Translations under genes and position numbers: made by a program
The notes under the pieces: generated by a model
The model's database searches: none
What the model saw: only the letters and a program-made list of their open reading frames with translations
What the model was told of the DNA's origin: nothing
Source of the DNA: Nannocystis radixulma
GTDB taxonomy: Bacteria; Myxococcota_A; Polyangia; Nannocystales; Nannocystaceae
Reading direction: 5' to 3'
Length of the DNA stretch: 64,000 bases
NCBI RefSeq assembly: GCF_028369095.1
Contig: NZ_JAQNDN010000024.1
Span: forward strand, 693,253-757,252
Shown: piece after piece, positions 1 through 64,000 of the stretch
Position numbering within the stretch: the stretch's first letter is position 1
Layout of the letters: the number at the start of each line of letters is the position of its first letter

Positions 1-175
1 CGAGGCAAGTGGGGCGTCAGTGGTCCACTGCGCCTCGATTTAGGCGTCCGGGGGCCGGTTGGCGAGCACGGTCTTGCTCTCGGGATCGTAGCGCTCGCCG
101 ACGATGAGTGTGACGGTGGCGCGGAAGCCCCCGGCCATCCAAGGGCGGCTAGCGAGCCCTGTTCGCCGTGCGCGC

Positions 176-682
176 TCAAGGGGCCTGCAGCTGGCCCATG
201 AGCCAGTAGGGGCCGACGCACGCGGCGTCCATGGGCGTCTTCAGCGCCTTGCGCAGCGGCTCGTCCAGCGAGACCTGGCCGCCGCCGGTGCGCAGCGGCT
301 CCCCGACGCGGGCGACGACCTTGCCGGTGCTGTCGACGATCTCCAGGCGGTCGCCCGTGCGGCGCGCGGTGTAACCCGGCTGCCAGATCAGCAGGTGACC
401 GGGCTGCTTGCCGTCGGGGCTGACGCGCAGGCAGCCGGACTGCTCGATCAAAGTGCCCGAGAGCAGGGCCTCCATGAACGCGTCGCTGGCCTCGCGGAGT
501 TCCGGCAGGGCGGGGATCGATCCGGCCGATGCGGAGGGCTGGGCGGCGGGCTCGGGTGCGGGCGCGGGCGTGGGTAGGGGTGCAGCGGGCGTCGCGGCCG
601 GGCGCGAGCCGGCGTCCTGGGCAGCCGGGGAGCAGGCGAGCGCGAGGGCGGGAACGAGGAGGGACAGGCAGAGGGAGCGCAT
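176..682 (-). CDS. Hypothetical secreted lipoprotein (169 aa)
   Basis: Internal ATG at 682 gives MRSLCLSLLVPALALAC, a signal peptide plus lipobox. The longer 321-aa ORF upstream of that ATG is Arg/Pro-rich and looks like an artefact. There is no recognisable catalytic motif. Confidence 0.45.
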   Translation of the reverse strand: MRSLCLSLLVPALALACSPAAQDAGSRPAATPAAPLPTPAPAPEPAAQPSASAGSIPALPELREASDAFMEALLSGTLIEQSGCLRVSPDGKQPGHLLIWQPGYTARRTGDRLEIVDSTGKVVARVGEPLRTGGGQVSLDEPLRKALKTPMDAACVGPYWLMGQLQAP

Positions 683-888
683 CGCCGAACGTACGCCGGC
701 GACGCGCCCGGGCTTACAGGAGCGACACCGACGGTCGCGCGTCGGTCCGGAGTGGACCTTCGTCGTCGACACGCACGATTGCGATCTGGCCAATGAATGC
801 GTGCCGGGCCGGTGAGGCCAATATCGCCGGGGCCGCGGGTATATGAGCCGACCCGCCTGGCTGGTGCTGCAATCGGCGATGGCCCGAT

Positions 889-3009
889 TCAGGGGTGGGC
901 GACGACGAGGAGGGTGGGGGCGCGCTCGAGGACGCATGCGAGGGCGATCCGCAGGGTCTCGGGATCGAGCGCCGCGAAGCTCTCGTCGAGGAGTGTCAGG
1001 TCGGCGCCCTGGAGCAGCGCGCGGGCGATGAACAGGCGGCTCTGCTCGCCGTGGGACAGCTGCCACCCGGTCTCGCCGACGACCTGCAGCAGGCCGGCAG
1101 GCATGCGCCCCAGGAGCTCGCCGAGCGCCAGCGCCTCGCACACCTCCTGCGCCTCGGCGAGGTCGTCCGCGGTCGGCGGCCAGCGTCGTCCCATCAGCAG
1201 GTTGAACGCCAGGGTGCCCGTCATCACGTGATTGTCGTGGAACTGCGGGACCGCGACGACGCGCTGGCGCCAGCCGGCGAGGCCGAGGGTCCGGCGATCG
1301 AGCGCGTCGAGCAGGACGAGCCCGTGCTGCGGTTCGCGCAGGCCGGCGAGCAGCGACAGCAGCGTCGACTTTCCGCCGCCCGAGCGGCCCTCGAGCAGCA
1401 CGCGTTCGCCGCGGTGGATCTGCAGGTTGCAGTGGTCCAGCGCCGGTTCGCTACGGCCCGGGTAATGGTGCGAGAGCCGATCGACGTCGAGGAGCGGCGC
1501 GGGCTCGCCGTCGGGGTCGAGCTCGCCGCGCAGCACCGGGGACACGCGCTCCTGGCCGGCGGTCGCGTGGAACATCGGCGCGATCGACTCCGACGCGACG
1601 CGGGCGCCGAGCAACTGCGTGAGGCCGCCGACGAGCGACCGCAGGGCGCGATGGGCCAGCAGCACGCCGCCGACGGCGACGACCAGCGCGGCGGCCGGGC
1701 TGGTGTCGGCGACGAAGGCCGGACCGAGGACGAGCAGGCCGAGGAGGAGCCAGCCGCCGGGGAGCAGGCCGGTGAGGACGATCATGGCCCGGTCCAGCCG
1801 CGCGCCGGCATCGAGGTAGCCGTGGAGCGCCTGGTCCTCGCGATCGGAGCGGGCCTCCGGCGCCTGCTGGGCGATCCGCGTGCGATGGCCGACGATCTGC
1901 TCGACGAGGTCGTGCGTCATGTCGAGGCGCAAGCCGGTCCAGCGGCGCCGGCCGCCGAGGTAGGCGCGGCCGAGCCAGACGACCGCGGCGAGGCAAACCA
2001 CCAGCGCCGGGACGAGCGGCCAGGCGTGGCCGCTGGCCGCGAGGACCGCGAACGCGGCGACCAGCTCGATCAGGGCGAACACACCGGCGAGCCCGCCGCT
2101 CAGCGCCAGCGACTCGATCGCGTCCGACTCGAGCACCCAGCCGAGGAACTGTCCCGCGCCGCGGAGGCGGACCTGCTGGCTGTCGAGGGCCAGCGCGCCG
2201 GCGAGGAGCCGCTGCTTGAGGAGCGCGCCGACGTCGATCGCCAGCCGGCCGGACGCGGCGGTGACGAGGGCCCGCAGCGCCGCGGCCGTGGCCAGCAGCA
2301 CCACCCAGGCGATGAGCCAGCCGTGATCGACGGTGCCGGTGAGCGCGCCGCGGCCGACGGCGATCCACGACAGCACGCCGAGGGCGACGACCGCGGCGTA
2401 GCCGGCGAGGACGCCGGCGGCGCGCCGCGGCAGGCGGAAGCGGCGGGCCTGGGCCCGCAGATCGGCGCCGGGCGGCAGGCGCAGCAGCCACAAGCCCTCG
2501 ACGGTGGCGGCGCGCAGCCACTGGGCGAGGATCTCGGCGCGGGCGCGGCCGCCCCGAGGGACGCCGGCCTCGTCGAGCATGCTGTCGAGGCGCGGGAGCA
2601 TCGGCGCCTCGACCTCCGCGCACAGCAGCGCCCGCACGTGCGCCCGCGGGACCGTCCGCTGCTCGTGGTCGGGGCCGAGGAGGATCAGGCCCTGCCTGGT
2701 CGCGCGCACCAGCAGGAGGAAGCTGCGCGGCTCGCCCGGCAGCTGCAGCAGCGCCGGACCGGCGGCGGCGAGGAAGCCGTCGATCTCCGGATAGGTCGTG
2801 ACGACCGGCTCGGCCTCGACGCCGAGCCAGTCGGCCGCGCCCTCGATCCAGCGGGCGAAGTTCAGCGGGTCGGCGTCGGCGAGCCCGGCCGGGGCCTCGC
2901 CGAGCTCGACCTGCCGCGGGGCCAGGCCGCCGACCTGGGCGAGGCACGCGATGGCCTCGGCGATCCGTCGCACGGGCCAGCGCGACGAGGCGGTCGTGTC
3001 ATTCATCAT
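889..3009 (-). CDS. ABC transporter, fused permease and ATPase, with an extra ~190-aa N-terminal domain; NHLM/bacteriocin-export ABC partner type
   Basis: Start MMNDTT at 3009 forms an ATGA overlap with the stop of the upstream gene at 3006-3008. There are multiple TM helices. Walker A is GRSGGGKSTLLSLLAG. The signature/Walker B region is LSHGEQSRLFIARALL...LTLLDESFAALD. The N-terminal extra domain contains GEPRSF...VRATRQG, which resembles a cNMP-binding fold. The first ~190 aa of the 899-aa ORF in the track are an Arg-rich artefact. Confidence 0.75.
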   Translation of the reverse strand: MMNDTTASSRWPVRRIAEAIACLAQVGGLAPRQVELGEAPAGLADADPLNFARWIEGAADWLGVEAEPVVTTYPEIDGFLAAAGPALLQLPGEPRSFLLLVRATRQGLILLGPDHEQRTVPRAHVRALLCAEVEAPMLPRLDSMLDEAGVPRGGRARAEILAQWLRAATVEGLWLLRLPPGADLRAQARRFRLPRRAAGVLAGYAAVVALGVLSWIAVGRGALTGTVDHGWLIAWVVLLATAAALRALVTAASGRLAIDVGALLKQRLLAGALALDSQQVRLRGAGQFLGWVLESDAIESLALSGGLAGVFALIELVAAFAVLAASGHAWPLVPALVVCLAAVVWLGRAYLGGRRRWTGLRLDMTHDLVEQIVGHRTRIAQQAPEARSDREDQALHGYLDAGARLDRAMIVLTGLLPGGWLLLGLLVLGPAFVADTSPAAALVVAVGGVLLAHRALRSLVGGLTQLLGARVASESIAPMFHATAGQERVSPVLRGELDPDGEPAPLLDVDRLSHHYPGRSEPALDHCNLQIHRGERVLLEGRSGGGKSTLLSLLAGLREPQHGLVLLDALDRRTLGLAGWRQRVVAVPQFHDNHVMTGTLAFNLLMGRRWPPTADDLAEAQEVCEALALGELLGRMPAGLLQVVGETGWQLSHGEQSRLFIARALLQGADLTLLDESFAALDPETLRIALACVLERAPTLLVVAHP

Positions 3010-5717
3010 TCGGATGGCCCCTCCTGCGGCCCGCGCACGGCTCCTCCTATCAATCGCAAATGACGCCAGGCGGGGTTCGCCCACAGCTCCTCGCGCAGCT
3101 CGGCCTCGGCGGCCACCAGCGCCGAATAGCGGGAGTCGGGTTGCGCCGCGAGCAGGTCGGGCGGGCCGTCCTCGACCACGCGACCGCCCTCGACCACGAG
3201 CACGCGATCGAAGCCGACGGCCTCGCCGACGTCGTGGGTGACGCACAGCAGGGTCGAGCTGCGCCAGCGCGCGCGCACCCGGGTCAGGAGCCGCTGCCGA
3301 CGCGGGCGGTCGAGGCCGCGGAACGGCTCGTCGAGCAGCACCAGCGCGGGCTGCTCGCGCGCCAGCGCCCGGCCGAGGCGGACCCGCTGGCCCTCGCCGC
3401 CCGACAACAGCGCGCCGCCCTCGCCGAGCGCCGTCTGCAGGCCCTCGGGCAGCTCGGCGAGCAGATCGCGGAGGTCGGCGTCGGCGAAGGCGCGCGCGAG
3501 GGCGGTCGCCTCCATGTCGGCGCGGGCGCCGTAGCGGAGGTTGTCGAGCAAGGAGCGGTTCCACAGGCGGACGCCGGGGTCGACCCACGCCGTCCAGGTC
3601 CGCAGGCGCTCGAGCACCTCACCGCGCAGCGGCTCGTCGTCGACCAGGACCTGCCCCTGCGCCGGGTGATGCCAGCCGAGCAGAAGGCCGAGGAGCGTGC
3701 TCTTGCCGGCCCCCGAGGGCCCGATGATGGCGACGTGCTCGCCGGGCCGCAGCTGCAGGTCGACCTCCGCGAGCAAGGCGTGACCGCCGGCCACCACCCC
3801 GACGCCCGCGAAGCGCAGACCCACCGCCGCGGGCCGCGGGCGGACCTCGCCGGCGCTTGCGGTGCTCGGCACCTCGCGCGCGCCGAGCGGCTCGAGCAGG
3901 CGCAGCGTGACGTTCCTGTGCGCGGGGACCTGCCGCAGCGCGGCCGCGATCTCCTGGCCGAGCACCGGCAGCGACAGCGCCCAGTAGAGGAACAGCAGCG
4001 TGCTGGCCCCGCCGCTGACGCGCTGGACGTGATCGAAGAACAGCCACGCGACCAGGCCGACGCCCGTCAGCGTCTGCATCGCCTCGACCGCCACGACCAC
4101 CGCCAGCAGCGCGCGCGACGTGTGCGCCCACTCGACCAACAGGCCCTCGTGCTCGCGCCGCACCGTCCGCTCGGCGCCGTGGGTGCGGATCGCGGTGAGG
4201 CCGAGCAGCGCGTCGAGGTAGAAGCGGCTCAGCGCCCCGGCGTGGCTGCGCACCCGCATGTCGCGCTCGCCCAGCAGCGGCTGGAACGCCAGCGGCAGCA
4301 GCACCGTCGCCGCGGCGATCGGCAGCGCCAGCCGCACGCAGTCGGGGTCGAGCCACACCAGGCCGGCGGTGACCAGCGCGAGCTCCAGCCCGCCGCGCAG
4401 CAGCTGGGCGGCGACCCCGGGGATCAGGCGCAGGCGGTGGACGCCGTGGCTGCGCTCGGCCATGTCCGAGGTGGGGCGGCTCTGCAGGTAGCGATCCTCG
4501 AGCCGGGGGATCTTGCGCAAGAAGGCGATCCGCAGCCGGGCCTCGAGCGCGCGGCCCATTCGCAGCACCGCCGCGGCCAGCGGGACCTCGACGGCCAGGA
4601 CGATCAGCAGCAGCGCGACGAGCAGCCCCCACGCCGCGGCGCGCTGCTCCGGCAGCCCCAACCACGCGCCGACGTCGAGGGCGCTGCGCAGCGCCACGGC
4701 CTCGAGCAGCACGCACACGGACGCCAGCGCGAGGCCCACGAGCAGCAGGGCCGGCGCGCCGAGGCCGTCGAGCCGGAGCAGCCCGAGCAGCGCGCGGCCC
4801 GGTCGGGCGGGCGGCTCGCGCAGCGCCTCGGCGAGCTCGGGCGAGCGCACGACGGCCCCCGCCGGCAAGCCGTCGTCGGCCGGGGCGCCACGCAGGCCGC
4901 GGAAGCTGACCAGCACCGCGCCACGCAGCATCAGCGCCTCCTCGCCGTCCTCGTCGGCCGGCGCCGGTCGGACCGACCAGAACAGCCGCGGGATCGTCTG
5001 GTGGGCCGTGGGGTGCGCGAGGTCCTCGACCCGCGCGCGGGCGAACACCGCGACGAGGATGCCCGCGGCGGGGCGACCGCGGGCGATCGCCCCGGCGCGG
5101 ACCATGCCGTGGACCATGCGCACCGCGGCGTCGAGCGCCGCCAGGGCGCGCCAGCCCGGCTCGGCGAGAGCTTCCGCGACGAGGGTCGCCCCGAGCTCGC
5201 CGCAGCCGATCTTCACGCAGCGGGCCCGCAAGGCCTCGACGAACTCCGGCGAGCTCGCCCACTCGCGCCAGGCCGCCGCGGGCGTGCGCTGCGAGTGGAG
5301 GTACGCGCTGTCCAGCAGCCGCCGCCGCTGCGTCCAGCGCCGGCCGGTCCCGGGGTCCATGAGCTGCACGAGGTCGCCGTGGCACGACCACACGACCAGG
5401 AAGTGATTGCTGCCACCGGGCTGGCGGACCACCAGCAACGCCGGCAGGGCGCGGGCGGCCGGCTCGAACACGTGGTCGAGCGGCACGATGAGCTGCTGCG
5501 CGTCGATCCCGAGCTCGCCGGCGATCTCCTCGAGCGTGTCGATCGACGTGCCGTCGATCCCGGTCTGGCAGGCCTCGCGCAGGCGACCGTAGCTGACGTG
5601 GATCCCGTGACCTTCGAGGACGCACTTGAGCGCCGCCGGCCCGCAGTCCATCGCCGAGGTCTGGATGACCTCGGGCGCGAACAGGCTGCGGCGGCGCGGG
5701 GCGGAGCGGGTGGGCAT
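3006..5717 (-). CDS. Peptidase C39-domain ABC transporter (bacteriocin/RiPP leader-cleaving exporter)
   Basis: The N-terminus CGPAALKCVLEGHGIHVSYGRLRE is a C39 Cys-protease motif. It is followed by a 6-TM domain and a C-terminal ATPase with Walker A GPSGAGKSTLLGLLLG and LSGGEGQRVRLGRAL...LVLLDEPFRGLD. Confidence 0.85.
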   Translation of the reverse strand: MPTRSAPRRRSLFAPEVIQTSAMDCGPAALKCVLEGHGIHVSYGRLREACQTGIDGTSIDTLEEIAGELGIDAQQLIVPLDHVFEPAARALPALLVVRQPGGSNHFLVVWSCHGDLVQLMDPGTGRRWTQRRRLLDSAYLHSQRTPAAAWREWASSPEFVEALRARCVKIGCGELGATLVAEALAEPGWRALAALDAAVRMVHGMVRAGAIARGRPAAGILVAVFARARVEDLAHPTAHQTIPRLFWSVRPAPADEDGEEALMLRGAVLVSFRGLRGAPADDGLPAGAVVRSPELAEALREPPARPGRALLGLLRLDGLGAPALLLVGLALASVCVLLEAVALRSALDVGAWLGLPEQRAAAWGLLVALLLIVLAVEVPLAAAVLRMGRALEARLRIAFLRKIPRLEDRYLQSRPTSDMAERSHGVHRLRLIPGVAAQLLRGGLELALVTAGLVWLDPDCVRLALPIAAATVLLPLAFQPLLGERDMRVRSHAGALSRFYLDALLGLTAIRTHGAERTVRREHEGLLVEWAHTSRALLAVVVAVEAMQTLTGVGLVAWLFFDHVQRVSGGASTLLFLYWALSLPVLGQEIAAALRQVPAHRNVTLRLLEPLGAREVPSTASAGEVRPRPAAVGLRFAGVGVVAGGHALLAEVDLQLRPGEHVAIIGPSGAGKSTLLGLLLGWHHPAQGQVLVDDEPLRGEVLERLRTWTAWVDPGVRLWNRSLLDNLRYGARADMEATALARAFADADLRDLLAELPEGLQTALGEGGALLSGGEGQRVRLGRALAREQPALVLLDEPFRGLDRPRRQRLLTRVRARWRSSTLLCVTHDVGEAVGFDRVLVVEGGRVVEDGPPDLLAAQPDSRYSALVAAEAELREELWANPAWRHLRLIGGAVRGPQEGPSE

Positions 5718-5724
5718 GGCGACC

Positions 5725-6867
5725 TCAGAACAGCGCCCCCGCGGCGCGCAGCAGGATCTCCGCCGGCGAGAGGGTCTCGACCTCGACCTCGACCGAGCCG
5801 GGCAGGCCGTGCTGCAGCCGCACGCCGGGCAGGGCCGCCGCCTCGACGCTCAGCTCGACGCGCACGTGGCCCTCGCGGGCCTCGTCGGCGACCCGCACCA
5901 CGGTGGCGGCGATCGATCGGTATTGCGTCCACGGGAACCCGTCGAGGCGCAGGCGGGCCGGCTGACCGGCGCGGATCCGGCCGACCGCGGTCGCGGGGGC
6001 GAACTGGCCGGCGATCCGCAGCTCGCCGCCCGGCACGACCGTGGCGATGTCGTCGCCGGCGGCCAGCACCGAGCCGGGCTGCAGCAGCGCGACCTCTCCC
6101 AGGCGCCCGGCTGCCGGCGCCCGCACGCGCCGCTGCTCGATCTGGTGGGCGATCGACTCGATGCTCGCGGTCGTCACCGCGATCTGGCCGTGCAGCTCGG
6201 CGCGCTGGCGCTCGAGCTGCGCCAGGTCCAGCTCGATCTCCGTGGCCGCCGTCGCGCCCTCGGCGTCGATCCGCGCCACCGAGAGCGCGGCGGCGCGGGC
6301 GGCCGTGCGGTGGATCAGGCCGTTGGCCCGCGTGCGCGACAGCTCGGCCTCGGACTCGACCTTCGCGTCGTACAGCCGGGTCGAGCGGTCGGCCTCGGTC
6401 TCGGCGTAGCGGGCCGAGATCCGGGCCGCGCGCGCCTGCACCTCGGCCTCGCGGTTGCGCCGCGACGCCAGCTGGTGCTGGTCGGCCAGGAGCGCCGCGA
6501 CGGCCGCGAGCTGGCCGTCGAGCGCGGCCACCTGGGCCGCGAGGCTGGCGCGCAGCGCCTGCTTCTCGGCCAGCGCGAGGGCCAGCGGCTGGCTGTCGAG
6601 CTCGACGAGCAGCTCGCCTGCCTCGACCTCGGCGCCGAGTCGCAGCCGGGTCTCGACCACGCGACCCGCGACCTCGGCCTCGACGCGAAACGCGACCGCC
6701 TCGACCCGCGCGCTCGTCGTCACCGCGTAGACCTTGACCCGCGCCAGCATCATCCACGACGTCCACGCGACCAGCAGCGCGGCGCCGACGACCAGCCCGA
6801 GGCGCCCCGAGCGGGCGCGCTGGGCCGCGAGGGCGGATAACGACTGCGAGAATGGTTGACCGGGCAT
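5725..6867 (-). CDS. HlyD-family membrane-fusion / secretion adaptor protein
   Basis: It has an N-terminal TM anchor (LGLVVGAALLVAWTSWMMLARV). A long coiled-coil segment is rich in A/L/Q/E. The C-terminal beta-barrel region (PGSVLAAGDDIATVVPGGELRIAGQF) is typical of HlyD/EmrA adaptors. It is 8 nt upstream of the C39-ABC gene. Confidence 0.8.
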   Translation of the reverse strand: MPGQPFSQSLSALAAQRARSGRLGLVVGAALLVAWTSWMMLARVKVYAVTTSARVEAVAFRVEAEVAGRVVETRLRLGAEVEAGELLVELDSQPLALALAEKQALRASLAAQVAALDGQLAAVAALLADQHQLASRRNREAEVQARAARISARYAETEADRSTRLYDAKVESEAELSRTRANGLIHRTAARAAALSVARIDAEGATAATEIELDLAQLERQRAELHGQIAVTTASIESIAHQIEQRRVRAPAAGRLGEVALLQPGSVLAAGDDIATVVPGGELRIAGQFAPATAVGRIRAGQPARLRLDGFPWTQYRSIAATVVRVADEAREGHVRVELSVEAAALPGVRLQHGLPGSVEVEVETLSPAEILLRAAGALF

Positions 6868-7078
6868 GGGCGGGATAATGTGCAGAGGGAATCGTCGGTG
6901 GCTACGCGAGAACGATCGATCGTCGGATTAGCACGAGACCCCCGCGCGACAAGCCGCTGCCATTCAATAAACCACATGTCTTTTGGGGCATGAGGCATGA
7001 TCGCGCGGGGGATGCGGGTGAAGATTCGGCGAGACCGACTGGCGAGGCCGCGGCGGTCCGGATAAGATCGCGGCGAAC

Positions 7079-7516
7079 ATGACCGAGCCGCACGTCCGCC
7101 CCATGCAACTCGACGACGCCGCCGGCGTGGCCAGGCTGTGCCTGCCGCTCGGCGTCACGGTGACCGCCGCCGAGCTCCGGCGGCGGCTGGCGGCGCTGCA
7201 GGGCGCGGCGAGCCAGGGCTTGTTCGTGGCCGAGGCCGGGGAGGGGGTGATCGGGTGGATGCACGTCCAGGAGCGTCCTTCGTTGCTCACGGCGGCCAGC
7301 GCCGAGCTCACTGCCATCGCGGTCGACGAGCGGGCGCGCCAGCGCGGCGTCGGCCGCCGGTTGGTGCAGGCGGCCGAGGCGTGGGCGCGCGCCCGGGATT
7401 GTGCGTACCTGGTCTTGCGGTCAGGTGCCTCGCGGACCGGCGCCCACGGGTTCTACGCGGCGCTGGGCTACGCGCGGACGAGCAGCTCCTACAAGTTCGA
7501 GAAGCCGCTCGGGTGA
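7079..7516 (+). CDS. GNAT family N-acetyltransferase
   Basis: 145 aa. The acetyl-CoA binding motif QRGVGRRLVQAAEAWAR (Q/RxxGxG/A) is present and the size is typical of GNATs. The gene converges on the JmjC gene. Confidence 0.7.
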   Translation: MTEPHVRPMQLDDAAGVARLCLPLGVTVTAAELRRRLAALQGAASQGLFVAEAGEGVIGWMHVQERPSLLTAASAELTAIAVDERARQRGVGRRLVQAAEAWARARDCAYLVLRSGASRTGAHGFYAALGYARTSSSYKFEKPLG

Positions 7517-7520
7517 GCGC

Positions 7521-8762
7521 TCAGGCCGCCCGCACCAGGATGCCCTCTGCGAGCAGCCGCGTGAGCGCGCCCTGGACCTCGGGCCATTCGAAGTCCGGGT
7601 CCCACTGCAGCGCGCTCTCGGCCACGAACTCCTGCTCGGCGGCGAGGCGGGCGACGAACTGCTGCGCCCCTTCGGGCAGCCGCACGTAGCGCTCGTCGCC
7701 GGCGAAGATGTACACCTCCGTCTCGGTCGGGTCGTCCTCCGACGCCGCCAGGCAGTAGCGGATCGGCACCGGCGTGGCGCGGGTCAGGCGCTCGTGCATG
7801 GTGACCGGCGCGGGCGGCGTCTGCGGGCGCCCGCCGTGGTGCTCCGCGACCTCGAGCGACCACTCCTTGTGGAGCTGGCGCAGGTCGAGCTCCGCCAGCT
7901 CGTCGCGCAGCCGCGCGATCGCCTCGGCGAACAGGCCCATGACGTGCTGGGGCACCGCCCCGGAGTGGCGATCGGCGCCGCGCAGCGCCGGGAAGCCCTG
8001 CCGCCACCAGCGCTTGCGTCCGATCTCGAGCTTGAGGACGTCGGAGATCAGCTTGTAGATCGGGCGGTGGCCGAGCGCGATCGAGATGTGATTGGAGTGA
8101 CCCAGCGAGCAGGGCGCGTGCCACACCCCCGGCGGCATGTACAGGAAATCGCCGGGGTGGAGCGTATCCTCGGGAAGGTCCTCCAGCCGCGGGGTCAGGA
8201 TCGCCTGCCCGTCGTAGTGGATCGCCGGCTCGCCCGGGCCCGCGAGGCCCGCCCCGTCGACCGGGGCGTCGACCGCGGGCTCGTGCCCGTAGCGCCAGTG
8301 CTTGGCGCCGGCGATCTGCAGGATGAAGTTGTGGTGCAGGTCCCAGTGCAGCTTGTAGCCGGTGTTGCCGCGCGAGGCGAAGCACAGCGCCTTGTCGACG
8401 TTGGACACCTTGCCGGACGGGAATTGCAGGCTCGCGCGCAGGCCGTCCATCAGCGCCGCGATGTGCGGCTGCGAATCGAGCCGGCCGACCGTCAACAGGC
8501 CCGCCTCGAAGAATTGATGCAGCTGCGCCGGCGGGATCGGCACGACGCGAGACAGCGGCACCCCGTCGTATTCGGTCTGATAGACGGCGGTGGTCTCGGT
8601 GAGCGGGACCGTCCGCCAGCGCTCTTCATCGTAGATCGCGGCGAACTTGTCCGGCGTCCCACGGATGATCAGCGTCTTGCGACCGTAATAATCGTGGAAG
8701 AACTCGTCCGCGCGCATCGGCGCGATCAAGCGTTCGAGGGCTTCGTCGAGGTGCTGTAACAA
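7521..8762 (-). CDS. JmjC / cupin-4 (ribosomal-oxygenase-like) Fe(II)/2OG oxygenase
   Basis: 413 aa. HWDLHH gives an HxD metal dyad in a double-stranded beta-helix context (FILQIAGAKHWRY). A distal His lies in GVWHAPCSLGHSNH. The overall architecture resembles YcfD/ROX-type JmjC proteins. Confidence 0.65.
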   Translation of the reverse strand: MLQHLDEALERLIAPMRADEFFHDYYGRKTLIIRGTPDKFAAIYDEERWRTVPLTETTAVYQTEYDGVPLSRVVPIPPAQLHQFFEAGLLTVGRLDSQPHIAALMDGLRASLQFPSGKVSNVDKALCFASRGNTGYKLHWDLHHNFILQIAGAKHWRYGHEPAVDAPVDGAGLAGPGEPAIHYDGQAILTPRLEDLPEDTLHPGDFLYMPPGVWHAPCSLGHSNHISIALGHRPIYKLISDVLKLEIGRKRWWRQGFPALRGADRHSGAVPQHVMGLFAEAIARLRDELAELDLRQLHKEWSLEVAEHHGGRPQTPPAPVTMHERLTRATPVPIRYCLAASEDDPTETEVYIFAGDERYVRLPEGAQQFVARLAAEQEFVAESALQWDPDFEWPEVQGALTRLLAEGILVRAA

Positions 8763-8832
8763 GGGAAATCCTCTATGGTGAATCCGGACCTTGGACTGTC
8801 GCTGCCCGGCATGACGCCGCGCAAGCGCATAC

Positions 8833-8886
8833 GGAGGCCCACGCGTCCGGACGCGTGGACCTCCGTGCGGCCCGGTCTACGGGCCT
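8833..8886 (-). terminator. Two stem-loops between the peptide gene and the JmjC gene (attenuator or terminator-like)
   Basis: 8833-8864 is a 32-nt near-perfect palindrome, GGAGGCCCACGCGTCC/GGACGCGTGGACCTCC. 8868-8884 has a GGCCCG-gtcta-CGGGCC stem-loop. No U-tract follows, which is common in high-GC genomes. Confidence 0.35.
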
Positions 8887-8903
8887 CGCGCTCGACCTAC
8901 GGC

Positions 8904-9011
8904 TCAGTCGATGCGGGCCGGAGCGGGGGCACCCGCGGCGCCGGCGCGGACGCCCGACTTGAAGGAGAGGTTCTTCTGCGACTTCTTGGTGTCATTCTTG
9001 TTCATGGTCAT
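8904..9011 (-). CDS. Small Lys/Asn-rich peptide, 35 aa (MTMNKNDTKKSQKNLSFKSGVRAGAAGAPAPARID), a candidate modified-peptide precursor
   Basis: The gene is absent from the six-frame track as a separate ORF; it appears only as the C-terminal tail of the artefactual ORF 8904..9965. Two in-frame ATGs lie 6-12 nt downstream of an AAAGGTAGA RBS. GC3 matches the genome. A sigma70-like promoter sits 50 nt upstream. Two hairpins separate the gene from the JmjC gene, which lies 140 nt downstream on the same strand. Confidence 0.5.
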   Translation of the reverse strand: MTMNKNDTKKSQKNLSFKSGVRAGAAGAPAPARID

Positions 9012-9057
9012 TCTACCTTTCACCGGCGCGGACTTTGATGATTGCCCCGGTCCGATG

Positions 9058-9086
9058 TTTATAGCAGCGGCACCGGACCGCGCCAA
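9058..9086 (-). promoter_or_regulatory. Sigma70-like promoter (TTGGCG-N17-TATAAA) for the small peptide gene
   Basis: Read on the minus strand, the sequence is TTGGCGCGGTCCGGTGCCGCTGCTATAAAC with a 17-nt spacer. It lies in a locally AT-richer stretch (9040-9130), ~45 nt upstream of the RBS. Confidence 0.35.
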
Positions 9087-10295
9087 TGATCCCACGATAA
9101 TTTTTTGCGAGTTGCGGCGAACGGGCCGCGATTTGCGTGCACACGACGACGCTTTCGAGGATGCGCCAATCTTGCGATCGCGTGAAACCCGGCCCGGCGT
9201 TCGACGGTGCCATTCATCAATGTTGCGCGCGCTCCCGGCATTGCGCGACGGCCGGCGCTCGCACGCGCACGCGCTGCGCGGCGAGCGACGCGAGCGGCAG
9301 TGACACGCCGACGGCATCGGCTCCGCGCAGGTGTGCAGAGCGATCACGTCCGGCCCGCCGGAGAATTCGCCGCGGCTGTCCGTCGGCGACGGCCGGGCCG
9401 GACGGCCACGCGAGGCTCGGGGGGGTCTCGGCGAGGACGCGGGGATGATCGCGTCACCGAGGAGCGCCGGGCTCCTGCGCGCCCGGGCGCGATCGACGAG
9501 CTCGGGGTCGGTGTCGAGGACGAGCCGCGAGGCCGGTGACACGTCGTCGCAGTCGCGCCAGCAATCACGGTCAAGCGCGCCCGAGCGCCCGCGGCTGACC
9601 CGAGAGACAGGGGGCCGGGCGCCGCGACGAGGCTCCCGCGCGACGGGGGTGTTCACGGGCGGCCGCGACCGCCTCGTCGTCCGCACGCTCCACGACACGA
9701 GGTCGTGGTCGACCGCCGAGCTGCACCGCGTGATCGTGCGCGGCGTCCGGCCACCGGCGAGCCGTCGATCGACCCGGCGCGCGCCCCATGAGCAGGTCTG
9801 GCGAGCGCACGCGCTGCGGCTGGTCGGTCGCGTCGCCGAGGCGCGCGGGCGGTGGGCCGCGCTGCTGGCCCCCTCGTTGCACAGCCGCCGCCTGCTTTCA
9901 CGTCCGAGCGGGCCGGGCCGGCAAGCGACGGTGACCCACATCTCGTCGACATGTTGCGAACCCACGGTTGTTCACGCATCCAATCACGGTCGTTGCCAAC
10001 GTCGAGGCCGACTGCATCGGCGGGCGGCGGGCTCTCGCTCGCCACCGCGAGCTCGAACTCTCCGCGAGCTGACGGACGCGAGGAGGACTTTCTGGCAGAA
10101 GAGAACCGTGGTGAACATGGTGCTCTCGATCCTGTGCATGGCGCGCGGGTCCTCGCGGGCGCGGTTGGAGCCGACCCACCGGGCGACGCAGGCGGTCCTC
10201 CGGTCGATCCGGTGGCGAACGACGGGCAGCCGCTCGGAACCGGAACAGAATCAGGAGACGAGAGATCGACGTAACCCAGGCACAAGGAGACAGCC

Positions 10296-10988
10296 ATGAA
10301 GATCCTGATGGTCCTCACTTCCCACGACAAACTCGGAAACACTGGCCGCAAGACCGGCTTCTGGCTGGAGGAACTGGCCGCGCCTTACTACGTGTTCAAG
10401 GACGCTGGCGCCGAGATCGTCTTGGCTTCGCCGAAGGGTGGCCAGCCGCCGCTCGATCCGAAGAGCAACGAGCCGAACTTCCAGACCGATCTCACTCGTC
10501 GGTTCGAAGCCGATGAGGCCGCCAAGGCCCAACTCGCAAGGACGGCCCGCCTCGACAGCGTCAGGCAGGAAGGCTTCGACACCGTGTTCTACCCTGGCGG
10601 CCACGGCCCGATGTGGGACCTCGCCGAAGATCGGAACTCGATCGAGCTGATCGAAGCGTTCCTCGCAGCCGGCAAGCCGATCGCGCTCGTCTGCCACGCG
10701 CCGGGTGCCCTGCGCAATGTCAAGACCCCGGACGGCAAGCCGCTTGTCGAGGGTAAGAACGTCACCGGCTTCACCAATGGTGAGGAGGAGGACGTCGGCC
10801 TGACGAAGGTGGTGCCCTTCCTCGTCGAGGATGAGCTGATGAGGCTCGGGGCGATCTTCTCCAAGGTCAAGAACTGGGGCGTTCATACGGTCAGCGACGG
10901 CCAGTTGATCACCGGCCAGAACCCGGCCTCCTCGGAGGCGGCCGCGAAGATCCTCATCGATCGCCTCGCCAAGGGCGGCAAGGCATGA
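10296..10988 (+). CDS. DJ-1/PfpI (type-1 glutamine amidotransferase-like, Hsp31/ThiJ class) protein
   Basis: AAGGAGA RBS lies 7 nt upstream of the ATG. The nucleophile elbow is LVCHAPGAL (Cys-His). Size is 230 aa and the layout is the typical DJ-1 alpha/beta fold. Confidence 0.85.
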   Translation: MKILMVLTSHDKLGNTGRKTGFWLEELAAPYYVFKDAGAEIVLASPKGGQPPLDPKSNEPNFQTDLTRRFEADEAAKAQLARTARLDSVRQEGFDTVFYPGGHGPMWDLAEDRNSIELIEAFLAAGKPIALVCHAPGALRNVKTPDGKPLVEGKNVTGFTNGEEEDVGLTKVVPFLVEDELMRLGAIFSKVKNWGVHTVSDGQLITGQNPASSEAAAKILIDRLAKGGKA

Positions 10989-11160
10989 CGGCGAGCGTCG
11001 GGTGACGTGGCTGCTGCTCGACGCGATGCAGCCGATGCTGGCATTCGCCGGCTGGTCGCTCGACGTTGGTGACACCCAGCAGTGGTTCACCTTCAGGCGG
11101 TCCCCGCGTTGACAGCGTGCTCGCCACGAGAGTAAGGTCTCAGGCGGAGAAACCACGCCA

Positions 11161-11490
11161 ATGACTACAGTGAGATTCTTGCCGAAATGGCAGCACGAAC
11201 AGGATGGCGTCCTGCGTCCCGGCGGGACGCTGCGCATCGAGTACGACGTCGATAGGCTCACTTGCTGCCGGTCCGAGCGGTATGGACAAGCTGCGTGGAG
11301 CATCGCTGCGTACGTCCGCTTTCACCCTGATGAACAGGTCCAGTCCGCTGCCGTCTCAACGGGGCCTGCGGAGTTCACGATCCCGGCGAATACCAACAGG
11401 GTCGAGATGTGGTTCCGCAACACCGACCAAACCGGCTGCTCGGCGTGGGACAGCCGCTACGGGCTGAACTACTCGTTCGATGTCGCCTGA
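11161..11490 (+). CDS. Hypothetical protein (109 aa)
   Basis: GGAGAAA RBS is present, with a clean ORF and high GC3. There is no recognisable motif beyond two Cys pairs. Confidence 0.45.
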   Translation: MTTVRFLPKWQHEQDGVLRPGGTLRIEYDVDRLTCCRSERYGQAAWSIAAYVRFHPDEQVQSAAVSTGPAEFTIPANTNRVEMWFRNTDQTGCSAWDSRYGLNYSFDVA

Positions 11491-11825
11491 CTGACCTGAG
11501 GGCCGGGGCAGGACAGCGAGACCTCGACAGGCTCAGGTCGCGCGGCGAGGGCAACGCGCCCAGGACGTCCGCCAGGTGCTCGTCGAGCAGCGGAGCGCGC
11601 CCTCGAGCCCCGTCGTCGGCCTCGCTCCGATTGACGGGGCCTGCGAGCCGACGTGTAGCGCCGACCAGAACACCCCGAAGAGCAGGCTAGCCGGCAGCCG
11701 AGCCGCCTCGGCGGCGAACCGCTCCGGCCACGTCGGACCCTCGCTGCGTCGCGGCGCATGATGCGACGTCACAAAACGCCTGTCGAGAGGAATGGGCCGG
11801 GGCGCGGTCGGGTTCACGCGCCTCG

Positions 11826-12569
11826 ATGCGACGAACCGAGAACAGAGCACAGAATAGAAAATGTCGACCGCAGGGCGTGGGGGCCGGATACCTCGTGTGG
11901 GCGGCCATCGTGGCCGGCGCCTGCGGCGATGAAGGTACCGGCTCGAGTGGCGGCACCGAGGGCACCTCCGGCGTCACCACGAGCACCACGGAACCCGGGA
12001 GTACGAGTTTGGAGAGCACCAACGACGCTGTCGAGCCCACGACCGAGATGGGAGCCAGCTCCGGCGATACCGGCGACGAGGATGCCTGCGCGGCCTTCTG
12101 CGCCGCGGTCGTGGCGTGCGATCCCACTGTCATGGTCGCGGAATGCATCGCGGCGTTCTGCGGTAACGAGGGCGAGACGCCGGCGTGTGTGGCGGCCACC
12201 GATGCCAGCTACATGTGCTTCGCCAGCATGAACTGCGACGACATCCTCGCCGTTCTCAACGAGGAAGATCCGGGGCCGTGCTCCGAAGCCCTGGCGCAGG
12301 AAGTCGAGATCTGCACTGGCCAGAACGCCTGCGACTACGAAGGGAATGGGGCAGTGGACGGCAGCGCCTGCCGGGTCGATTTCGAGTGCATCGGCGAGCC
12401 ACCGCAGGCGATCGTGTGCGACACGGAGACCTGTACTTGCATCGAGGACGGCAGCACGACCGGGGCGTGCGCATCCGAAGGGATCTGCGCGAAATGGACG
12501 GATCTCGACAGCTTCCAGGTGCTGGTGGAACTGGCCGCGACCTGCTGCAGCTTCGGGCCCGCCGCATGA
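11826..12569 (+). CDS. Cys-rich secreted lipoprotein (myxobacterial-type Cys-repeat protein)
   Basis: A signal peptide and lipobox (LVWAAIVAGAC) are present. A Ser/Thr/Gly linker is followed by a domain with ~20 Cys in CxxxC, CTC and CAxxGxC spacing. The start codon is uncertain. Confidence 0.5.
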   Translation: MRRTENRAQNRKCRPQGVGAGYLVWAAIVAGACGDEGTGSSGGTEGTSGVTTSTTEPGSTSLESTNDAVEPTTEMGASSGDTGDEDACAAFCAAVVACDPTVMVAECIAAFCGNEGETPACVAATDASYMCFASMNCDDILAVLNEEDPGPCSEALAQEVEICTGQNACDYEGNGAVDGSACRVDFECIGEPPQAIVCDTETCTCIEDGSTTGACASEGICAKWTDLDSFQVLVELAATCCSFGPAA

Positions 12570-13055
12570 CTCGGCCAGGGCGACGGTACGAACGCGTGGA
12601 ATAACGCGTCCACCGCCATGGTTGATGGCCGCCTGGCCGTCGTGCCAGCGCCCGACCATCGGGCTGTCAGCAGCGGCTCGCTCGCCCGGCCCGCGCGTCG
12701 CGCCCGTCGCCTCGGGCGGGGGCAGGGCATGCCTCTCAAAACATGTCTTTAAGCACATGTTCGAAAGGCCCACTCAACGAGCCCGAGCACGAAACCGAGA
12801 CCCGCCGTAGTGATGCGAGGTCAGTGCAAGCGAGTCTTCCGTCTTGGTGGCCCACGCTTGTCGGCGATCGCGTCGGTGAGCGCAGGCTTGATCGCCTCGC
12901 TCGGCTGCACGACGGAGGTGACGAGCGGGTCGGCGACGGGGAGGGCTGCGTCGCCGAGGAGCTCGACGGTGGTGGCCTGGCCGTCGGCGTATCGGCTCGG
13001 CGTGAATGCGCCCCGAGGGGGTGGTCTACACCACGTTTGACGCCCTGAAGCCCGT

Positions 13056-14663
13056 GTGCCAGGATGCTCTCGCAATGCCCACGGATGCCCAAGCGCGCGC
13101 AGGTCGCCCTGTTCCGAGATGTGCGTGATGGAAGTAGTGATTCGCATCGTCCTCGCCCTCGCGCTCTCCATCCTCGTGATCGCGCTGTTCAGGCTCGGCC
13201 GCCGCATCCCGGCCCCGCGGGAGGATGAGGTGCGTCCCCGGGGATGGGGCTCCATCCTCGGCAATGCGCTGTTTCTCGGCGCCTTGTGGGCCCTGGTCGG
13301 CGTCATCGCGGCGTTCATGGCTGTCGGCGGTAACGTGGTCGACGTCGTCCCACCGGCCGCCGAATTCGTCGAGATACGGGGCGAGCGCGACGACGCAGCA
13401 CCCGAGTGCGGCCCCCCTGGCCCACGCGGGCAGCCATACCTCGTCGAGGTCGTCCACAGCATCGACCAGGGGCCCTGGCTCACGCAGGCCGCCAGCGCCT
13501 TCATGGAGCAGTGCCCGAACGTCCAGCTCCGGCTGACCGCGCGCGACGATTACGACGCTGGCAGCGCCATCCTCCGCGGTGAACTGCGGCCGACGCTGTG
13601 GGCGCCGTCCGAGGAGCTCTCTCTGCGCTACATGGAAATCCGCTGGCGCGAGCAGTCGGACGAATTGCTGTTCCGGATCGACGAGCGGCGCCCCCTCGTC
13701 CGCTCGCCGCTGGTCGTCCTGCTCCACGAGGAGCAGTTCCGAGCGCTGCGGGCGATCCGCGAGGCCGACCGCGAAGGGCTGGGGTTCTGGGTCGACGCGC
13801 TCTGTCCCATGATTCCTCGCGCACCCGAGCTCGACGGTGTGCTGCAGGAGGACATGCTCCCGGGTGACTGGATCGACTGGTACCAGCAGCGGAACCCGCC
13901 GCCGCCGCCGCCGCCCGCCCCGCCGCGCGTGACGAAAAAAGGGAAATCCGCCCCTGTGGTCCTGCCGACGCCCGCCGCTCCGCTGATTCCGACGCCCGAA
14001 GAGCTGCGCTCCTGGGGCCGCGTCAAGCTGGGGTTCCCCGCGCCGAACTCCGCCGGCGGTACTTCGACGCTCGTGCTGATGGCCCGTCAGTACCTCCTCG
14101 CCGACACCGCCGGCGACGTCGCGCTTGCACTCGAGCGCGAGGGCGAGGTCTTGCAGCGGTGGCTGCGGCGCTGCAACGCGGGGCGTGACGACTGGTTCGC
14201 CTCCGCGGTCCTGCTGACCGACCATTTCTTCGACCTCGGCACGACGACCTATGACGGCGTCGTCACCTACGAGAGCGTCGTCTTCGCGATCCTCGCGCGA
14301 CTCAGCGCCGACGAGCTCGGAGAAGTCCGGGTGTACTACCCGTCGCCGACCTTCGTCGCCGAGCACCCCGCGGTGCTGATGTGGCCCGACGACGAGACGC
14401 GCGCCCGTGAACTCGACGCCGCGCGGTACTGGCTGCAATACCTCGAGAGCGAAGCGGTCCAGCAGAGCGCGATCAGGCATGGCCTGCGCCCGGGGCGACT
14501 CGAACGCCCGCTCAGCGCTTTCGACCTCGAGAAGAACCCCTTCCTCGAACAGCGTCGCTTTGGCATCGAGCTCGAGCCGACCCTCGCGGAGCCGCCGCGG
14601 CCAGACGGGCCGGTGCTGCGCAAGCTCCTCGAGCTGTGGCGAGACGCGACCGGCCGGACTTGA
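13056..14663 (+). CDS. Hypothetical membrane-anchored protein with a large extracytoplasmic domain
   Basis: An N-terminal TM helix is present (VVIRIVLALALSILVIALF). An alternative start is the ATG at 13119. The PPPPPPPAPP linker suggests a two-lobed solute-binding-protein-like architecture, but no family can be assigned. Confidence 0.45.
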   Translation: MPGCSRNAHGCPSARRSPCSEMCVMEVVIRIVLALALSILVIALFRLGRRIPAPREDEVRPRGWGSILGNALFLGALWALVGVIAAFMAVGGNVVDVVPPAAEFVEIRGERDDAAPECGPPGPRGQPYLVEVVHSIDQGPWLTQAASAFMEQCPNVQLRLTARDDYDAGSAILRGELRPTLWAPSEELSLRYMEIRWREQSDELLFRIDERRPLVRSPLVVLLHEEQFRALRAIREADREGLGFWVDALCPMIPRAPELDGVLQEDMLPGDWIDWYQQRNPPPPPPPAPPRVTKKGKSAPVVLPTPAAPLIPTPEELRSWGRVKLGFPAPNSAGGTSTLVLMARQYLLADTAGDVALALEREGEVLQRWLRRCNAGRDDWFASAVLLTDHFFDLGTTTYDGVVTYESVVFAILARLSADELGEVRVYYPSPTFVAEHPAVLMWPDDETRARELDAARYWLQYLESEAVQQSAIRHGLRPGRLERPLSAFDLEKNPFLEQRRFGIELEPTLAEPPRPDGPVLRKLLELWRDATGRT

Positions 14664-14670
14664 GCCGAGC

Positions 14671-15684
14671 TCAAGGGGCGGCGGGCGACGCGGAGGCCGG
14701 CGCCGCGGAGGCCGGCGCCGCGGGGGCCGGCGCCGCGGAGGCCGGCGATGCAGGGGCCGTCGTCGAGTCCGTCGCCGAGTCACCACCGACGTTGAACAGC
14801 AGCGAGGAGTTCGAGCCGCCCTTGCCGAGGACCAGCACCTTGGAGTTGGTCGACTTGGCGAGCTCCGACGTCACTTCGAGGTCGCGCCAGCGCAGCACGT
14901 CGGGGGAGAGCTCGCCGATGATCGTGTTGTAGTCGCGGATGCCGCTCGCCTCGGTCCGCTTGCGCTGGGCCTCCGCCTCCTCGCGCTCGAGTTTGTGGCG
15001 ATACTCGAGCATGAGCTGTGCCTGGCGGTACGTCTCGGCGATCGCGGTGAGGACGACCTCCGGCAGCTCGAGGTCGACCAGCTCGACCTCCTGGATCTGC
15101 ACGTACGGCTTCTCGCCCTTGCCGTCGCCGAGTTCGTCGCGGCCGAGCGTGGAGATCCGGCGCAATTCGAGCAGCAGGTCGTTGGCGCTCGAGTAGATTT
15201 CGTACGCCGTCCGATCCCCGAAGGCCCGCCGGACGTGGGCCTGGATGTCCGGCTCGATCGTCCGCGCGAAGTAATCGGGGCCGATGTCGCGGTGGAGATG
15301 CCCGAGCATGTCGCTGTACGGCCGGAACTTCACCGAGACGGCGACCTGCAGGTTGAGCCCCTCGTCGCTGAGGACGTCGAAATTCAACGTCTTCTGCTGC
15401 AGGCGCACCTCGTACAGCGTCAGGTGGTCCCACGGCGGGATGATGTGCAGCCCTTCGCCCCACACCCTGTCCGTCACGGTGCCTCCGGCGAAATAGCGGT
15501 ACATCACGCCCTCGCTTCCCGTCGGGATGGTGATGAACATCCGCGGCCACAGGAAGCCGAGCAACATCAACACCACGACCAGCGCGGTGTAGGTGAGGTA
15601 TTCGACCCGGCCGAGCGTCCTCTCGCTCCACTCGCGGAAGGGCGACCGGTCGTCGGCCTCCGTCGTCTCCCTGGTGTTCGCCAT
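14671..15684 (-). CDS. SPFH / band-7 (HflK/C-prohibitin-like) domain protein
   Basis: An N-terminal TM helix is followed by an SPFH core (GEGLHIIPPWDHLTLYEVRLQQKTLNF...) and a coiled-coil EREEAEAQRKR. The tail is Ala/Pro/Ser-rich. Confidence 0.8.
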   Translation of the reverse strand: MANTRETTEADDRSPFREWSERTLGRVEYLTYTALVVVLMLLGFLWPRMFITIPTGSEGVMYRYFAGGTVTDRVWGEGLHIIPPWDHLTLYEVRLQQKTLNFDVLSDEGLNLQVAVSVKFRPYSDMLGHLHRDIGPDYFARTIEPDIQAHVRRAFGDRTAYEIYSSANDLLLELRRISTLGRDELGDGKGEKPYVQIQEVELVDLELPEVVLTAIAETYRQAQLMLEYRHKLEREEAEAQRKRTEASGIRDYNTIIGELSPDVLRWRDLEVTSELAKSTNSKVLVLGKGGSNSSLLFNVGGDSATDSTTAPASPASAAPAPAAPASAAPASASPAAP

Positions 15685-15690
15685 GAGACG

Positions 15691-15879
15691 TCAGCCTGCT
15701 CGTCGTTTGGCCTGGCGTGGACCCGAGAACTGGGTGGCGATGAATCCGCCGATCGGCGTCAGCACGATCGACAGCAGCACCGTCCACCAGAAGCCGAGGC
15801 GCCGGGTCGTGCCGAGCAACCCGAGCGCCAGCAGGGTCACGACCGGCAGTGCATAGACGAAGAGCAGGGTCAATTCCAT
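15691..15879 (-). CDS. Small two-TM membrane protein (62 aa)
   Basis: MELTLLFVYALPVVTLLALGLLG...WWTVLLSIVLTPIGGFIATQF. It lies immediately upstream of the SPFH gene on the same strand. The upstream part of the listed 124-aa ORF looks like an artefact. Confidence 0.4.
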   Translation of the reverse strand: MELTLLFVYALPVVTLLALGLLGTTRRLGFWWTVLLSIVLTPIGGFIATQFSGPRQAKRRAG

Positions 15880-15895
15880 CGACCGCTCCTTCGGA

Positions 15896-16435
15896 TTACG
15901 CCGGCCCCTGGGGCGACACGTTCGGCGCGCCGGGTCGATTCCGCAGCTCGGCGACCTTCTCTTTCGCGCCCTCGAATTCGCGCCGGAAGTGCTCGCGCAT
16001 CCGGTGCGGATCGAAATCGAGGAAGGTGCCGCCGGATTCGAAGTGCATGACGAAGACGCGGCCAATGGCGTGAGTGAAGGCGCCGGACGCGACCGGCACG
16101 CTGATGATCCCCAGCGCCTGGCCGACCACCGGAATCAGCTTGGCGAGGCTCATCCCGAGCGCCGCGCCGACACCGACGCCGCCGATCCCGACGAGCAGCG
16201 AACCGACGAGCTTCTTGACGAGCTCCTCGCGGAACGCGATGCCGTAGAGCGCGGACAGCTCCTTGAGCAGCTTGACCTGCACCGCGCTGACGGCGAGCAC
16301 ATCGGCGATCGGGATCGGTACCGCCCCCGCGCCGAGCGCCCACAGCACGTTACGATGAATGATCGCGTCGGCCTGCAGCAGCCGCGTCTCCGGATCAGTG
16401 ACCAATTCTTTTGCTTGCGTCGTCTCGCTCGCCAT
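15896..16435 (-). CDS. DUF697-like (YcjF-type) membrane protein
   Basis: Start MASETTQ at 16435 has a GAGG RBS. The motif LWALGAGAVPIPIADVLAVSAVQVKLLKELSALYG plus Gly-rich TM segments matches my recollection of DUF697. The N-terminal 55 aa of the listed ORF are probably not translated. Confidence 0.45.
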   Translation of the reverse strand: MASETTQAKELVTDPETRLLQADAIIHRNVLWALGAGAVPIPIADVLAVSAVQVKLLKELSALYGIAFREELVKKLVGSLLVGIGGVGVGAALGMSLAKLIPVVGQALGIISVPVASGAFTHAIGRVFVMHFESGGTFLDFDPHRMREHFRREFEGAKEKVAELRNRPGAPNVSPQGPA

Positions 16436-17054
16436 GGACAGTACCTCACTGTGTTTGAGTCCCAATGTCAAGGTCATTGCATCGTTTTCCGTGCTGCGCA
16501 CGGTGCGCGATTCGGGCCCAGGAGCCCGCTCCGGCCCCGTCTGGCACGCATGAACGCTCACGCCCAGCGCGGTCGCCCGGCGTGACGATTCGTCGATCAT
16601 TGCACTGCGAGGCCTCCCGGGCCCACCCGAGGGGAGCGCCTTCCCAGAGCACCTGATGGGGCGCTCGTATGGTTCGGCGGCGCCCGTGTGACACGAGTCT
16701 GATCGTCGCCGGCGGGCCCCTCGATCTGCTCACGTTGGTGTGCGGGATCGAGGCCATGCGCGGCTCCCAGCACGGGTCGCGCAGATCCGCGCGGTTCGTC
16801 GCCAATGCCTGGAGATGTGCGCTCGAGACCTCGGCCATCGACGGTGAGTCGATACACGTGAAACGTCTTGTTCGCCGAAGGTCGGCGCTGCGACGACTCC
16901 GCGTCTGCCGGTTGGGGACACCGCACGTTTCAACGACCCTGATCACCGTCGTCGTTCGCCAGACGTCGCGCACCGGGTGTTGACGGCGACCGGCCGACGT
17001 GCGAGCGTCCTGCCGCTCTCCACATCTGGATTCCGACCGATCAGGAACACTTCC

Positions 17055-17285
17055 ATGCGCGACGACGAGACGGATGACACCCGGCGTTACGAGGTGGTTT
17101 TCAACCACGAGGAGCAGTACTCGATTTGGCCCGCCGACCGCGAAGTGCCGGTCGGATGGCGCAAGGCGGGCAAGAATGGCACCAAGCAAGAGTGCCTCGC
17201 CTACATCGATCAAGTGTGGACCGACATGCGGCCGCTGTCCTTGCGGCTCGCCATGGCAAAGGCCGCGGAAGACCAGAACGGCTGA
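17055..17285 (+). CDS. MbtH-like protein (NRPS A-domain chaperone)
   Basis: [39 protein letters not shown]...[18 protein letters not shown] shows the invariant MbtH signature NxExQYSxWP...GW...CL.YI...WTDxRP. The start is the internal ATG at 17055, preceded by an AGGAAC RBS. Confidence 0.85.
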
Positions 17286-17321
17286 GCCCGCTCGGCCAGC
17301 GGCGTACGACGGCATCGATTC

Positions 17322-18956
17322 ATGACTATCGTCGAACTGTTCCTCGACGAGGCAGGGAGGGAGCGACGCGCGGTGCTGACCGCGGCCAGCCTCGCCGGCG
17401 TCGCCAACGTGTTGGTGCTCGCGTTGATCAATACAGCGAGCGCTTCGTCCGACCCGACCGAATTTCGCATCTTTGCGATGTACGCGCTGGGCGTCATCCT
17501 TTACGCCATCACGGGGCGCGCCACGTACCACCGCTGTGTGGCCATCGTCGAGTCGGCGCTGCACCGCATGAAGACCCGGATCGTCGACAAGGTCGAGCGC
17601 GCCGATCTCGCCAGCATCGAACGCATCGGCTCCGCCGAGATCTTCGACCGCCTCACCGAGAACGCGGCCGTGATCTCCGGATGGGCAGGGAACATGGCCC
17701 ACGTGCTGCAGTCGGCCAGCATCTCCGTGTTCGCCTGCTTCTACCTCGCGTACATATCGCCGACCGCGTTCATCTTGCTCGCGCTGCTGACCGCGATCAG
17801 CGTGAGCATCTACCGCGTCAGGGTCCGCGAGCTCGACGGCTACTTCCAGGAGAAAGCGCAGACACGCCTGCGCTTCTTCGACTCTCTGACGGATCTGCTG
17901 CGCGGCTTCAAGGAGGTCAAGTACAGCCGTCGCCGCGGCAGCGAGCTGCGCGCCGGCATCGTCGCCCACTCCGAGCGGCTGCGGCGCGCGACGGTCCAGT
18001 CCGGCCGGATCTTCGACGACAACTGGATCTTCGCCAACTGCAGCCTGTTCGCGCTGCTCGGCGCCGTCGTGTTCGTGCTCCCCCAGTACGTCCCTACCGA
18101 CACGGCGATGACCGGCACCCTCGTCGCCGGCACGATGTTCATCTGGGGTCCGCTCAGCGGCATCATCAACGGCGTGGCCGCGTTCACTCGCTCCAATCAG
18201 GCGCTGGCCGAGATCGCGGCGCTCGAGGCCAAGCTCGACGCGGCGGGCCTCGAGAGCTCCGAACCCGGCGAGGACCCCTGGGGCGGGCGCTTTTCGTCGA
18301 TCGAGCTGCGCGGCCTTCAATACGGCCATGCCGGGGGCACCGAGCAAGGCTTCCACATCGGCCCGATCGACCTCACCGTGACTGCCGGCGAGGTGCTGTT
18401 CATCGTCGGCGGCAACGGCAGCGGCAAGACGACCCTGGTCAAGACGCTCACTGGTCTGTATGCGCCGAGCGGCGGGCGACTGCTGGTCGACGGCATCTCC
18501 GTCGAGCAGCACAACGCCGCCGCCTACCGCGAGCTGTTCACGACGATCTACTCCGACTTCCACCTGTTCTCGCGCCTCTACGGCCTCGCCGACGTCGACG
18601 CCAGCGAGGTCCACCGGCTGCTCGAGCAGATGCACCTTCGCAGCCAGACGTCCTTTGCCGAGGGCGGCTTCACCAGGCGCGAGCTGTCGACCGGCCAGCG
18701 CAAGCGCCTGGCGATGATCGTCGCGCTGCTCGAGGACCGCCCGATCTACGTGTTCGACGAGTGGGCCGCCGACCAGGATCCCGAGTTCCGCAAGTACTTC
18801 TACACCGAGCTGCTCCCCACGCTCCGGGCCCGCGGAAAGACCGTCCTCGCCGTCAGCCACGACGACCGCTATTTCTCCTGCGCAGATCGTGTCATCACGA
18901 TGGAGCAGGGACAGATCCGCGCCGTCCAGCACTCCGCGCAAAGCGCCGGTCATTGA
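17322..18956 (+). CDS. Cyclic-peptide/siderophore-type ABC exporter (SyrD/PvdE-like), fused TMD and NBD
   Basis: It has six TM helices. The NBD has Walker A GGNGSGKTTL and LSTGQRKRLAMIVALL...IYVFDEWAADQD (ABC signature and Walker B). A C-terminal H-loop SHDD is present. It lies beside mbtH, convergent with the NRPS operon. Confidence 0.8.
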   Translation: MTIVELFLDEAGRERRAVLTAASLAGVANVLVLALINTASASSDPTEFRIFAMYALGVILYAITGRATYHRCVAIVESALHRMKTRIVDKVERADLASIERIGSAEIFDRLTENAAVISGWAGNMAHVLQSASISVFACFYLAYISPTAFILLALLTAISVSIYRVRVRELDGYFQEKAQTRLRFFDSLTDLLRGFKEVKYSRRRGSELRAGIVAHSERLRRATVQSGRIFDDNWIFANCSLFALLGAVVFVLPQYVPTDTAMTGTLVAGTMFIWGPLSGIINGVAAFTRSNQALAEIAALEAKLDAAGLESSEPGEDPWGGRFSSIELRGLQYGHAGGTEQGFHIGPIDLTVTAGEVLFIVGGNGSGKTTLVKTLTGLYAPSGGRLLVDGISVEQHNAAAYRELFTTIYSDFHLFSRLYGLADVDASEVHRLLEQMHLRSQTSFAEGGFTRRELSTGQRKRLAMIVALLEDRPIYVFDEWAADQDPEFRKYFYTELLPTLRARGKTVLAVSHDDRYFSCADRVITMEQGQIRAVQHSAQSAGH

Positions 18957-18996
18957 CCTGTTCAGGACGATCGATGTCGGGCGCGCCGTGCTCATC

Positions 18997-19710
18997 TCAG
19001 ACCGCATGGCTGGGTGGAAACGCTGCGTCGAGGACCGCCTCCCAGTTCACCGGTAGTTGCGGGACGCCGGCGGCGGCGATCCGCGCCGTGAGCTCGTCGC
19101 GGGCGGTGATGCCGAACCTCCGGACGTAGGCCGACAGATACTCCGGGCGGGAGAACAGGAACATCAGATCGGTGAGCTGCATCGGCCGAATCACCAGCAT
19201 CGGGTGCGGTGCTTCGAGCGGGCGATAGTCGGGGTTGTGCAGGCCGGGCTCGAGGCAGCCGGGATAGAATTGGCCGATCATCAGACCCCGGGCGGTGATC
19301 TCGGGCTTCAGCGCCTCTTTCACGGGATCGATGAACCGCGGCCCCCCGTCGTTCGGCAACTCGGGAAATAGCGTCAGGATGGCCCGGAACTCGCGGCCCA
19401 TCCCGGTGGTGGGGAGCTCCGTGGGAAAGCGTGCCACCAGCGCGCGCATCACCGACTCCATGGCGGCGGGGCGGAGCTCGCCCTCGTACACATGAAAGCG
19501 GATCGATCGGAAGCGGTTCAGGCCGGGCTCGACAAAGGGACACACGGACCCCTTGCGACCGATGATCGGGTTCGGCCTGGAGATGAACGTCCTGAGCCAC
19601 GTCCGCACCTCCAGCAGTTGCGCGCGCGCAGCTGCCGGGAGGCCGGCGCTCTGCTCCTCGAGCTGCTCGGCGCATAACAGCCGAGCTTGCGATGGATCTG
19701 TCAATTCCAA
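18997..19710 (-). CDS. Conserved hypothetical protein (237 aa), translationally coupled to the NRPS 3' end
   Basis: Its start overlaps the NRPS stop by 10 nt. Single-Cys motifs GSVCPFVEPGL and GQFYPGC are present. I cannot assign a family by eye. It is a candidate tailoring, precursor-supply or release factor. Confidence 0.5.
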   Translation of the reverse strand: MELTDPSQARLLCAEQLEEQSAGLPAAARAQLLEVRTWLRTFISRPNPIIGRKGSVCPFVEPGLNRFRSIRFHVYEGELRPAAMESVMRALVARFPTELPTTGMGREFRAILTLFPELPNDGGPRFIDPVKEALKPEITARGLMIGQFYPGCLEPGLHNPDYRPLEAPHPMLVIRPMQLTDLMFLFSRPEYLSAYVRRFGITARDELTARIAAAGVPQLPVNWEAVLDAAFPPSHAV

Positions 19711-22700
19711 GACGTGTCCTCCGTTGCGATGAGTCGCCGCAGCGACGAGAGGAACGCTTCCGCGAGCCGCTCGATCGTCGAGGTCTCATGGACAGCGCTG
19801 CTGAAGCTCCAGCCGAGCCGCAGTCGCCCGTCCACCACGATGCAGCTCACCACGAGCTCATGATAAAGCGCCATGTTGGGGCTGATGCTCGTATGCCCCG
19901 TCCCGTCGAATGACCAGGGCGAGCCTGCCTCGTACTGCCCGAGGTAGTTGAACACCACCGGCATCGGTACGGACAGCGACGCGCGTACGTTCGCGTCCGG
20001 ATGTGCATACCGCAGCCAGCCGTATCCGAGGCCCCGGCCGGGCACGGATCGCAGCTGCTCTTTCACGTCCTTCAGCAGCACCGCAGGGTCGCAGCCCGGC
20101 AGCACACTCAGCCACAGCGGAAACAGCGACGAGAACCATCCCATGGTGCGGGACACGTCCAGGTCTGCCACGACAGGCTCGCGACCGTGGTGCTGCAGCG
20201 CCACGCAGACCGTATCTGTCCCGGAGGCGCCGCTCAGCGCGGATGCGAGGGCCGACAGCAGGACGGCGTCGATCTCCGTTCCCTGCGTCGAGCCCACGGC
20301 GCGGAGGAGTGCGCTGGTGTCTGCCGGCGCGAGCTCCACCTCCACCGTGCGGCTGTCGCCGAAGGTCCCCGGCGCGCCGTCACGATCTCGCACGATCGGA
20401 GTCATGCGACGAGCGCACTGCGCCTGCCAGTACTCGAGCTCCTGCGACAGACCGCCGCCGGCGATGAACGCGTGCAGCCGCTCGGACCACTGGCGGAGGG
20501 ACGTCGTCTTGGGCCCGAGCTGCGGCGTCCGCCCGGCGAGGAGCGCATCGCAGGTGTGCTGCAGGTCCTCGCACACGATTCGCCACGACAGGCCGTCCGT
20601 GATGAGGTGGTGCAGGACGAGGACCAGCTGCGCGCCGCCTTCGCCCAGATCCAGCCAGGCAGCGCGGCAGATCGGGCCGCTGGACAGATTCATGCCTCGT
20701 TGCAGCCGCGCCACTGCCTCGGCCGCCGCGGCGTCGCGGGCCGGGCGATCCAACGCCGACAGATCGACCCGCTCGAGCACGATGGTCGCCCCCGCCTCGT
20801 GCTCCTGAACCCACCCGGAGCCGCTGCGACGGTACCGCAACCGCACCGCGTCATGCTGCTCCGCGACGATCCGCAGCGCCTCCGCGGCGATCTCGGGCGA
20901 GAGCGCGGGCGGCGGCGTCCAGCGCATCGCCGGGCAGTAGTGATGCGCGTCCACGGGGTCCCCATCGAGGAACCAGTGCTGGATCGGCGTCAGCGGCACC
21001 GTCCCGCGGACGGCTTCCTGCTCCGCCAACACGGCGCTGTCTCGGCGCACCACCAGCGCCAGCTCGGCCACCGTCTGATGCGTGAACATGTCGCGCGCCG
21101 TGAGATGGAGGCCGGCTCGCTTCGCGCGACCGATCACCTGGATCGCCAGGATCGAGTCCCCCCCGAGCGAGAAGAAGTTGTCGTGGATCCCGAGCGGCGA
21201 GCGCTGCAGCACCGCCGACCACAGCTCGGCGAGCACGCGCTCGACCTCGGTCCGCGGCGCCACGCAGGACGTCTCGACCGCGTCGCGCGTCGCGTCGGGC
21301 GGCGGAAGGGCCTTGCGGTCCACCTTGCCGCTGGGGCTCAGCGGCAGCGCCGTGAGCCGCACGAACAGCGAGGGGACCATGTACGTCGGCAGCGCGGCCC
21401 CGAGGTGCTCGCGCAATGCATCGTCGGTGCATCCGCTGTCGCCGGGCACCACGTACGCGACCAGGCGCCTGTCACCGGGCGCAGGTTCCCACACGACCAC
21501 CGCGCACGCTCGCACGCACGGGTGCGACGACAGCACCGCCTCGATCTCCCCGAGCTCGATGCGGAAGCCGCGGATCTTGACCTGGTGATCGATGCGCCCG
21601 AGAAACTCCAGCGCTCCGTTCGCGTCCCAGCGGACGAGGTCGCCCGTGCGGTACATCCGCGCCCCGGGCACGGCGGAGAACGGGTCCGGTACGAAGCGCT
21701 CCGCCGTCAGTGCGGGCCGGCCCAAATAGCCGCGCGCGAGCCCGTCGCCCCCGATGTACAGCTCGCCCGGGATGCCCACCGGCGTGGGCCTCAGGTTCTT
21801 GTCGACCACGTGGAGCTGCGTGTTGGCGATTCCTCGACCGAGCCGGACGGGGCTCCGTCCGGAGTCGACGCGAGAGAGCGCGGACCAGATCGTCGTCTCG
21901 GTCGGCCCATACACGTTCCACACCGGGGATGCCCTGCGCGCCAGCTCGACCGCCAGATCCGGCGTCATCGCCTCCCCGCCGCACAGCACCTGCAGCGGCC
22001 TCTCACCCGTCCAGCCTGCGTCCAGCACCATGCGCCAGGTCGCCGGCGTCGCCTGCATCATCGTCGCGCGATCGAGGGCGCTCACCAGCGCTTCGCCGTT
22101 GCTCGCGTCGTCGCGGGACGCCAGGTGGATCGCGGCCCCGCGGATCAGGGGCATGAACAGCTCGAGTCCAGCGATGTCGAACGACATCGAGGTCACGGCC
22201 AGCAGCGCGTCCCGGGGCCCGATCCGCGTCTGCTCGGCGAAGGAGTGCAGCAGGTTCGTCAGCGCGGCGTGCAGGATCTGGACGCCCTTGGGCCGCCCCG
22301 TCGAACCCGACGTGTAAAGCACGTAGCTCGCGTGGTCCGGCCCCACGGCGACTGCGAGGGACGTGCGCGGCTGCTGCCACACGGGCGCGCCCGCGTCGAG
22401 GTGCGCGGTCACGAACTCGTGCGGCGGAAGGCTGTCACGCAGGCGCGCCTGCGTGAGCAGCACGGCGGGCCGCGCGTCCGTCAGCATGAATGCCAGCCGC
22501 TCTTGCGGATAGCTCGGGTCGAGCGGCACGTAGGCCCCGCCCGCCTTCAGGATCCCCAACAGCCCCACCACCATCTCGAGCGACCGCTCGACGCACAGCG
22601 CCACCAGCACCTCCGGGCCGACGCCCAGGCCGCGCAGGTGATGGGCCAGCTGGTTCGAGCGCTCGTCGAGCTCCTGGTAGGTCAGCTGCTGTTCGCCGAA

Positions 22701-25700
22701 CACCAGCGCCACCGCGGCCGGCGTCCGCCGGGCCTGCGCCTCGAACAGCTCGTGGATGCACCTGTCTGCGGGATAGGCCGCCGCCGTGTCGTTCCACGCC
22801 GCGAGCTTCGCCTGCTCCGCCGCCGTCAGGAGGTCCAGCTGCGACAGGCGCTTGTCCGGGTGGAGCACCCCGTCCTGTACCAACACCTGCAGGTGCCTGC
22901 CGAGTCGCTCCACCGCGCCGGCGTCCACGCGGCTGGTATCGTAGGTCAGGGAGAATTCGGTCCCCTCCGCGTCATGCAGCACCCCGAGCGCCAGGGCCTG
23001 CTTCGCAGTCACCACGCCGGTGGGCACGCCGTCGAGGAGCGGTGACCAGCCGGCCACGGCGCGGGTCGTCGGCGGCGTCACCTCGAAGAAGGTCACGTCG
23101 AACAGCGGATTCTCGCCGGCCTGCCGCGACAGCCCCTGATCCTGCACGACGACGTCGAACGGCAACGCCTGGTGCTCGTAGGTCTCCAGCGCCGTCCGCC
23201 GCGCCCGGGCGAGCAGCTCGCCGAACGTCGGATCGCCCGAGAGGTCGGTGCGCAGCACCACCGTGTTCGTGAAGAACCCCAGCAGATCGGCCGTGCCCGG
23301 CACCTCGCGGTTCGCAATCACCGCGCCGATCCCGAAGTCCTGCTGGCCGCTGTACCGCGACAGCACCGCCGTAAGGGCGGCATACCAGGCCATGAAGGGT
23401 GTGCATCCGTGGGCCCGCGCCAGCGCCTGCAGCCCGCGGCTCGCCGTCAGCGGGACGCGAAGCGCGACGCTCGCTTCGACGCCGGGGCCGCGCGCCGGAG
23501 CGGCGCGAACGATGGGCAGCTCCAGTCGGGGCACGCGCGCGAGCTTGTCCTTCCAGTAGGCCCGCGAGGCCGCGAAGCCGCCGGTCGTGAGGGCCTCCTG
23601 CTCGGCGCGTGCATGGTCCGCCAACTGGTAGGCGAGCGCCGGCAACTCCGCCGCTTCGCCGCGGCAGCACGCCTCGTACAGGCGCGAGAGCTCGGACAGC
23701 AGCACGCCGCTGGACCACTCGTCGGTGATGATGTGGTGCTGGAGGACGAGCACGACGTGGTGCTCGGCCTCCAGGCGTACGACCAGCACGCGCGTCAGCG
23801 GTCCGGTCGCGAGATCGAAGCGGGCCGCGATTTCGGCCTCCAGGTGCGCGCGCAAGGCGGCTTCCCGCGCCGCCTCCGACAGCGCCGAGACGTCCTCCAC
23901 GCGCAGGGGGATCGACACACTGTCCGCCACCCTTCGCGTCAACACGCCGTCGACCTCGGGATAGGTGGTGCGCAGGATCTCCTGCCGCTCCGCGAGCTGC
24001 TTCACGCTCTGGCGCAGCGCCGGCTCCGAGAGCGCGCCGCGGACGACGAACACGTGCGGGACCTGGTACGACCGCGCCTCGGGCGAGAGCTTGTCGACGA
24101 ACCAGATCCGCCGTTCGGTCCCCGAGAGCGCGTCGTATGCCGGCTCGGCCGCGCCGCGCGGGGAGGGAGAGAGCGCGGGCGCCGGTCGCGTCTCCGTCTC
24201 GGCCAGCAACGCCGCCAGGGCCGCCACCGTCGGCCGCTGCAGCAATGTGGCCAGAGTCAGCCCGAGCCCGAGCCTCGTCTTCACCGCAGACGCGACGCGC
24301 ACCGCCAGGAGCGAGTGGCCGCCGAGCGCGAAGAAATCGTCGTCGATGCCGATGGGCCGCACCTCGAGCAGCTCTTCCCAGATCGCCACGAGGGCGCGCT
24401 CGACCTCGGTCCGGGGCGCCATGAATGTCTCGTCCGCGCCGCGGGTCGCCTCGGGGGAGGGCAGGGCCTTGCGATCGACTTTGCCGTTGGCGGAGAGCGG
24501 CAGCGCGTCGAGGAAGACGAACGCCGACGGGATCATGTAGTCGGGCAGGTCGCTTCGCAGGTGCTCGCGCAGCACGGCCGCCGCGAGCGCGCTGTCCTTC
24601 GCCACCACGTAGGCGACGAGGCGGTTGTTCCCCGGCGTATCCTCTCGCGCGACGACGACGCACGACGCCACCGCGGCGTGCGACGAGAGGGCCGCCTCGA
24701 TCTCGCCGAGCTCGACCCGGAAGCCGCGGATCTTCACCTGATGATCGGCGCGCCCGAGGAACTCGAGCTCGCCGTCCTCGTTCCAGCGCGCGAGGTCGCC
24801 GGTGCAATACATGCGGGCGCCCGGCTCCTTCGCGAACGGATCCGGCACGAACCGCTCGGCCGTCATGGCGGGACGATTTAAATAACCGCGCGCGAGGCCG
24901 ACGCCGGCGAGGTGGATCTCACCGGGCATGCCGATGGGGACCTGCCGCTTCGCCGCGTCGAGCAGGTAGAGGCGAACCCCATGGATGGGCCGGCCGATCG
25001 AGAACCGCTCCGGGCGCGACGGATCGAACCAGGCCTGCGCGGCGAAGATGCTGAACTCGGTGGGGCCATAGGAGTTGAGCACCTGGCGGCCCTCGGCCCA
25101 CTGCGCCACGAGTGAAGGCGGCGTGCTGTCGCCGGCGAGGGTGATGTGGCGCAGCGCCGGCGCGCGGCAGCGGAGCACGCGCAACATCGCGGGCGGGATG
25201 AAGGAGAAGGTGATGGCGCGGTGTTCGAGGCACTCGGCGATGCCCTCGACGGCGTCGTAGGCGTTGCTGGGCAACACGCAGGTTGCGCCGTTGCACAGCG
25301 AGAGCATCCAGTCGACGATCGCCCCATCGAAGGCGATCGCGGCGCTCAAGAGGATGCGATCGCTGGGATGGACGACGATGTGCTGGCGCTGGAACGCGAC
25401 GCGGGCGGCGAGCCCGCGATGCTCGTTGATCACCGGCTTGGGCTTGCCCGTCGAGCCCGAGGTGAACACGACGTAGTTCGCGTGCTCGAGCGTCACGCCG
25501 CTCACGGGCGGCGTGATCGGTTGCGAGGCCCACTGCGCCGCATCGGCATCGAGCCGCACCACCGTCACGCCCGGCGCCGAGAGCCGGACGTCCGCGTGCG
25601 TCAGCAGCACCGGCGCCTCGGCCTCGGCCAGCAGCAGCGAGAGCCGGTCCGGCGGAGACGACGGGTCGAGCGGTACGAACGCGCCTCCCGCCTTCAGGAT

Positions 25701-28700
25701 CGCGACCAGACCCACCACCATGTCGAAGGACCGCTCGACACAAAGGGCCACACGCACCTCGGGCCCGACGCCGAGCGTGCGCAGGTGGTGCGCGAGCCGG
25801 TTGGCTTGCGCCTCGCATTCCCCGTAGCTCAGCTGCTGTCCGTCCTGCTCGAGCGCCACGGCCTGCGGTGCCCTGGCCGCCTGCTCGGCGATCAGCTCAT
25901 GAATGCACCGGGCGGCAGGATCGGTCCGCGGCGTGTCGTTCCACGCCGCGAGCTTCTCGGTCTCCTCGTCGGTCAGCAGATCGAGCTGCGACACTCGTCT
26001 GTCCGGGTGCGCCGCCGCGTCGGTCACCAGAGTCTTCAGGTGCCCGCACAACCGCTCCGCAGCCGTTCGTGAGACGCGTGTGGTGTCGTACAGGACCTCC
26101 ACGACGGTCCCCTCGGCCGCGTGCTGCACGGACACGGCCAGCGCGTTCTTGGCGGTCGCCAGGCCCTGGGGTACTGCGTCGAGGAGCGGCGACCAGCCGG
26201 CTGCGGCGTCGGTCGTCGGCGGCGTCACCTCGAAGAAGGTCACGTCGAACAGCGGATTCTCGCCGGCCTGCCGCGACAGCCCCTGATCCTGCACCACCAC
26301 GTCGAACGGCAGCGCCTGATGCTCATAGGCCTCGAGGGCAGTCCGCCGCGCGCGCGCGAGCAGCTCGCCGAACGTCGGATCGCCCGAGAGGTCGGTCCGC
26401 AGCACCACCGTGTTCGTGAAGAACCCCAGCAGGTCGGCCGTGCCCGGCGCCTCGCGGTTCGCAATCACGGCGCCGAGCCCGAAGTCCTGCTGGCCGCTGT
26501 ACCGCGACAGCACCGCCGTGAGGGCGGCATACCAGGCCATGAAGGGCGTGCATCCGTGGTCGCGCGCGAGCGCTTGCAATGCGCGGCTCGCCTCCAGCGG
26601 GACGCCGAGGGCGACGCTCGCCTCGGGGCCGCGCCCCGGGGCGGTGCGAACGATGGGCAGCTCCAGCCGCGGGGCGCCTGCGAGCCTGTCCTTCCAGTAG
26701 GCCCGCGACGCCGCGAAGCCGCCGGTCGTGAGGGCCTCCTGCTCGGCGCGTGCATGGTCGGCGAACTGGTAGGAGAGCGCCGGCAGCTCCGCCGCTTCGC
26801 CGCGGCAGCACGCCTCGTACAGGCGCGAGAGCTCGGACAGCAGCACGCCGCTGGACCACTCGTCGGTGATGATGTGGTGCTGAAGGACGAGCACGACATG
26901 GTGCTCGGCCTCCAGGCGCACGACCAGCACGCGCGTCAGCGGTCCGCTCGCGAGCTCGAAGGGGACCGCGATCTCGGCCTCCAGGTGGGCGCGCAAGGCG
27001 AATTCTCGCGCCGATTGGGACAGCGCCGAGACGTCCTCCAGGCGCAGCGGGATCGACACGCTGTCCGCCACCCTTCGCGTCAACACGCCGTCGACCTCGG
27101 GATAGGTGGTGCGCAGGATCTCCTGCCGCTCCGCGAGCCGCTTCACGCTCTCGCGCAGCGCCGGCTCCGAGAGCGTCCCGCGGACGACGAACACGTGCGG
27201 GACCTGGTACGACCGCGCCTCGGGCGCGAGCTTGTCGACGAACCAGATCCGCCGCTCGGTCCCCGAGAGACCGTCGTATGCGGGCTCGGCCGCGCCGCGC
27301 GGGGAGGGTGAGAGCGCGGCCACGGGCGCCGGTCGCGTCTCGATCTCGGCGAGCAATGTCGCCAGGGCCGCGACCGTCGGTCGCTGAAGCAATGTGGCCA
27401 GAGTCAGCCCGAGCCCGAGCCTCGCCTTCACCGCCGACACGACGCGCACCGCCAGGAGCGAGTGGCCGCCGAGCGCGAAGAAGTCATCGTCCATGCCGAT
27501 GGGGTGGACCTCGAGCAGCTCTTCCCAGATGGCCACGAGGGCGCGCTCGACGTCGGTCCGCGGCGCCACGAATGTCTCGTCCGCGCCGCGGGTCGCCTCG
27601 GGGGAGGGCAGGGCCTTGCGATCGACCTTGCCGTTGGGGTTCAGCGGGAGCGCGTCGAGGCAGACGTACGCCGAGGGGACCATGTACTCCGGTACCCTCG
27701 CGCCGAGCCACGCTCGCAGCTCGTTCGCCGTGGCGTCGTCGCCGACCACGTAAGCCACCAGCCGCTTGTCGCCGGTCGCGTCTTCCCGGGCCACGACCAC
27801 GCAGTCGCGCACCGACGGGTGCGCTGCGAGTGCGGCCTCGATCTCGCCGAGCTCGATGCGGAAGCCGCGGATCTTGACCTGGTGATCGATGCGGCCGAGG
27901 AACTCGAGCGCGCCGTCGTCGCGAAAGCGCGCCAGGTCGCCGGTGCGATACATGCGTGCGCCGGACTCGGGTGAGAACGGATCGGGCACGAATCGTTCCG
28001 CCGTCAGCCCGGGGCGGCCGAGGTAGCCGCGTGCGAGCTGCACACCCGACAGATACAGTTCTCCGGCGACGCCGACGGGGACGGGGCGAAATGCCGCGTC
28101 GAGCACGTAGGTGCGGGTGTTGTCGATCGGCCGTCCGATCGGCACCGGCCCCGTCTCCTCGGGCCGGCAGGCATGGCTCGTGACGTCGATCGCAGCTTCG
28201 GTCGGGCCGTACAGGTTGTGGAGCGCGCCGCGGCTGCCCGCATACCAGGCCTCCCGCAATTGCCCCGACAACGCCTCGCCGCTGGCGAAGACGTGGCGCA
28301 GCGACCCGCGCTCCTGCGGCTCCGTCGCCGCCAGGAACACGCCGAGCATCGACGGTACGAAATGCGCCACGGTGACGCCGCGCGCCGCGATGAGGGCCGC
28401 GAGGTAGCGCGGATCCTTGTGTCCCTCGGGCGCGGCGATCACCATGCGGGCGCCTTCCAGGAGCGGCCACCACAGCTCCCAGCCCGAGACGTCGAACGAC
28501 AGCGGCGTCTTCTGCAAGATCGCGTCGCTCGCGTTGAGCCCGTAGGCCCGCTGCATCCAGCGCAGGCGGTTGTAGAGCCCGCGATGGGTGTTGAGCACGC
28601 CCTTGGGCCGCCCCGTCGAGCCCGACGTGTAGATGACGTAGATCGCGTGATCGGGCCCGACGTGGACCGCAGGGGACGTGCGCGGCAGGTGCTGCCACGC

Positions 28701-31700
28701 GGGCGCATCGAGAAGCACGGTCACGACCGCGTGCGCCGGAAGGCCGTCTTGCAGTCGTGCCTGCGTGAGCAGCACGGCGGGTCGGGCGTCCGTCAGCATG
28801 AAGGCCAGGCGCTCGCGCGGATAGCTCGGGTCGAGCGGCACGTAGGCGCCGCCCGCCTTGAGGATCGCCAGCAGCCCCACGAGCATCTCGAGCGACCGCT
28901 CGACGCACAGCCCGACCAGCACCTCCGGCCCCACGCCCAGCCCGCGGAGGTGATGGGCCAGCTGGTTCGAGCGTTCGTCGAGCTCGCGGTACGTCAGCTG
29001 CTTCTCACCGAACACCAGCGCCACCGCGTCCGGCGTCCGCGCGACCTGCTCCTCGAACAGCTCGTGGATGCACCTCGCCGGGGGATACGCCACCGCCGTG
29101 TCGTTCCACGCCGCGAGCTGACGCAACTCCGCCGCCGTCAACAGGCCGAGCTCCGCCAGGCGCCTGTCCGGGTGCGCGACCATGTCGAGGAGGACGGTCC
29201 GCAGGTGCCCCCACAGCCGCTCGACGTCTTCGCCGCGAAGCGCTGCGGGTTCCCACATCCAGCGCAGGTCGATGGTCGTTCCAGCCGCCACCGTGATGGC
29301 GAGCGGGTAGCTCGTCTGCTCGAACGCCTGGAAGTTCTCGATCGGCAGGACCTCGGCCTGCTGCGCCGCTTCGTCCACCGGGTAGTTCTCGAACACGAGG
29401 AGCGTGTCGAACAGCGCGCGACCTCCACCCACCGCGCTCGCGCGCTGCACCTCGTACAGCGGGGTCGCCTCGTGGACGCGCAGCTCGACCTGCTCGGCTT
29501 GCAGCCGCTGCAGCCATTCGACCACGCCCTCCGAGCCGGACCACCGGGCCCGCAGCGGCAGCGTGTTGATGAACAGGCCCACCATCCGCTCGATGCCGCG
29601 GATCGGCGCGCTGCGACCTGCCGTCGTCATGCCGAAGACGACATCCGTCCGCCCCGTGATACGGCCGAGGATCTGCGCGAGCGCCCCTTGCACCACCGTG
29701 TTCAGGGTCAGCCCGTGCCGCCGCGCGAAGGCCGTGACCGCCTCGGTCTCGGCCGCGGTCAGCGAGGTGTCACGCTGTGCGTGCTCCCGCGTCGCCTCCG
29801 CGGGCGGCGGGAACGGCAGCCGCGTCGGCTCCTCGACGCCGTCCAGGTACTCGGCGAAGAACGCCGACGACGCCCTGTGGTCTCGCGTCGCGAGCCAGGC
29901 GATGTACCGCTCGTAGGCCACCGGCTCCGGCAGCGCGAGCGGTCGGCCGCCGCGGTGGGCAGCATAGGCGGCCTGCAGCTCTCCGAGCACGACCGGCATC
30001 GACCAGCCGTCGGCCAGGATGTGATGCGTCGTCTTCAGCATCCACGTCCGGCCTCCGGGCATGCGCACGAGCACGACCCGCGCCAGCGGGGCCCGCCCGA
30101 AATCGAAGCCGGCCGCCCGTTCCTCGCGCCGCAGGGCCTCCCACCGCGCCTCCGCCTCGACCGCGTCCAGCGCGGACCAGTCGTGCGTCGGCATCGCGAA
30201 GGCGACGCTCCGCCGCACCACCTGCAGCGGCTCCGGGACGCCCTGCCACAAGAAAGACGTCCGATACACCGCATGACGCGCGAGCACGGTCTTCCACGCG
30301 CTCTCGAGCGCCGCGGCGTCCACGTCGCCTCCCAGCTGCAGCGCGAGCTGGACGGTGTAGGTCGGCGAGTCCGGCTCGTTCAGGGCGTGGAACAACAGCC
30401 CCGCCTGTAGCGGCGAGAGCGGGTAGACGCTCTCCACGTCGCGCGAGGCCGCGAACAGTCCGTCCAGGGCCTGCTGCCCGAGCCGCGCGAGCGGGAAGTC
30501 CGAGGGCGTGTAGCCGAACGCCTCGCTCGACGTGCAGTGAGCGATGAGTCGCCGCAGCGAGGCGACGAACCGAGCGGCGAGCCGCTCCACCGTCGCGCTG
30601 TCGTGGGTCGCCGAGCTGTACGTCCATTCGAACCGCAGCCGTCCTTGCCACACGCCGCCGTTCACCGCCAGCGCGTGCCACAGCTCCATCCGCGAGCTCG
30701 TGGTCCTCCCCGTCGACTCCGCCGCCGGTCCGAGCATCCCCCGGCCCTGCGCCTCCATGTCGAACTGCCCGAGGTAATTGAACACCACCGGCGGATCCAC
30801 CGCGAGTGCGGCGCGCACCGCCTCGTCCGGGTGCGCGTAGCGCAGCCAGCCGTATCCGAAGCCCCGGTTCGGCACCGATCGAAGCTGTTCCTTGACCCCC
30901 TTCAGCAGCGCAGCAGGATCGTCGGTCCCCGGAACGGTCAGCCACACCGGAAACATCGACGTGAACCACCCGACGGTGCGGGACACATCGACGTCCTCGA
31001 TCAGCGTCTCGCGCCCATGCCCTTCGAGCGTGACGCACACCGTGTCCGTCGTGCAGAACCCGCTCAGCGCCGCTGCGAGCGCCGAGAGCAAGACATCATT
31101 GATCTCGGTGCGGTAGGCCGCGCTCACGTCGTGAAGGAGCGCCCGGGTCTCTGCCTCGGACAGCTCCACGTCCACCGTGCGGCTGTCTCCGACCGTGCCC
31201 GGCGCCGCCTCGTGGTCCCGCGGCAGCGGCGTGATGCCGCGCGCGCATTGAGCTCGCCAGAATCCGAGCTCCTGCGACAGGCCGCCGGCAGCGACGAATG
31301 CGTGCAGCCGCTCCGACCACTGTCGGAACGAGGTCGTCTTGGCCGCGAGCTCCGGCGTGCGTCCAGCCAGCAGGGCCTCGCAGGCGCGCTCGAGGTCCTC
31401 GTGCAAGATCCGCCACGACACGCCGTCGACCACGAGGTGGTGCACGACGAGCAGCAGCCGCGCGCCCTCCTCGCCCAGATCCAGCCACGCGGCGCGGGCC
31501 ACCGGGCCCGCGGACAGCGACAGGCCGCTCTGCAATGCGTCCGCCGACACCTCCACGGCCGCCCTGCGTACGTCGGGCGGCACCGTCGAGAGGTCCATCC
31601 GCTCGAGCGGCAGCGCGACCTCTTCCGCGTGGCTCTGCACCCACCCGGATTCGGTATGATCATACCGCAATCGCAGCGCGTCGTGCTGCCGCAATACGAC

Positions 31701-34700
31701 CTGCAGCGCCCCGGCCACCAGCGCGGGCGACAGCGCGGACGACGGCGTCCACATACAGGCCTGATTGAAGTGGTGCGCCTCTTCGGGGTTCGTGCCCAGG
31801 AACCACTGCTGGCTCGGCGTCAGCAAGGCCGCGCCGGTCACCGCCTGCTCGGCCACGGCTGCGCTCGATCTGCGCGCCACCTGCACCAGCTCCGCGACCG
31901 TCTGGTGCATGAACATGTCGCGCACCGTCACGTGCAAGCCGGCTCGCTTGGCCCGCCCGACCACCTGGATCGCCAGGATCGAATCTCCGCCCAGCGAGAA
32001 GAAGTTGTCGTGGATCCCCACCGACGAGGCGCGCAGCACCTCCGACCACACCTCCGCGAGCGCTCGCTCCGCTTCCGTGCGTGGCGCGGCGTACGAGGTC
32101 TCCGCGGCCTGCCGCGTGTCTTTTGGAACAGGCAGGGCCTTGCGATCGACCTTGCCGTTGGCGGACAGCGGCAGCGCGTCGAGGAAGACGAACGCCGACG
32201 GGAGCATGTAGTCGGGCAGGTCGCGTCGCAGGTGCTCGCGCAGCGAGCCCACGGTGAGCGCGCCATCCTTCGCCACCACGTAGGCGACGAGGCGCGGGCT
32301 CCCCGGGGTGTCCTCTCGCGCGACGACGACGCACGACGCCACCGCGGCGTGTGACGAGAGGGCCGCCTCGACCTCGCCGAGCTCGACACGGAAGCCGCGG
32401 ATCTTGACCTGATGATCGGCGCGGCCGAGGAACTCGAGCTCGCCGTCCTCGTTCCAGCGCGCGAGATCGCCGGTGCAATACATGCGGGCGCCGGGCTCCT
32501 TCGCGAAGGGGTCCGGCACGAATCGCTCGGCCGTCATGGCGGGCCGACTCAAATAACCGCGCGCCAGGCCGACGCCGGCGAGGTGGATCTCACCGGGCAT
32601 GCCGATGGGGACCTGCCGCTTCGCGGCGTCGAGCAGGTAGAGGCGAACCCCATGAATGGGCCGGCCGATCGAGAACCGCTCCGGGCGCGACGGATCGAAC
32701 CAGGCCTGCGCGGCGAAGATGCTGAATTCGGTGGGGCCATAGGAATTGAGGACCTGACGGCCCTTGGCCCACTGAGCCACGAGTGCGGGCGGCGTGCTGT
32801 CGCCGGCGAGGGTGATGTGGCGCAGCGCCGGGGCGCGGCAGCGGAGCGCGCGCAACATCGCGGGCGGGATGAACGAGAAGGTGATGGCGCGGTGTTCGAG
32901 GCACTCGGCGATGCCCTCGACGGCGTCGTAGGCGTTGCTGGGCAACACGCAGGTGGCGCCGTTGCACAGCGAGAGCATCCAATCGACGATCGCGCCGTCG
33001 AAGGCGACCGCGGCGCTGAAGAGGATGCGATCGCTGGGATGGACGACGATGTGCTGGCGCTGGAACGCGACGCGGGCGGCGAGCCCGCGATGCTCGTTGA
33101 TCACGGGCTTGGGCTTGCCCGTCGAGCCCGAGGTGAACACGACGTAGTTCGCGTGCTCGAGCGTCACGCCGCTCGCGGGCGGCGTGATGGGTTGCGAAGC
33201 CCACTGCGCCACATCGACGTCGAGCCGCACCACCGTCACGCCCGGCGCCGAGAGCCCGACGTCCGCGTGCGTCAGCAGCACCGGCGCCTCGGCCTCGGTC
33301 AGCAGCAGCGAGAGCCTGTCCGGCGGAGACGACGGGTCGAGCGGCACGAACGCGCCTCCCGCCTTCAGGATCGCGGCCAGACCCACCACCATGTCGAAGG
33401 ACCGCTCGACACAAAGGGCCACGCGGACCTCGGGCCCGACGCCGAGCGTGCGCAGGTGGTGCGCGAGCTGGTTGGCCTGCGCCTCGAATTCCCCGTAGCT
33501 CAGCTGCTGCCCGTCCTGCTCGAGCGCGACGGCCTGCGGTGCCCTGACCGCCTGCTCGGCGATCAATTCGTGGATGCACCGGGCGGCAGGATCGATCGGC
33601 GGCGTGTCGTTCCACGCCGTGAGCTTCTCGGTCTCCTCGTCGGTCAGCAGCTCCAACTGCGACACCCGCCTGTCCGGGTGCGCAGCCGCGTCAATCACCA
33701 GAGTCTGCAAATGCCCGCACAGGCGCTCCGCCGCCGTTCGCGACACGCGCGTCGTGTCGTACAGGACCTCGACGACGGTCCCCTCGACCGTGTGCTGCAC
33801 GGTCACGGCCAGCGCGTTCTTGGCGGTCGTCACGCCCTGCGGCACCGCCCCGAGCCGCGGTGACCAGCCGGCCGCTGCCGTCGGCGGCGTCACCTCGAAG
33901 AAGGTCACGTCGAACAGCGGATTCTCGCCGGCCTGCCGCGACAGCCCCTGATCCTGCACGACGACGTCGAACGGCAGCGCCTGATGCTCATAGGCATCGA
34001 GGGCAGTCCGCCGCGCCCGCGCGAGCAGCTCGTCGAACGTCGGATCGCCCGAGAGGTCGGTCCGCAGCACGACGGTGTTGGTGAAGAACCCCAGCATCGC
34101 CTCGGTCCCGACGATCTGGCGATTCGCGACCACCGCGCCGAGCCCGAAGTCCTGCTGGCCGCTGTACCGCGACAGCACCGCCGTGAGGGCGGCATACCAG
34201 GCCATGAAAGGGGTCGCGGCATGTTCGTGGGCGAGCGCCTGCAGTTGGCGGCTCGTCTCCGGCGATAGCCGGAGCGAGACGTGCCCTTCGGGTCCCGAGA
34301 CCGCTCCCGCAGCGGGAGCGACGATCGAGAGGTCGAGCCGCGGTACGTCGGAGAGGGCCTCCTTCCAGTGGGCCCGAGACGCCGCGAGCCCGTCGCCCGC
34401 GAGCGCCGACCGCTCTGCGTGCGCATAATCCGAGTACTGGTAGGCGAGGGCAGGCAGAGCGAGCGTCTCCCCGCGGCACGACGCTTCGTACAGCGACGAG
34501 AGCTCCGCGAGCAGCAGCCCCCAGGACCACTCGTCGGTGATGATGTGGTGCTGATGCACGACGACGACGTGCCGGTCCTCGGCTGTCTTTACGGCCAGGA
34601 CACGGGTCAGCGGCCCACGCTCCAGGTCGAAGCGGCCCTTCACCTCCGCGGCGAGCATCGCCTGCAACGCCGCATCGCGCTCCGCGGCGGGCAGCGACGA

Positions 34701-36959
34701 GACGTCCTCCACGCGGATCGGGATCTGCACGTCGTCGGACACTTCTCGCCGCGGCGTGCCGTCCACCTCCGGATAGGTCGTGCGAAGGATCTGGTGGCGC
34801 AATGCCAGCGCGCGCACGCTCGCCTCGAGCGCCGGAGCAGAGAGCGCGGACGCCACCTCGAACACGTGCGGGATCTGGTACGACCTCGCCTGGGGCGACA
34901 GCTTTTCAAGGAACCAGATCCGCCGCTCCGTGCCCGACAGGCCCACGAACGGCGCCTCGCCGTCCGCTCGCGGCGAGAGGCCGATCTGCGGCCGCTCCGC
35001 TCTCGTGTCCCAGAGAGCCGCCAGCGCCTCGATCGTCGGATTGCGAAACAGCGCGGCCAGGCTCGGCGCGCCCCCGAGTTGCGCCTGGATGGCGGATACG
35101 ACGCGAAAGGCGAGGAGCGAATGACCACCCAGCAGAAAGAAATTGTCGCTGACGCCGATGGGGCGGACCTCGAGCAGCTCTTCCCAGATGGCCACGAGGG
35201 CGCGCTCGACGTCGGTCCGCGGGGCCACGTAGGTCTCTGCCGAACCGCGGGTCGTTTCGGGGGAGGGCAGGGCCTTGCGATCGACCTTGCCGTTGGGGTT
35301 CAGCGGCAGGGCGTCGAGGCAGACGAACGCCGAGGGGACCATGTACTCGGGCACCCTCGCGCCGAGCCACGTTCGCAGCTCGTTCGCAGTGGCGTCGTCG
35401 CCGACCACGTAGGCCACCAGCCGCTTGTCGCCGGCCGCGTCTTCCCGGGCCACGACCACGCAGTCGCGCACCGAAGGGTACGCCGCGAGTGCGGCCTCGA
35501 TCTCGCCGAGCTCGATGCGGAAGCCGCGGATCTTGACCTGGTGGTCGATGCGGCCGAGGAACTCGAGCGCGCCGTCGTTGCGAAAGCGCGCCAGGTCGCC
35601 GGTGCGATACATGCGTGCGCCGGACTCGGGCGCGAACGGATCGGGCACGAATCGCTCTGCCGTCAGCCCGGGGCGGCCGAGGTAGCCGCGTGCGAGCTGC
35701 ACACCCGCCAGATACAGCTCTCCGGCGACGCCGACGGGGACGGGGCGAAATGCCGCGTCGAGCACGTAGGTGCGGGTGTTGTCGATCGGCCGTCCGATCG
35801 GCACCGGCCCCGTCTCCTCGGCCCGGCAGGCGTGGCTCGTCACGTCGATCGCGGCTTCGGTCGGACCGTAGAGGTTGTGGAGCTCGCCGCGGCTGCCCGC
35901 ATACCAGGCCGCCCGCAATTGCCCCGACAACGCCTCGCCGCTGGCGAAGACGTGGCGCAGCGACGCGCGCTCCCGCGGCTCCGTCGCCGCCAGGAACACG
36001 CCGAGCATCGACGGTACGAAATGCGCCACGGTGACGCCGCGTGCCGCGATGAGGGCCGCGAGGTAGCGCGGGTCCTTGTGTCCCTCGGGCGCGGCGATCA
36101 CCATGCGGGCGCCCTCGAGCAGCGGCCACCACAGCTCCCAGCCGGACACGTCGAACGACAGCGGCGTCTTCTGCAGGATCGCGTCGCTCGCGTTGAGGCC
36201 GTAGGCCCGCTGCATCCAGCGCAGGCGGTTGTAGAGCCCGCGATGGGTGTTGAGCACGCCCTTGGGCCGCCCCGTCGAGCCCGACGTGTAGATGACGTAG
36301 ATCGCGTGATCCGGGCCGACGTGGACCGCAGGGGACGTACGCGGCAGGTGCTGCCACGCGGGCGCATCGAGATGCACGACCTCCACCTCGTGCGCCGGAA
36401 GGCTGTCACGCAGGCGTTCCTGTGTGAGCAGCACGGCGGGCCGTGCGTCCGTCAGCATGAAGGCCAGGCGCTCGCGCGGATAGGTGGGGTCGAGCGGCAC
36501 GTAGGCGCCGCCCGCCTTGAGGATCGCCAGCAGCCCCACGAGCATCTCGAGCGACCGCTCGACGCACAGCCCGACCAGCACCTCCGGCCCCACGCCCAGC
36601 CCGCGGAGATGATGGGCCAGCTGGTTCGAGCGCTCGTCGAGCTCGCGGTACGTCAGCTGCTGGTCGCCGAACACCAGCGCCACGGTGTCCGGCGTCCGCG
36701 CGGCCTGGTCCGCGAACAACTCGTGGATGCACCTCGCCGGGGGATACGCCACCGCCGTGTCGTTCCACACCGCGAGCTGACGCAGCTCGTCCGAGGCGAG
36801 CAGCGGCAGGTGCCCGATCGGGCTGTTCGAACCGGCCACGGCGGCCCAGAGGAGCACCTCCCCAGCGTCGGGGCTGCCTGCATCCTGCTGCGCCGCGACA
36901 TTCTGCTCCGACCTCGGCTCGATCCCCCGAACGTCCCGGCTCTCGTCGTGCATGCTCAT
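19701..36959 (-). CDS. Non-ribosomal peptide synthetase, 5 modules, 5752 aa: A-T | C-A-T-E | C-A-T | C-A-T | C-A-T-E, with no TE domain
   Basis: Five A domains carry the motif series LTYxEL, SGSTGxPKG, FDxS, NxYGPTE, GELxIGG, YRTGDL, GRxDxQVKIRGxRIELGEIE and NGKVDRKAL. Five T domains are present (LGGHSL x3, LGGDSI x2). Four C domains have HHxxxDxWS; three read HHIITDEWS (LCL-type) and one, after the E domain, reads HHILADGWS (DCL-type). Two E domains start PLTP(S/I)QxWF and carry HHLVVDGVSW or HHLITDGLSW. Stachelhaus-style codes by hand alignment to GrsA: A1 and A3 give DVWHFSLIDK (Ser); A2 and A4 give DGVFTASIFK (unassigned, nearest to Tyr-like DGTITAEVAK); A5 gives DILQLGVIWK (Gly). An AGGAA RBS lies upstream of the start at 36959. 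Confidence 0.95.
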   Translation of the reverse strand: MSMHDESRDVRGIEPRSEQNVAAQQDAGSPDAGEVLLWAAVAGSNSPIGHLPLLASDELRQLAVWNDTAVAYPPARCIHELFADQAARTPDTVALVFGDQQLTYRELDERSNQLAHHLRGLGVGPEVLVGLCVERSLEMLVGLLAILKAGGAYVPLDPTYPRERLAFMLTDARPAVLLTQERLRDSLPAHEVEVVHLDAPAWQHLPRTSPAVHVGPDHAIYVIYTSGSTGRPKGVLNTHRGLYNRLRWMQRAYGLNASDAILQKTPLSFDVSGWELWWPLLEGARMVIAAPEGHKDPRYLAALIAARGVTVAHFVPSMLGVFLAATEPRERASLRHVFASGEALSGQLRAAWYAGSRGELHNLYGPTEAAIDVTSHACRAEETGPVPIGRPIDNTRTYVLDAAFRPVPVGVAGELYLAGVQLARGYLGRPGLTAERFVPDPFAPESGARMYRTGDLARFRNDGALEFLGRIDHQVKIRGFRIELGEIEAALAAYPSVRDCVVVAREDAAGDKRLVAYVVGDDATANELRTWLGARVPEYMVPSAFVCLDALPLNPNGKVDRKALPSPETTRGSAETYVAPRTDVERALVAIWEELLEVRPIGVSDNFFLLGGHSLLAFRVVSAIQAQLGGAPSLAALFRNPTIEALAALWDTRAERPQIGLSPRADGEAPFVGLSGTERRIWFLEKLSPQARSYQIPHVFEVASALSAPALEASVRALALRHQILRTTYPEVDGTPRREVSDDVQIPIRVEDVSSLPAAERDAALQAMLAAEVKGRFDLERGPLTRVLAVKTAEDRHVVVVHQHHIITDEWSWGLLLAELSSLYEASCRGETLALPALAYQYSDYAHAERSALAGDGLAASRAHWKEALSDVPRLDLSIVAPAAGAVSGPEGHVSLRLSPETSRQLQALAHEHAATPFMAWYAALTAVLSRYSGQQDFGLGAVVANRQIVGTEAMLGFFTNTVVLRTDLSGDPTFDELLARARRTALDAYEHQALPFDVVVQDQGLSRQAGENPLFDVTFFEVTPPTAAAGWSPRLGAVPQGVTTAKNALAVTVQHTVEGTVVEVLYDTTRVSRTAAERLCGHLQTLVIDAAAHPDRRVSQLELLTDEETEKLTAWNDTPPIDPAARCIHELIAEQAVRAPQAVALEQDGQQLSYGEFEAQANQLAHHLRTLGVGPEVRVALCVERSFDMVVGLAAILKAGGAFVPLDPSSPPDRLSLLLTEAEAPVLLTHADVGLSAPGVTVVRLDVDVAQWASQPITPPASGVTLEHANYVVFTSGSTGKPKPVINEHRGLAARVAFQRQHIVVHPSDRILFSAAVAFDGAIVDWMLSLCNGATCVLPSNAYDAVEGIAECLEHRAITFSFIPPAMLRALRCRAPALRHITLAGDSTPPALVAQWAKGRQVLNSYGPTEFSIFAAQAWFDPSRPERFSIGRPIHGVRLYLLDAAKRQVPIGMPGEIHLAGVGLARGYLSRPAMTAERFVPDPFAKEPGARMYCTGDLARWNEDGELEFLGRADHQVKIRGFRVELGEVEAALSSHAAVASCVVVAREDTPGSPRLVAYVVAKDGALTVGSLREHLRRDLPDYMLPSAFVFLDALPLSANGKVDRKALPVPKDTRQAAETSYAAPRTEAERALAEVWSEVLRASSVGIHDNFFSLGGDSILAIQVVGRAKRAGLHVTVRDMFMHQTVAELVQVARRSSAAVAEQAVTGAALLTPSQQWFLGTNPEEAHHFNQACMWTPSSALSPALVAGALQVVLRQHDALRLRYDHTESGWVQSHAEEVALPLERMDLSTVPPDVRRAAVEVSADALQSGLSLSAGPVARAAWLDLGEEGARLLLVVHHLVVDGVSWRILHEDLERACEALLAGRTPELAAKTTSFRQWSERLHAFVAAGGLSQELGFWRAQCARGITPLPRDHEAAPGTVGDSRTVDVELSEAETRALLHDVSAAYRTEINDVLLSALAAALSGFCTTDTVCVTLEGHGRETLIEDVDVSRTVGWFTSMFPVWLTVPGTDDPAALLKGVKEQLRSVPNRGFGYGWLRYAHPDEAVRAALAVDPPVVFNYLGQFDMEAQGRGMLGPAAESTGRTTSSRMELWHALAVNGGVWQGRLRFEWTYSSATHDSATVERLAARFVASLRRLIAHCTSSEAFGYTPSDFPLARLGQQALDGLFAASRDVESVYPLSPLQAGLLFHALNEPDSPTYTVQLALQLGGDVDAAALESAWKTVLARHAVYRTSFLWQGVPEPLQVVRRSVAFAMPTHDWSALDAVEAEARWEALRREERAAGFDFGRAPLARVVLVRMPGGRTWMLKTTHHILADGWSMPVVLGELQAAYAAHRGGRPLALPEPVAYERYIAWLATRDHRASSAFFAEYLDGVEEPTRLPFPPPAEATREHAQRDTSLTAAETEAVTAFARRHGLTLNTVVQGALAQILGRITGRTDVVFGMTTAGRSAPIRGIERMVGLFINTLPLRARWSGSEGVVEWLQRLQAEQVELRVHEATPLYEVQRASAVGGGRALFDTLLVFENYPVDEAAQQAEVLPIENFQAFEQTSYPLAITVAAGTTIDLRWMWEPAALRGEDVERLWGHLRTVLLDMVAHPDRRLAELGLLTAAELRQLAAWNDTAVAYPPARCIHELFEEQVARTPDAVALVFGEKQLTYRELDERSNQLAHHLRGLGVGPEVLVGLCVERSLEMLVGLLAILKAGGAYVPLDPSYPRERLAFMLTDARPAVLLTQARLQDGLPAHAVVTVLLDAPAWQHLPRTSPAVHVGPDHAIYVIYTSGSTGRPKGVLNTHRGLYNRLRWMQRAYGLNASDAILQKTPLSFDVSGWELWWPLLEGARMVIAAPEGHKDPRYLAALIAARGVTVAHFVPSMLGVFLAATEPQERGSLRHVFASGEALSGQLREAWYAGSRGALHNLYGPTEAAIDVTSHACRPEETGPVPIGRPIDNTRTYVLDAAFRPVPVGVAGELYLSGVQLARGYLGRPGLTAERFVPDPFSPESGARMYRTGDLARFRDDGALEFLGRIDHQVKIRGFRIELGEIEAALAAHPSVRDCVVVAREDATGDKRLVAYVVGDDATANELRAWLGARVPEYMVPSAYVCLDALPLNPNGKVDRKALPSPEATRGADETFVAPRTDVERALVAIWEELLEVHPIGMDDDFFALGGHSLLAVRVVSAVKARLGLGLTLATLLQRPTVAALATLLAEIETRPAPVAALSPSPRGAAEPAYDGLSGTERRIWFVDKLAPEARSYQVPHVFVVRGTLSEPALRESVKRLAERQEILRTTYPEVDGVLTRRVADSVSIPLRLEDVSALSQSAREFALRAHLEAEIAVPFELASGPLTRVLVVRLEAEHHVVLVLQHHIITDEWSSGVLLSELSRLYEACCRGEAAELPALSYQFADHARAEQEALTTGGFAASRAYWKDRLAGAPRLELPIVRTAPGRGPEASVALGVPLEASRALQALARDHGCTPFMAWYAALTAVLSRYSGQQDFGLGAVIANREAPGTADLLGFFTNTVVLRTDLSGDPTFGELLARARRTALEAYEHQALPFDVVVQDQGLSRQAGENPLFDVTFFEVTPPTTDAAAGWSPLLDAVPQGLATAKNALAVSVQHAAEGTVVEVLYDTTRVSRTAAERLCGHLKTLVTDAAAHPDRRVSQLDLLTDEETEKLAAWNDTPRTDPAARCIHELIAEQAARAPQAVALEQDGQQLSYGECEAQANRLAHHLRTLGVGPEVRVALCVERSFDMVVGLVAILKAGGAFVPLDPSSPPDRLSLLLAEAEAPVLLTHADVRLSAPGVTVVRLDADAAQWASQPITPPVSGVTLEHANYVVFTSGSTGKPKPVINEHRGLAARVAFQRQHIVVHPSDRILLSAAIAFDGAIVDWMLSLCNGATCVLPSNAYDAVEGIAECLEHRAITFSFIPPAMLRVLRCRAPALRHITLAGDSTPPSLVAQWAEGRQVLNSYGPTEFSIFAAQAWFDPSRPERFSIGRPIHGVRLYLLDAAKRQVPIGMPGEIHLAGVGLARGYLNRPAMTAERFVPDPFAKEPGARMYCTGDLARWNEDGELEFLGRADHQVKIRGFRVELGEIEAALSSHAAVASCVVVAREDTPGNNRLVAYVVAKDSALAAAVLREHLRSDLPDYMIPSAFVFLDALPLSANGKVDRKALPSPEATRGADETFMAPRTEVERALVAIWEELLEVRPIGIDDDFFALGGHSLLAVRVASAVKTRLGLGLTLATLLQRPTVAALAALLAETETRPAPALSPSPRGAAEPAYDALSGTERRIWFVDKLSPEARSYQVPHVFVVRGALSEPALRQSVKQLAERQEILRTTYPEVDGVLTRRVADSVSIPLRVEDVSALSEAAREAALRAHLEAEIAARFDLATGPLTRVLVVRLEAEHHVVLVLQHHIITDEWSSGVLLSELSRLYEACCRGEAAELPALAYQLADHARAEQEALTTGGFAASRAYWKDKLARVPRLELPIVRAAPARGPGVEASVALRVPLTASRGLQALARAHGCTPFMAWYAALTAVLSRYSGQQDFGIGAVIANREVPGTADLLGFFTNTVVLRTDLSGDPTFGELLARARRTALETYEHQALPFDVVVQDQGLSRQAGENPLFDVTFFEVTPPTTRAVAGWSPLLDGVPTGVVTAKQALALGVLHDAEGTEFSLTYDTSRVDAGAVERLGRHLQVLVQDGVLHPDKRLSQLDLLTAAEQAKLAAWNDTAAAYPADRCIHELFEAQARRTPAAVALVFGEQQLTYQELDERSNQLAHHLRGLGVGPEVLVALCVERSLEMVVGLLGILKAGGAYVPLDPSYPQERLAFMLTDARPAVLLTQARLRDSLPPHEFVTAHLDAGAPVWQQPRTSLAVAVGPDHASYVLYTSGSTGRPKGVQILHAALTNLLHSFAEQTRIGPRDALLAVTSMSFDIAGLELFMPLIRGAAIHLASRDDASNGEALVSALDRATMMQATPATWRMVLDAGWTGERPLQVLCGGEAMTPDLAVELARRASPVWNVYGPTETTIWSALSRVDSGRSPVRLGRGIANTQLHVVDKNLRPTPVGIPGELYIGGDGLARGYLGRPALTAERFVPDPFSAVPGARMYRTGDLVRWDANGALEFLGRIDHQVKIRGFRIELGEIEAVLSSHPCVRACAVVVWEPAPGDRRLVAYVVPGDSGCTDDALREHLGAALPTYMVPSLFVRLTALPLSPSGKVDRKALPPPDATRDAVETSCVAPRTEVERVLAELWSAVLQRSPLGIHDNFFSLGGDSILAIQVIGRAKRAGLHLTARDMFTHQTVAELALVVRRDSAVLAEQEAVRGTVPLTPIQHWFLDGDPVDAHHYCPAMRWTPPPALSPEIAAEALRIVAEQHDAVRLRYRRSGSGWVQEHEAGATIVLERVDLSALDRPARDAAAAEAVARLQRGMNLSSGPICRAAWLDLGEGGAQLVLVLHHLITDGLSWRIVCEDLQHTCDALLAGRTPQLGPKTTSLRQWSERLHAFIAGGGLSQELEYWQAQCARRMTPIVRDRDGAPGTFGDSRTVEVELAPADTSALLRAVGSTQGTEIDAVLLSALASALSGASGTDTVCVALQHHGREPVVADLDVSRTMGWFSSLFPLWLSVLPGCDPAVLLKDVKEQLRSVPGRGLGYGWLRYAHPDANVRASLSVPMPVVFNYLGQYEAGSPWSFDGTGHTSISPNMALYHELVVSCIVVDGRLRLGWSFSSAVHETSTIERLAEAFLSSLRRLIATEDTSWN
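24371..36842. repeat. Two ~4.8-kb near-identical direct repeats inside the NRPS gene, plus a third partial copy of the C domain
   Basis: A1-T1-C2-A2 (about 32040-36842) and A3-T3-C4-A4 (about 24371-29174) are ~96% identical at protein level. Duplicated six-frame ORFs recur at a 7665-7671-nt offset, for example 32549 vs 24878 and 33905 vs 26240. C5 repeats C4 at a 3147-nt offset (23093 vs 26240). Confidence 0.85.
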
Positions 36960-37292
36960 GCTAATTCCTGATCGATTCCCCTGGCGTCCATCCGCGCGCA
37001 GGTCGTACCGAGCGTCGTGCCGATCACGGGAGCACCATGCCCGTGCCCGAGGGTTGACCCTGGATCCACCGGCCCTTCGTGATCGACTTCGGCAACCTCG
37101 TCTCCCTCACCCTCGAGTGCGATGGCGGTGCCGCCGTCGCTGACGCCCTGCAGTGGTCCGGAGCTTGCCGTCATCGAGGGAAACCGCGTTCACATTCGGC
37201 TCGTCTTCGAAGAGAGAAAAGACATCATCGGAAATGGCGGATTGATCGGGGGAAATGAACGCGCCGTGGTGCTGACGTCATCGAGCGGTGGG

Positions 37293-37324
37293 TGGGCGCC
37301 CAGTGGGCGCCCAATGGGCGCCCG
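37293..37324. promoter_or_regulatory. Triple tandem 10-bp palindrome TGGGCGCCCA (operator-like) upstream of the NRPS operon
   Basis: gGTGGGCGCCCAgTGGGCGCCCAaTGGGCGCCCgA. Two copies are perfect palindromes and one is 9/10, spaced 11 bp centre to centre. The site lies ~335 nt upstream of the NRPS ATG and ~175 nt downstream of the oxidase stop. Confidence 0.4.
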
Positions 37325-37497
37325 ACTGAGCAGTGTAGAGTGCGATTGCACGCATGCTCACGTGCGTCGGCGAGCACATTGACTGCCCGTCAGCGCTCCA
37401 CGGCTCGCCACGGGCATTCAACGCAGTGGTCGAGGACGCCGAAGGTCATGGCGGAACGTTCCGGGCGAGCGGTCCTCCGCGGAGGGAAGGAGACTCG

Positions 37498-39441
37498 TCA
37501 GGTCTCGCAAGTGTCGTCTGTCGGCGGCGCCGGGCATGCCGCCTCCTGCACCTCGACGAGCTGCATCATGCCTTCATCCTCGTGCTCGAGGATGTGGCAG
37601 TGCAGCACGTACTGTCCCTGGAAATGCAGGAAGCGCGACAGGAACGTGAGGGTGCCGTCGGCGTTCGTGCCGCTCGTGGGGATGAGACACGTGTCGCGCC
37701 AGATAGGCTGCGCCGGAGTCTTCCCGTTGATGGACGTCACGAGGAACGAGTTGACATGGATGTGGAACGGATGAATCGACTCGCCCGCCGTATCGGTGAA
37801 CTTGTTGATGATCGTCCATTCCTCCACGGCGTCGAGGACGATGCACTGATCGACACGGCTCTCGCAGAACGTCCTGCCGTCGATGAGGAAGTGCGCTCCG
37901 TCGGCGTCCTGGGTCACCGAGAATTCGACCTGGCGTTTGTTCGTGATCGCGTTACCAGGCTTCGACATGTCGTCGAACGACGGGTAAAGCGCCGGCGGCG
38001 TGAGCACCTGCGGGATCTGAAGGCTCGTGTCCGGCTTCCCCGAGACGACCACGGTGGCGAGGACCTGCGGCGCCCAGCACACGAAGTCGAGGTAGCCGAG
38101 CGCCACCATCTGGTAGGTGCCCGCTTCGAATTGGACGAGCATGTCCACGCGGCCGCCCGGCGGGATGACGTACTCGATCTCGGAGACGGCGTTGGCCATC
38201 GGCATCTTCAGGGGCGCGCCGTACGTGACCCCGTCCGTCGCGACCTGGTAGTACGTGGCCGACTTCGCTCGCAGTTCGTCCCGGTTGAGCATGGGTGGGC
38301 CGTTCGACGAGGCGCAAGAATAGCCAAACGGATCATAGCCGGGCTTCGGCAACGCCGTCGTGGAGTCCACCTGATCGTCCGGCACGCGGAGGAAGGCGAT
38401 GTCCAGCGGGGCACGAAAGCCCGTGTGAAGCACACGAAGGCGCTGCACCTCGCTCGGACGCATGCGCAGGATCGGATTGAGCTGACCGTTGATGTGGAAG
38501 AAATCATCGACGCCAGCAGGCAGGGGACCGGAGTGGCCCATCTCCCCATACGTCGCGAGGCGGGTCTTCCCGTCGCACGAATCCTTGGTCTGGATCATGT
38601 ACTCGCCGACGACGAGGAGCTGCTCCTTGCCCTGGCCCGGACCGGGCTCGGTAGCAAACAGCTTGTCGAGGTCGTCTCGCTCTTCGTCGCGAATGATGAT
38701 CGCCCCGACCATGCCACCTGCCACCTGGATCGCCGTCGATCCGTGCATGTGCGGGTGGTACCAGTAGGTTCCGGCGGGATGGTTGGCCTTCGTCCCGTCC
38801 GGCATGTCGATGTCTCGCGGGATATCGAAGACGAAGTCGTAGCTTTCGCCAGGACCGATCACCAGGAAGACGTCATCTCCGGGCGGCCCGGGGTCGACGT
38901 GCAGGCCGTGCGTGTGGAGATTGGTCGTGTTGTTGTGCGTGCCCGCTCCGTGCCCGCCGCCGCCGTGCCCGCCGCTGCCGCTGCCCATGGCGCAGTCCTC
39001 GGGGTCCACGGCGCTGCCGTCGTCCGGAAGGTCGTTGATGAGCTTCAGCTTGAGCTTATCACCCGGGCGGAGCTCGATGCTCGGGCCCGGGACCGTCCCC
39101 GTATACGTCGTATCGCCGAGGCTCGACTCCCCGTGATTGACCTTGAGACCCGTGTACGCGCGGGTCATGAACGTATACTGGCCCACCGTCACTTCGGTCT
39201 CGGTGATGGTCAGCTCGATGTCGAGGAGTCCGTCCCGGGAGCGGACGCTGGCGGGCGTGAAGAGCTCTCCGTTCTCGACCGGTTGCGGATTGTCGTCATC
39301 GACCGAACTGCAACCTGTGAGATCGGGCAGCAAAAAGCCGGCGCCGAGCGTGGCGCCCACCCTGAGGAAGCCGCGTCGATCGAGCGTCAGCGCGACATGA
39401 GACCGGCTCGTGCCAGGCGAAGGTTTTTTCTGAAAGGTCAT
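37498..39441 (-). CDS. Multicopper oxidase (laccase-like), Tat-exported lipoprotein
   Basis: A twin-arginine signal RRGFLRVGATLGAG and the lipobox LTGC are present. The copper-site motifs are HTHGLH, WYHPHMHG and HCHILEHEDEGMM. It is transcribed in the same direction as the NRPS, immediately upstream of it. Confidence 0.85.
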   Translation of the reverse strand: MTFQKKPSPGTSRSHVALTLDRRGFLRVGATLGAGFLLPDLTGCSSVDDDNPQPVENGELFTPASVRSRDGLLDIELTITETEVTVGQYTFMTRAYTGLKVNHGESSLGDTTYTGTVPGPSIELRPGDKLKLKLINDLPDDGSAVDPEDCAMGSGSGGHGGGGHGAGTHNNTTNLHTHGLHVDPGPPGDDVFLVIGPGESYDFVFDIPRDIDMPDGTKANHPAGTYWYHPHMHGSTAIQVAGGMVGAIIIRDEERDDLDKLFATEPGPGQGKEQLLVVGEYMIQTKDSCDGKTRLATYGEMGHSGPLPAGVDDFFHINGQLNPILRMRPSEVQRLRVLHTGFRAPLDIAFLRVPDDQVDSTTALPKPGYDPFGYSCASSNGPPMLNRDELRAKSATYYQVATDGVTYGAPLKMPMANAVSEIEYVIPPGGRVDMLVQFEAGTYQMVALGYLDFVCWAPQVLATVVVSGKPDTSLQIPQVLTPPALYPSFDDMSKPGNAITNKRQVEFSVTQDADGAHFLIDGRTFCESRVDQCIVLDAVEEWTIINKFTDTAGESIHPFHIHVNSFLVTSINGKTPAQPIWRDTCLIPTSGTNADGTLTFLSRFLHFQGQYVLHCHILEHEDEGMMQLVEVQEAACPAPPTDDTCET

Positions 39442-39879
39442 GGCGGGGATCTCGAGCCTCGGGGTGGATTGGGCCCGCCCGGTTCAGGTTTCGTCGGAGG
39501 ACGACCGGCCCTTGCGAGGCTCGAGGGTGAAGAGCCAGGACCCTCCCGTTGCGATCCAAAAAACTTCGAACTTTTTTCGCGCCCTGCGCCTGGCTGTTTT
39601 CGCGCTTCTGGGCTCCCCGCATGCACGATGCACAACCGTCGGATCGGCGAGAACCCCGACGACGGGCTTGAGCACCGGCGACGGTTCCACCGCGATTCCA
39701 ACCGACACGTTCCACGTCGGGTGGCGGCGACTCGAACCCTCGCAGAAGACCGTTCCGGGCCAGAAAACGCGGGGGCCGGGATTGGGGGGCTTCTGCGCGG
39801 GTCGGGTGTTATTCGGGCCGCGAATACGAGGCCGAGGTGGCCCCGACGTGGGCGCTGGAATGGTGCCGCGCCGCGGCGA

Positions 39880-41670
39880 CTACGGGACGACGACCGGCTC
39901 GGCGCCGAGATCGCGGGCGAGGTCGGCGAGCTCGCCGATCGGGACCTGCAGCGCGGGCAGGCGGGTGATGTCGGCGCGCGCGGCCTGGGCGATCGACTCG
40001 CTGGCGCGCATGATGAGGCCGCCGTGGCCGTCGGCGACGACGGTGTAGCCGGCCTTGCGCAGGCGCGTGAGGCGGGCCTGGGCCTCCGGCGAGAGGTCGG
40101 TGGCGGACGGGCGCAGGGTGGGCACGCGGCCGGGCCAGATCGCCGCCAGGTAGGCGGTGATCCGCGGCGGGTAGACGACGCCGCCGGCTGTCTTTTCGTT
40201 CAGGTGGACGTCGACCAGGGCGGCGTAGCCGTGGACGTGGCAGCGGACGGCCCCGTGCAGGTGGCTGGTCCACATCGCCTCAGGGCTGACGGGGGCGGGC
40301 CACAGGCCGTCGAACCACGCGGCGATGGCGTCGTAGCTGGGCAGGCGCTGGCCGCCGAGGGCCTCGCCGAGGCGCTGGACCTCGGCGCCGAACCGCTCAC
40401 CGCGCTCCTCCCGGCGCAGGCGGAGGAGGACGGCGAGCACGGCGATCGGGGCGGCGACGTACCACAGGCCGAACACGACGAGGACGACGCAGACGACGGC
40501 GGCGAGCAGGAGGCCGGAGCCGCCGTCGCGGACCTGCTGCTGGCGCCGCTCGTCGGCGTGGCGGGCCAGGAGGGCCCGGCGGGCCACGGCGAGGGCGCTG
40601 GCGGGGATCCGGCCCTCGGGCTCGGGCTCGGCGGCGTCGGGCCGATCGGGGAGGAAGGAGCGGACGGCGGCGACGAGCTCGCTGGTCGATCGGACAGGTG
40701 GACCGTCGGCCGGATCGCGCACGGCGGTGACCAGCAGCGGCGCCTCGGCCAACCCGCCGGGCGGGGCGGCCAGGCCTGCCGTCGACGAGGGGGTGCTCAG
40801 GCTGGCGCCGGAGCGGTTGTAGAGGATCGCCAGGAGCGAGGAGTTCGAGGGGCCGGTGCCGGGGATGGTGTCGCCGGCGCCGACGGGGCTGGTCGAAAGG
40901 ACAGGTGATTGCGGGGCCGGCAGCGGGCCGGACAGGGCCGCTGGGTCGAAGGCCGGCGGGAGCGGGACGTCGGGGGACATGTCCGCTGGGACATGTGGGA
41001 TGGCCGCAGGGACAGGGTGTTCGAGGCTGGCCGCAGGGACAGGCGACGGGTGGCTGTCCGCAGGGACAGATGGGTCGTCGGGCGGCGAGAGGTGGGCGAA
41101 CACGCTGGCCGGGGCCGACTCGGCGACGAGGCCCTCGGCGGCGAGGCCGGCGGCCAACTCGGCCGCGAGCGAGCCGGGCTTGTGCCCGGGGACCGGCGGC
41201 CGGGCGGCGAGCTGGCCCGACAGGGTGGCGGGGCCGGGCCTGGCGGGGACCGGCGCGCGCATGGTCTCGCCCGGCATCGGCTCGTAGCTGTCCTTGGGGA
41301 CAGGATGCTCGGGGCCGGGGGCGGGGGGCGCGGGGGCGGGGCCGGGGCCGATCGACAGCAGGGTGGTGGGATGGACCGGCGCGCCGAGCAGTCTGGCGGC
41401 GGGGCCCGGCTCGCTGGGCGCGTAGGCTCGGGTCCGAGGCGGCGCGATTTCCGCGGGATCAGGGGAAGGCTCCGGGCTGACTGTTGGGACAGGTGCGCTG
41501 CGGACCAGATCGCTGACGGCCTGCTGGATGGCCCGCTCGTACAGGGCGAGCGCGTCGGCGACGGCGGCCGGCAGACCGTGATCCTGACCGCAGGCCGGGC
41601 AAGTGACGGCACCGCGGATGTCGGCGAGCCCGAGCGCGTGCTGGCAATGTGGGCAGCGCAACGCGAGAGT
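39880..41670 (-). CDS. Hypothetical membrane protein with an N-terminal zinc-ribbon (CPHC...CPAC), a Pro-rich linker and a C-terminal domain
   Basis: CPHCQHALGLADIRGAVTCPACG is a 4-Cys ribbon. It is followed by a long Pro/Ala/Ser-rich segment and a TM helix (LLLAAVVCVVLVVFGLWYVAAPIAVLAVLL), then a ~230-aa C-terminal domain. I place the start at the GTG near 41670. The listed ORF extends to 42186 only by translating the 72-bp tandem repeats in frame. Confidence 0.4.
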   Translation of the reverse strand, partial: TLALRCPHCQHALGLADIRGAVTCPACGQDHGLPAAVADALALYERAIQQAVSDLVRSAPVPTVSPEPSPDPAEIAPPRTRAYAPSEPGPAARLLGAPVHPTTLLSIGPGPAPAPPAPGPEHPVPKDSYEPMPGETMRAPVPARPGPATLSGQLAARPPVPGHKPGSLAAELAAGLAAEGLVAESAPASVFAHLSPPDDPSVPADSHPSPVPAASLEHPVPAAIPHVPADMSPDVPLPPAFDPAALSGPLPAPQSPVLSTSPVGAGDTIPGTGPSNSSLLAILYNRSGASLSTPSSTAGLAAPPGGLAEAPLLVTAVRDPADGPPVRSTSELVAAVRSFLPDRPDAAEPEPEGRIPASALAVARRALLARHADERRQQQVRDGGSGLLLAAVVCVVLVVFGLWYVAAPIAVLAVLLRLRREERGERFGAEVQRLGEALGGQRLPSYDAIAAWFDGLWPAPVSPEAMWTSHLHGAVRCHVHGYAALVDVHLNEKTAGGVVYPPRITAYLAAIWPGRVPTLRPSATDLSPEAQARLTRLRKAGYTVVADGHGGLIMRASESIAQAARADITRLPALQVPIGELADLARDLGAEPVVVP

Positions 41671-41844
41671 CGGGGAGAGCACGGCGGGACGATACCGCAG
41701 AAAATCGGCCCCGGGCCGGACGGGGCGCGGGCGCGGCCGCGCAGGTCGGCGAGGCCCGCGATGGCGGGCGCGCGAGGGGACGCGAGCGACCGGCCAGCGC
41801 GGTCGCGAGTCGTCGCGACGTAGAAGGTGACGCGCGTGACAGGT

Positions 41845-42200
41845 CGCGGCCGGAACGTGGGGCCGACGCGAGCGCGTGGCGGTGAGACCGGGGCGCGGAG
41901 GTGACGCGGGGGCTGCCCGTGGTCGGGGCGAGGGGCCGAGGCGAGCGCGTGGCGATGAGACCGGGGCGCGGAGGTGACGCGGGGCTGCTCGTGGTCGGGG
42001 CGAGGGGCCGACGCGAGCGCGTGGGGGGGAGACCGGGGCGCGGAGGTGACGCGGGGCTGCTCGTGGTCGGGGCGAGGGGCCGAGGCGAGCGCGTCGCGGT
42101 GAGCCGGGAGGACACTGTGCCGGGCCGAGGCGAGCGCGTGGCGGTGAGACCGGGGCGCGGAGCCGTGCCGAGCGCGGACGGGACACGGGCGGGCCTGCGG
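41845..42200. repeat. 72-bp tandem direct repeat array, about 4.5 units
   Basis: Unit CGAGCGCGTGGCGGTGAGACCGGGGCGCGGAGGTGACGCGGGG(G)CTGCYCGTGGTCGGGGCGAGGGGCCGAGG. Three copies at 41889-42105 are >95% identical, with degenerate copies on either side. The array sits in the divergent intergenic region between the zinc-ribbon gene and the M16 peptidase gene. Confidence 0.8.
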
Positions 42201-42388
42201 AGGCGCGGAAGGGCCTGGAAGACGCGGGAACGGCGGATCGCGGGGCCGTCGAGGCCGGTCATGGGCCGACGAGCTGCGGGCGCCGGGGCGATCGCCCGGA
42301 CGGCGCGGGTCGCGGGCCAGGATGCGCGCGGCGGCGACTCGGGGTATGAGGGGGCGCCGCGCGCGACAGGCGGGCGGCGAGCAACACC

Positions 42389-45097
42389 GTGCCCGATCTG
42401 CCCGTCTCGCCTCCCTCGCCCCGCGGCCTCGATCTTCCGGGTGCCGCCTCCGAATTCGCGTCGCTCATCGACGAGCGCCTGGCCAACGGCGCCCGCCTGC
42501 TGATCCTGCCGGCGCGCCCGGCCGGCCCCGGACCGGCGGCGATCCAGCTATGGGTGGGGTCGGGGACCGCGGCCGAGCGCCCGGACGAGCACGGCTGCGC
42601 CCACCTGCTCGAGCACATGCTCTTCAAGCCATGTGCTCTGGGACATGGCCCGAAGAGCATCCGCGCGCGCCTGGCGAAGGCCGGGGTGCGGCGGACCGAG
42701 CCGGCGCTCGACCTCGCGGGGGCGATCGAGGCGCTCGGCGGCGACATCAACGCGTTCACCAGCCACGACGAGACGGTGGTGCACGTGACGGCCCCGGCGG
42801 CGCGGGCGGCCGAGGCCGCGGCGCTGATCGCCGCGGCGACGCTGCACCCGACGCTCGATTCGACCACGCTGGCGCAGGAGCGCGAGGTGGTGATCGAGGA
42901 GATCAAGCAGTACGACGACGACCCGGGCCAGCGGGTGACGCAGGCGGCGCTCGGGCGGGTGTACGGGACGCACGCGTACGCGCGGCCGGTGCTCGGGCTC
43001 GAGGCCGAGGTCGCCGGCCACACGGCGGCGCGGCTGCGGGCCTATCACCGCCGGGCCTACGCGGGGGAGCGGCTGACGCTGGTGGCCGTCGGCGCGGTCG
43101 ACGTGGCGGCGCTGCGCAAGGTGGCGCGGGCGACCGTCGGGGCGCTGCCGGCCGCGCCGGCCCGGCGGCCGACGGGTGAGCCGGCGCCGCGGCCCGGGGT
43201 GACGGTGAAGCGCGCCGAGGTCCAGGAGGCCTACGTGCTGCTGGCCTGGCCGGCGCCCGCGGCCGGGGCGGCCGACGCGGCGGCGATCGACGTCGCGGCG
43301 GTGGTGCTCGGCAACGGCGAGTCGTCGCGCCTGGTCGCCGAGACACGGCGCAAAGAACAGGTCGTTTCGGACATCCAGGCCCACTGCGACACGCTGCGGC
43401 TCGGCGGGTCCCTGCTGGTGTCGGCGCGCACGACCGCGGCCCAGGCGGCCGCGGCGGTGACGGCGGTGCTGACCCAGGTGCGGCGGCTGGCGGCCGCGTC
43501 GGTGTCGCCCGAGGAGCTGGCGCGAGCCAAGGCGATCCTCGAGAGCGACCTGGTGTACCGGCGCGAGACGGTGCAGGGGCAGGCGCACGCGCTCGGGGCG
43601 TGCGCCACGATCTTCGGCGACCTGGCGCGCGAGCGCGAGTACTACGCGGCCCTGGCCGCGCTGACGCCGGAGGCGGTCCGCTCGGCCTGCGCGCGCTGGC
43701 TCGATCCGGCGCACGCGTGCGTCAGCCTCGAGCTGCCGCGCGCCGAGGTGGATGTCGCAAAGGCCAGGTCCGTCAAGACCGCCGTCGACGCCGCGCGGAA
43801 GCCGGCGGAGGGGCCGCGGCGCGGCGGGCCGGCACCGAAGCGGGCGCCCGACGGGATCGACACGCTGACGCTGCCGAACGGGCTGCGGCTGCTGGCGCGG
43901 GTCGAGCGGGCGGTGCCGGTGGCGGCGGGTTGGCTGATCTGGCCCGGAGGACAGCGGCGCGAGCCGGTGGCGCTGGCCGGCTCGAACTCGGTGGCCGCGG
44001 CCCTGCTCACCCGCGGCAACGCGCGCCTCGACGGCGAGGCGCTGAGCCGGGCGATCGACGGCATGGCGGCGGGGCTCGACGGGTTCGCCGGCCGCAACAG
44101 CCTCGGGCTGCACTTCGAGTGCCTGGCGCGGCACTTCCCGGCGGTGCTGGGACACGCGCTCGACTGCACGATCACGCCGACGTTCGCGGCCGCCGAGCTC
44201 GACGAGGAGCGGCGCGTGGCCCTGCAGGATCTGGCGGCCGAGGTCGACGACGCGGGCCAGGTGGCTTCCCGCGGGCTGCACAAGCTCCTGTACGGCGAGC
44301 ATCCGTTCAGCCGTCCGGTCCGCGGCACGCCCGAGGGGCTGCGGGCGCTGACGCCGGCCAAATTGAAGGCGCTGTGGCGACGCGACTACCCGATCGGCCA
44401 GGCGGTGCTGGCGCTGGCGGGCGACGTCGACGTCGCGGCGGCGGCGGCCCAGGTCGAGGCGGCGCTGCGCGAGGCTGGCCTTTGGGACAGGGTGTCCGAA
44501 GGGCCAGGCAAGGCGAAGCCGGTGCAGGCGCCGCGAGGGCCGCGCGAGCGCGAGATCTTCCAGGACCGCGAGCAGGCCCACATCGCCCTCGGATGGCCGG
44601 GGATCGCCGTCGGCGACGCGCGCGAGCCGACGCTCGACGTGCTCAGCGCGGTGCTCGGCGGCCAGACGGGGCGGCTGTTCACGGCGCTGCGCGAGGTCCA
44701 GGGGCTGGTGTACGAGGTGTCGATGTCGAGTGTCGAGGGCGTCGACGCCGGCCACGTGGCGATCCACGCGTCGACCAGCCAGGACAAGCTGCCGAAGGCG
44801 CTGGCCGCGATCGCGGCGGAGGTCGAGCGCGCGGTGCGGGAGCCGCCGTCGCCGGCCGAGGTGGCGCGCGCGCAGGCGTGGCTGGTCGGCCAGTTCGAAC
44901 TCGGGCAGCAGCGCCGCAGCCGGATGGCGTCACTGCTGGCGCTGTCGGAGGTGTACGGGCTGCCGCGGGCGCGCGCGTTCGCCTACCCGCAGCGGGTCCG
45001 GGCGGTCACGCCCGAGGCGGTGTGGACGCTGGCTCGCACGCTGTTCCGCCCGCAGGTCGCGGCGCGCTGCGTGGTGCGGGCGAAGCGGCGCAAGTGA
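42389..45097 (+). CDS. M16 (pitrilysin/insulinase) family zinc peptidase, tandem double-M16 architecture
   Basis: HLLEHMLF is the inverted zincin HxxEH motif in the first half. A second inactive-type M16 repeat follows. The start is the GTG at 42389 and is uncertain. Confidence 0.8.
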   Translation: MPDLPVSPPSPRGLDLPGAASEFASLIDERLANGARLLILPARPAGPGPAAIQLWVGSGTAAERPDEHGCAHLLEHMLFKPCALGHGPKSIRARLAKAGVRRTEPALDLAGAIEALGGDINAFTSHDETVVHVTAPAARAAEAAALIAAATLHPTLDSTTLAQEREVVIEEIKQYDDDPGQRVTQAALGRVYGTHAYARPVLGLEAEVAGHTAARLRAYHRRAYAGERLTLVAVGAVDVAALRKVARATVGALPAAPARRPTGEPAPRPGVTVKRAEVQEAYVLLAWPAPAAGAADAAAIDVAAVVLGNGESSRLVAETRRKEQVVSDIQAHCDTLRLGGSLLVSARTTAAQAAAAVTAVLTQVRRLAAASVSPEELARAKAILESDLVYRRETVQGQAHALGACATIFGDLAREREYYAALAALTPEAVRSACARWLDPAHACVSLELPRAEVDVAKARSVKTAVDAARKPAEGPRRGGPAPKRAPDGIDTLTLPNGLRLLARVERAVPVAAGWLIWPGGQRREPVALAGSNSVAAALLTRGNARLDGEALSRAIDGMAAGLDGFAGRNSLGLHFECLARHFPAVLGHALDCTITPTFAAAELDEERRVALQDLAAEVDDAGQVASRGLHKLLYGEHPFSRPVRGTPEGLRALTPAKLKALWRRDYPIGQAVLALAGDVDVAAAAAQVEAALREAGLWDRVSEGPGKAKPVQAPRGPREREIFQDREQAHIALGWPGIAVGDAREPTLDVLSAVLGGQTGRLFTALREVQGLVYEVSMSSVEGVDAGHVAIHASTSQDKLPKALAAIAAEVERAVREPPSPAEVARAQAWLVGQFELGQQRRSRMASLLALSEVYGLPRARAFAYPQRVRAVTPEAVWTLARTLFRPQVAARCVVRAKRRK

Positions 45098-45205
45098 GCC
45101 GCTCGCGGCCCGGTGCGCGGCGCAGCTGAACGAGCGGCGCCGCGGTGCTCGCGTCTGCGGGAGCGTGTCATGTCCGAAAGGACATGTGTTCACGGCCACT
45201 GCGGC

Positions 45206-45707
45206 TCAGTCGTCGTCGGTCTCGTCCGGCTCGGCCACCACGCGCTCGCCCTCGACGGTGAGGTACTCGTCGCGGTCCTGGAGGCGATCGACCCGCAGGT
45301 CACCGCCGACGTAGAACTCGGTCTCGAAGATGAAGAGCGCGCGGGCCACGAGGTCGCCGAGGACGACGGCGCACATCAGGCGGTCGGACACACGGAGCTC
45401 GCCGCGGACGGTGAGGTCGCCGGTGACGACGATGGTGCCGATGTCTTGCGGGGCGGCGGCGAGCTGCAGCTGCGACCAGTGCTCGTCGCCGAGCCAGGCG
45501 TCGCCGTCGACGGTGAGGTCGCCCTCGTACACCGCGCAGGCGCAGCCGTAGACGCCGCCGGAGGCGAGGCGGGCGCGGGTGCCGTGGCGGCGGTCGAGCT
45601 CCTGTTCGCTGATGACGATCGGCTGCTGCACGCGCGGAGTGTCGCACGCGGAGGCAGGGCTGTCATCGAGGGGGACGTGATTGAAAGGACATGCCTGAAG
45701 AAACATG
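45206..45707 (-). CDS. Hypothetical protein (167 aa), in an operon downstream of the LysR gene
   Basis: Start MFLQACPFNH lies 9 nt after the LysR stop. The C-terminal two-thirds are Gly/Asp/Val-rich beta-repeat-like (GDLTVDGDAW, GDLTVRGELRV, GGDLRVD) with an acidic tail. The upstream part of the listed 851-aa ORF is an artefact. Confidence 0.45.
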
Positions 45708-45716
45708 TCCTCGGGG

Positions 45717-46637
45717 CTAGCCGCGAGCGCGCCGCGAGCGGGCCGGGCCGCGCCCGACGTACGCGCCGAGGCCGGCCCACAGCGCGTCGAAGACGGTCCG
45801 GCAGCGCCGCGACGCCTTGAGATCTTCGTGCATGGCGAGCCACATCTCGACCTTCGGCGCGAACTCGCCGGCGAGCACGCGGACGAGCCCGGCGCGGCGG
45901 GCCAGCGGGACGTGGCAGGCACCGATCCCGCAGCCGGCCCGGATCGCCGCGAACTGGGCGACGTCGTCGTCGGTGCGGAAGCTGAAGGCGTCGCGCGTGA
46001 GCGGCCGGCCGCCGAGGCGCAGGGTGCCGGTGTACGGGGCGGGCACGTCGAAGCCGACCAAAGCGTGCCGGGCCAGGGCCGCGGGAGTGGTCGGGGCCGG
46101 CCGGCGCGCGAGGTAGCCGGGCGCGGCGAACAGGCCGAGCTCGAAGGCGCCGACGCGTTTGGCCAGCAGCGCGCCCTGACTCGGGCGCACCGTCCGCACG
46201 GCGATGTCGGCGTCGCGCCGCACGAGGTCGGCGATCCGGTTCGACACCACCAGCTCGACGACGATGCCGGGGTGCTCGGCCTGGATGGCGGCGAGGACCG
46301 GCGGCAAGACCTCGGCGGCGACGATCTCGCTGGCGGTGATCCGCACGGCGCCGACGTTCTCGGCCAGCGGGCCCGAGGCCTTGCGCAGCAGCGAGTCGGT
46401 GGCGGCGACCAGGGCCTCGACCTCGGGGCGCAGCGCCTCGGCGGCGGGCGTGGGCGTGAGGCCGCCGCGCGAGCGGGTGAACAGCGGCAGCCCGAGCGCC
46501 TCCTCGAGCGCGGCGACGTGACGGCCGAGCGTGGGCTGGCTGAGGCCGAGACGACGCGCGGCCGCCGACAGCGAACCCTCGCGCAGGACCGCGGCGAAGG
46601 CTCGGTACAGCGACCAGTCCGGCGGATCGGGTGACAT
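45717..46637 (-). CDS. LysR-family transcriptional regulator
   Basis: The N-terminal wHTH is LYRAFAAVLREGSLSAAARRLGLSQPTLGRHVAALEEALGLPLF. A LysR substrate-binding domain follows. It is divergent from the epoxide hydrolase gene. Confidence 0.85.
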   Translation of the reverse strand: MSPDPPDWSLYRAFAAVLREGSLSAAARRLGLSQPTLGRHVAALEEALGLPLFTRSRGGLTPTPAAEALRPEVEALVAATDSLLRKASGPLAENVGAVRITASEIVAAEVLPPVLAAIQAEHPGIVVELVVSNRIADLVRRDADIAVRTVRPSQGALLAKRVGAFELGLFAAPGYLARRPAPTTPAALARHALVGFDVPAPYTGTLRLGGRPLTRDAFSFRTDDDVAQFAAIRAGCGIGACHVPLARRAGLVRVLAGEFAPKVEMWLAMHEDLKASRRCRTVFDALWAGLGAYVGRGPARSRRARG

Positions 46638-46720
46638 GCAAAAATGAATAGATGGGCCCCAATTTTATGCAATTCCAAAGTGATGGCCGGGGCGGCAGGT
46701 TCGCGGGCGGAGACCGAAAC

Positions 46721-47833
46721 GTGCAGACCATCGACGTCCAGCCCTTCACCGTCGCGGTGCCCGAGGCCGCGCTCACCGACCTGCGGCGCCGCCTGGCCCA
46801 GACCCGCTTCACCGACGCGCTTGCCGACGCCGGGCCCGACTGGGGCATCGAGCCGGCGGCGCTGCGGGCCCTGGTGGCCCACTGGCAGCGCTTCGACTGG
46901 CGCGCCGCCGAGGCGGCGATCAACGCGTTCCCGGCGTTTCGCGCGCAGATCGGCGGGACCGGGGTGCACTTCGTGCACGTGCGCGGGCGGGCGCCGCGGC
47001 GGCTGCCGATCGTGCTGACCAACGGCTGGCCGAGCTGCTTCACCGAGCTGCTGCGGCTGGTGCCGCTGCTGACCGAGCCGGTCGACGGGGTCGCGTTCGA
47101 CGTGGTGATCCCGTCGCTGCCCGGATATGGCTTTTCGGACAGGCCGAGCCGGAGCGGCATGAACATCACCCGGATCGCCGCGCTGTGGGCCGAGCTGATG
47201 GCCGGGCTCGGCTACCCGCGGTTCTTCGCCCACGGCAGCGACATGGGCGCCGGGGTGGTCGAGCGACTGCGGGCCGACCACGCCGAGCGCGTGCTCGGCA
47301 TCCACATGGTCAATGTGTTCTGGGGCTATCCGCGGCCGCCGGCGCCGACGCCCGCGGAGGCGGCGTACCTGGAGCGCGGCCCGCAGTGGCAGCAGCGCGA
47401 GGGCGCCTATGCGGCGATCCACGCGACCCGGCCGCACACGATCTCGGCCGGCCTCAACGACTCGCCGGCCGGCCTGGCGGCGTGGATCGGCGAGAAGTTC
47501 GCGGCGTGGAGCGAGCGGCCGCCGTCGCTCGACGCGCTGTGCACGATCTTGACGATCTACTGGGTGACCGAGACGATCGCGTCGTCGCAGCGGCTGTACC
47601 GCGAGGCGTTCGCCGACGCGGGCGCAATGGCCCCGCCGCCCCGGCGCGGCCCGCCCGTCGCGGTGGCGATCTTCCCCGGCGACATCCTGCCGGCCCCGCG
47701 GGCGTGGGGCGAGCGGTGGTTCGAGCTCGCCCGCTGGACGGAGATGCCGCGCGGCGGCCACTTCCCCGGCCTGGAGGCGCCCGATCTGCTGGCCGCGGAC
47801 ATCCGCGCGTTCGCGGCGGGGCTCGGGGCGTGA
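46721..47833 (+). CDS. Epoxide hydrolase (alpha/beta-hydrolase with the epoxide-hydrolase N-terminal cap)
   Basis: The N-terminal FTVAVPEAALTDLRRRL...TRF is typical of EH_N. The nucleophile elbow is GSDMGAG. The HGxP-type oxyanion region is VHFVHVRG. The start is the GTG at 46721, with a GGAG 8 nt upstream. Confidence 0.75.
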   Translation: MQTIDVQPFTVAVPEAALTDLRRRLAQTRFTDALADAGPDWGIEPAALRALVAHWQRFDWRAAEAAINAFPAFRAQIGGTGVHFVHVRGRAPRRLPIVLTNGWPSCFTELLRLVPLLTEPVDGVAFDVVIPSLPGYGFSDRPSRSGMNITRIAALWAELMAGLGYPRFFAHGSDMGAGVVERLRADHAERVLGIHMVNVFWGYPRPPAPTPAEAAYLERGPQWQQREGAYAAIHATRPHTISAGLNDSPAGLAAWIGEKFAAWSERPPSLDALCTILTIYWVTETIASSQRLYREAFADAGAMAPPPRRGPPVAVAIFPGDILPAPRAWGERWFELARWTEMPRGGHFPGLEAPDLLAADIRAFAAGLGA

Positions 47834-48033
47834 CGCGCGATGGCTGGTCTTGAGGGCATGTCCTCACGGCCATGGGCGTGGGCGACCGGCTCCGCGATGA
47901 GCGCCGCGACGACCGGCGGCGCCGGCTGTGTGCATGTCCATGAGGACATGTCCTCGGGTTCACGCGCGTGCGCCCGACCGGCGGCGATTCGCTCTCCGGA
48001 GCCCGGCCCGGAGATGACCTTCAGGTCATGTCC

Positions 48034-48249
48034 TCAGGGCCAGTCGTCGAGGTCGAGGTCGCGGCCGAGCTCGGGGTCGGCCGCGAGCAGGTCTCGCAGG
48101 GTGGCCTCGCGCAGGCCGAGGGCGCGCGCGCCGGCGCTCACGCTGGCCTGGGCTGCCAGGACGGCCCGGACCTCGCGGCGGAAGGCGGCGGGGTCCGTGC
48201 GGCGCAGGGCCAGCAGCAGCGGCTCGCGGGGCTCGGCGGGGAGGGTCAT
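48034..48249 (-). CDS. Small Fis/HTH_8-like DNA-binding protein (71 aa), a putative call
   Basis: GC3 is very high (~97%). VLAAQASVSAGARALGLREATLRDLL resembles the HTH of Fis and NtrC C-termini. There is no clear RBS. The gene is flanked by palindrome hairpins. Confidence 0.35.
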   Translation of the reverse strand: MTLPAEPREPLLLALRRTDPAAFRREVRAVLAAQASVSAGARALGLREATLRDLLAADPELGRDLDLDDWP

Positions 48250-48305
48250 GCGCGGACTGTAGCGCGCTTGTCGCCGGCGGGGCGGTCGTGCTTCAGTCGC
48301 TCGTG

Positions 48306-48908
48306 ATGGCGAAGCGGCGGACAGGCGCGTGGTCGTTCGTGGGGCTGATGCTGCTCGGCTGCGACCCGGTGGGGCGCGAGCGGGCGGCGCTGCAGGCCGA
48401 GCTGGCGGCGACGTCGGCGCTGCTGGCCGAGCACCGGGCGCAGATCGTGGCGCTGAAGGTCGATCTGGCGAAGCAGCAGGTCGCGCTGCAGGTGTGCGAG
48501 GCCGGGCACAAGCGGCCGAGCGCGCCGGAGCTGCCGGCGCCGTCGGCGAGCGAACCGGGCGAGCCGGCGCTGACGCCGGTGTGCAGCGCCGGAGTGTGCG
48601 TGGTGAAGCGTGCCGAGTTCGACGCGTTCGTGGCGGCGCCGGAAACGGCGCCCCGGCTGGCCCGCGTGATCCCGGCGATGCGAGACGGGAAGACGGTCGG
48701 GTTCAACCTGTACTCCATCCGCGCCGGCTCGCCGCTGGCGCTCTTCGGCTTCAAGAACGGTGATCTGGTGCGCAGCGTCAACGGCGAGCCGATCGACGGC
48801 ATCGACGCGGCGCTGCGGCTGTACTCGCAAATGCGCTTGCTCGATCGCTGGACGATCGCCGGGACCCGCAAGGGCGAGCCGTTCGAGCTGACGATCGCGG
48901 TCGAGTGA
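48306..48908 (+). CDS. Lipoprotein with a coiled-coil and a GspC/PDZ-like C-terminal domain
   Basis: MAKRRTGAWSFVGLMLLGC is a signal peptide with lipobox. A coiled-coil (LQAELAATSALLAEHRAQIVALKVDLAKQQ) is followed by a C-terminal GFNLYSIRAGSPLALFGFKNGDLVRSVNGEPIDG, which is PDZ-like. Confidence 0.5.
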   Translation: MAKRRTGAWSFVGLMLLGCDPVGRERAALQAELAATSALLAEHRAQIVALKVDLAKQQVALQVCEAGHKRPSAPELPAPSASEPGEPALTPVCSAGVCVVKRAEFDAFVAAPETAPRLARVIPAMRDGKTVGFNLYSIRAGSPLALFGFKNGDLVRSVNGEPIDGIDAALRLYSQMRLLDRWTIAGTRKGEPFELTIAVE

Positions 48909-48929
48909 GGGGAGCGGCAGCCGCGGCGA

Positions 48930-49385
48930 TGACGATCGCGTGTCCGAAGGGACATGTCGCTCGCGCCAGCCGCGGTGAAGCCGGGCGGAGGAGCCGGGCA
49001 CGAGCGATATGTCCGCACGAGGGCAGCCCGCGCCAGGTGAGCGCGGCGACGGAGCCGGAGACGATAGGCGGCTGACCAGGCCGCGTGCCGGCGGCGGAGC
49101 GGGGCTCGATTGCTCGTCCGCATGGGACATGTCGCTCCGGCGGTCGAGCGTGTCCGCGGCGGAGCCGGCGCATGGATGTCCGCATGGACATGGCGCTCCG
49201 GCGGCCGCGGTTCGCGTCCGCGGCGGAGCGATGCTCACGAATGTCCGAGGGGACATGTCGCAAGGGACATCGGTGAACAGCGGGCCCGCGGGGGCGGAAC
49301 TGCCCGTGGACACATGTCCGCATGGACATGTCGTTCGCGCCAGCTCCGGTCGAGTGTCCACGAGCTGGGGATCTCGCATCGATCG
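48930..49385. repeat. Intergenic array of ~60-65-bp direct repeats, each carrying the TGTCC-N4-GGACATGT palindrome
   Basis: At least six copies are present, for example GTCCGAAGGGACATGTCGCTCGCG at 48933, GTCCGCATGGGACATGTCGCTCCGGCGG at 49119, GATGTCCGCATGGACATGGCGCTCCGGCGG at 49180, AATGTCCGAGGGGACATGTCGCAAGGGACAT at 49242 and ACATGTCCGCATGGACATGTCGTTCGCG at 49303. The conserved spacer is GTCCGCGGCGGAGC. The repeats create spurious CPHGH and MSxRTC peptides in all frames. Confidence 0.6.
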
Positions 49386-49532
49386 CCGGAACCTCGCCGG
49401 GACTCGCCGTCGCCGTCTCGAACTACATTCAGTAGCTGTGCCAAGCGCGGAGCGGGTTCGCGCTGTTGACCGGGGTTCAAGCGCGGCGCGTCGCCGTGTG
49501 GCGCGGGCCACACGGATCTGCACCGCTTCGGA

Positions 49533-51305
49533 TCAGGCGGCCGAGGCGACGCCGAGGCTGCGCGCGAGGGCGCGGGCGACCGCGAGCGGGCGGCCCTTGA
49601 ACACGCGCACATAAGGAATGGCGCTGGCCCGGGCGGCGCGGGCCAGGATCCCGTCGATGTTGTGGGCCTGGAAGCCGGTGGCGATGAGCACGTAGTCGTA
49701 GCTGTGGCGCGAGATGCTCTCGCACTGGGCCTGGACCTTGCGGGCGTTGCCGTCGCACCAGGTGATGTCGAGGCCGAGCGACTCCTCGAGCTTGGACTTG
49801 AGATCGGGGTCCTCGCGGTTGCTGACGAACAGGACCCGCTTGCCCTCGACCTTGGGCCGGACCTGGGCGACGAGGTGCGCGCCCGGATCGTCGACGTCGT
49901 CGGTCTCTTCCTCGAGGTCGCCGTCGCTGTCGGACGGCAGTACGCCGAGCTCGCCGCGCTTGAGCACGTCGTGCAGGCCGGTGAGGCGGCGACGCAGGCG
50001 GCGATCCTCGAACAGGTCGGGCCGCAGGGCGTCGATGCGCGGCCGGATCGGCTGGACCAGCGAGGCGACCTCCGGCGTGTTGTGGGCGTCGAAGGCCCGC
50101 TGCAAGAAGGCGAGCAGGACCTCGTCGTCGAAGCTGTCGGCGGCGGCCAGCGCGTCGCGTTCGGCCCGCACGGCCGCCTGTTGCTGGCGCACCTGATCGG
50201 CGGAGGGACCGGTCTTGGCCCGCTCCGGCGGCGGGATGAACTCGGGGTCGAGCCAGCGGCGGAGCAGCGGCAGACGCTCGCCGAGGCGTCCCGCGAGCCA
50301 GCGCAGGCGGCCCATGACGGCGCCCCAGGTCTCGGGATCCTCGGCGGCGATGAAGCGACGGATCTCGCGCAGCGCCTGGGCGTGCTTGAGGAGCGCGTCG
50401 AGCTGCTCGTTGGGCAGCTCCTCGGGCGGCGTGGTGAGGTGGCGCGGCGGCGGGTCGGTGACGTTGCCGGCGATGGCTTCGATGGCCCGCTGGGCCTCAC
50501 GCAAGAGCGTGCGCGGCGGGCCCGGCGGGGTCTTGCGCGCGCGATCGGCCCAGCCGTAATCGTCGACCGGGACCTCGCTGGTCAGCGCCCGCTCCTTGTG
50601 GTTCTGCACGAATTCGTGGGCCTCGGCCCAGGTCTTCGGCGCGTGCAGGGTCTTGAGCCCGAGCTCGGTGACCACACAAGCGGGCACGGCGTTCATCTGC
50701 AGCGCCTGCACCGAACCCGGCCACAAGGTCTTGCTCAGGTTGGTCAGCTCGTGGGCGATGCGCCGCACCAGCACGGTGATCTTGTGCTCGCCCTGGAACT
50801 GCTCGTCGAAGCTGCGCGCGCGCGAGATCCAGGCCAGCATGTAGACCTTTTGGTAGCGCGGGGACATGAGCGCGAAGTCGGGGCGCATGTCCTGGATGTC
50901 CTTGAGGATCTCTTCCAGCGTCTCGCGCGCCTCGGCGACCGCTGCCGCTGGATACGTGGGCAGCTGGATCCGGCCGACGATCGGGCTGCGCGGCTGCTCG
51001 GGCTCGGGCGAGGGGGCGGGCGCTGCGGGGGCGGAGATAACTTCGGTGGATACGGACGGCGGGACCGGCGCCGCGGGCGGGCGCGCTGGCTCCTGGAGGC
51101 CCTCGCGGAAGCGATCGAAGAGCTGGCGCGCGGCCGCCGAGGGGAACATCTGCGTCAGCGCATCTTCGAGGGCGCTGTCACGGTCGGGTCCGCGGCCGAG
51201 CCAGCGCTCCGCGTCGCGCCAGATCAGCACCTCGGTCCACTGATGGGTATACATCGCGTGGCGATAGCCGCTGTCCGCGAGAAACTTGGGTAGCCCGTCG
51301 TGCAC
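49533..51305 (-). CDS. Hypothetical protein (590 aa)
   Basis: A long ORF with consistent GC3 and no diagnostic motif that I recognise. The C-terminal ~120 aa resemble a small alpha/beta domain (GKRVLFVSNREDPDLKSKLEESLGLDITWCDGN). Confidence 0.5.
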   Translation of the reverse strand: MHDGLPKFLADSGYRHAMYTHQWTEVLIWRDAERWLGRGPDRDSALEDALTQMFPSAAARQLFDRFREGLQEPARPPAAPVPPSVSTEVISAPAAPAPSPEPEQPRSPIVGRIQLPTYPAAAVAEARETLEEILKDIQDMRPDFALMSPRYQKVYMLAWISRARSFDEQFQGEHKITVLVRRIAHELTNLSKTLWPGSVQALQMNAVPACVVTELGLKTLHAPKTWAEAHEFVQNHKERALTSEVPVDDYGWADRARKTPPGPPRTLLREAQRAIEAIAGNVTDPPPRHLTTPPEELPNEQLDALLKHAQALREIRRFIAAEDPETWGAVMGRLRWLAGRLGERLPLLRRWLDPEFIPPPERAKTGPSADQVRQQQAAVRAERDALAAADSFDDEVLLAFLQRAFDAHNTPEVASLVQPIRPRIDALRPDLFEDRRLRRRLTGLHDVLKRGELGVLPSDSDGDLEEETDDVDDPGAHLVAQVRPKVEGKRVLFVSNREDPDLKSKLEESLGLDITWCDGNARKVQAQCESISRHSYDYVLIATGFQAHNIDGILARAARASAIPYVRVFKGRPLAVARALARSLGVASAA

Positions 51306-51483
51306 CCGGTTACGCTAGTCTTTTCGCGCTGCTGCTGCAATGAAGGGGCAAAATGCCGCGCGCGGCCCGAGGTCCGCGCGGGCAGGGTGAGGGCCTGCCG
51401 TGGCGGAGGCTGTTCAGCGCCGCGCGCGCCGTGAGGACGCTGTTCGCCGCCCACGCAATCGGACCTGAACCGCGTGCCGCGGC

Positions 51484-52263
51484 TCAGGTGCCGAGGACCG
51501 AGCCGCCGTCGACGCTCAAAGTGGCGCCGGTGATGAAGCTCGACTTCTCGTCGGCGAGGAAGAGGTAGGCGCGAGCGATGTCGTCGGGCTGACCCGCGCG
51601 CCCGACCGGCGTATGCTCGATCATCGACTGCAGGACCTTCTCCGGGATGCTCTTGACCATGTCGGTCGAGATGAAACCCGGGGCGACGACGTTGGCGGTG
51701 ATGCCGTAACGGCCGAGCTCGCGCGCCCATACGCGCGTCATGCCGATCACGCCGGCCTTGGCGGCGACGTAGTTGGTCTGGCCGAAGTTGCCGTAGAGGG
51801 CGACGACCGAGCTGGTGCTGATGATGCGGCCGTACTTCTGGGCGATCATGGTCGGCACGACCGCCTGGGTGCAGTTGAACACGCCCTTGAGGCAGACATC
51901 GAGGACGAACTGGAACTGCTCGGCGCTCATCTGGCCGACCACCTGTCCGTCCTTGACCTTGACCAGCTGGCCGTCGCGGACGACCCCGGCGTTGTTGATG
52001 AGGACGTCGATGCGGCCGAACCGCTCGACCACGGCGGCGGCCGCGGCGACGCAGTCCTCGGGCTTGGTGACGTCGACCTTGCGGGCGATGGCGACGCCGC
52101 CGGCGGCGGTGATCGCGGACACGACCTCCTCGGCTGCCTGTTCGGCCAGGTCCCACACGGCGACGGCGTAGCCGGCGTCGGCGAGCATGCGGGCGGTGGC
52201 GCGGCCGATGCCGTTGCCGCCGCCGGTGACGATGGCGATCCGCGGTGAATTGGTGCTTGTCAT
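51484..52263 (-). CDS. SDR-family 3-oxoacyl-ACP reductase (FabG-like)
   Basis: Start MTSTNSPRIAIVTGGGNGIGRATA gives the TGxxxGIG Rossmann motif. The catalytic NNAG and YxxxK (NYVAAKAGV) are present. The N-terminal 166 aa of the listed ORF are an artefact. Confidence 0.8.
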   Translation of the reverse strand: MTSTNSPRIAIVTGGGNGIGRATARMLADAGYAVAVWDLAEQAAEEVVSAITAAGGVAIARKVDVTKPEDCVAAAAAVVERFGRIDVLINNAGVVRDGQLVKVKDGQVVGQMSAEQFQFVLDVCLKGVFNCTQAVVPTMIAQKYGRIISTSSVVALYGNFGQTNYVAAKAGVIGMTRVWARELGRYGITANVVAPGFISTDMVKSIPEKVLQSMIEHTPVGRAGQPDDIARAYLFLADEKSSFITGATLSVDGGSVLGT

Positions 52264-52435
52264 GGGGCGGCGAGCGTACGAGAGGCCGCCGGAGCCGCCT
52301 GCACCAAGAGCCAGCCCGAAGATGTGAGCTTGCGCCGTGTCGGTGGGGCAAAGCACGCTCCGCTCGGGCGTCCACGGAGGGGGAAGGGCGAGGCTTGTCG
52401 TGTCCCGGGCGATCCCCGTAGGATGCGCCGACCCC

Positions 52436-52726
52436 ATGACAGATGCCGCCCCGCCCGACGCGCTGGTCCGCGAGATCAAGGAGCTCATCATCGAGGCCCT
52501 GATGCTGCAGGACATGACCCCCGAGGACATCGACCCCGAGGCGCCGCTGCTGGTCGAGGGGCTGGGCCTCGATTCGATCGACGTGCTCGAGCTGGCGATG
52601 GCGATCGGCAAGAAGTACGGGGTCAAGACCAAGGCCGACGACGCGCAGAACCGGCACATCTTCGCCAGCGTGACCAACCTGGCCCGCTTCGTCGCCGAGC
52701 AACGGGCGGCCGCGGCGGCCAGCTGA
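52436..52726 (+). CDS. Acyl carrier protein
   Basis: GLDSIDVLEL is the phosphopantetheine-attachment Ser motif. The protein is 96 aa and acidic. It is divergent from fabG. Confidence 0.8.
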   Translation: MTDAAPPDALVREIKELIIEALMLQDMTPEDIDPEAPLLVEGLGLDSIDVLELAMAIGKKYGVKTKADDAQNRHIFASVTNLARFVAEQRAAAAAS

Positions 52727-52738
52727 GACCAGGCGGCC

Positions 52739-53392
52739 GTGATGGCGGACCCTGACGGCAAGCCGCAGCGGGCCGCGGGGGTCCCGAGGTGGCTCCCGGC
52801 GGTGTTCCGTTCGCTGCTGGTCGGCGGCTACCCGCTGGTGGTGTACCTCGGGATGACGCGCTGGAGCCCGCGCACGCTGGCGCTGGTGCTCGCCTGCGCG
52901 CTGCTGCCGGGGCTCGTGCTGCGCCTGCGCGAGGCCCGGCGCGAGGACCTGTGGCCGGTGCTGCGGGTGCCGCTGTCGCTCCTCGGGCTGTTCGCGGCGG
53001 CGGCGCTGTCGGGCGAGCAGCGGCTGTTCATGGCCCTGCCGGTGCTGGTCAACCTGGGGCTCCTGGCCAACTTCGCGGCCAGCCTGCGCGGGCCGGTGTC
53101 GCTGGTCGAGCGGTTCGCGCGGCTGCAGGAGCCCGAGCTGCCGCCCGGCGGGCCGGCTTACTGCCGCAAGGTCACGGTGGTCTGGTGCGGGTTCTTCGTC
53201 GCCAACGCGGCCGTCAGCGCCGCGCTCGCGCTGTGGGCCCCTGTGGCCTGGTGGACGCTGTACACCGGACTTTTGGCGTACCTGCTGATCGGGGTAATGT
53301 TCACCGTCGAGTACATCGTCCGCAAGGCGACCTTCCGCCGGTTCGGCGACGCGTTGCCCGACCGCTTGCTCCGCCGTCTGCTCCGCGCATGA
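52739..53392 (+). CDS. Integral membrane protein of the lipid-pigment operon, hypothetical
   Basis: It has 5-6 TM helices. Its stop overlaps the next start (ATGA at 53389-53392). Confidence 0.5.
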   Translation: MMADPDGKPQRAAGVPRWLPAVFRSLLVGGYPLVVYLGMTRWSPRTLALVLACALLPGLVLRLREARREDLWPVLRVPLSLLGLFAAAALSGEQRLFMALPVLVNLGLLANFAASLRGPVSLVERFARLQEPELPPGGPAYCRKVTVVWCGFFVANAAVSAALALWAPVAWWTLYTGLLAYLLIGVMFTVEYIVRKATFRRFGDALPDRLLRRLLRA

Positions 53393-55242
53393 GGTCCTTC
53401 GTCCCGCTCGTCCACACCGATCCCGCGGCGCGCGTCGCCGTCGGCGAGGCCGGCCCGCGCAGCGCGGGCGAGCTGATGCGCGACGCCAGCCTCGTCGCCG
53501 AGCGCCTGCCGCCGGCGCGGCCCGGCAGCGAGGTGCTGGTGGTCTGTGGCGACCGCTATCACCTGGCGGTCACGGCCCTGGGCGCGTGGCTGCGCGGCCA
53601 CGCGGTCGCGCTGCCGCCGAACGCCCAGCCGGCGGCGGTGCGCGAGCTGGCGGGGCGCGCCGACGTGGTGGCGCTGATCCACGACTCCGATCTGGCCGAT
53701 GCTCAGGACGTCCGCGACTGGCTGTCCGGACATGCCCCTGGGGACATGGTCGATCCGACATGGCCCGAAGCGCTGCCGGCGGACCGGCGGCTGGCGGTCG
53801 TGTACACCTCGGGCAGCACCGGCGACCACCAGCCGTGCGCCAAGACGGCCGGGCAATTGCTCGGCGAGGCGCAGGCGCTGGCGGCCACGTTCGCGCTGGC
53901 GGCCGGCGAGGTGGCGCTGGCGACGGTGCCGCCGTACCACCTCTACGGGCTGCTGTTCGGGGTGCTGGCGCCGCTGGCCGCGGGGGCGGCGTTCGCCCGC
54001 GAGACGCCGCTGCACGCCGAGACGGTGGCGAGGGCGGCGCGCGAGGTCGGGGCGACGGTGCTGATCAGCACGCCGGCGCACCTGCGCGGGCTGACGGTGC
54101 TGCAGCGCGGCGACCTGCCGCCGCTGCGGCGGGTGTTCTCGTCGGGCGCGCCGCTGCCGCGGGCGACCGCGGACGAGCTGCTGGCCCAGCTCGGGCTGGC
54201 GGTGACCGAGGTGTACGGCTCGTCGGAGACCGGCGGGATCGGCTGGCGGCGGCACGAACAGGTCCTCGGGGACATGTCCCCGGAGCCAGCCTGGACGCCG
54301 CTGCCGGGGGTCGCGGTCGAGGTCGCGGCCGAGGGGCGGCTGCTGCTGCGCTCGCCGTTCTTGGCCCCCGACGCGCCGCCGCCGTACCCCTGTGAGGATC
54401 GGGTCGAGCTCGACGCGCGCGGCGGGTTTCACCTGCGCGGGCGGCTCGACGGGGTGGTGAAGGTCGCCGGCAAGCGGGTGGCGGTGGCGGAGGTCGAGCA
54501 GCGGCTGCTGGCGTTGCCGGCGGTGGCCGACGCGGCGGTGGTGGCGATCGAGACGCCTGGCGCCCGCGGGCACGAATTGATGGCCGCGGTGGTGGCCCGC
54601 GACTCGGGTCGCGACGCCAGCGAGCTGGTGGCCGAGCTGCGGCGGGGGCTGCTCCCGTGGTTCGACCCGGTGGTGGTGCCGCGGCGGATCAAGGTGGTGC
54701 CCGCGCTGCCGCGCGAGCCCAACGGCAAGCTGACGAAGCGGCGCCTGCACGCGCTGCTCGGGCTGACGGCGGAGGAGCCGGCCGATGCGGGGCGCGGCGG
54801 ATCGACCGAGCCGACGGCGACCAGGCGCGATGAGCCGCGTACGGGCGGGAACGGAGCTGCGCGTGACTCGGCCGACGCGGGGACGATCGGGTTCGAGCTG
54901 CGCGGGCACGTGCGGGGCGACGCGGGCGACGCGGCGGTGCACGAGGTCGAGGTCGGGGTGCCGGTCGACCTGGCGTTCTTCCGCGGACACTTCGACGGCG
55001 CGCCGGTGCTGCCCGGGGTGGCGCAGCTGACGGCCCTGGTGGTGCCGCAGGTGGCGGCGCTGCGGCCCGAGCTGGGGCGGCTGCGGCAGGCGGCGCGGCT
55101 CAAGTTCACCCGGCCGATCGCGCCGGGCGACGCGCTGGTGCTGCGGCTCGAGGTGCGGGGGACGAGCGTCCGCTTCTCGCTGGCGCGCGCGGGCGAGGTG
55201 GTCACCGCCGGGGCGCTCGAGTACGAGGCGCGCGGTGACTGA
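53389..55242 (+). CDS. AMP-dependent synthetase/ligase fused to a C-terminal hotdog (FabA/FabZ-like) dehydratase
   Basis: The AMP-binding motif is VVYTSGSTGDHQ. The A5 and A8 motifs are YGSSETGG and GRLDGVVKVAGKRVAVAEVE. The C-terminal FFRGHFDGAPVLPGV is a FabZ/FabA-type dehydratase signature. Confidence 0.75.
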   Translation: MRSFVPLVHTDPAARVAVGEAGPRSAGELMRDASLVAERLPPARPGSEVLVVCGDRYHLAVTALGAWLRGHAVALPPNAQPAAVRELAGRADVVALIHDSDLADAQDVRDWLSGHAPGDMVDPTWPEALPADRRLAVVYTSGSTGDHQPCAKTAGQLLGEAQALAATFALAAGEVALATVPPYHLYGLLFGVLAPLAAGAAFARETPLHAETVARAAREVGATVLISTPAHLRGLTVLQRGDLPPLRRVFSSGAPLPRATADELLAQLGLAVTEVYGSSETGGIGWRRHEQVLGDMSPEPAWTPLPGVAVEVAAEGRLLLRSPFLAPDAPPPYPCEDRVELDARGGFHLRGRLDGVVKVAGKRVAVAEVEQRLLALPAVADAAVVAIETPGARGHELMAAVVARDSGRDASELVAELRRGLLPWFDPVVVPRRIKVVPALPREPNGKLTKRRLHALLGLTAEEPADAGRGGSTEPTATRRDEPRTGGNGAARDSADAGTIGFELRGHVRGDAGDAAVHEVEVGVPVDLAFFRGHFDGAPVLPGVAQLTALVVPQVAALRPELGRLRQAARLKFTRPIAPGDALVLRLEVRGTSVRFSLARAGEVVTAGALEYEARGD

Positions 55243-55243
55243 C

Positions 55244-56068
55244 ATGTCCGCAGGGACAGGTGAGAGCGAGATGTCCGAAGGGGCAGCTGAGATGTCTGCC
55301 GGGACAGGCGCGTTCCGGCCGTGCGCGCTGATCCCGACCTACGACAACCCGCTGACGGTCCGCGACGTGGTGCTGCGGGTCAAGGCGCACCTGCCCGACG
55401 TGGTCGTGATCGACGACGGCAGCGGCGAGGCGGGGCGGCAGGCGGTCGCGGCGCTGGGGGCCGAGGGGCTGGCGCAGGTGCGCCGGCGGGCGCAAAACGG
55501 CGGCAAGGGGGCGGCGGTCAAGACCGGGTTCCAGTTCGCGCGCGAGCTCGGCTACACCCACGCGCTGCAGGTCGACGCCGACGGGCAACATGACCTCGGG
55601 GACATTCCGAAATTCCTGGCGACCGCGCGCGAGCGGCCGGACGCGTTGATCCTCGGGGCGCCGGTGTACGACGCGTCGGCGCCGAAGGGGCGGCTGGTCG
55701 CCCGCAAGATCACGCTGTTCTGGACCGACTTCGAGGCCGGCCGCGGGGTCATCACCGATCCGATGTGCGGCTTCCGGGTCTACCCGCTGGACCCCGCGCT
55801 GGCGCTCGGGCGCACCGGCGATCGCATGGACTTCGACATCGAGGTGGCGGTGCGCCTGGTGTGGGCCGGGGTGCCGGTGATCAATCTGCCGACGAAGGTC
55901 CGCTACATCGGCCGCGACGAGGGCGGGGTGTCGCACTTCCGCGTGTTCGGCGACAACCTCAAGATCTCGTGGCTGCACACCCGGCTGTCGTTCCAGCGGG
56001 TGATGGTGCGGCCGTGGGTCAACCTCTACCGCCGCCTGCGGCGCCCGGCGCTGCCGGCCGGCCGCTGA
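55244..56068 (+). CDS. Family-2 glycosyltransferase
   Basis: The GT2 motifs VVVIDDGSGE, a DAD(G)-type region and QxxRW-like are present. The first ATG lies 1 nt after the stop of the upstream gene. Three in-frame ATGs occur within the first 20 codons (see the tandem-repeat finding). Confidence 0.8.
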   Translation: MSAGTGESEMSEGAAEMSAGTGAFRPCALIPTYDNPLTVRDVVLRVKAHLPDVVVIDDGSGEAGRQAVAALGAEGLAQVRRRAQNGGKGAAVKTGFQFARELGYTHALQVDADGQHDLGDIPKFLATARERPDALILGAPVYDASAPKGRLVARKITLFWTDFEAGRGVITDPMCGFRVYPLDPALALGRTGDRMDFDIEVAVRLVWAGVPVINLPTKVRYIGRDEGGVSHFRVFGDNLKISWLHTRLSFQRVMVRPWVNLYRRLRRPALPAGR

Positions 56069-56092
56069 GCGAGAGGACAGGTTCGATCGGCC

Positions 56093-57040
56093 ATGGCGGA
56101 GCAGGCAGGTTCGGAGGGACATGTCCCGGCGATCAGGCCCGACGACGGCGACCGGGCGTGGATGACCCGGCCCGAGCGCGGGACGGTGCTGGGGATCCGG
56201 GCGACGCTGCTGTTCTGCCGGGTGTTCGGGCGGCGGGGCGCGGGCGTGCTGCTGGCCGTGATCACGTTCTACTACGCGCTGTTCGCCGGCAAGGCGCGGC
56301 GGGCCTCGCAGGACTACCTGCGGCGGATCGGCCAGCCGCACGGGTTCTGGGCCAGCTGGCGCCACATCTACACGTTCGCCCGCTGCGCGCTCGACCGCGT
56401 GTTCCTGGTCCGCGGCGAGACCGGGCGGTTCCGCATCACCCACACCGGCATCGAGCACCTGCGAGCGCTGCAGGCCGAGGGGAAGGGGGCGCTGCTGCTC
56501 GGGGCGCACCTCGGCTCGTTCGAGGCGATGCGGGCCAGCAGCGTCGACAAGCGGATCCCGATCCACATCCTCGCGTACTGGCAGAACGCGAAGATGATCA
56601 ACGACTTCCTGCGCACGGTGCAGGCCGACTTCGACGTGCGGGTGATCCCGATCGACCCGCGGGACACGAGCTACATCCTGACCGCCAAGGAGGCGATCGA
56701 GCGCGGGGAGCTGGTGGCGGTGCTCGGCGACCGGGTCGGGGTCAACGACAAGGCCTGCACGGCCGAATTCCTCGGCGCCCCGGCGCGCTTCCCGACCGGG
56801 CCGTACACCCTCGCGGCGCTGCTAAAGTGCCCGATTTACTTGACTTTCGGTCTGTACCACGGGCCCGACCGCTACGATCTTTATTGCGAGCCCTTCGCCG
56901 AACAATTAGAAATGCCCAGGGGCCGCCGCGAGGCGGCCACCGCCGCCCATGTCCAGCGCTACGCCGAACGCCTCGAGCACTACTGCCGCCTCGCGCCGCT
57001 CAACTGGTTCAACTTCTACGAGTTCTGGAGGTCGGAGTGA
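56093..57040 (+). CDS. LpxL/HtrB-type lysophospholipid (lipid A-like) acyltransferase
   Basis: An N-terminal TM helix is present. The HX4D-type acyltransferase core is LLLGAHLGSFEAM. Size is 315 aa and the architecture is that of lauroyl/myristoyl-acyltransferases. Confidence 0.75.
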   Translation: MAEQAGSEGHVPAIRPDDGDRAWMTRPERGTVLGIRATLLFCRVFGRRGAGVLLAVITFYYALFAGKARRASQDYLRRIGQPHGFWASWRHIYTFARCALDRVFLVRGETGRFRITHTGIEHLRALQAEGKGALLLGAHLGSFEAMRASSVDKRIPIHILAYWQNAKMINDFLRTVQADFDVRVIPIDPRDTSYILTAKEAIERGELVAVLGDRVGVNDKACTAEFLGAPARFPTGPYTLAALLKCPIYLTFGLYHGPDRYDLYCEPFAEQLEMPRGRREAATAAHVQRYAERLEHYCRLAPLNWFNFYEFWRSE

Positions 57041-58566
57041 GTAGCGCGCGGGTGCTGCTCGTCGGTCCGCAAGGCCTCGGCCTCGGCGAGGTGGTGGAGC
57101 TGGCCGAAGGGACAGCTTTTCCGGCGCTCGACGACGCGCCGGAGTACCGGGCGCTGCTGGCCCGCGGCGCCGATCACCTGGCGCGCCGGCTGGCCGCGGG
57201 CGAGGTGGTGTACGGGGTCACGACCGGGTTCGGCGACTCGTGCGAGACGGCGGTGCCGGCCGAGCACGTGGCGGCGATGCCGGTCAACCTGATGCGCTTC
57301 CACGGCTGCGGTACCGGGCGGATCCTCGACGAGGTCGAGGCCGCGGCGGTGGTGGCGGTGCGCCTGGTCGCGCTGGCGCGCGGCTGGTCGGGCGTGCGCA
57401 TCGAGGTGCTCGAGCGGTTGTGCGACCTGCTCCGGCACCGGCTGTTGCCGCGGATCCCGGCCGAGGGCTCGGTCGGGGCCAGCGGCGACCTGACGCCGCT
57501 GTCGTACGTGGTCGCGGCGCTGGTCGGCGAGCGCGAGGTCTGGTTCAAGGGACAGGTGGTCCCGGCAGCCGAGGCGCTGCGCGCGGCCGGGATCCCGCCG
57601 CTGACGCTGCAGCCCAAGGAGAGCCTGGCGCTGATGAACGGGACCAGCGTCATGGTCGGGCTCGGTTGCCTGGCGTTCGCCCGCGCGCGGCGGTTGGCGC
57701 GCCTGTGCGCGGCGCTGACGGCGATGGGCAGCGACGTCCTGGGCGGCAACCCCGCTCACTTCGACGACCGCATCTTCGCCGCCAAGCCGCACCCGGGCCA
57801 GAGGGCCTGCGCGCAGTGGATCCGCGAGGATATCGAGTACCCGCGGCCGGCCGCCCCCGCGCGCATCCAGGACCGCTACTCGATCCGCTGCGCGCCGCAC
57901 GTGATCGGCGTCCTTCTCGACGCGCTACCCTGGGTGCAGCAGTGGCTCGAGATCGAGATCGTCGGCGCCAACGACAACCCGCTGGTCGACCCGGAGACCG
58001 GCGAGGTGCTGCACGGCGGCAACTTCTACGGCGGCCACGCCTGCTTCGCGCTCGACGCCCTGAAGACGGCGGTGGCCAACCTGGCCGACCTGGTCGATCG
58101 CCAGATCGCGCTGGTGTGCAACCCCGACACGAATGCGGGCCTCCCCGCCAACCTGGTCGGGCGGACGGGCCCCGATCGGGCGGCCCACCACGGCTTCAAG
58201 GCGATGCAGATCTCGGCGTCGGCGCTGGCGGCCGAGGCGTTGAAGCTGACGATGCCGGCCAGCGTCTTCAGCCGCTCCACCGAATGCCACAACCAGGACA
58301 AGGTGAGCATGGGCACGATCGCGGCGCGCGACTGCCTGCGGATCGTCGAGCTGACCGAGACGGTCGCGGCGATCGGGCTGCTCACCATGTGCCAGGCGGT
58401 CGACCTGCGCTCGGGTCACAACATCCACGCGCGCGCGCGGACGCTCCACGCGGCGGTCCGCGCCGCGGTGCCGATGGTCGACGCCGACCGCCGCCAGGAC
58501 CACGACATCGCCGCGGTGCTGGGGCTGCTCCGCGCCGGCGCGCTGCCGATCGGAGCGCTGCCGTGA
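57037..58566 (+). CDS. Aromatic amino-acid ammonia-lyase (HAL/PAL/TAL family, MIO cofactor)
   Basis: The MIO-forming Ala-Ser-Gly triad is in SVGASGDLTPLS. The selectivity dyad position reads NLMRFHGCGTG, giving Phe-His (HAL is Ser-His, TAL His-Leu, PAL Phe-Leu). The GTG start overlaps the upstream stop (GTGA), and GGAGG lies 6 nt upstream. Confidence 0.85.
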   Translation: MSSARVLLVGPQGLGLGEVVELAEGTAFPALDDAPEYRALLARGADHLARRLAAGEVVYGVTTGFGDSCETAVPAEHVAAMPVNLMRFHGCGTGRILDEVEAAAVVAVRLVALARGWSGVRIEVLERLCDLLRHRLLPRIPAEGSVGASGDLTPLSYVVAALVGEREVWFKGQVVPAAEALRAAGIPPLTLQPKESLALMNGTSVMVGLGCLAFARARRLARLCAALTAMGSDVLGGNPAHFDDRIFAAKPHPGQRACAQWIREDIEYPRPAAPARIQDRYSIRCAPHVIGVLLDALPWVQQWLEIEIVGANDNPLVDPETGEVLHGGNFYGGHACFALDALKTAVANLADLVDRQIALVCNPDTNAGLPANLVGRTGPDRAAHHGFKAMQISASALAAEALKLTMPASVFSRSTECHNQDKVSMGTIAARDCLRIVELTETVAAIGLLTMCQAVDLRSGHNIHARARTLHAAVRAAVPMVDADRRQDHDIAAVLGLLRAGALPIGALP

Positions 58567-58967
58567 GCCGCCTGCACGAGGTCTCGGTCGAGTTCGAGGT
58601 CCCGTTCCACGACGTCGACATCCTCAACATCGTCTGGCACGGGCACTACTACAAGTACATGGAGATCGGTCGGACCGCGCTGATGCGCGCGCGCGGGCTC
58701 GACATCGAGGACATCCGCCGCGCGGGCTACGCCCAGCTGCTGGTCGACAGCCACTGCCGCTACACCTACCCGCTGCGCTACGCCGACCGCGCCCGCGTCG
58801 ACGCGTGGTTCGTGTCGGTGACGCCGCGGCTGGTCATCGCCTACCGGATCCGCAACCTCAAGGACGACCGCTGCTCGGCCCGCGGGCAGACGATCCTCGT
58901 CACGACCGACCAAGAAGGTCGCCTCTTGCCGGAGACGCCCGATGCGCTGCTCAAGTACCTGGTGTAG
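58563..58967 (+). CDS. 4HBT/YbgC-type hotdog acyl-CoA thioesterase
   Basis: 134 aa. FEVPFHDVDILNIVWHGHYYKYMEIGR matches the YbgC/4HBT consensus with a catalytic Asp in HDVD. The GTG start overlaps the lyase stop. Confidence 0.75.
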   Translation: MSRLHEVSVEFEVPFHDVDILNIVWHGHYYKYMEIGRTALMRARGLDIEDIRRAGYAQLLVDSHCRYTYPLRYADRARVDAWFVSVTPRLVIAYRIRNLKDDRCSARGQTILVTTDQEGRLLPETPDALLKYLV

Positions 58968-58989
58968 CCAGCTCAGGTCCCAGTTGTCC

Positions 58990-59700
58990 GTGCGGACAGG
59001 TCTGTTCGGACATGTCCTTGCGGTCATGGTCGTCATGACCGGTTCGATCGGCCAGGCGGGCGCGACCGACCCGTTGCCGGTGGCCGCCGCGCCGGTGGCG
59101 GCCGCGTTGACGCTCGATCAGCTGCTCGGCCGGTTCGCCGGGATGAGCGGGCTGCAGGCGGCGTTCCGCGAGGAGAAGCGGATGGCCCTGCTGGCGGCGC
59201 CGCTGGTCAACGAGGGCACGATCTACTTCGTGCCCAACGGCAAGAAGTCGCGCCTGGCCCGGCACACGGCCAAGCCGGCGCGCTCGGTGGTGGTGATCGA
59301 CGGCTCGGCGCTGCGCATGGCCGACGACGCCGGGCGCGAGGAGATTTCGCTCGACAAGAGCCCGGCGGTGCGGCTGTTCGTCGACTCGTTCGTCAGGATC
59401 TTCGCCGGCGACGGCGAGGCGCTGGCGACGATGTACGCGATGGAGCTCAAGTCCGAGGGCCAGCGCTGGACGCTGAAGCTGAAGCCTAAGCTGGCGCCGC
59501 TCGACAAGCTGATCGAGCGGGTCGAGATCGCCGGCGAGGGGGTCGTGATCGCGACGATGCGCGTGGTCGAGATCGGCGGCGACGAGGCGGTCACCACGTT
59601 CTCGGCCGTCGACCCGCAGCGCAAGTTCACCGCCGAGGAGCAGACGACGCTGTTCAGCCTGCCGCCGAAGCCGGCCGCGCCGCCGCCGGCGGGCCGCTGA
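58990..59700 (+). CDS. LolA-like outer-membrane lipoprotein carrier protein
   Basis: The GTG start gives MRTGLFGHVLAVMVVMTGSIGQAGA, a signal peptide. The LolA-like fold cues are LQAAFREEKRMALLAAPLVNEGTIYFVPNGKKSRL. The 5' boundary is uncertain; the alternative ATG is at 58942. Confidence 0.55.
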   Translation: MRTGLFGHVLAVMVVMTGSIGQAGATDPLPVAAAPVAAALTLDQLLGRFAGMSGLQAAFREEKRMALLAAPLVNEGTIYFVPNGKKSRLARHTAKPARSVVVIDGSALRMADDAGREEISLDKSPAVRLFVDSFVRIFAGDGEALATMYAMELKSEGQRWTLKLKPKLAPLDKLIERVEIAGEGVVIATMRVVEIGGDEAVTTFSAVDPQRKFTAEEQTTLFSLPPKPAAPPPAGR

Positions 59701-59756
59701 CGCGGCGTCCGGCGGATGGACCTGTCTGACAAAACCTGGCTGATGGGACCTGCCTG

Positions 59757-62144
59757 ATGGAACCTGGTCGAGCGGACAGGGCGAGCGCGTGGCGGGCGGG
59801 CCTCGGCGCGGCGCTGGTGGCCGGGCTGGCGGCGTTCTGCGTGCTGCGCCTGCAGGTGGTCACCGACATCACCGCGTTCATGGCCGACGTCGCCGACCCC
59901 AAGCTGGCGGCGCTGTCGCGCGGGATGGCCAGCTCGGAGCTGACGCGCACGCTGGTGCTGTCGGTCAGCGACGAGCAGGGCGATCCGGACGTCGCCATCG
60001 CCGGGGCGCAGGCGCTGGCCGACCGGCTGCAGACCCGCTCCGAGGTGGCGTGGCTGCGCACCGGGCCGGGCGAGCTGCACGCCGAGGCGATCCACAACCT
60101 GTACTACCCGCGGCGGTTCTTCCTCCTGGCCGACGAGACAGGTGGCCTTCAGGACAGGTTGTCCGACGACGGGCTGCGGGCCGCCGCGCGCGAGCTGCGG
60201 CGCCAGCTCGGCCTGCCGACGTCGGGGGTGATCAAGCAGATCGCGCCGGCCGACCCGCTGCTGGCCTATCCGGCCCAGCTGCGCCGGCTCGAGGCGGCCC
60301 AGGGCGGCGGGGTCGGGCTGCGCGACGGGCACTTCGTGGCCGAGGACCAGCACGCGCTGGTGATGCTGGCGACCCGCAGCTCGCCGTTCGACGCCGCCGA
60401 TCAGGCGCCGCTGCAGGCGGCGATCGAGGCGGCGTTCGCCGAGATCGACGCCCAGTCGGGCGGGCGCCTGGTGCTCGAGCAGTCGGGCGTGGCCCGCTTC
60501 GCGCTGGCGTCCGAGCGCAGCATGCGCGAGGACATCGGCCGGATCTCCACCGTCTCGCTGGTCGGCATCGTCGCGCTGTTCCTGCTGATGTTCCGCTCGC
60601 CGCGGCTGGTGCTGCTGTCGCTGGCGCCGCTGGTGGCGGGCGTGGCGGCGGCGCTGGCGGCCTGCCTGGCGCTGTTCGGGTCGGTCCACGGGCTGACGCT
60701 GGCGTTCGGGGCGACGCTGATCGGGGTGTGCATCGACTACTCCGTGCACCTGTTCAACCACCACATGCTCGACCCGCCGCGCGGCGGGCCGCGGCAGAGC
60801 GCGCGGCGGATCTGGCCGGGCCTGTTGCTCGGGGCGCTGACGACGGTGGCGGGCTTCGCCGGGCTGGCGTGGACCAGCTTCCCCGGGCTGCGCGAGGTGG
60901 CGCTGTTCGCCTCGATCGGGGTGCTGGTGGCCGCCCTGGCGACGCGCTACTGGCTACCTGAACTTTTGCCCATGTCCCCGAAGCCAGGGTGGATCCAGCG
61001 CCGGGCGGCGGCCGGGCTGGCGCGGATGGTCGCGGCGATGCGACGGCGGCGCTCGGCGGTGGCGGTGCTGCCGGCGGCGGCGCTCGGGCTGTGCGTGGTC
61101 GGGCTGCCGCGCATCGAGTTCTCCGACGACGTGCGCCGGCTGACGGCGCTCGACCCGGAGATGCTGGAGGAGGACGAGCGGGTGCGGGCGCGGGTGTCGC
61201 GGATGGACGGCGGGCGCTTCGTGGTCGCGTTCGGGGCCGACGAGGAGGCGGCGCTGGCCGGCAACGACGCGGTCGCGGTCCGCCTGCGCGCGGCCCAGGC
61301 GGCCGGCGAGGTCGAGGCGTTCCGCAGCCTGCACGCGCTGGTGTGGTCGGAGCGGCTGCAGCGCGACAACGCGGCGGCGCTGGCCGACCCGAGCCTGCCG
61401 GCCCGCCTCGACGCGGCGTTCGTGGCCGAGGGCTTCCGCGCCGGCTCGTTCGCCAAGTTCTTTTCGGACATGTCCCATGGGCCAGACCCGATGCGGCCGG
61501 CCGACCTGGCCGCGACGCCGCTGGCCGAGGCGGCGCGGACGTTCCGCGCCGACATCGAGGGCGGCGAGGTGGCGTTGGTGACGCTGCTGCGCGGGGTCGG
61601 CGATGTGGCGGCGCTGCAGGCCCGCCTGGCCGACCTGCCCGACGTGCGCTACTTCGACCAGCAGGGCATGATGCAGGCGGCGTTCGGCCGCTACCGCGCG
61701 CGCACGCTCGAGCTGGTGGTGTTCGGCCTGCTGGCGATGCTCACGACGGTGTGGCTGCGCTACCGCCGGCTCAAGCTGGCGCTGGCGGCGTTCGCCCCGG
61801 CGGTGCTGGCGGCCGCGACGGCGCTGGCGCTGATCGCCCTGAGCGGGGTGACGATCGGGATCCTCCACGCGGTCGCGCTGCTGCTGGTGCTGTGCATGGG
61901 CGTCGACTACGGGGTGTTCCTGGCCGAGAGCCGCCACGACCCGCGGGGCTTCGACGCGACGGTGCTGAGCGTGCTGCTGGCCTGTCTGACGACGGTGCTG
62001 GCGTTCGGGCTGCTGGCGATGTCGGCCAGCCCGGCGCTGCAGGCGATCGGCGTCACCGTCGGCCTCGGGGTGCTGCTCAGCCTGGTGCTGGCGCCGGCCG
62101 CCCTGGTGCTGGCGGGCGCTGGCGAGGGGAAGGACCACGGATGA
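59757..62144 (+). CDS. MMPL/RND-superfamily exporter, a putative lipid-pigment transporter
   Basis: 795 aa. Two 6-TM bundles are each preceded by a large periplasmic loop, which is the MMPL topology. Confidence 0.8.
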   Translation: MEPGRADRASAWRAGLGAALVAGLAAFCVLRLQVVTDITAFMADVADPKLAALSRGMASSELTRTLVLSVSDEQGDPDVAIAGAQALADRLQTRSEVAWLRTGPGELHAEAIHNLYYPRRFFLLADETGGLQDRLSDDGLRAAARELRRQLGLPTSGVIKQIAPADPLLAYPAQLRRLEAAQGGGVGLRDGHFVAEDQHALVMLATRSSPFDAADQAPLQAAIEAAFAEIDAQSGGRLVLEQSGVARFALASERSMREDIGRISTVSLVGIVALFLLMFRSPRLVLLSLAPLVAGVAAALAACLALFGSVHGLTLAFGATLIGVCIDYSVHLFNHHMLDPPRGGPRQSARRIWPGLLLGALTTVAGFAGLAWTSFPGLREVALFASIGVLVAALATRYWLPELLPMSPKPGWIQRRAAAGLARMVAAMRRRRSAVAVLPAAALGLCVVGLPRIEFSDDVRRLTALDPEMLEEDERVRARVSRMDGGRFVVAFGADEEAALAGNDAVAVRLRAAQAAGEVEAFRSLHALVWSERLQRDNAAALADPSLPARLDAAFVAEGFRAGSFAKFFSDMSHGPDPMRPADLAATPLAEAARTFRADIEGGEVALVTLLRGVGDVAALQARLADLPDVRYFDQQGMMQAAFGRYRARTLELVVFGLLAMLTTVWLRYRRLKLALAAFAPAVLAAATALALIALSGVTIGILHAVALLLVLCMGVDYGVFLAESRHDPRGFDATVLSVLLACLTTVLAFGLLAMSASPALQAIGVTVGLGVLLSLVLAPAALVLAGAGEGKDHG

Positions 62145-62785
62145 ACCTTCGGGCATGGTCGATCGGGCATGTCGTCGGGGTCATGCTCCTGGGGGCATGC
62201 TCCAAGGGGCAGCAGGCCGAAGCGGCGCCGCCGCGGGAGCTGCGCGACGCCGACTACCCGGGGGCGCTGGCGACGACGCTGGCCGGGCCCGACTTCATGG
62301 CCCGCCAGCGCCTGCACGGCACGGCCCGCGGGCGCGAGATCGGCGGCGAGGTGGTGCTGCAGAAGCAGGGGGACGCGCTGACGCTGGTCGGGCTGACGCC
62401 GTTCGCGACCAAGGCGTTCGTGGCCAAGCAGCAGGGCGCCGAGGTGAAGATCGAGGTGTTCGCGCCGGAGGGCAAGCTGCCGTTCCCGCCGCGCTTTATG
62501 CTGCTCGACGTGCACCGCGTGCAGTTCCTCGGGCTGCCGGGGGCGCCGCTGCCCGACGGGACGCACACGGGCGAGGTCGGCGACGAGCGGGTGACCGAGG
62601 TGTGGCAGGGCGGGGCGCTGCTCGAGCGCCGCTTCGAGCGCAAGGACGGCAAGCCGGCCGGCGCGATCGTCATCACCTACGAGGGCGGGATGAAGGACGG
62701 GGCGTTGCCGGCGCGCGTGCGCCTCGACAACGGGTGGTTCGGCTACCAGATCGCGGTCGAGACGCTGCAGTGGCAACCGCTGTGA
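62141..62785 (+). CDS. Lipoprotein, DUF3261-like, as found in aryl-polyene clusters
   Basis: MNLRAWSIGHVVGVMLLGAC is a signal peptide with lipobox. The ATG overlaps the MMPL stop (ATGA). Confidence 0.5.
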   Translation: MNLRAWSIGHVVGVMLLGACSKGQQAEAAPPRELRDADYPGALATTLAGPDFMARQRLHGTARGREIGGEVVLQKQGDALTLVGLTPFATKAFVAKQQGAEVKIEVFAPEGKLPFPPRFMLLDVHRVQFLGLPGAPLPDGTHTGEVGDERVTEVWQGGALLERRFERKDGKPAGAIVITYEGGMKDGALPARVRLDNGWFGYQIAVETLQWQPL

Positions 62786-63939
62786 TCTCGCGGCGCGGCC
62801 TTCTCGGGCTGCTGGCGGCGGCGGCGTGCCGGCCCGACCCGCGTGATCCGCAGTGCCGGCGGGCGGTCGACTACGTGGGCGCGCCGTGGAAGGACGCGCC
62901 GGCGTCGCTGCTCGACGGGCGCCAGGCGGGGACGATCGACGGGGCGCTGGCCCCGGAGCTGGTGGCGCGGCTCGAGGCGCGGCTCGACGCGGTGATCGAG
63001 GGGTCGAAGGCGCCGGCGATCTCTGCCGCCTACGCGGTGCCGGGGGACGGGATGTGGACGGCCACGCGCGGGCTCGCGTGCGCGGAGCCGGCGACGCCGG
63101 TGACAGGCGACGCGAAGTTCCAGGCGTGCAGCATCGGCAAGCTGATCACGGCGGTCTTGGTGCTGCGACTGTGCGAGCGCGGGGTCCTGTCGCGCGAGAC
63201 GTCGATCGCCAAGTGGTTCCCGCGCTACCCGAACGTGACGATCGATCACCTGCTGACGCACACGAGCGGGATCTACAGCTTCAACAGCGACCCGAACTTC
63301 GAGCGCGAGCTCGCGGTGTACCGCTCGCCGGAGGAGTTGATCGAGGAGTCGGCGCGGCACGCCGACCTGTTCTGCCCGGGCGCGACGTGGTCCTACTCCA
63401 ATACCGGCTACGTGATGCTGGGGATGATCGTCGAGCGCTGTCACGATCGCCCGCTGGCGGATGTGGTCGCGGCCGAGGTGGCGACGCCGCTGGGGCTGCG
63501 GGGCCTGGTGGCCCAGCGGCCGGGCGTGGCGGTTCCGGGGCTGGTGCGGGGGCATCGCCAGCGGGCGCCGCTGGGCGAGACGCACTACGAGGTGCCGCAC
63601 GGGGCGGGCTCGATCGCCAGCGGGGCCGACGAACTGGTGCGGGTGCTGCACGCGGTGCTGGCGGGTCGGCTGGTCGGAGCGGCGTCGCTGGCGGCGATGC
63701 TGCGCGACATGGCGCCGATGTTCGACGACCCGGCGCTGCGCTACGGGCGGGGGATGATGCTGTACGAGGCAGCGGGCGGGCCGGGGCTGATGGTCGGTCA
63801 CAGCGGCGGCGCGCCGGGCTTCCGGGCGATCGTGGCCTATCTGCCCGCCGAGCCGGCGTTCGTCGCGGTGATGATCAACGACGAACGACCGGCCGAGGCC
63901 GGGCTGTGGGCGCTGGTGCAGGCGGCCCGCGGCGCCTGA
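62782..63939 (+). CDS. Serine hydrolase of the beta-lactamase/penicillin-binding family, Tat/lipo signal
   Basis: ISRRGLLGLLAAAAC is a Tat signal with lipobox. The SxxK active site is SIGKLI, with YSN (YSNTGY) and HSGG (KTG-like) motifs. The GTG start overlaps the upstream stop. Confidence 0.7.
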   Translation: MISRRGLLGLLAAAACRPDPRDPQCRRAVDYVGAPWKDAPASLLDGRQAGTIDGALAPELVARLEARLDAVIEGSKAPAISAAYAVPGDGMWTATRGLACAEPATPVTGDAKFQACSIGKLITAVLVLRLCERGVLSRETSIAKWFPRYPNVTIDHLLTHTSGIYSFNSDPNFERELAVYRSPEELIEESARHADLFCPGATWSYSNTGYVMLGMIVERCHDRPLADVVAAEVATPLGLRGLVAQRPGVAVPGLVRGHRQRAPLGETHYEVPHGAGSIASGADELVRVLHAVLAGRLVGAASLAAMLRDMAPMFDDPALRYGRGMMLYEAAGGPGLMVGHSGGAPGFRAIVAYLPAEPAFVAVMINDERPAEAGLWALVQAARGA

Positions 63940-64000
63940 CGATCAGCGGTTCGCGATCTTGAAGCCGGTCAGGCAGCGCTCGTTGCCGTTGCCGGTCTTG

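Follow-up and report, generated by a model that had tools for sequence, protein, structure and literature searches.

A six-gene Nannocystis cassette combining a small peptide, a JmjC oxygenase, a GNAT and a C39 exporter: a candidate family of modified secreted peptides

Introduction

The closest described counterparts of the exporter analysed here are the PCAT/AMS proteins (ComA, PCAT1, LagD and LahT), which have a C39 domain with catalytic Gln, Cys, His and Asp, leaders with the consensus E-L-x-x-I-x-G-G and, in Gram-negative systems, a HlyD-type adaptor, and the NHLM/NHLP trio of adaptor, C39-ABC protein and second ABC protein, with precursors of the NHLP or Nif11 type. JmjC enzymes that act on RiPP precursors have also been described. 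CzlI, from curacozole biosynthesis, is a JmjC hydroxylase with YxbC as its top structural neighbour (PMC11575548), and BipG, BpmG and PbsQ are JmjC enzymes that hydroxylate biphenomycin precursors (PMC12707348, PMC12257519). CzlI and BipG are tailoring steps in larger clusters, with a YcaO/cyclodehydratase in the first case and an MNIO with a B12-rSAM in the second (PMC11575548, PMC12707348). Fusions of an RRE-like fold with PF08007 have also been reported (PMC12710340).

The locus described here lies at 889–9011 of a window of 64,000 nucleotides from the myxobacterium Nannocystis radixulma (class Polyangia). Its C39 domain keeps the Gln/Cys/His/Asp set and aligns to ComA, PCAT1 and LahT150, its proposed substrate carries G-G or A-G as a pair of small residues, with a hydrophobic residue at −4 in most variants, and its adaptor is of the HlyD type, all as in PCAT/AMS systems. 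Unlike these it has two distinct half-transporters, of which one carries a live and the other a dead C39-like domain, and a leader that lacks E-L-x-x-I-x-G-G and has an invariant Arg at −3, followed by a core of only 8–13 aa. The set of adaptor, C39-ABC and second ABC protein recalls the NHLM/NHLP trio, and TIGR03796 is the top NCBIfam model for the first ABC protein (ABC1), but the cassette proteins fall far under the cut-offs and the precursor is neither NHLP nor Nif11. Its JmjC enzyme is, like CzlI and BipG, of the Fe(II)/2OG JmjC type, with YxbC again the nearest solved relative, but going by the published descriptions of those clusters it differs in being the only candidate core-modifying oxygenase and in standing with a PCAT and a GNAT. 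The sequence-only reading of this DNA had held that such a combination is not a described RiPP class; a literature search found no paper on the combination of JmjC, small peptide, GNAT and C39 exporter, although JmjC enzymes as such are not unprecedented in RiPP pathways (CzlI, PMC11575548; BipG, PMC12707348).

Results and discussion

Layout and recurrence of the cassette

Genes were delimited by GC3 frame analysis together with translations and HMM scans against Pfam and NCBIfam, and all six features were found where the sequence-only reading had put them (Table 1). The GNAT gene does lie between the peptide/JmjC pair and the exporter, as stated there, but on the opposite strand, so that it converges on the JmjC gene and points away from the exporter genes.

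Table 1. Features of the cassette in the N. radixulma window
Feature	Position	Strand	Product and best-supported domain
ABC2	889–3009	−	706 aa; ABC_tran 78.5 bits
C39-ABC1	3006–5717	−	903 aa; Peptidase_C39 68.8 bits (cut-off 22)
HlyD adaptor	5725–6867	−	380 aa; PF13437 HlyD_3 54 bits
GNAT	7079–7516	+	145 aa; PF00583 Acetyltransf_1 59.9 bits (cut-off 20.7)
JmjC_2 protein	7521–8762	−	413 aa; PF08007 57.9 bits (cut-off 22)
Stem-loop between small ORF and JmjC gene	8831–8866	−	RNA fold
Precursor peptide gene (small ORF)	8904–9011	−	35 aa, or 33 aa from second ATG at 9005

Peptide, JmjC, GNAT, HlyD, C39-ABC and ABC2 genes occur together in nine independent loci with unrelated flanks and in two gene orders, and the block is present in some twenty related genomes and metagenome contigs. 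Its proteins have diverged in parallel (identities across loci of 54–61% for JmjC, 47–51% for ABC1, 45–49% for ABC2, 41–46% for HlyD and 40–50% for GNAT). The JmjC gene always immediately adjoins the peptide gene, and JmjC and GNAT genes are present wherever the contig of a locus reaches them. The six-gene arrangement is far beyond chance. Its presence in about twenty genomes and contigs suggests a real family of modified secreted peptides that has not been described, and the co-occurrence of all six genes as one conserved unit in the nine loci supports the earlier proposal that the locus is dedicated to peptide modification and export.

The candidate precursor peptide

The small ORF encodes a peptide of 35 aa (MTMNKNDTKKSQKNLSFKSGVRAGAAGAPAPARID), which the proposed cut would divide into MTMNKNDTKKSQKNLSFKSGVRAG and AAGAPAPARID; it consists of a hydrophilic N-terminus, the motif L-x-F-K-S-G-V-R-A-G and an 11-aa tail ending in I-D. 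Its GC3 is 0.89, which is coding-like, and no Pfam or NCBIfam model matched it in the HMM scans. Because a collection of 15 billion proteins contains only the 33-aa form (P0040) and not the 35-aa form, the ORF is effectively unannotated in the N. radixulma genome. Eight other loci have a homologous small ORF immediately upstream of the JmjC gene and the protein collection yielded 10 further variants, giving 19 distinct peptides with the consensus of a K/E/N-rich N-terminus, L-x-(I/V/F)-(K/R)-(T/S)-G-(V/I)-R-(A/G)-G and then 8–13 residues closing with I-D. All 19 end in I-D-stop and keep the motif Arg and the final Gly; when the peptides of the nine loci are aligned, all of them share L, G, R, G, I and D. 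Between closer loci there are more synonymous than non-synonymous codon changes, up to 7 to 1 in the last 19 codons (L001 versus L017). We take the small ORF, on its pattern of conservation, to be a real, selected gene; the possibility foreseen earlier that it might not be conserved in related genomes is answered by the 19 variants, which are conserved at the protein level.

The sequence-only reading had seen no double-glycine precursor next to the exporter. This was probably mistaken, since the 35-aa peptide carries a conserved G-(V/I)-R-(A/G)-G site (R-A-G here) such as an intact C39 domain would need, while its further statement that no NHLP or Nif11 precursor is adjacent holds, the 35-aa peptide being the sole small conserved ORF and without NCBIfam or Pfam match. 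The positions resemble the double-glycine type (G at −1 invariant, A or G at −2, mostly V, I or L at −4 with T in two variants) but the upstream E-L-x-x-I consensus (full form L-S-x-x-E-L-x-x-I-x-G-G) is absent from the leader. The invariant C-terminal I-D is confined to JmjC-linked peptides. Just past the proposed cut, at +1, one variant has Pro; two core types, LAVTLMID and PAVVLMID, have no Arg, and only Ile and Asp are invariant among cores. An orphan peptide of Nannocystis sp. SCPEA4 (P0044), encoded far from any enzyme, has the same L-V-I-R-T-G-V-R-A-G motif and a different tail, PYEFL.

The stem-loop that follows the precursor gene lies 38 nt past the peptide stop codon and has a 16-bp stem (15 Watson–Crick pairs and one G-U) with the loop CCGG. 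The fold of 8763–8910(−) has −76.3 kcal/mol (z = −3.55; none of 200 shuffles was as stable). A long, nearly perfect hairpin stands at the same position in all eight other loci, with unrelated sequences, and a T-rich run follows it in L006 and L018. A simple terminator scan made no call at the hairpin of the window because no T-run is present there. The hairpin probably acts as a partial terminator or stabilises the mRNA, and would in this way set how much precursor transcript there is relative to enzyme transcript. With a strong hairpin straight after the ORF in every locus, and with the ORF unannotated in N. radixulma, the small ORF could also be read as a regulatory upstream ORF or attenuator of the JmjC operon, or as untranslated; we consider this very unlikely, as the ORF is under selection at the amino-acid level (the 7 to 1 ratio of changes and the invariant I-D), its Gly-Gly-type site fits the co-encoded active C39 domain, and the hairpins, besides being unrelated in sequence, lie past the stop codon without overlapping the ORF. 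As to the operon of peptide and JmjC gene that had been proposed from the sequence, the two are co-oriented, but they are 141 nt apart with the 16-bp hairpin between them, and the operon is a putative one.

The exporter

ABC1 comprises an N-terminal Peptidase_C39 domain (PF03412, residues 17–134), a putative transmembrane domain and an ATPase domain (ABC_tran 86 bits, above cut-off); ABC_membrane scores only 21.1 against a cut-off of 28, and NCBIfam full-length exporter models align over residues 325–868. In alignment with Streptococcus pneumoniae ComA (8HF4), PCAT1 (4RY2) and LahT150 (6MPZ) the catalytic residues Gln19, Cys25 (in MDCGPAAL), His (in SNHFLVV) and Asp (in MDPG) are conserved, and the C39 domain is on this evidence catalytically intact. 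A domain in this state implies a substrate that has a site of the Gly-Gly type, and within the cassette such a site is found in the 35-aa peptide alone.

The start codon of ABC2 overlaps the stop codon of ABC1 (ATGA) and the two genes are translationally coupled. The N-terminal 130 or so residues of ABC2, noted earlier as an extra domain, do form one: they align in register with the C39 domain of ABC1 by BLASTP (25% identity, E = 0.007) and by profile–profile comparison with hhalign (probability 83%, E = 8.8e-6, 102 columns), with Arg at the Cys position and Ser at the His position, and in the N-terminal 200 aa of three ABC2 homologues no Pfam domain was found. To judge from these residues the ABC2 N-terminus is a degenerate, catalytically dead C39-like domain without Cys and His, and ABC2 is a probable heterodimer partner of ABC1. 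The N-terminal domain of the NHLM second ABC protein is annotated differently.

The label ‘NHLM-type’ given to the trio in the sequence-only reading does not stand. Against the NHLM models ABC1 scores 190.5 (cut-off 853.3, TIGR03796), ABC2 110.4 (cut-off 709.4, TIGR03797) and HlyD 24.5 (cut-off 156.2, TIGR03794); for ABC2 both the CydC and the CydD model outscore NHLM, as EmrA does for HlyD. The adaptor, which is found in every cassette, matches EmrA (75 bits), RND_mfp and type_I_hlyD best among the NCBIfam models without reaching the cut-off of any, and none of the exporter genes attains a curated NCBIfam cut-off. With all three proteins under the cut-offs and no NHLP or Nif11 precursor, membership of the NHLM family was rejected.

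The JmjC oxygenase

The JmjC gene has a TTG start preceded by AGAGGA. Its product divides into a JmjC barrel (about aa 1–232), a helical region (about aa 235–306) and a C-terminal winged-helix/RRE-like domain (about aa 320–413), which is the ROX-type architecture of a C-terminal winged helix behind JmjC and helical domains. Ribosomal oxygenases (ROX; YcfD/RoxA, NO66 and MINA53) and Bacillus subtilis YxbC are among its nearest described counterparts. The iron triad HxD...H (H139, D141 and H215) is invariant in 13 sequences, as is K154, and the protein is classed by sequence as an Fe(II)/2-oxoglutarate oxygenase of the cupin-4/JmjC_2 family; the HMM scan gave no NCBIfam match for it. An AF2 model of the whole protein is mediocre (pLDDT 69; 38–72 in the catalytic barrel) but the C-terminal domain reaches pLDDT 92 and structurally matches first ROX winged helices and then RRE domains solved with leader peptides (matches to PbtF, PqqD, TbiB1, McbB, MccB, NisB, LynD and TglI). 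The C-terminal domain is thus predicted to have an RRE-like fold, with leader binding as its putative function, although, unlike a PqqD-like RRE, it has no sequence-level match to PqqD-type models and is in evolutionary terms the ROX winged helix.

Several homologues bear the JGI name ‘ribosomal protein L16 Arg81 hydroxylase’, and the JmjC protein has the three-domain ROX architecture in common with that enzyme, which would suit a housekeeping ribosomal L16 arginine hydroxylase (a YcfD/RoxA orthologue) standing beside an exporter by chance. This identity, which the sequence-only reading had named as fatal to its proposal if found in synteny with unrelated genes, is effectively refuted. The profile matches YcfD chains over no more than some 55 residues, with E = 8e-4 to 1e-3 as against 8e-27 for YxbC, and the linkage to the cassette is constant. 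With just three 50%-identity clusters among 1.84 billion representatives, the subfamily is too rare for a widespread housekeeping gene.

The GNAT

The GNAT is identical to WP_272008892.1 of N. radixulma, and its best NCBIfam matches, RimI (38.3 against 86.4) and AAC(6') models, are all below cut-off. HaaN scores 18.7 against 250, and the protein is an equivalog of neither RimI nor HaaN. A GNAT gene (40–50% identity) is present in all eight loci with a contig that covers its position (the window, L001, L002, L004, L006, L015, L016 and L018), and in L017 it is known by gene call only. It follows the JmjC gene on the opposite strand or is the last gene of the operon (L004 and L006). As the first arrangement is the usual one, the GNAT is the part of the cassette with the least constrained role.

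A proposed pathway and its alternatives

We consider it probable that this is a self-contained cassette of the RiPP type, with the JmjC protein as its main modifying enzyme, the C39 protein for cleavage and export and the GNAT for acetylation. Gene content, the conservation of the cassette and of its peptide, the intact catalytic residues and the predicted RRE-like fold are results of the analysis; that enzyme and peptide belong together, which reaction takes place, where the peptide is cut, what the GNAT does and how the product acts biologically are inferred. The steps would be as follows. The 33/35-aa peptide would be the substrate, its N-terminal two thirds serving as leader, and the alternating hydrophobic/basic stretch L-x-(I/V/F)-(K/R)-(T/S)-G-(V/I)-R-(A/G)-G would dock as a beta-strand onto the winged-helix/RRE-like domain of the JmjC protein. 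The JmjC domain of that protein would oxidize a single side chain, hydroxylation (+16 Da) being the most likely reaction. The C39 domain of ABC1 would cleave after (A/G)-G, and the ABC1/ABC2 pair, with its live and dead C39 domains, would export the 8–13-residue product together with HlyD and an outer-membrane channel encoded elsewhere. The GNAT may acetylate the new N-terminus of the cleaved core, where its sole free amine lies, whether in maturation or for self-protection, and the strong hairpin may keep precursor mRNA in excess over enzyme mRNA.

Classical double-glycine peptides need only a C39 transporter and a HlyD adaptor, and the SCPEA4 orphan, with the motif but another tail and far from enzymes, suggests that the motif is primarily an export signal. 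Both points would suit an unmodified double-glycine peptide (a class-II-like bacteriocin or signal) that is merely cleaved and exported, with other targets for JmjC and GNAT, for instance a cellular protein, an immunity function or a regulator. We think this improbable: the two enzymes are never missing where contigs reach, the JmjC gene is always beside the peptide gene, the JmjC protein carries an RRE-like domain and the invariant I-D is found only in JmjC-linked peptides.

That C-terminal Asp, invariant in 19 of 19 variants, might instead point to a Trojan-horse antimetabolite, in which the Asp is converted (for example to beta-hydroxy-Asp), competitors take up and degrade the peptide and a toxic residue is freed, with the GNAT providing immunity. 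MccE/RimL acetylates the released amine of processed microcin C; the best matches of the GNAT are RimI and AAC(6')-type amine acetyltransferases, and its gene is often oriented separately, like resistance genes. Fe/2OG enzymes are known to hydroxylate Asp at the beta position in RiPPs (PMC12186529). Against this, the cassette contains no adenylating enzyme, PEARL or C-terminal protease, a related JmjC protein is paired with a repeat peptide without Asp (locus L021, below) and toxicity of the product is pure conjecture, so that this reading too is an unlikely one.

Should the pairing of peptide and JmjC protein in the RiPP-like pathway be true, the cassette would be a compact six-gene RiPP family with an 8–13-residue product and a class-defining JmjC enzyme of the ribosomal-oxygenase branch. 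The ROX winged helix, poorly understood in ribosomal oxygenases, would serve in leader-peptide recognition, and eukaryotic and bacterial protein hydroxylases would be tied to natural-product biosynthesis. One enzyme with a 35-aa substrate would make a tractable model of JmjC substrate recognition, a heterodimeric PCAT with a live and a dead C39 domain would join the known exporters, and there would be a new secreted small peptide from the myxobacteria, a group prized for bioactive compounds and cell–cell signalling. As the precursor gene was missed by the annotation of N. radixulma, the family is invisible to standard genome mining.

The candidate site of modification

Two leading candidate sites, which we do not rank, are the invariant Arg of (V/I)-R-(A/G)-G and the invariant C-terminal Ile-Asp. 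No single site fits all of the data, as two cores have no Arg, the only invariants of the core are Ile and Asp, and the L021 repeat has no Asp. By analogy with that repeat, built of A-I-R-G-V-(S/A) units, the Arg is a candidate target of the JmjC enzyme; it would be an odd one, at P3 and discarded with the leader. A more specific proposal, which we put forward as possible though doubtful, is that the JmjC protein is a peptide arginine hydroxylase acting on the Arg of (V/I)-R-(A/G)-G, within the motif that the C39 domain reads, so that oxidation would license or time cleavage and export. The winged helix would have been recruited as an RRE, the same lineage would also decorate the L021 poly-(A-I-R-G-V-S) and could act in trans on the orphan P0044, and the products would be very short N-acetylated peptides ending in Ile-Asp, for signalling or as antibiotics.

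Remoter relatives of the JmjC protein (about 250 bits) have no obvious precursor alongside. The next-nearest relative (P0045, 440 bits, locus L021) adjoins an ORF of at least 13 tandem A-I-R-G-V-(S/A) units, in which Asp does not occur and the units are kept at the protein level despite synonymous variation of the DNA.

Six genes recur as a unit at otherwise unrelated loci

Genes in the window (72% G+C) were picked by codon-position G+C, since most ORFs in DNA this G+C-rich are spurious, and in 889-9011 exactly the six genes noted in the sequence-only reading remained after this selection (see table). Pfam domains found in the cassette were Peptidase_C39 (68.8 bits), ABC_tran, HlyD_3, Acetyltransf_1 (59.9 bits) and JmjC_2 (57.9 bits). 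Two proteins of Nannocystis radixulma, WP_272008892.1 and WP_272008888.1, have the same sequence as GNAT and ABC1, respectively, and the JmjC protein shows 98% identity to a protein of Nannocystis sp. SCPEA4.

Coordinates of the cassette genes and of other features discussed in the text
Feature	Locus	Positions	Strand	Remark
ABC2	window	889-3009	-	ATG start overlaps ABC1 stop
C39-ABC1	window	3006-5717	-	
HlyD	window	5725-6867	-	
GNAT	window	7079-7516	+	
JmjC	window	7521-8762	-	TTG start, AGAGGA before it
Hairpin	window	8831-8866		16-bp stem
Small ORF	window	8904-9011	-	MTMNKNDTKKSQKNLSFKSGVRAGAAGAPAPARID
Region upstream of small ORF	window	9012-10275		~1.25 kb
DUF6875 gene	window	18997-19710		
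NRPS gene	window	19701-36959	-	5752 aa
Multicopper oxidase gene	window	37498-39441		
HlyD	L001	11797-12976		
JmjC relatives	L008	5129-10556		Riflebacteria MAG
Four JmjC genes	L009	8071-15427 (8071-9237, 9971-11197, 12190-13422, 14207-15427)		Eremiobacterota MAG, OY970223.1
JmjC relatives	L011	7690-10759		Flavobacteriales MAG
Orphan ORF (P0044)	L019	10001-10123		Nannocystis sp. SCPEA4, JAPNJX010000002.1; 40 aa
Motif peptide	L020	165-281		MKKLKQVTKPKKTDNDKRLKLMVIRTGVRAGARAGKRT
Gene after motif peptide	L020	376-1896		506 aa
Repeat ORF	L021	11384-11665		GCA_039932755.1, JBDTPJ010000060.1; runs off contig end; AGGAGG site before ORF

Close relatives of the JmjC protein numbered only 14 in a word-indexed protein collection, 13 of them at 54-70% identity, and on every contig long enough to judge the small ORF, JmjC, GNAT, HlyD, C39-ABC and ABC2 genes are all present. 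The full cassette was found at L001 (equated with L007), L002 (with L003), L004 (with L005), L006, L015, L016, L017 and L018, and those sources that carry a name are Polyangia or 'delta proteobacterium' MAGs. Two gene orders occur, with GNAT either after JmjC on the opposite strand or last in the operon (L004, L006), and all five cassette proteins diverge in parallel. The flanks differ at each locus (e.g. PKS, GH3/Rieske, xanthine-dehydrogenase-like, DnaB, TsiV), and those in the window (DJ-1/PfpI, SBP, Band_7, DUF697, an ABC transporter, DUF6875, an NRPS) are unrelated to the cassette, which for that reason was ruled out as part of the neighbouring NRPS cluster. This co-conservation of six genes, together with full-text literature searches in which no JmjC, GNAT and PCAT (peptidase-containing ABC transporter) cassette was described, bears out the earlier claim of a dedicated, apparently undescribed peptide-modification/export locus.

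When a JmjC profile was searched exhaustively against 1.84 billion cluster representatives, only three 50%-identity clusters scored more than 400 bits, below which there was a gap down to 263 bits and then a long tail (E < 1e-30 in 134 representatives); the subfamily is therefore rare. The same kind of scan on metagenome contigs returned just two fragments, distant and uninformative.

Three minor observations concern the surroundings. At L001 the HlyD gene is called as merely 199 aa and the window protein aligns to it in two tblastn pieces; a second contig sharing L001's neighbouring proteins has a 377-aa HlyD gene, and the short form probably reflects a frameshift in the assembly rather than a true truncation. 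The giant NRPS gene of the window encodes 5 condensation, 5 AMP-binding and 4 PP-binding domains in its first 4900 aa and is flanked by the DUF6875 and multicopper oxidase genes; it seems to have no connection with the cassette, whose copies elsewhere lack this gene. The region upstream of the peptide gene holds no convincing gene by codon-position G+C, although in one frame GC3 is ~0.88 across 9300-9750, and the region may be a decayed gene or regulatory. Rfam gave no match in 8700-10400, and a simple promoter and terminator scan of 6800-10300 found nothing, with no sigma-70-type promoter match upstream of the peptide gene.

The small ORF as a putative precursor gene

The small ORF has a GC3 of 0.89 and no family match in Pfam or NCBIfam. 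The 35-aa sequence was absent from a collection of 15 billion proteins, in which the 33-aa form from the second ATG was present (P0040). The homologous peptides begin MN..., and translation from the second ATG is therefore no less likely than from the first. The ORF, singled out from the sequence as an unannotated peptide gene, proved to be conserved in related genomes, with 19 variants (nine locus-derived and ten further from databases) sharing a common motif and an I-D end. In these, an N-terminus of varying length rich in K/E/N/Q is followed by L-x-(I/V/F)-(K/R)-(T/S)-G-(V/I/L)-R-(A/G)-G and then by 8-13 residues that always end (M/R/H)-I-D-stop, for example LAVRLMID, LAVTLMID, PAVVLMID, VGTRLRID, GGVQTLRID, VASSVRLHID and AAGAPAPARID. 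The nine-locus alignment has L, G, R, G, I and D as invariant residues; the first motif Gly is replaced in two database variants. In the 19 C-terminal codons, 7 synonymous changes against 1 non-synonymous separate L001 from L017, and further pairs within the five closest loci show 4-7 synonymous versus 1-5 non-synonymous changes, counts which indicate that the protein sequence of the peptide is under selection.

Shortly 3' of the peptide stop at each locus lies a long, nearly perfect hairpin, the sequences of which are unrelated (in the window z = -3.55 and a T-run is absent). A hairpin after a RiPP precursor gene is an arrangement that gives excess precursor transcript.

The exporter and its candidate cleavage site

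When the C39 domain of ABC1 was aligned to ComA, PCAT1 and LahT150, Gln19, Cys25, His and Asp were all in place, and the domain should thus be an active double-glycine peptidase. The sole candidate C39 site in the cassette is the (A/G)-G of the peptide, with V/I at -4. The 'extra' N-terminal domain of ABC2 gave no domain in Pfam (N-terminal 200 aa, three loci) but aligned in register with the ABC1 C39 domain by BLASTP (E = 0.007) and by hhalign (83% probability, E = 8.8e-6), with Arg and Ser in place of the catalytic Cys and His; it is best described as a diverged C39-like domain, its nature seen, beyond the BLASTP match, only by profile-profile alignment. The overlapping stop and start codons of ABC1 and ABC2 and their strict co-occurrence suggest that the two form a heterodimer. 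The architecture is like that of the NHLM trio, but all three proteins lie far under the NCBIfam cut-offs and NHLM identity was rejected on this score. The sequence-only interpretation therefore stands as to a dedicated modification/export locus and not as to NHLM membership, nor as to the lack of a double-glycine precursor, as the (A/G)-G site sits in the peptide's own motif.

The JmjC protein combines an oxygenase with a predicted RRE-like domain

Residues H139-x-D141...H215 and K154 are invariant in the JmjC proteins; in NO66 the 2OG ligand is the Lys found 13 positions beyond the Asp. Among solved proteins, Bacillus subtilis YxbC (1VRB/7ZCC, E = 8e-27) is closest in sequence; a literature search on YxbC found nothing beyond the curacozole paper. 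Matches to the ribosomal oxygenases (ROX) MINA53 and NO66 have E values of 1e-9 to 1e-8 and that to YcfD merely ~1e-3, and orthology to YcfD was rejected on this comparison with YxbC. Neither the JmjC protein nor the peptide is covered by a model in NCBIfam (June 2026 release). After ROX winged helices, the model of the C-terminal domain matches leader-bound RiPP recognition elements (RREs), namely PbtF 7.2, PqqD 6.9, ThcOx 6.4, McbB 6.4, TbiB1 6.2, MccB 6.1, MibB 6.0, NisB 5.3, LynD 5.2 and TglI 5.0. The alternating L-x-I-x-T-x-I of the peptide motif would suit a strand that docks onto an RRE sheet.

Distant JmjC relatives at 24-27% identity (L008-L012) lie in other contexts, some RiPP-like, in which the cassette peptide and exporter are absent. 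In L009 four paralogous JmjC genes (~390-410 aa, 27% identity to the window enzyme) lie within ~7 kb. Those in L008 and L011 (25-27% identity) adjoin asparagine-synthase-like genes, and in L008 also a small PqqD-like ORF and a radical-SAM-like gene; these neighbours, assigned by N-terminal sequence motifs alone, suggest other RiPP-like contexts for the JmjC superfamily. The more distant relatives P0046 and P0047 (L022) had no clear precursor.

Known systems and the roles of the enzymes

Hydroxylation of RiPP precursors by JmjC enzymes is established for CzlI in curacozole (PMC11575548) and for BipG/PbsQ in the biphenomycins (PMC12707348, PMC12257519), pathways in which these enzymes are accessory. 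Fusions of PF08007 with RRE-like domains have been noted before (PMC12710340), and RiPP Asp beta-hydroxylases of other folds exist (PMC12186529). Because precedents are known for the parts and none was found for the combination or the peptide motifs (literature searches with TGVRAG, TGIRGG, RLMID and TLMID gave nothing relevant), the cassette is apparently a RiPP-type system whose parts are known, whose combination is undescribed and whose precursor is unannotated. We consider it likely that the peptide is both JmjC substrate and PCAT cargo.

Two targets of the oxygenase are candidates. The invariant C-terminal I-D fits classical leader/core logic and is specific to JmjC-linked peptides, as orphans that share the motif have other tails (P0044, PYEFL; P0041-43). 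The ORF after the next-nearest JmjC relative (P0045, 440 bits; L021) instead has a K-rich start, MAKTTLKKLKVSGAGAASGS, and then a tandem array of at least 13 A-I-R-G-V-(S/A) units without an Asp, which speaks against I-D and for the second candidate, the Arg that is invariant in G-(V/I)-R-(A/G)-G. At DNA level the repeats are only 68-82% alike and the variation is synonymous, so it is the amino-acid sequence of the units that is conserved, and the peptide may be a multi-site substrate; a search for its relatives gave a single, unconvincing hit. In ROX substrates, too, the residue that is hydroxylated lies in a Gly-rich loop (Escherichia coli L16, A-V-R81-M-G). Against the Arg, at P3 it would go with the leader. 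Both candidates have an Ile in common.

No cassette lacks the GNAT (40-50% identity), the nearest families of which are RimI and the AAC(6')-type amine acetyltransferases, with scores under their NCBIfam cut-offs. As the sole amine of cores such as LAVTLMID is the new N-terminus, the simplest role for the GNAT would be N-alpha-acetylation after cleavage, as maturation or self-protection.

Motif peptides outside the cassette

The orphan ORF of L019, MNNHKKDNPQQPKPQTSPPVRPDRPLVIRTGVRAGPYEFL, has the cassette leader/cleavage motif but another, 5-aa tail; the match is weak (E = 6.5) and may be due to chance. Its surroundings hold no oxygenase or exporter, the neighbours being a sigma-70-like gene and a Ser/Thr kinase, and the peptide may be a trans substrate of the cassette exporter. 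The L020 peptide has the motif, lacks the I-D end and is followed by a gene for a protein without a precomputed Pfam hit; L020 may represent a second peptide family that uses the cassette type of leader.

Follow-up and report, generated by a model that had tools for sequence, protein, structure and literature searches.

The window analysed here, i.e., the whole 64-kb stretch of Nannocystis radixulma DNA, contains a nonribosomal peptide synthetase (NRPS) gene of 17.3 kb, surrounded by genes that recur with it in related myxobacteria:

13056..14663, plus strand: membrane-anchored SBP_bac_11-like protein, conserved cluster member (co-localisation)
14671..15684, minus strand: Band_7/SPFH protein, conserved cluster member (co-localisation)
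15896..16600, minus strand: DUF697 membrane protein, conserved cluster member (co-localisation)
17055..17285, plus strand: MbtH-like protein, likely ATG at 17055 (ORF 16977..17285), found in Nannocystis loci
17322..18956, plus strand: ABC exporter, TIGR01194 'cyclic peptide export' (SyrD/PvdE type; 334.8 bits, cut-off 286.2)
18997..19710, minus strand: DUF6875/cytochrome P422 (PF21780, 5.3e-50; 95% identical to N. exedens Ne015)
19701..36959, minus strand: NRPS, 5752 aa, A-T-C-A-T-E-C-A-T-C-A-T-C-A-T-E with an E-like last domain (ORF, Pfam, core motifs)
37498..39441, minus strand: multicopper oxidase with twin-arginine signal and lipobox (DRRGFLRV...LTGCSS; sequence motifs)

The NRPS ORF is a single uninterrupted frame of 5752 codons with a GC3 of 0.90, and an in-frame stop lies ~50 codons 5′ of its ATG, so that no N-terminal C domain is hidden upstream. 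Core-motif mapping gives the order A1-T1-C2-A2-T2-E2-C3-A3-T3-C4-A4-T4-C5-A5-T5-E5, with five sets of A3/A5/A8/A10 motifs, five GG(H/D)S sites and six HHxxxD motifs, as in a modular (type I) NRPS. A Pfam scan of the protein returned AMP-binding, AMP-binding_C, PP-binding and Condensation families only (E-values 1e-126 to 1e-203), with no Thioesterase, NAD_binding_4 or other release family, and the protein ends 8 residues beyond the last E-domain helix. An earlier sequence-only reading of this DNA, which had described five modules in one gene, a start directly at an A domain without a starter C domain, and the lack of a TE, R or terminal C domain, is borne out on each of these points. An intact 5717-aa orthologue (P0337) has the identical domain order and is 90% identical to the window NRPS. 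Within the NRPS, pairwise identities reach 95% for A1/A3 and for A2/A4, 87% for C4/C5, 78% for T2/T5 and 60% for E2/E5. The domains are as follows, from the N-terminus:

35265..36737, minus strand: A1, Ser code DVWHFSLIDK, no preceding C (motifs, GrsA-PheA alignment, pocket match to EntF/FscH)
34995..35207, minus strand: T1, GGHSL type (core motifs)
33615..34946, minus strand: C2, LCL-like, HHIITDEWS (motifs; top PDB matches Txo1/Txo2 and TycC)
32124..33572, minus strand: A2, DGVFTASIFK (FDGA), proposed 6-hydroxy-Trp (code; substrate from P422 linkage and partial CDA Trp-code match)
31860..32072, minus strand: T2, GGDSI type, E-domain partner (core motifs)
30510..31847, minus strand: E2, canonical epimerase, HHLVVDGVSW and EGHGRE, then GYTPSDFP (motifs)
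29130..30452, minus strand: C3, DCL type (YPLSPLQAGLLF..., HHILADGWS; motifs)
27600..29072, minus strand: A3, Ser code, 95% identical to A1 (code, alignment)
27345..27557, minus strand: T3 (core motifs)
25965..27287, minus strand: C4, LCL-like, HHIITDEWS (core motifs)
24450..25892, minus strand: A4, DGVFTASIFK, 95% identical to A2 (code, alignment)
24195..24407, minus strand: T4 (core motifs)
22824..24146, minus strand: C5, LCL-like, HHIITDEWS (core motifs)
21294..22757, minus strand: A5, Gly code DILQLGVIWK (code, pocket match to solved structures)
21045..21248, minus strand: T5, GGDSI type, Ser5269, 78% identical to T2 (core motifs)
19728..21026, minus strand: E5, terminal E-like domain, HHLITDG present, no TPSD/COM tail (full-length match to solved E domains)
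20178..20195, minus strand: QHHGRE (aa 5589-5594) in place of the E4 motif EGHGRE (E-domain alignments)

Specificity codes were read by hand off an alignment to GrsA-PheA, and all three distinct codes given previously were recovered unchanged, i.e., DVWHFSLIDK (Ser) for A1 and A3, DGVFTASIFK for A2 and A4, whose motif A4 reads FDGA, and DILQLGVIWK (Gly) for A5. Compared with solved structures, the A1 pocket is closest to FscH and EntF (DVWHFSLVD, Ser), and the A5 pocket best matches AB3403 (DILQLGVVWK, from alignment) and then a DhbF-like domain (DILQLGLIWK), both of which carry Gly-type codes. The Gly assignment of A5 is therefore robust, which argues against a specificity mis-call, one of the explanations offered earlier for the terminal E domain; the occurrence of that domain after a Gly module is genuine. 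The A2 pocket has no close solved relative (top match of 45 bits vs. 105 and 132 bits for the other pockets), in agreement with its earlier description as unusual, and the nearest non-orthologous A domains to A2 are only ~50% identical and differ in their codes. A dual E/C or dehydrating function of C2, C4 and C5 was ruled out because these domains have no N-terminal second HH and their top PDB matches are ordinary LCL C domains. Likewise, a coelichelin-like siderophore product was dropped because neither an N-hydroxylase nor a formyltransferase was found and the codes are those of Ser and Gly.

The P422 gene is tightly coupled to the NRPS gene, its TTG start overlapping the NRPS stop by 10 nt, with a Shine-Dalgarno sequence GGAGGA 6 nt upstream. 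The encoded protein is 95% identical to A0A1I2HNG7 (Ne015), whose gene lies directly after the orthologous NRPS gene in N. exedens, and, like the Ne015-type cytochrome P422 Trp hydroxylases, it contains the haem-ligand motif RxGxVCP (RKGSVCP) and the substrate motifs Rx(M/L)x3Dx2F (RPMQLTDLMF) and MxGxF (MIGQF). The substrate motif Dx2(Q/H)x3K (SBR2) reads DPVKEALK in the window, with K at the Q/H position, vs. DPVQQALK in Ne015. Ne015 is listed as '6-OH' in the supplementary table of the P422 preprint, i.e., as a reported L-Trp 6-hydroxylase, and the same preprint describes P422 enzymes as acting on free L-Trp and as often encoded in NRPS clusters, proposing that they supply hydroxy-Trp units. 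It covers the enzyme only, and not the NRPS, the product or the remaining cluster considered here. From the 95% identity to this one entry, we infer that the window P422 is a Trp 6-hydroxylase.

Because the coupled P422 is so close to a reported Trp 6-hydroxylase, A2 and A4 most likely load 6-hydroxy-Trp and not Tyr, an assignment that rests on the P422 linkage rather than on a validated code. DGVFTASIFK and the CDA Trp code DGWAVASVCK have in common D, G, A6, S7, V/I8 and K. The sequence-only reading had placed the A2/A4 code closest to Tyr/beta-hydroxy-Tyr types, which the P422 gene now speaks against. More distant P422 genes occur in Phycisphaerales and Thermoanaerobaculia metagenome-assembled genomes, where one of three loci has no NRPS and the 10-kb flanks of the other two show terminal modules only (Ala-/Val-like codes, TE).

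The window holds an intact copy of a cluster that is common to Nannocystis, Polyangium and Sorangium. Among the genomes that contain it are those of N. punicea (CP114040), N. exedens (NETK01000001) and N. pusilla (CP185339). Full-length NRPS orthologues were obtained from a genome scan, gene-context look-ups and a representative search; homology searches with A5-T5-E5 and with A2 returned mostly proteins of <1900 aa and missed the full-length orthologues. The ABC exporter is conserved at all related loci, the SBP_bac_11-like gene adjoins P422 in Polyangium (one gene call there fuses both), and the Sorangium cluster contains a multicopper oxidase copy 74% identical to that of the window. Roles for the multicopper oxidase, DUF697, Band_7 and SBP-like proteins are proposed from co-localisation. 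A scan of the spacer between the multicopper oxidase and NRPS genes found no promoter or terminator, and the literature on specificity codes, terminal-E release and myxobacterial 6-hydroxy-Trp peptides yielded no description of the cluster or its product.

By sequence, E5 belongs to the epimerisation domains, with full-length matches to the E domains of PvdL, TycA, BacC, GrsA and TycB3 (193-283 bits), E domains as all of its top PDB matches, and a match to TIGR01720. It is preceded by T5, a GGDSI-type T domain reading FFSLGGDSILAIQ, and it retains the HHxxxDG motif with the catalytic second His (HHLITDGLSW at aa 5450), with the G replaced by I or A in the Polyangium and Sorangium proteins. The catalytic Glu of EGHGRE (E882 in TycA, E892 in GrsA) is Gln in E5, giving QHHGRE, with the Q aligned under the Glu of PvdL. 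QHHGRE is present in the window and at 11 of the 11 orthologous loci checked in Nannocystis, Polyangium and Sorangium, and the internal E2 domains keep EGHGRE. In a survey of 296 related E domains, 292 have the Glu, the only ones without it being those of this lineage and two domains of one unrelated protein. A further replacement is found in motif E3 (DxLLxAxG), where, at aa 5565, 10 of 11 lineage members have Ala instead of the Asp seen in 10/10 canonical E domains; D5565A, E5589Q and G5590H all lie at positions invariant among the 10 canonical E domains compared. The E4-motif Glu has a catalytic role in E domains, and the TycA variant E882A lost 99.5% of its activity (PMC8905534). With both this Glu and the invariant E3 Asp gone, the alignments strongly support the conclusion that E5 is not a working epimerase, and on Gly it would have no stereocentre to epimerise anyway.

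At the same time, the domain as a whole appears well maintained. Identity between Nannocystis and Polyangium/Sorangium is 74-76% for E5 and 74-77% for C5, dN/dS is 0.21-0.37 for E5 vs. 0.20-0.34 for the C domains, and every orthologue stops 8-60 residues past the terminal E domain; by these measures E5 is under purifying selection. Polyangium spumosum has the cluster, but its terminal E domain retains EGHGRE and the E3 Asp, and the Gln substitution is therefore not obligatory for whatever E5 does. What is seen in P. spumosum would be expected just as much if the catalytic residue had simply ceased to be constrained as if the domain had gained a new function. Of the earlier suggestion that the terminal E domain had been repurposed for docking or release, repurposing has thus gained support from the Gln at 11/11 orthologous loci and from purifying selection, whereas docking of the COM type has lost ground, there being no TPSD tail.

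This tail bears directly on whether the NRPS is followed by a partner. In COM donors, the E domain is followed by a TPSD motif and then by a donor helix of 20-30 residues. The motif (G)(Y/F)TPSDFP occurs after E2 and after the terminal E domains of the docking-type proteins P0085, P0102, P0129, P0143 and P0192. After E5, TPSDFP is absent or degenerate: the window NRPS ends ...LRRLIATEDTSWN and has neither the TPSD motif nor a COM-donor helix; in Nannocystis proteins, 8-20 residues follow the E domain, and the tails in Polyangium/Sorangium vary and have degenerated. No second NRPS was found in the 64-kb window or within 10 kb downstream at 12 related loci (11 genomes), and no TE gene was found in the window or at related loci; for Polyangium and Sorangium, the comparison of gene content covered the downstream side of the NRPS genes. 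Since E5 is without a TPSD/COM-donor tail, a missing downstream partner is unlikely, and it is strongly supported that the NRPS is a stand-alone synthetase. The sequence-only reading had considered a missing DCL-type partner and had noted that a partner NRPS gene directly following would make the system conventional; the gene found there, overlapping the NRPS, encodes the haem hydroxylase, and with neither a docking tail nor a nearby second NRPS that option is not supported.

A terminal E domain on a Gly module had been regarded as unusual, and it is indeed found here, yet it is not without precedent. LgrA (F-A-T-C-A(Gly)-T-E) also has a Gly module followed by a C-terminal E domain, which is described as inactive (PMC10510592), with an E-partner-type T domain ahead of it. 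LgrA differs, however, in that its E domain hands the chain on to LgrB, with a reductase acting at the end of the pathway; the window NRPS lacks both a partner and a TPSD/COM tail, and its cluster encodes no release domain. The desotamide/surugamide NRPSs (offloaded by SurE, DsaJ, Ulm16 and WolJ) resemble the window NRPS in ending in T-E without a TE, and in the C-terminal Gly or D-residue, the N-terminal L-residue and the Trp-rich character of their peptides (PMC7459860), the window peptide being a prediction in which the N-terminal residue is L, as module 1 carries no E domain. In contrast to these Streptomyces systems, the myxobacterial cluster has no PBP-type thioesterase gene (beta-lactamase plus lipocalin) in or next to it, and its terminal E domain is without the catalytic Glu.

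Fungal CT and bacterial terminal C release domains are further counterparts of E5, in that a C-superfamily domain, not a TE, comes after the final T domain, with a donor-PCP site only and the active-site His kept. E5 differs in belonging to the E clade by sequence, not to C or CT, and any release activity is hypothetical. Pyoverdine is exported by PvdE and then matured by periplasmic oxidases. The cluster shares this logic in that a TIGR01194 exporter accompanies the NRPS, as do extracytoplasmic redox enzymes (a Tat multicopper oxidase in the window and, in Polyangium, an FGE-sulfatase-like protein), although the enzymes are not one-for-one homologues and the likeness is one of logic and gene content only.

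Taken as a whole, the locus is best explained, with a probability that we put at roughly 55%, by a Ser/6-hydroxy-Trp/Gly pentapeptide that is exported and oxidised, with E5-based release preferred. The five modules of the one NRPS would assemble Ser, X, Ser, X, Gly, and residue 2 would become D because canonical E2 is followed by the DCL-type C3; the previously predicted Ser, D-X, Ser, X, Gly is thus supported by the codes and by the E2/C3 pair, still as a prediction. P422 would convert free L-Trp to 6-hydroxy-L-Trp, which A2 and A4 would load with the help of the MbtH-like protein, giving the predicted chain L-Ser, D-6-OH-Trp, L-Ser, L-6-OH-Trp, Gly. The SyrD/PvdE-type transporter may then export the peptide, and beyond the cytoplasm the Tat-exported lipoprotein multicopper oxidase would oxidise or cross-link the electron-rich hydroxyindoles, a role that a cytochrome-c protein and the FGE-sulfatase-like protein would fill in Polyangium. 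The product is probably redox-active.

The release step is the least certain part of this pathway and may fall to E5, altered as it is, or to an unlinked enzyme acting in trans. Our preferred, though tentative, guess is that E5 itself offloads the chain, helping either the free N-terminal amine or water to attack the Gly thioester, which is unhindered; attack by the amine would yield a cyclic pentapeptide. What makes this conceivable is that an E-type scaffold is open to the donor PCP alone and that E5 still has the second His of HHxxxD; to our knowledge, there is no demonstrated case of chain release by an E-derived domain. About equally likely is a trans-acting enzyme from outside the conserved cluster, most likely a PBP-type (SurE/DsaJ-like) cyclase, with E5 retained as an inactive partner of T5. 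Offloading by PBP-type thioesterases is the sole experimentally established route for bacterial TE-less NRPSs that end in T-E with a C-terminal Gly, such as the desotamide-type NRPSs (PMC7459860), and the architecture and predicted termini here (L-Ser N-terminal, Gly C-terminal) fit the published rule (PMC7459860; PMC11601455). The canonical terminal E domain of P. spumosum also speaks for a trans route. However, no beta-lactamase-fold or alpha/beta-hydrolase gene belongs to the conserved set at the 12 related loci. In the characterised systems, as far as we know, the PBP-type thioesterase gene lies inside the cluster. The window does contain a PF00144/S12 gene (62155..63939) with a weak SurE match (2e-10), but it is 25 kb distant, in a lipid-type operon where an MMPL gene precedes it, and is nearest to R61/alkaline D-peptidases. 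Its PF00144 domain ends 13 residues before the stop and the protein therefore has no lipocalin domain, which is reported to be essential for cyclisation by PBP-type thioesterases (PMC11601455). Two other window genes were rejected as release factors, a 4HBT thioesterase (57240..58967) and an epoxide-hydrolase-like alpha/beta hydrolase (46652..47833), both of which sit in unrelated operons with no matching call at the related loci examined.

It seems improbable that E5 is a non-catalytic docking or recruitment platform, either a COM donor for a distant DCL-starting NRPS or an X-domain-like recruiter that would bring P422, or some other tailoring enzyme, to the peptide on T5. The X domain of glycopeptide NRPSs is such a recruitment platform for tailoring enzymes, and the overlap of the P422 haem-enzyme gene with the NRPS stop codon would agree with this, as would the hand-over from LgrA, with its inactive E domain on a Gly module, to LgrB (PMC10510592). 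The metagenomic Gly-T-E protein P0085, which combines a canonical E domain with the TPSDFP tail, is a further point in favour. Against such a platform, the tail after E5 is missing or degenerate, and no partner NRPS lies near the 12 related loci. In addition, the orthologous P422 acts on free L-Trp; pre-formed 6-hydroxy-Trp would explain the unusual A2/A4 pocket, so that on-line recruitment of P422 is not needed, and release would still have to be explained. We give similarly little credence to E5 as a functionless leftover of a T-E duplication, with the Gly thioester lost spontaneously by hydrolysis or cyclisation, or through a housekeeping thioesterase. Module duplication is visible in the within-NRPS identities listed above, loss of the catalytic Glu is expected under relaxed selection on a Gly module, and P. 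spumosum indicates that either residue is tolerated, but every genome, in both of the myxobacterial suborders concerned, retains the entire domain, at a dN/dS like that of the catalytic C domains, and the Q-H and A replacements are fixed in 10-11 of 11 lineage members with no drift.

NRPS release without a TE, R or terminal C domain is understood mechanistically in few cases only, and the cluster offers a clean, conserved test case for offloading, with one synthetase, a Gly thioester and an altered E-like domain, for whose active-site changes the P. spumosum terminal E domain serves as a natural revertant. With it, the newly described P422 enzymes, which hydroxylate Trp, can be linked to a specific assembly line, and DGVFTASIFK becomes a candidate A-domain code for 6-hydroxy-Trp, which, if confirmed, would improve specificity predictors. 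We regard as rather speculative the fuller proposal that E5 is the first epimerisation-derived offloading domain and that the exported product is oxidatively cross-linked, or turned into a quinone-type chromophore, by the multicopper oxidase. Nannocystis, Polyangium and Sorangium, in which the cluster is widespread, are all searched for natural products; if the proposal is true, the cluster would represent a new class of myxobacterial natural products built on P422-derived 6-hydroxy-Trp.

The five-module NRPS that the sequence-only reading described at 19701–36959, beginning with an A domain and ending in T–E, is real and was accurately described, since the ORF, the Pfam matches and the core motifs agree on it. 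The G+C content of the window is about 70%, and the gene is as follows.

19701..36959, minus strand: NRPS ORF, 5752 codons, GC3 0.90

Its Pfam matches are AMP-binding, AMP-binding_C, PP-binding and Condensation only (E-values 1e-126 to 1e-203), and its core motifs run A1-T1-C2-A2-T2-E2-C3-A3-T3-C4-A4-T4-C5-A5-T5-E5, numbered by module. The reading frame is closed by a stop about 50 codons 5′ of the ATG, and an N-terminal C domain has therefore not been overlooked; A1 also comes first in the full-length orthologue P0337 (5717 aa, 90% identical), which shares all sixteen domains. The window protein stops 8 residues past the last helix of E5, and the NRPS gave no Pfam match to a thioesterase, a reductase or any other release family, in line with the absence of a release domain noted earlier. 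In every orthologue, C2 (33615..34946), C4 (25965..27287) and C5 (22824..24146), all on the minus strand, carry HHI(I/V)TDEWS, with Glu where HHxxxDG has Gly, and otherwise look like ordinary LCL-type C domains.

E5 aligns over its full length with the E domains of PvdL, TycA, bacitracin synthase 3, GrsA and TycB3 (193–283 bits), shares 60% identity with the internal E2, and is preceded by a T domain of the GGDSI type, as is usual ahead of E domains. Motif E4 reads EGHGRE in E2 and QHHGRE in E5, and the HMMER alignment places the Gln of E5 beneath the corresponding Glu in the E domain of PvdL. This Glu (TycA E882, GrsA E892) is one of two catalytic residues, and the TycA E882A mutation lowers D-Phe-L-Pro diketopiperazine formation by 99.5% (PMC8905534). 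Set against 10 canonical E domains, 11 orthologues of this domain (the E5 lineage) were found to be substituted at five positions that are invariant in the canonical domains.

E5589Q: motif E4, fixed in the E5 lineage
G5590H: motif E4, fixed in the E5 lineage
D5565A: Asp of motif E3 (DxLLxAxG), 10 of 11 lineage members
T5610S: motif E5, fixed in the E5 lineage
V5615L: 10 of 11 lineage members

In addition, every one of the 11 members carries Q5343P, L5462V and Y5470C, where 9 of the 10 canonical domains share the replaced residue. The 270 NRPS proteins closest to E5 in sequence yielded 296 E domains, of which 292 begin motif E4 with Glu; apart from the E5 lineage, this residue is missing only from two domains of a single unrelated protein. 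Judged by its sequence, E5 is demonstrably no normal epimerase. The terminal E domain after a Gly module, which had been pointed out before, is present and the Gly code holds, but that interpretation lacked the E4 and E3 changes that set this domain apart.

A genome scan with E5, using one genome per species, returned orthologues from N. punicea, N. bainbridge, N. pusilla, N. exedens and Nannocystis sp. RBIL2, and from Polyangium sp. y55x31, P. fumosum, Polyangium sp. 6x1 and Polyangium sp. 15x6; two more, in Sorangium sp. So ce1036 and Polyangium spumosum, were identified from gene context. In every orthologue the protein ends 8–60 residues past the E domain, and all except P. spumosum carry QHHGRE, with EGHGRE in their E2 domains. 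Between Nannocystis and Polyangium/Sorangium, E5 is 74–76% identical and C5 74–77%, and dN/dS is 0.21–0.37 for E5 and 0.20–0.34 for C domains; being on par with C5 in the one and with the C domains in the other, E5 is not decaying. P. spumosum (L014, WJIE01000036, 1..9186) has the same cluster, with a terminal E domain whose N-terminal half resembles the E5 lineage and which keeps EGHGRE and the E3 Asp, so the substitutions are typical of the lineage rather than obligatory. In N. pusilla assemblies (L001, L006; P0083, P0217, P0221), the NRPS is split into several ORFs (373, 854 and 1390 aa), with the genes for the ABC exporter and P422 also in pieces at places, reflecting either assembly indels or pseudogenisation; the NRPS is intact in the window and in P0337. 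A metagenomic protein, P0085 (1799 aa), resembles LgrA in having a Gly-coded module (DILQLGLIW), a terminal E domain, here with canonical EGHGRE, and a TPSDFP docking-type tail; Gly–T–E modules are therefore also found outside the E5 lineage.

Ten-residue specificity codes were read from an alignment to GrsA-PheA (positions 330/331 set by hand on the GPTE motif), and those of A2, A4 and A5 are identical to the codes reported before.

A1 and A3: DVWHFSLIDK, Ser
A2 and A4: DGVFTASIFK (A4 motif FDGA), unusual
A5: DILQLGVIWK, Gly

The pocket regions were separately compared with all solved structures. The A1 pocket matches FscH and EntF (DVWHFSLVD), and that of A5 best matches AB3403 (DILQLGVVWK in the alignment), followed by a DhbF-like protein (DILQLGLIWK), both of which we take to be Gly-activating domains. 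The suggestion that A5 had been mis-called was therefore dropped. The A2 pocket has no close relative among all solved structures (top score 45 bits), and its best match is followed by the Phe-activating TycA and GrsA.

The identity of the residue loaded by A2 and A4 is suggested by the next gene.

18997..19710: DUF6875 (P422) gene (PF21780, 5e-50), TTG start overlapping the NRPS stop by 10 nt, GGAGGA 6 nt upstream

A 2025 preprint gave the family a new name, cytochrome P422, and describes haem enzymes with a thiolate ligand whose substrate is free L-Trp, hydroxylated at N1, C6 or C7; many of their genes lie within NRPS clusters, and the supplement enters Ne015 (A0A1I2HNG7, a 237-aa protein of N. 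exedens) as a 6-hydroxylase (10.64898/2025.12.11.692455). In N. exedens, the gene directly 3′ of the NRPS orthologue encodes a protein 100% identical to A0A1I2HNG7; the window P422 shares 95% identity with that accession and has the published motifs RxGxVCP, MxGxF and RxMx3Dx2F. The P. spumosum gene call fuses P422 to an SBP-like protein (767 aa). Since A1, A3 and A5 have textbook codes, A2 and A4 alone are odd, and a probable Trp 6-hydroxylase gene overlaps the NRPS gene, the simplest reading is that A2 and A4 probably load 6-hydroxy-Trp. The CDA Trp code, DGWAVASVCK (PMC9113097), has D, G, A6, S7, V/I8 and K in common with DGVFTASIFK, a likeness that may lend slight support. Tyr or β-hydroxy-Tyr, whose codes the sequence-only reading named as the closest, lacks comparable linkage or code support. 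Given the canonical E2 and the DCL-like C3 (YPLSPLQAGLLF), residue 2 would be D-configured, and the predicted chain is L-Ser, D-6-OH-Trp, L-Ser, L-6-OH-Trp, Gly.

Despite rearrangements, one or two ABC exporters, P422 and SBP_bac_11-like, DUF697 and Band_7 proteins are kept with the NRPS in Nannocystis, Polyangium and Sorangium. The window exporter scores above the TIGR01194 "cyclic peptide export" cut-off (334.8 vs. 286.2 bits), and the SBP_bac_11-like protein is membrane-anchored.

13056..16600: DUF697, Band_7/SPFH and SBP_bac_11-like membrane proteins, accompanying the NRPS in three genera
17055..17285: MbtH-like gene, additional in Nannocystis loci

In two related loci, a small ORF of about 60–70 aa is also called alongside the membrane-protein genes. 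Directly upstream of the NRPS in the window lies the gene for a multicopper oxidase that has a lipobox in addition to its twin-arginine signal; the Sorangium cluster holds a 74%-identical copy. Polyangium has in its place a cytochrome-c domain protein and an FGE-sulfatase-like protein, which could be alternative extracytoplasmic oxidation enzymes; in Polyangium sp. y55x31 (L003, 14175..17816) these are a protein of 706 aa whose C-terminal part is a cytochrome-c domain (weak CCP_MauG match, 26.4 bits) and a protein with a 110-bit FGE-sulfatase match. Gene content would fit a pathway in which the peptide is exported and its hydroxyindoles are then oxidised outside the cytoplasm. A Pro/Ala-rich 768-codon ORF (39880..42186, minus strand) lies where G+C is 77% and GC skew is strong. 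It encodes a CxxC...CxxC element together with a predicted membrane segment and gave no Pfam match; it has no counterpart in the Sorangium cluster and therefore probably marks the cluster edge. Other genes of the window are listed here.

889..6867, minus strand: pair of large ABC proteins (C39 peptidase domain at the N-terminus of one) and an HlyD-family protein, a bacteriocin-type export system that is apparently unconnected with the NRPS cluster
52739..62144, plus strand: separate lipid or aryl-polyene-like gene set, also with a GT2 glycosyltransferase, LpxL-like acyltransferase, 4HBT-domain thioesterase protein, LolA-like protein and MMPL transporter
52789..55242, plus strand: AMP-ligase fused to FabA/ApeI dehydratase, part of that set
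62155..63939, plus strand: PF00144 beta-lactamase/S12 D-peptidase ORF, domain C-terminal (aa 281–581 of 594)

How the peptide leaves T5 has several possible answers. A missing downstream DCL-type partner had been proposed. GYTPSDFP follows E2 at the start of C3, and in docking-type proteins in databases the terminal E ends in (G)(Y/F)TPSDFP plus about 20–35 more residues. E5 is followed by neither the motif nor the extra tail: the Nannocystis proteins finish with ...LRRLIATEDTSWN, and what comes after the domain in Polyangium/Sorangium varies and is degenerate (ETPSG...). The gene overlapping the NRPS stop codon is non-NRPS, and no second NRPS gene was found in the 64-kb window or within 10 kb downstream at 12 of 12 related loci. 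Such a partner is therefore unlikely.

The best published precedent is the desotamide/surugamide family, in which a TE-less T–E terminus with C-terminal Gly is served by a stand-alone PBP-type thioesterase that cyclises the chain (PMC7459860). No thioesterase-like gene is in the gene set conserved here. Release by an unlinked trans enzyme encoded elsewhere is nearly as probable as the route preferred below. The PF00144 ORF, the sole PBP-like gene of the window, is a poor candidate: it lies 25 kb from the NRPS, behind the MMPL gene in a lipid-type operon, best matches alkaline D-peptidase and R61 DD-peptidase in the PDB (SurE only 2e-10), and has neither a C-terminal lipocalin domain, reported essential in PBP-type thioesterases (PMC11601455), nor room for one. 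Its GC3 frame plot suggests an internal start at about 62.8–63.0 kb. We slightly prefer release by E5*, i.e., E5 with its catalytic Glu replaced (probability about 0.3–0.35), which would be without precedent, because the domain is kept under selection in every genome though useless as an epimerase, keeps the active-site His, and has a scaffold that binds the donor carrier protein only, as intramolecular release needs. A docking or recruitment role for E5* is improbable, and so is the reading of E5* as a remnant, the peptide being lost spontaneously or through a housekeeping thioesterase.

T–E termini are already known, as are Gly modules that carry an inactive E domain; the literature searched holds no description of a TE-less stand-alone synthetase with a conserved altered terminal E, a P422 hydroxylase and an exported oxidase. 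The P. spumosum variant weakens the view of the Q-H change as an adaptation, and this species is a natural "revertant" for the E4/E3 residues that is of experimental use.

Follow-up and report, generated by a model that had tools for sequence, protein, structure and literature searches.

Mosaic repeats in a five-module peptide synthetase gene of Nannocystis radixulma probably reflect recurrent intragenic gene conversion

The synthetase gene and its neighbours

The window analysed here, a stretch of 64,000 nucleotides from the genome of Nannocystis radixulma, carries a non-ribosomal peptide synthetase (NRPS) gene that forms a single, intact open reading frame of 17.3 kb. Its core motifs define five A, five T and six C-type domains in the order A1-T1-C2-A2-T2-E2-C3-A3-T3-C4-A4-T4-C5-A5-T5-(E-like terminal domain), and it has the repeated C-A-T modules of a canonical multimodular NRPS, with motifs A3 and A10, the GGxS carrier serine and HHxxxD. 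The gene lies on the minus strand, so what an earlier note on this DNA had called modules 1-2 is the higher-coordinate copy. The features are as follows, the parts of the NRPS gene being given in the direction of translation.

19701..36959, minus strand: NRPS gene, 5752 aa (Pfam AMP-binding, Condensation, PP-binding)
35100..36797, minus strand: Block I copy 1, a C-A-linker remnant, A1 and the first half of T1 (aa ~55-620)
34218..35099, minus strand: non-homogenised core copy 1, the rest of T1, the C2 N-lobe and the start of its C-lobe (aa ~621-914)
32127..34217, minus strand: Block II copy 1, the C-terminal part of C2 and A2 to just past A10 (aa ~915-1611)
29139..32126, minus strand: unique spacer between the repeats, T2 (GGDSI type), E2 and C3
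27441..29138, minus strand: Block I copy 2, the C3-A3 linker, A3 and the first half of T3 (aa ~2608-3173)
26169..27686, minus strand: Block III copy 1, the A3 C-terminal subdomain, T3 and most of C4 (aa 3092-3597)
24459..26552, minus strand: Block II copy 2, the C-terminal part of C4 and A4 (aa ~3470-4167)
23022..24533, minus strand: Block III copy 2, the A4 C-terminal subdomain, T4 and most of C5 (aa 4143-4646)
19701..23021, minus strand: end of C5, A5 (Gly-like code), T5 and the E-like terminal domain with QHHGRE
18997..19710, minus strand: DUF6875 / cytochrome-P422-family gene (Pfam PF21780, E = 5e-50)
17322..18956, plus strand: ABC transporter gene, fused TMD-NBD (Pfam ABC_membrane and ABC_tran)
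37498..39441, minus strand: multicopper oxidase gene upstream of the NRPS (Pfam Cu-oxidase_2, Cu-oxidase_3)

The start of the DUF6875 gene overlaps the NRPS stop codon, and the gene also lies directly downstream of the NRPS in two of the related loci described below (L001 and L005). Cytochrome P422 (DUF6875) enzymes are Trp hydroxylases encoded in NRPS clusters and are characterised by an RxGxVCP heme ligand and the motifs Rx(M/L)x3Dx2F and MxGxF (bioRxiv 10.64898/2025.12.11.692455). The protein in the window belongs to this family by its PF21780 match, its RxGxVCP and its substrate motifs: it reads RKGSVCP, RPMQLTDLMF and MIGQF, so that the heme-binding motif, SBR1 and SBR3 match the P422 definitions exactly, and it differs in SBR2, which reads D-x2-K-x3-K with K in place of the described (Q/H). 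A PDB sequence search with this protein returned no match. The locus points to an orphan myxobacterial cluster in which an NRPS is coupled to a Trp-hydroxylase family that was described only recently. The ABC transporter, possibly an exporter to judge from its domains, is encoded convergently with the NRPS/DUF6875 pair (3' ends facing), and the multicopper oxidase is found beside the NRPS at 74-85% identity in four of four complete related loci (tblastn). The NRPS contains no TE or R domain and no thioesterase was seen around it; a look for an MbtH-like gene or another NRPS gene nearby was likewise negative. No Pfam family matched an open reading frame of 768 aa at 39880-42186, and a 72-nt tandem repeat in the DNA accounts for the repetitive N-terminus of its product.

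Mosaic identity of the repeats

Self-blastn of the window recovered a direct repeat of 4.86 kb, 24303-29129 against 31971-36788, with 4856 aligned columns, 6073 bits, 88.0% identity and an offset of 7668 that keeps the reading frame (3 x 2556); the repeat families are confined to 19.7-36.7 kb of the window. The earlier note had described near-perfect, ~96%-identical 4.8-kb repeats of an A-T-C-A unit offset by ~7.67 kb. The repeat and its offset are confirmed, as is the A-T-C-A unit, since T2 and T4 share only 54.5% of their nucleotides, but the identity is lower than stated and the copies are far from perfect duplicates, because the T-C core, which is orthologously conserved, is only ~68% identical.

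The repeat is instead a mosaic of two blocks that are 90-99% identical and a central block of ~1.0 kb at 51-83% (100-nt and 90-nt profiles). A max-chi2 partition assigned 68.5% identity to the central 0.96 kb of the unit, the T-C core, and gave a value of 435 against a permutation maximum of 21 (n=100 permutations), and the block structure is therefore not a product of chance. By domain, identity is 95.2% nt / 94.5% aa for A1-A3 and 93.8% nt / 93.5% aa for A2-A4, with 92-98% between the end of C2 plus A2 and the end of C4 plus A4; it is 75% nt / 70% aa for T1-T3 and 78% nt / 72% aa for C2-C4. The copies of Block I are 90-100% identical in nucleotides per profile window and have residue-level edges at ELRQLAxWNDT and FFxLGGHSLLA. 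Those of Block II are mostly 86-99% identical per profile window; copy 1 begins just before the GFFTNT motif, and over the first 45 residues the protein is nearly identical and the nucleotides about 80% so. The tract edges lie in the C-A linker, at FFxxGGxS of the T domain, within the C-lobe and just past motif A10.

Block III copy 2 is what the earlier note listed as a third C copy, C5 being like C4. That likeness holds (88.4% nt for C4-C5), and the similar stretch reaches further, from the A3/A4 C-terminal subdomain through T: aa 3092-3597 (A3 C-terminal subdomain-T3-C4) and aa 4143-4646 (A4-T4-C5) are 89-98% identical per profile window, with T3-T4 at 91.4% nt. C5 is nearer to C4 than C2 is. 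The N-terminal ~160 aa of A5 (about 22282-22862) are 83-91% identical to A1/A3, after which identity falls to ~50%, and C3 shares only ~31% aa identity with C2/C4/C5.

Orthologous loci and the origin of the repeats

We compared the window with four complete orthologous loci (L001, L003, L004 and L005), two from Nannocystis and two from "Polyangium sp.", taking one genome per species and five genomes with the window; identities were read from multiple alignments, and trees were built by NJ from Jukes-Cantor distances with 200 bootstraps. The five-module order is common to all five, with module spacing within ~10 aa. In 5/5 genomes the A1/A3 and A2/A4 pairs cluster by genome with bootstraps of 198-200/200 (Block I paralogues 200/200, Block II 198-200/200), and within-genome identities of 95.2-97.6% (A1/A3) and 93.7-99.4% (A2/A4) compare with 76-92% between orthologues. 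Synonymous sites behave likewise: paralogue dS is 0.016-0.19 overall (in the window 0.117 for A1-A3 and 0.139 for A2-A4), whereas orthologues are separated from L001 by a dS of 0.21-0.29 and from L003/L004 by one of 0.64-0.75. TC3 and TC4 are 88.7-95.3% identical within a genome, against 78-84% between Nannocystis and Polyangium orthologues, and their by-genome support is weak in the closest genomes (56-132/200 for the window, L001 and L005).

The segment T1-C2 (TC1) behaves differently from these tracts. It forms an orthologous clade (200/200), is 59-76% identical to T3-C4 per profile window in 5/5 genomes, and gives a dS of 0.57-0.94 between TC1 and TC3; there are 33 fixed paralogue-specific residues in TC1/TC3 and none in A1/A3, A2/A4 or TC3/TC4. 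The split of TC1 from TC3/4 predates the species compared. T2/T5 and E2/terminal-E, which serve as an internal control, follow the species tree, and T1-C2 does likewise. The tract edges are identical in all five genomes.

By-genome branching, a shared architecture, paralogue dS below orthologue dS and discrete tracts are thus found together, and the five-module layout of the relatives combined with the clustering of paralogues by genome argues for concerted evolution of an old duplication. It appears, with a probability that we put at roughly 90%, that recurrent gene conversion within the gene homogenises these repeats, which belong as paralogous segments to an old five-module NRPS. The direct repeats would exchange sequence by non-reciprocal homologous recombination, probably of a RecA type, and the copies would in this way stay nearly identical in three families of tracts: the C-A linker, A domain and first half of T (A1 with A3); the distal C-lobe and A domain up to A10 (C2/A2 with C4/A4); and, with slower homogenisation, the A C-terminal subdomain, T and most of C (A3/T3/C4 with A4/T4/C5). 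Functionally differentiated segments would have fallen below the identity needed for recombination and evolved from then on as ordinary orthologues. Three cases are candidates for such an escape: the donor side of T1-C2, which would handle the aminoacyl starter; the carrier T2, which partners an E domain, as against T4, which partners a C domain; and E2 as against the E-like domain at the end of the protein. The tract edges may have been set by selection for identical Ser and X specificity together with loss of homology.

The earlier note had read the repeats as a very recent duplication, and a tandem duplication of the A-T-C-A unit in this strain, with copies not yet diverged, would fit A domains that are 94-95% identical and an in-frame offset of 7668. 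Yet one event would leave even identity along the unit, and identity is non-uniform, with a T-C core at 68.5% and a dS of 0.57-0.94 that is conserved among orthologues. Moreover, four of four complete orthologous loci, at dS up to ~0.75, carry the same five modules and have paralogues that cluster by genome, which refutes a very recent origin and makes this explanation highly improbable; module counts, for which the note had proposed a comparison of sister strains, do not differ among the complete relatives. The age of a duplication cannot be read from high inter-module identity, since gene conversion sets the clock back. Of the recombination hotspot that had been suggested, the activity of the repeats stands and the expansion or contraction does not, the module number being the same in the complete relatives.

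We give equally little credence to an assembly artefact, in which collapsed, chimeric or cross-polished copies would make the copy number or the mosaic unreal. Loci of this type do break short-read assemblies, as the note had anticipated: in one relative (L002) a 4108-nt contig ends inside the A2/A4 and A1/A3 blocks. The module number is nonetheless stable, and a collapse in copy number is unlikely here given the conserved spacing in the four relatives and the longest exact run common to the window's two copies, 122 nt, which even 150-nt paired reads would separate. The same module order and spacing recur in four independent assemblies; the 11.27-Mb 'utg0' and 4.5-Mb '000000F arrow' contigs appear from their names and sizes to be long-read; the 17.3-kb open reading frame is intact; and the differences between copies look evolutionary, with dN/dS ~0.2.

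Independent parallel events in each lineage, either repeated duplication or A-domain replacement from an external donor cluster, would likewise cluster paralogues by genome, and recombination often replaces A domains in NRPSs. This account would, however, require the same event to have happened at least five times for each block, with the same edges each time, and a search of 5.8 billion proteins with the unique E2-C3 segment found only the L002 fragment to be close, the rest being at most 48% identical, so that no close external homologue came to light (the proteins listed are all at most ~1650 aa and hence uninformative on module number). In addition, code position 239 is V in both A2 and A4 of Nannocystis and I in both domains of L003/L004, a co-variation for which copy-to-copy conversion is the simplest account, and parallel events are accordingly very hard to credit. 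Least probable of all is purifying selection on identical substrate specificity without recombination: the members of each pair, A1/A3 and A2/A4, have to activate one and the same substrate and carry the same code, but synonymous sites are homogenised too (paralogue dS 0.02-0.19 versus orthologue 0.2-0.75), and protein-level selection cannot yield the exact shared run of 1028 nt in L001.

Known systems and the predicted product

Gene conversion of this kind has precedents. Concerted evolution of NRPS and PKS domains by internal recombination, from which functionally diverged domains escape, has been documented for the A and C domains of daptomycin, CDA and A54145, for syringopeptin and for rapamycin-family KS/AT domains (Medema 2014, PMC4256081). 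As in the model of Figure 4 of that study, paralogous domains here branch by cluster or genome and diverged domains escape; the present case differs in its strict orthologues in five species, its synonymous-site rates and its residue-level tract edges, in that homogenisation reaches each module only in part, and in its myxobacterial host and uncharacterised cluster. It is a new, clean example of a known phenomenon in an orphan cluster, a well-controlled natural one that offers comparison with strict orthologues, rates at synonymous sites and, within the same gene, control domains that are not converted.

The XU exchange-unit site that Bozhueyuek and colleagues described in 2018 reportedly lies in the C-A linker. 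Block I starts in this linker, ~10 residues before WNDT, and ends at FFxLGGHSLLA. The T-domain FFxxGGxS motif is a natural NRPS recombination breakpoint, XUT (bioRxiv 10.1101/2022.12.02.518901). Both edges of Block I coincide with described breakpoints. While the XUT unit is Tp1-C-A-Tp2, the homogenised unit here is linker-A-half-T, and the start of Block II inside the C-lobe, about 110 residues past HHxxxD, fits neither site.

We also considered GRINS (Nivina et al. 2021, PMC8256042), duplicated regions linked to gene conversion that exceed 500 bp and share >80% identity with another part of the same synthase. Blocks I-III, at 1.5-2.1 kb and ~90-95% identity, are alike in this respect. [quoted passage not shown] The repeats have a mean |GC skew| of 0.071-0.093, a mean |TA skew| of 0.099-0.147 and r of -0.13 to 0.37, the same as the non-repeat parts, and were not assigned to this class.

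Specificity codes were taken from an alignment to a GrsA fragment, with positions 330/331 corrected by eye for a one-column gap; these were preferred to a motif-anchored Stachelhaus extraction, in which an indel mis-registers position 278. A1 and A3 share the Ser-like code DVWHFSLIDK and A2 and A4 the code DGVFTASIFK (substrate X), while that of A5 is Gly-like, position 278 being ambiguous between A and a neighbouring Q that gives the canonical Gly code. The core motifs of E domains are HHxxxDxxSW, EGHGRE, RTVGWF, PxxGxGYG and FNYLG. All are present in E2 (aa ~1700-2140), which holds HHLVVDGVSW, EGHGRE, RTVGWF and FNYLG. A canonical E domain thus follows the first X and none follows the second; in the terminal E-like domain QHHGRE, with Q at residue 5589, replaces EGHGRE, a change conserved in five genomes.

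Judged from these codes, the assembly line encodes Ser-X twice, colinearly and without iterative reuse of modules. The pairwise identical codes bear out the Ser-X, Ser-X pattern that the earlier note had proposed, but not its iterative logic, since the line is colinear and an E domain follows only the first X. The predicted product is L-Ser - D-X - L-Ser - L-X - Gly, where X may be a (hydroxy)tryptophan that the coupled P422 enzyme provides. Nothing relevant emerged when the literature was searched for a known Ser-rich pentapeptide synthetase from Nannocystis.

The locus shows which parts of NRPS modules tolerate being overwritten and still function, and where acceptable junctions lie. Since the tract edges are fixed across five species though the interior is overwritten, they could mark natural NRPS swap units. 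A joint reading, which we regard as doubtful taken whole, is that the edges delimit selection-tested swap units (linker-A-half-T; distal-C-lobe-A) in a synthetase that, together with its coupled P422 heme enzyme and the conserved multicopper oxidase, may make a peptide not yet described, Ser - D-(hydroxy)Trp - Ser - (hydroxy)Trp - Gly. Equally tentatively, oxidative cross-linking might modify this peptide, and the terminal E-like domain with its Glu-to-Gln change might release it. If true, such swap units could guide engineering.

A mosaic repeat within a five-module synthetase

The G+C content of the window is 71.7%, and its NRPS is encoded by one open reading frame, given here with its last domain:

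19701-36959, minus strand: NRPS gene, single ORF of 17,259 nt, 5752 aa
19701-21032, minus strand (aa ~5310-5752): epimerisation-like (E-like) terminal domain with PIQHWF, HHLITDGLSW and FNYLG motifs

AMP-binding, Condensation and PP-binding domains were matched in this ORF (Pfam), and a count of NRPS core motifs gave five adenylation (A) domains, five carrier (T) serines and six HHxxxD domains, in the order A1-T1-C2-A2-T2-E2-C3-A3-T3-C4-A4-T4-C5-A5-T5-(E-like), where C and E are condensation and epimerisation domains. E2 has the full set of canonical epimerase motifs, and C3, which directly follows it, shares merely ~31% identity with C2, C4 and C5.

Self-blastn confirmed a direct repeat between 24303-29129 and 31971-36788 (offset 7668, 4856 columns), as an earlier note made from the sequence alone had proposed, but its identity is 88.0% rather than the ~96% claimed there, and sliding windows revealed a mosaic. 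A two-breakpoint max-chi2 analysis divided it into three segments at 93.5%, 68.5% and 92.7% identity, with breakpoints at ~aa 600 and 920 (max-chi2 435, against a highest value of 21 among 100 permutations). By domain, nucleotide identity is 95.2% for A1-A3, 93.8% for A2-A4, 75% for T1-T3, 78% for C2-C4 and 54.5% for T2-T4. A further C-domain copy, also claimed in that note, is borne out: the A3 C-terminal subdomain, T3 and most of C4 match their A4/T4/C5 equivalent at 89-98% per window (offset ~3147).

Probable concerted evolution of paralogous blocks

Relatives were scanned with one genome per species, using as anchor the unique E2-C3 segment, chosen so that 10-kb flanks span the whole gene. 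Five loci were returned.

Orthologous NRPS loci in relatives (amino acid identity)
L001, Nannocystis exedens DSM 71, 92%
L005, N. bainbridge, 89%
L002-L004, three 'Polyangium sp.' genomes, 81-82%

The five-module layout is common to all four complete loci (L001, L003, L004 and L005), with inter-module spacing kept to within ~10 residues, which makes a copy-number error in the window's assembly, as the earlier note had feared, unlikely. From their contig names and sizes ('utg0', 11.27 Mb; '000000F arrow', 4.5 Mb) we take L001 and L005 to be long-read assemblies. The remaining locus, L002 (Polyangium sp. 15x6), is a 4108-nt contig holding only the A2 end, T2, E2, C3 and the A3 start; both of its ends lie inside homogenised blocks (A2/A4 and A1/A3), as expected of a short-read assembler halting at a repeat, and it is a concrete case of such breakage.

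The same five modules in four complete relatives, together with the clustering of paralogues by genome, refute the very recent duplication that had been suggested. Across five genomes (these four and the window's), A1 and A3 of the same genome are 95.2-97.6% identical and A2 and A4 93.7-99.4%, and positional orthologues across genomes only 76-92%; every same-genome A pair formed a clade in bootstrapped NJ trees (support 198-200/200). Nei-Gojobori dS was 0.016-0.19 for paralogues; for orthologues it was 0.21-0.29 between the window and L001, and 0.64-0.75 between the window and L003/L004. Fixed residue differences across the five genomes number zero for A1/A3, A2/A4 and the T3-C4/T4-C5 segments. 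T1-C2(N) and T3-C4(N) are separated by 33 (dS 0.57-0.94), and T1-C2(N) is a clean orthologous clade (200/200); T2/T5 and E2/terminal-E, internal controls in the same gene, track the species tree. Position 239 of the specificity code co-varies in A2 and A4: both domains have V in Nannocystis, and both have I in L003/L004.

The duplication thus predates these species. Each lineage has homogenised its A-containing blocks independently, a process that we read from these sequences as concerted evolution by intragenic gene conversion. The T3-C4/T4-C5 segments behave likewise, more weakly, with by-genome support of 185-200/200 in L003/L004 and 56-132/200 among the three Nannocystis genomes. The L001 copies of A2 and A4 differ very little (99.4% identity, dS 0.016) and match exactly over a stretch of 1028 nt; the longest exact run between repeat copies in the window's strain is 122 nt. 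This indicates that conversion took place much more recently in the L001 lineage. The first ~160 residues of A5 (22282-22862, minus strand) are 83-91% identical to A1/A3, followed by ~50% in the A5 core; this segment is orthologous within Nannocystis, and in L003/L004 it resembles A1/A3 of the same genome more closely than it does Nannocystis A5, pointing to an older or rarer partial conversion.

The recombinational activity expected of the locus holds up, and no module expansion or contraction was seen among the relatives. Both offsets, 7668 and 3147, are divisible by three, so that unequal recombination would give in-frame three- or four-module enzymes; none occurred among the relatives examined. 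That NRPS and PKS domains can evolve in concert is already established (PMC4256081; also noted in PMC9205934), and the NRPS repeats are a new, well-resolved case of this phenomenon. GRINS are defined by >500 bp at >80% identity together with mean absolute GC and TA skews >0.15; the repeats reach that length and identity, but their skews (GC 0.07-0.09, TA 0.10-0.147) lie below the threshold and equal those of the non-repeat parts, and we rejected this class.

Tract edges and unconverted segments

Tract edges are identical in five of five genomes. Block I, the A1~A3 tract, starts ~10 residues ahead of WNDT in the C-A linker (a linker remnant is present even at the protein N-terminus) and ends at FFxLGGHSLLA of the T domain. 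This T-motif edge corresponds to the XUT site, a natural breakpoint reported for NRPS evolution, and the linker edge to the XU fusion region. Block II (C2 end/A2 with C4 end/A4) starts within the C-lobe just ahead of GFFTNT, ~110 residues past HHxxxD, and ends just beyond A10 (NGKVDRKALP). Block III (A3 end/T3/C4 with A4 end/T4/C5) runs from the A8-A10 region across T up to ~65 residues ahead of the next WNDT.

What has stayed unconverted seems functionally sensible: C2 would take an aminoacyl starter from T1, and C4 and C5 peptidyl donors, while T2 (GGDSI) would partner an E domain and T4 (GGHSL) a C domain. At ~68% identity, the unconverted segments are probably too dissimilar for homologous recombination, and they resemble the 'escape' state in the model of PMC4256081.

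Predicted product and neighbouring genes

Specificity codes were read from an alignment with a fragment of GrsA. A1 and A3 share DVWHFSLIDK (Ser) and A2 and A4 share DGVFTASIFK, identities that uphold the Ser-X/Ser-X logic put forward earlier, X being the amino acid activated by A2 and A4; the pocket is lined by small residues, which hints that X has a bulky side chain. With a Gly-like code in A5, DIL(A/Q)LGVIWK, the predicted chain would be L-Ser - D-X - L-Ser - L-X - Gly, with D-X at position 2 because E2 follows module 2. The E-like terminal domain comes after this Gly-like A5 and has QHHGRE in place of EGHGRE, with Gln at the catalytic Glu position, in five of five genomes. Neither a TE or R domain in the NRPS nor a thioesterase nearby was found. 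Two genes flank the NRPS:

18997-19710, minus strand: DUF6875 (cytochrome P422 family) gene, its TTG start overlapping the NRPS stop codon
37498-39441, minus strand: multicopper oxidase gene, adjoining the NRPS

The DUF6875 family has recently been described as cytochrome P422 Trp N1/C6/C7-hydroxylases, frequent in NRPS clusters. The protein carries RKGSVCP as its heme-ligand motif and exact matches to two of three substrate motifs, SBR2 having K at the described Q/H position; it has no sequence relative in the PDB. Its gene lies directly 3' of the NRPS in both Nannocystis relatives (L001, L005); in L003/L004 the ~450 nt available there code for an ABC-transporter-like protein, not DUF6875. 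Given this neighbour, X may tentatively be (hydroxy)tryptophan. The multicopper oxidase, next to the NRPS in 4/4 complete loci (74-85% amino acid identity; inverted in L003/L004), may be a tailoring enzyme.

Elsewhere in the window, three minus-strand genes at 889-6867 form an exporter set typical for bacteriocin or RiPP export: one codes for an ABC protein, one for an ABC transporter that includes a C39 peptidase domain, and one for an HlyD-family protein. We draw no link between this set and the NRPS. A 72-nt tandem repeat (3.5 copies, 92% matches) at 41859-42108 lies within a Pfam-less 768-aa ORF on the minus strand (39880-42186), itself located upstream of a gene for an M16 peptidase, and the repetitive Pro/Ala/Arg-rich N-terminus of that ORF is probably a mere translation of the repeat.
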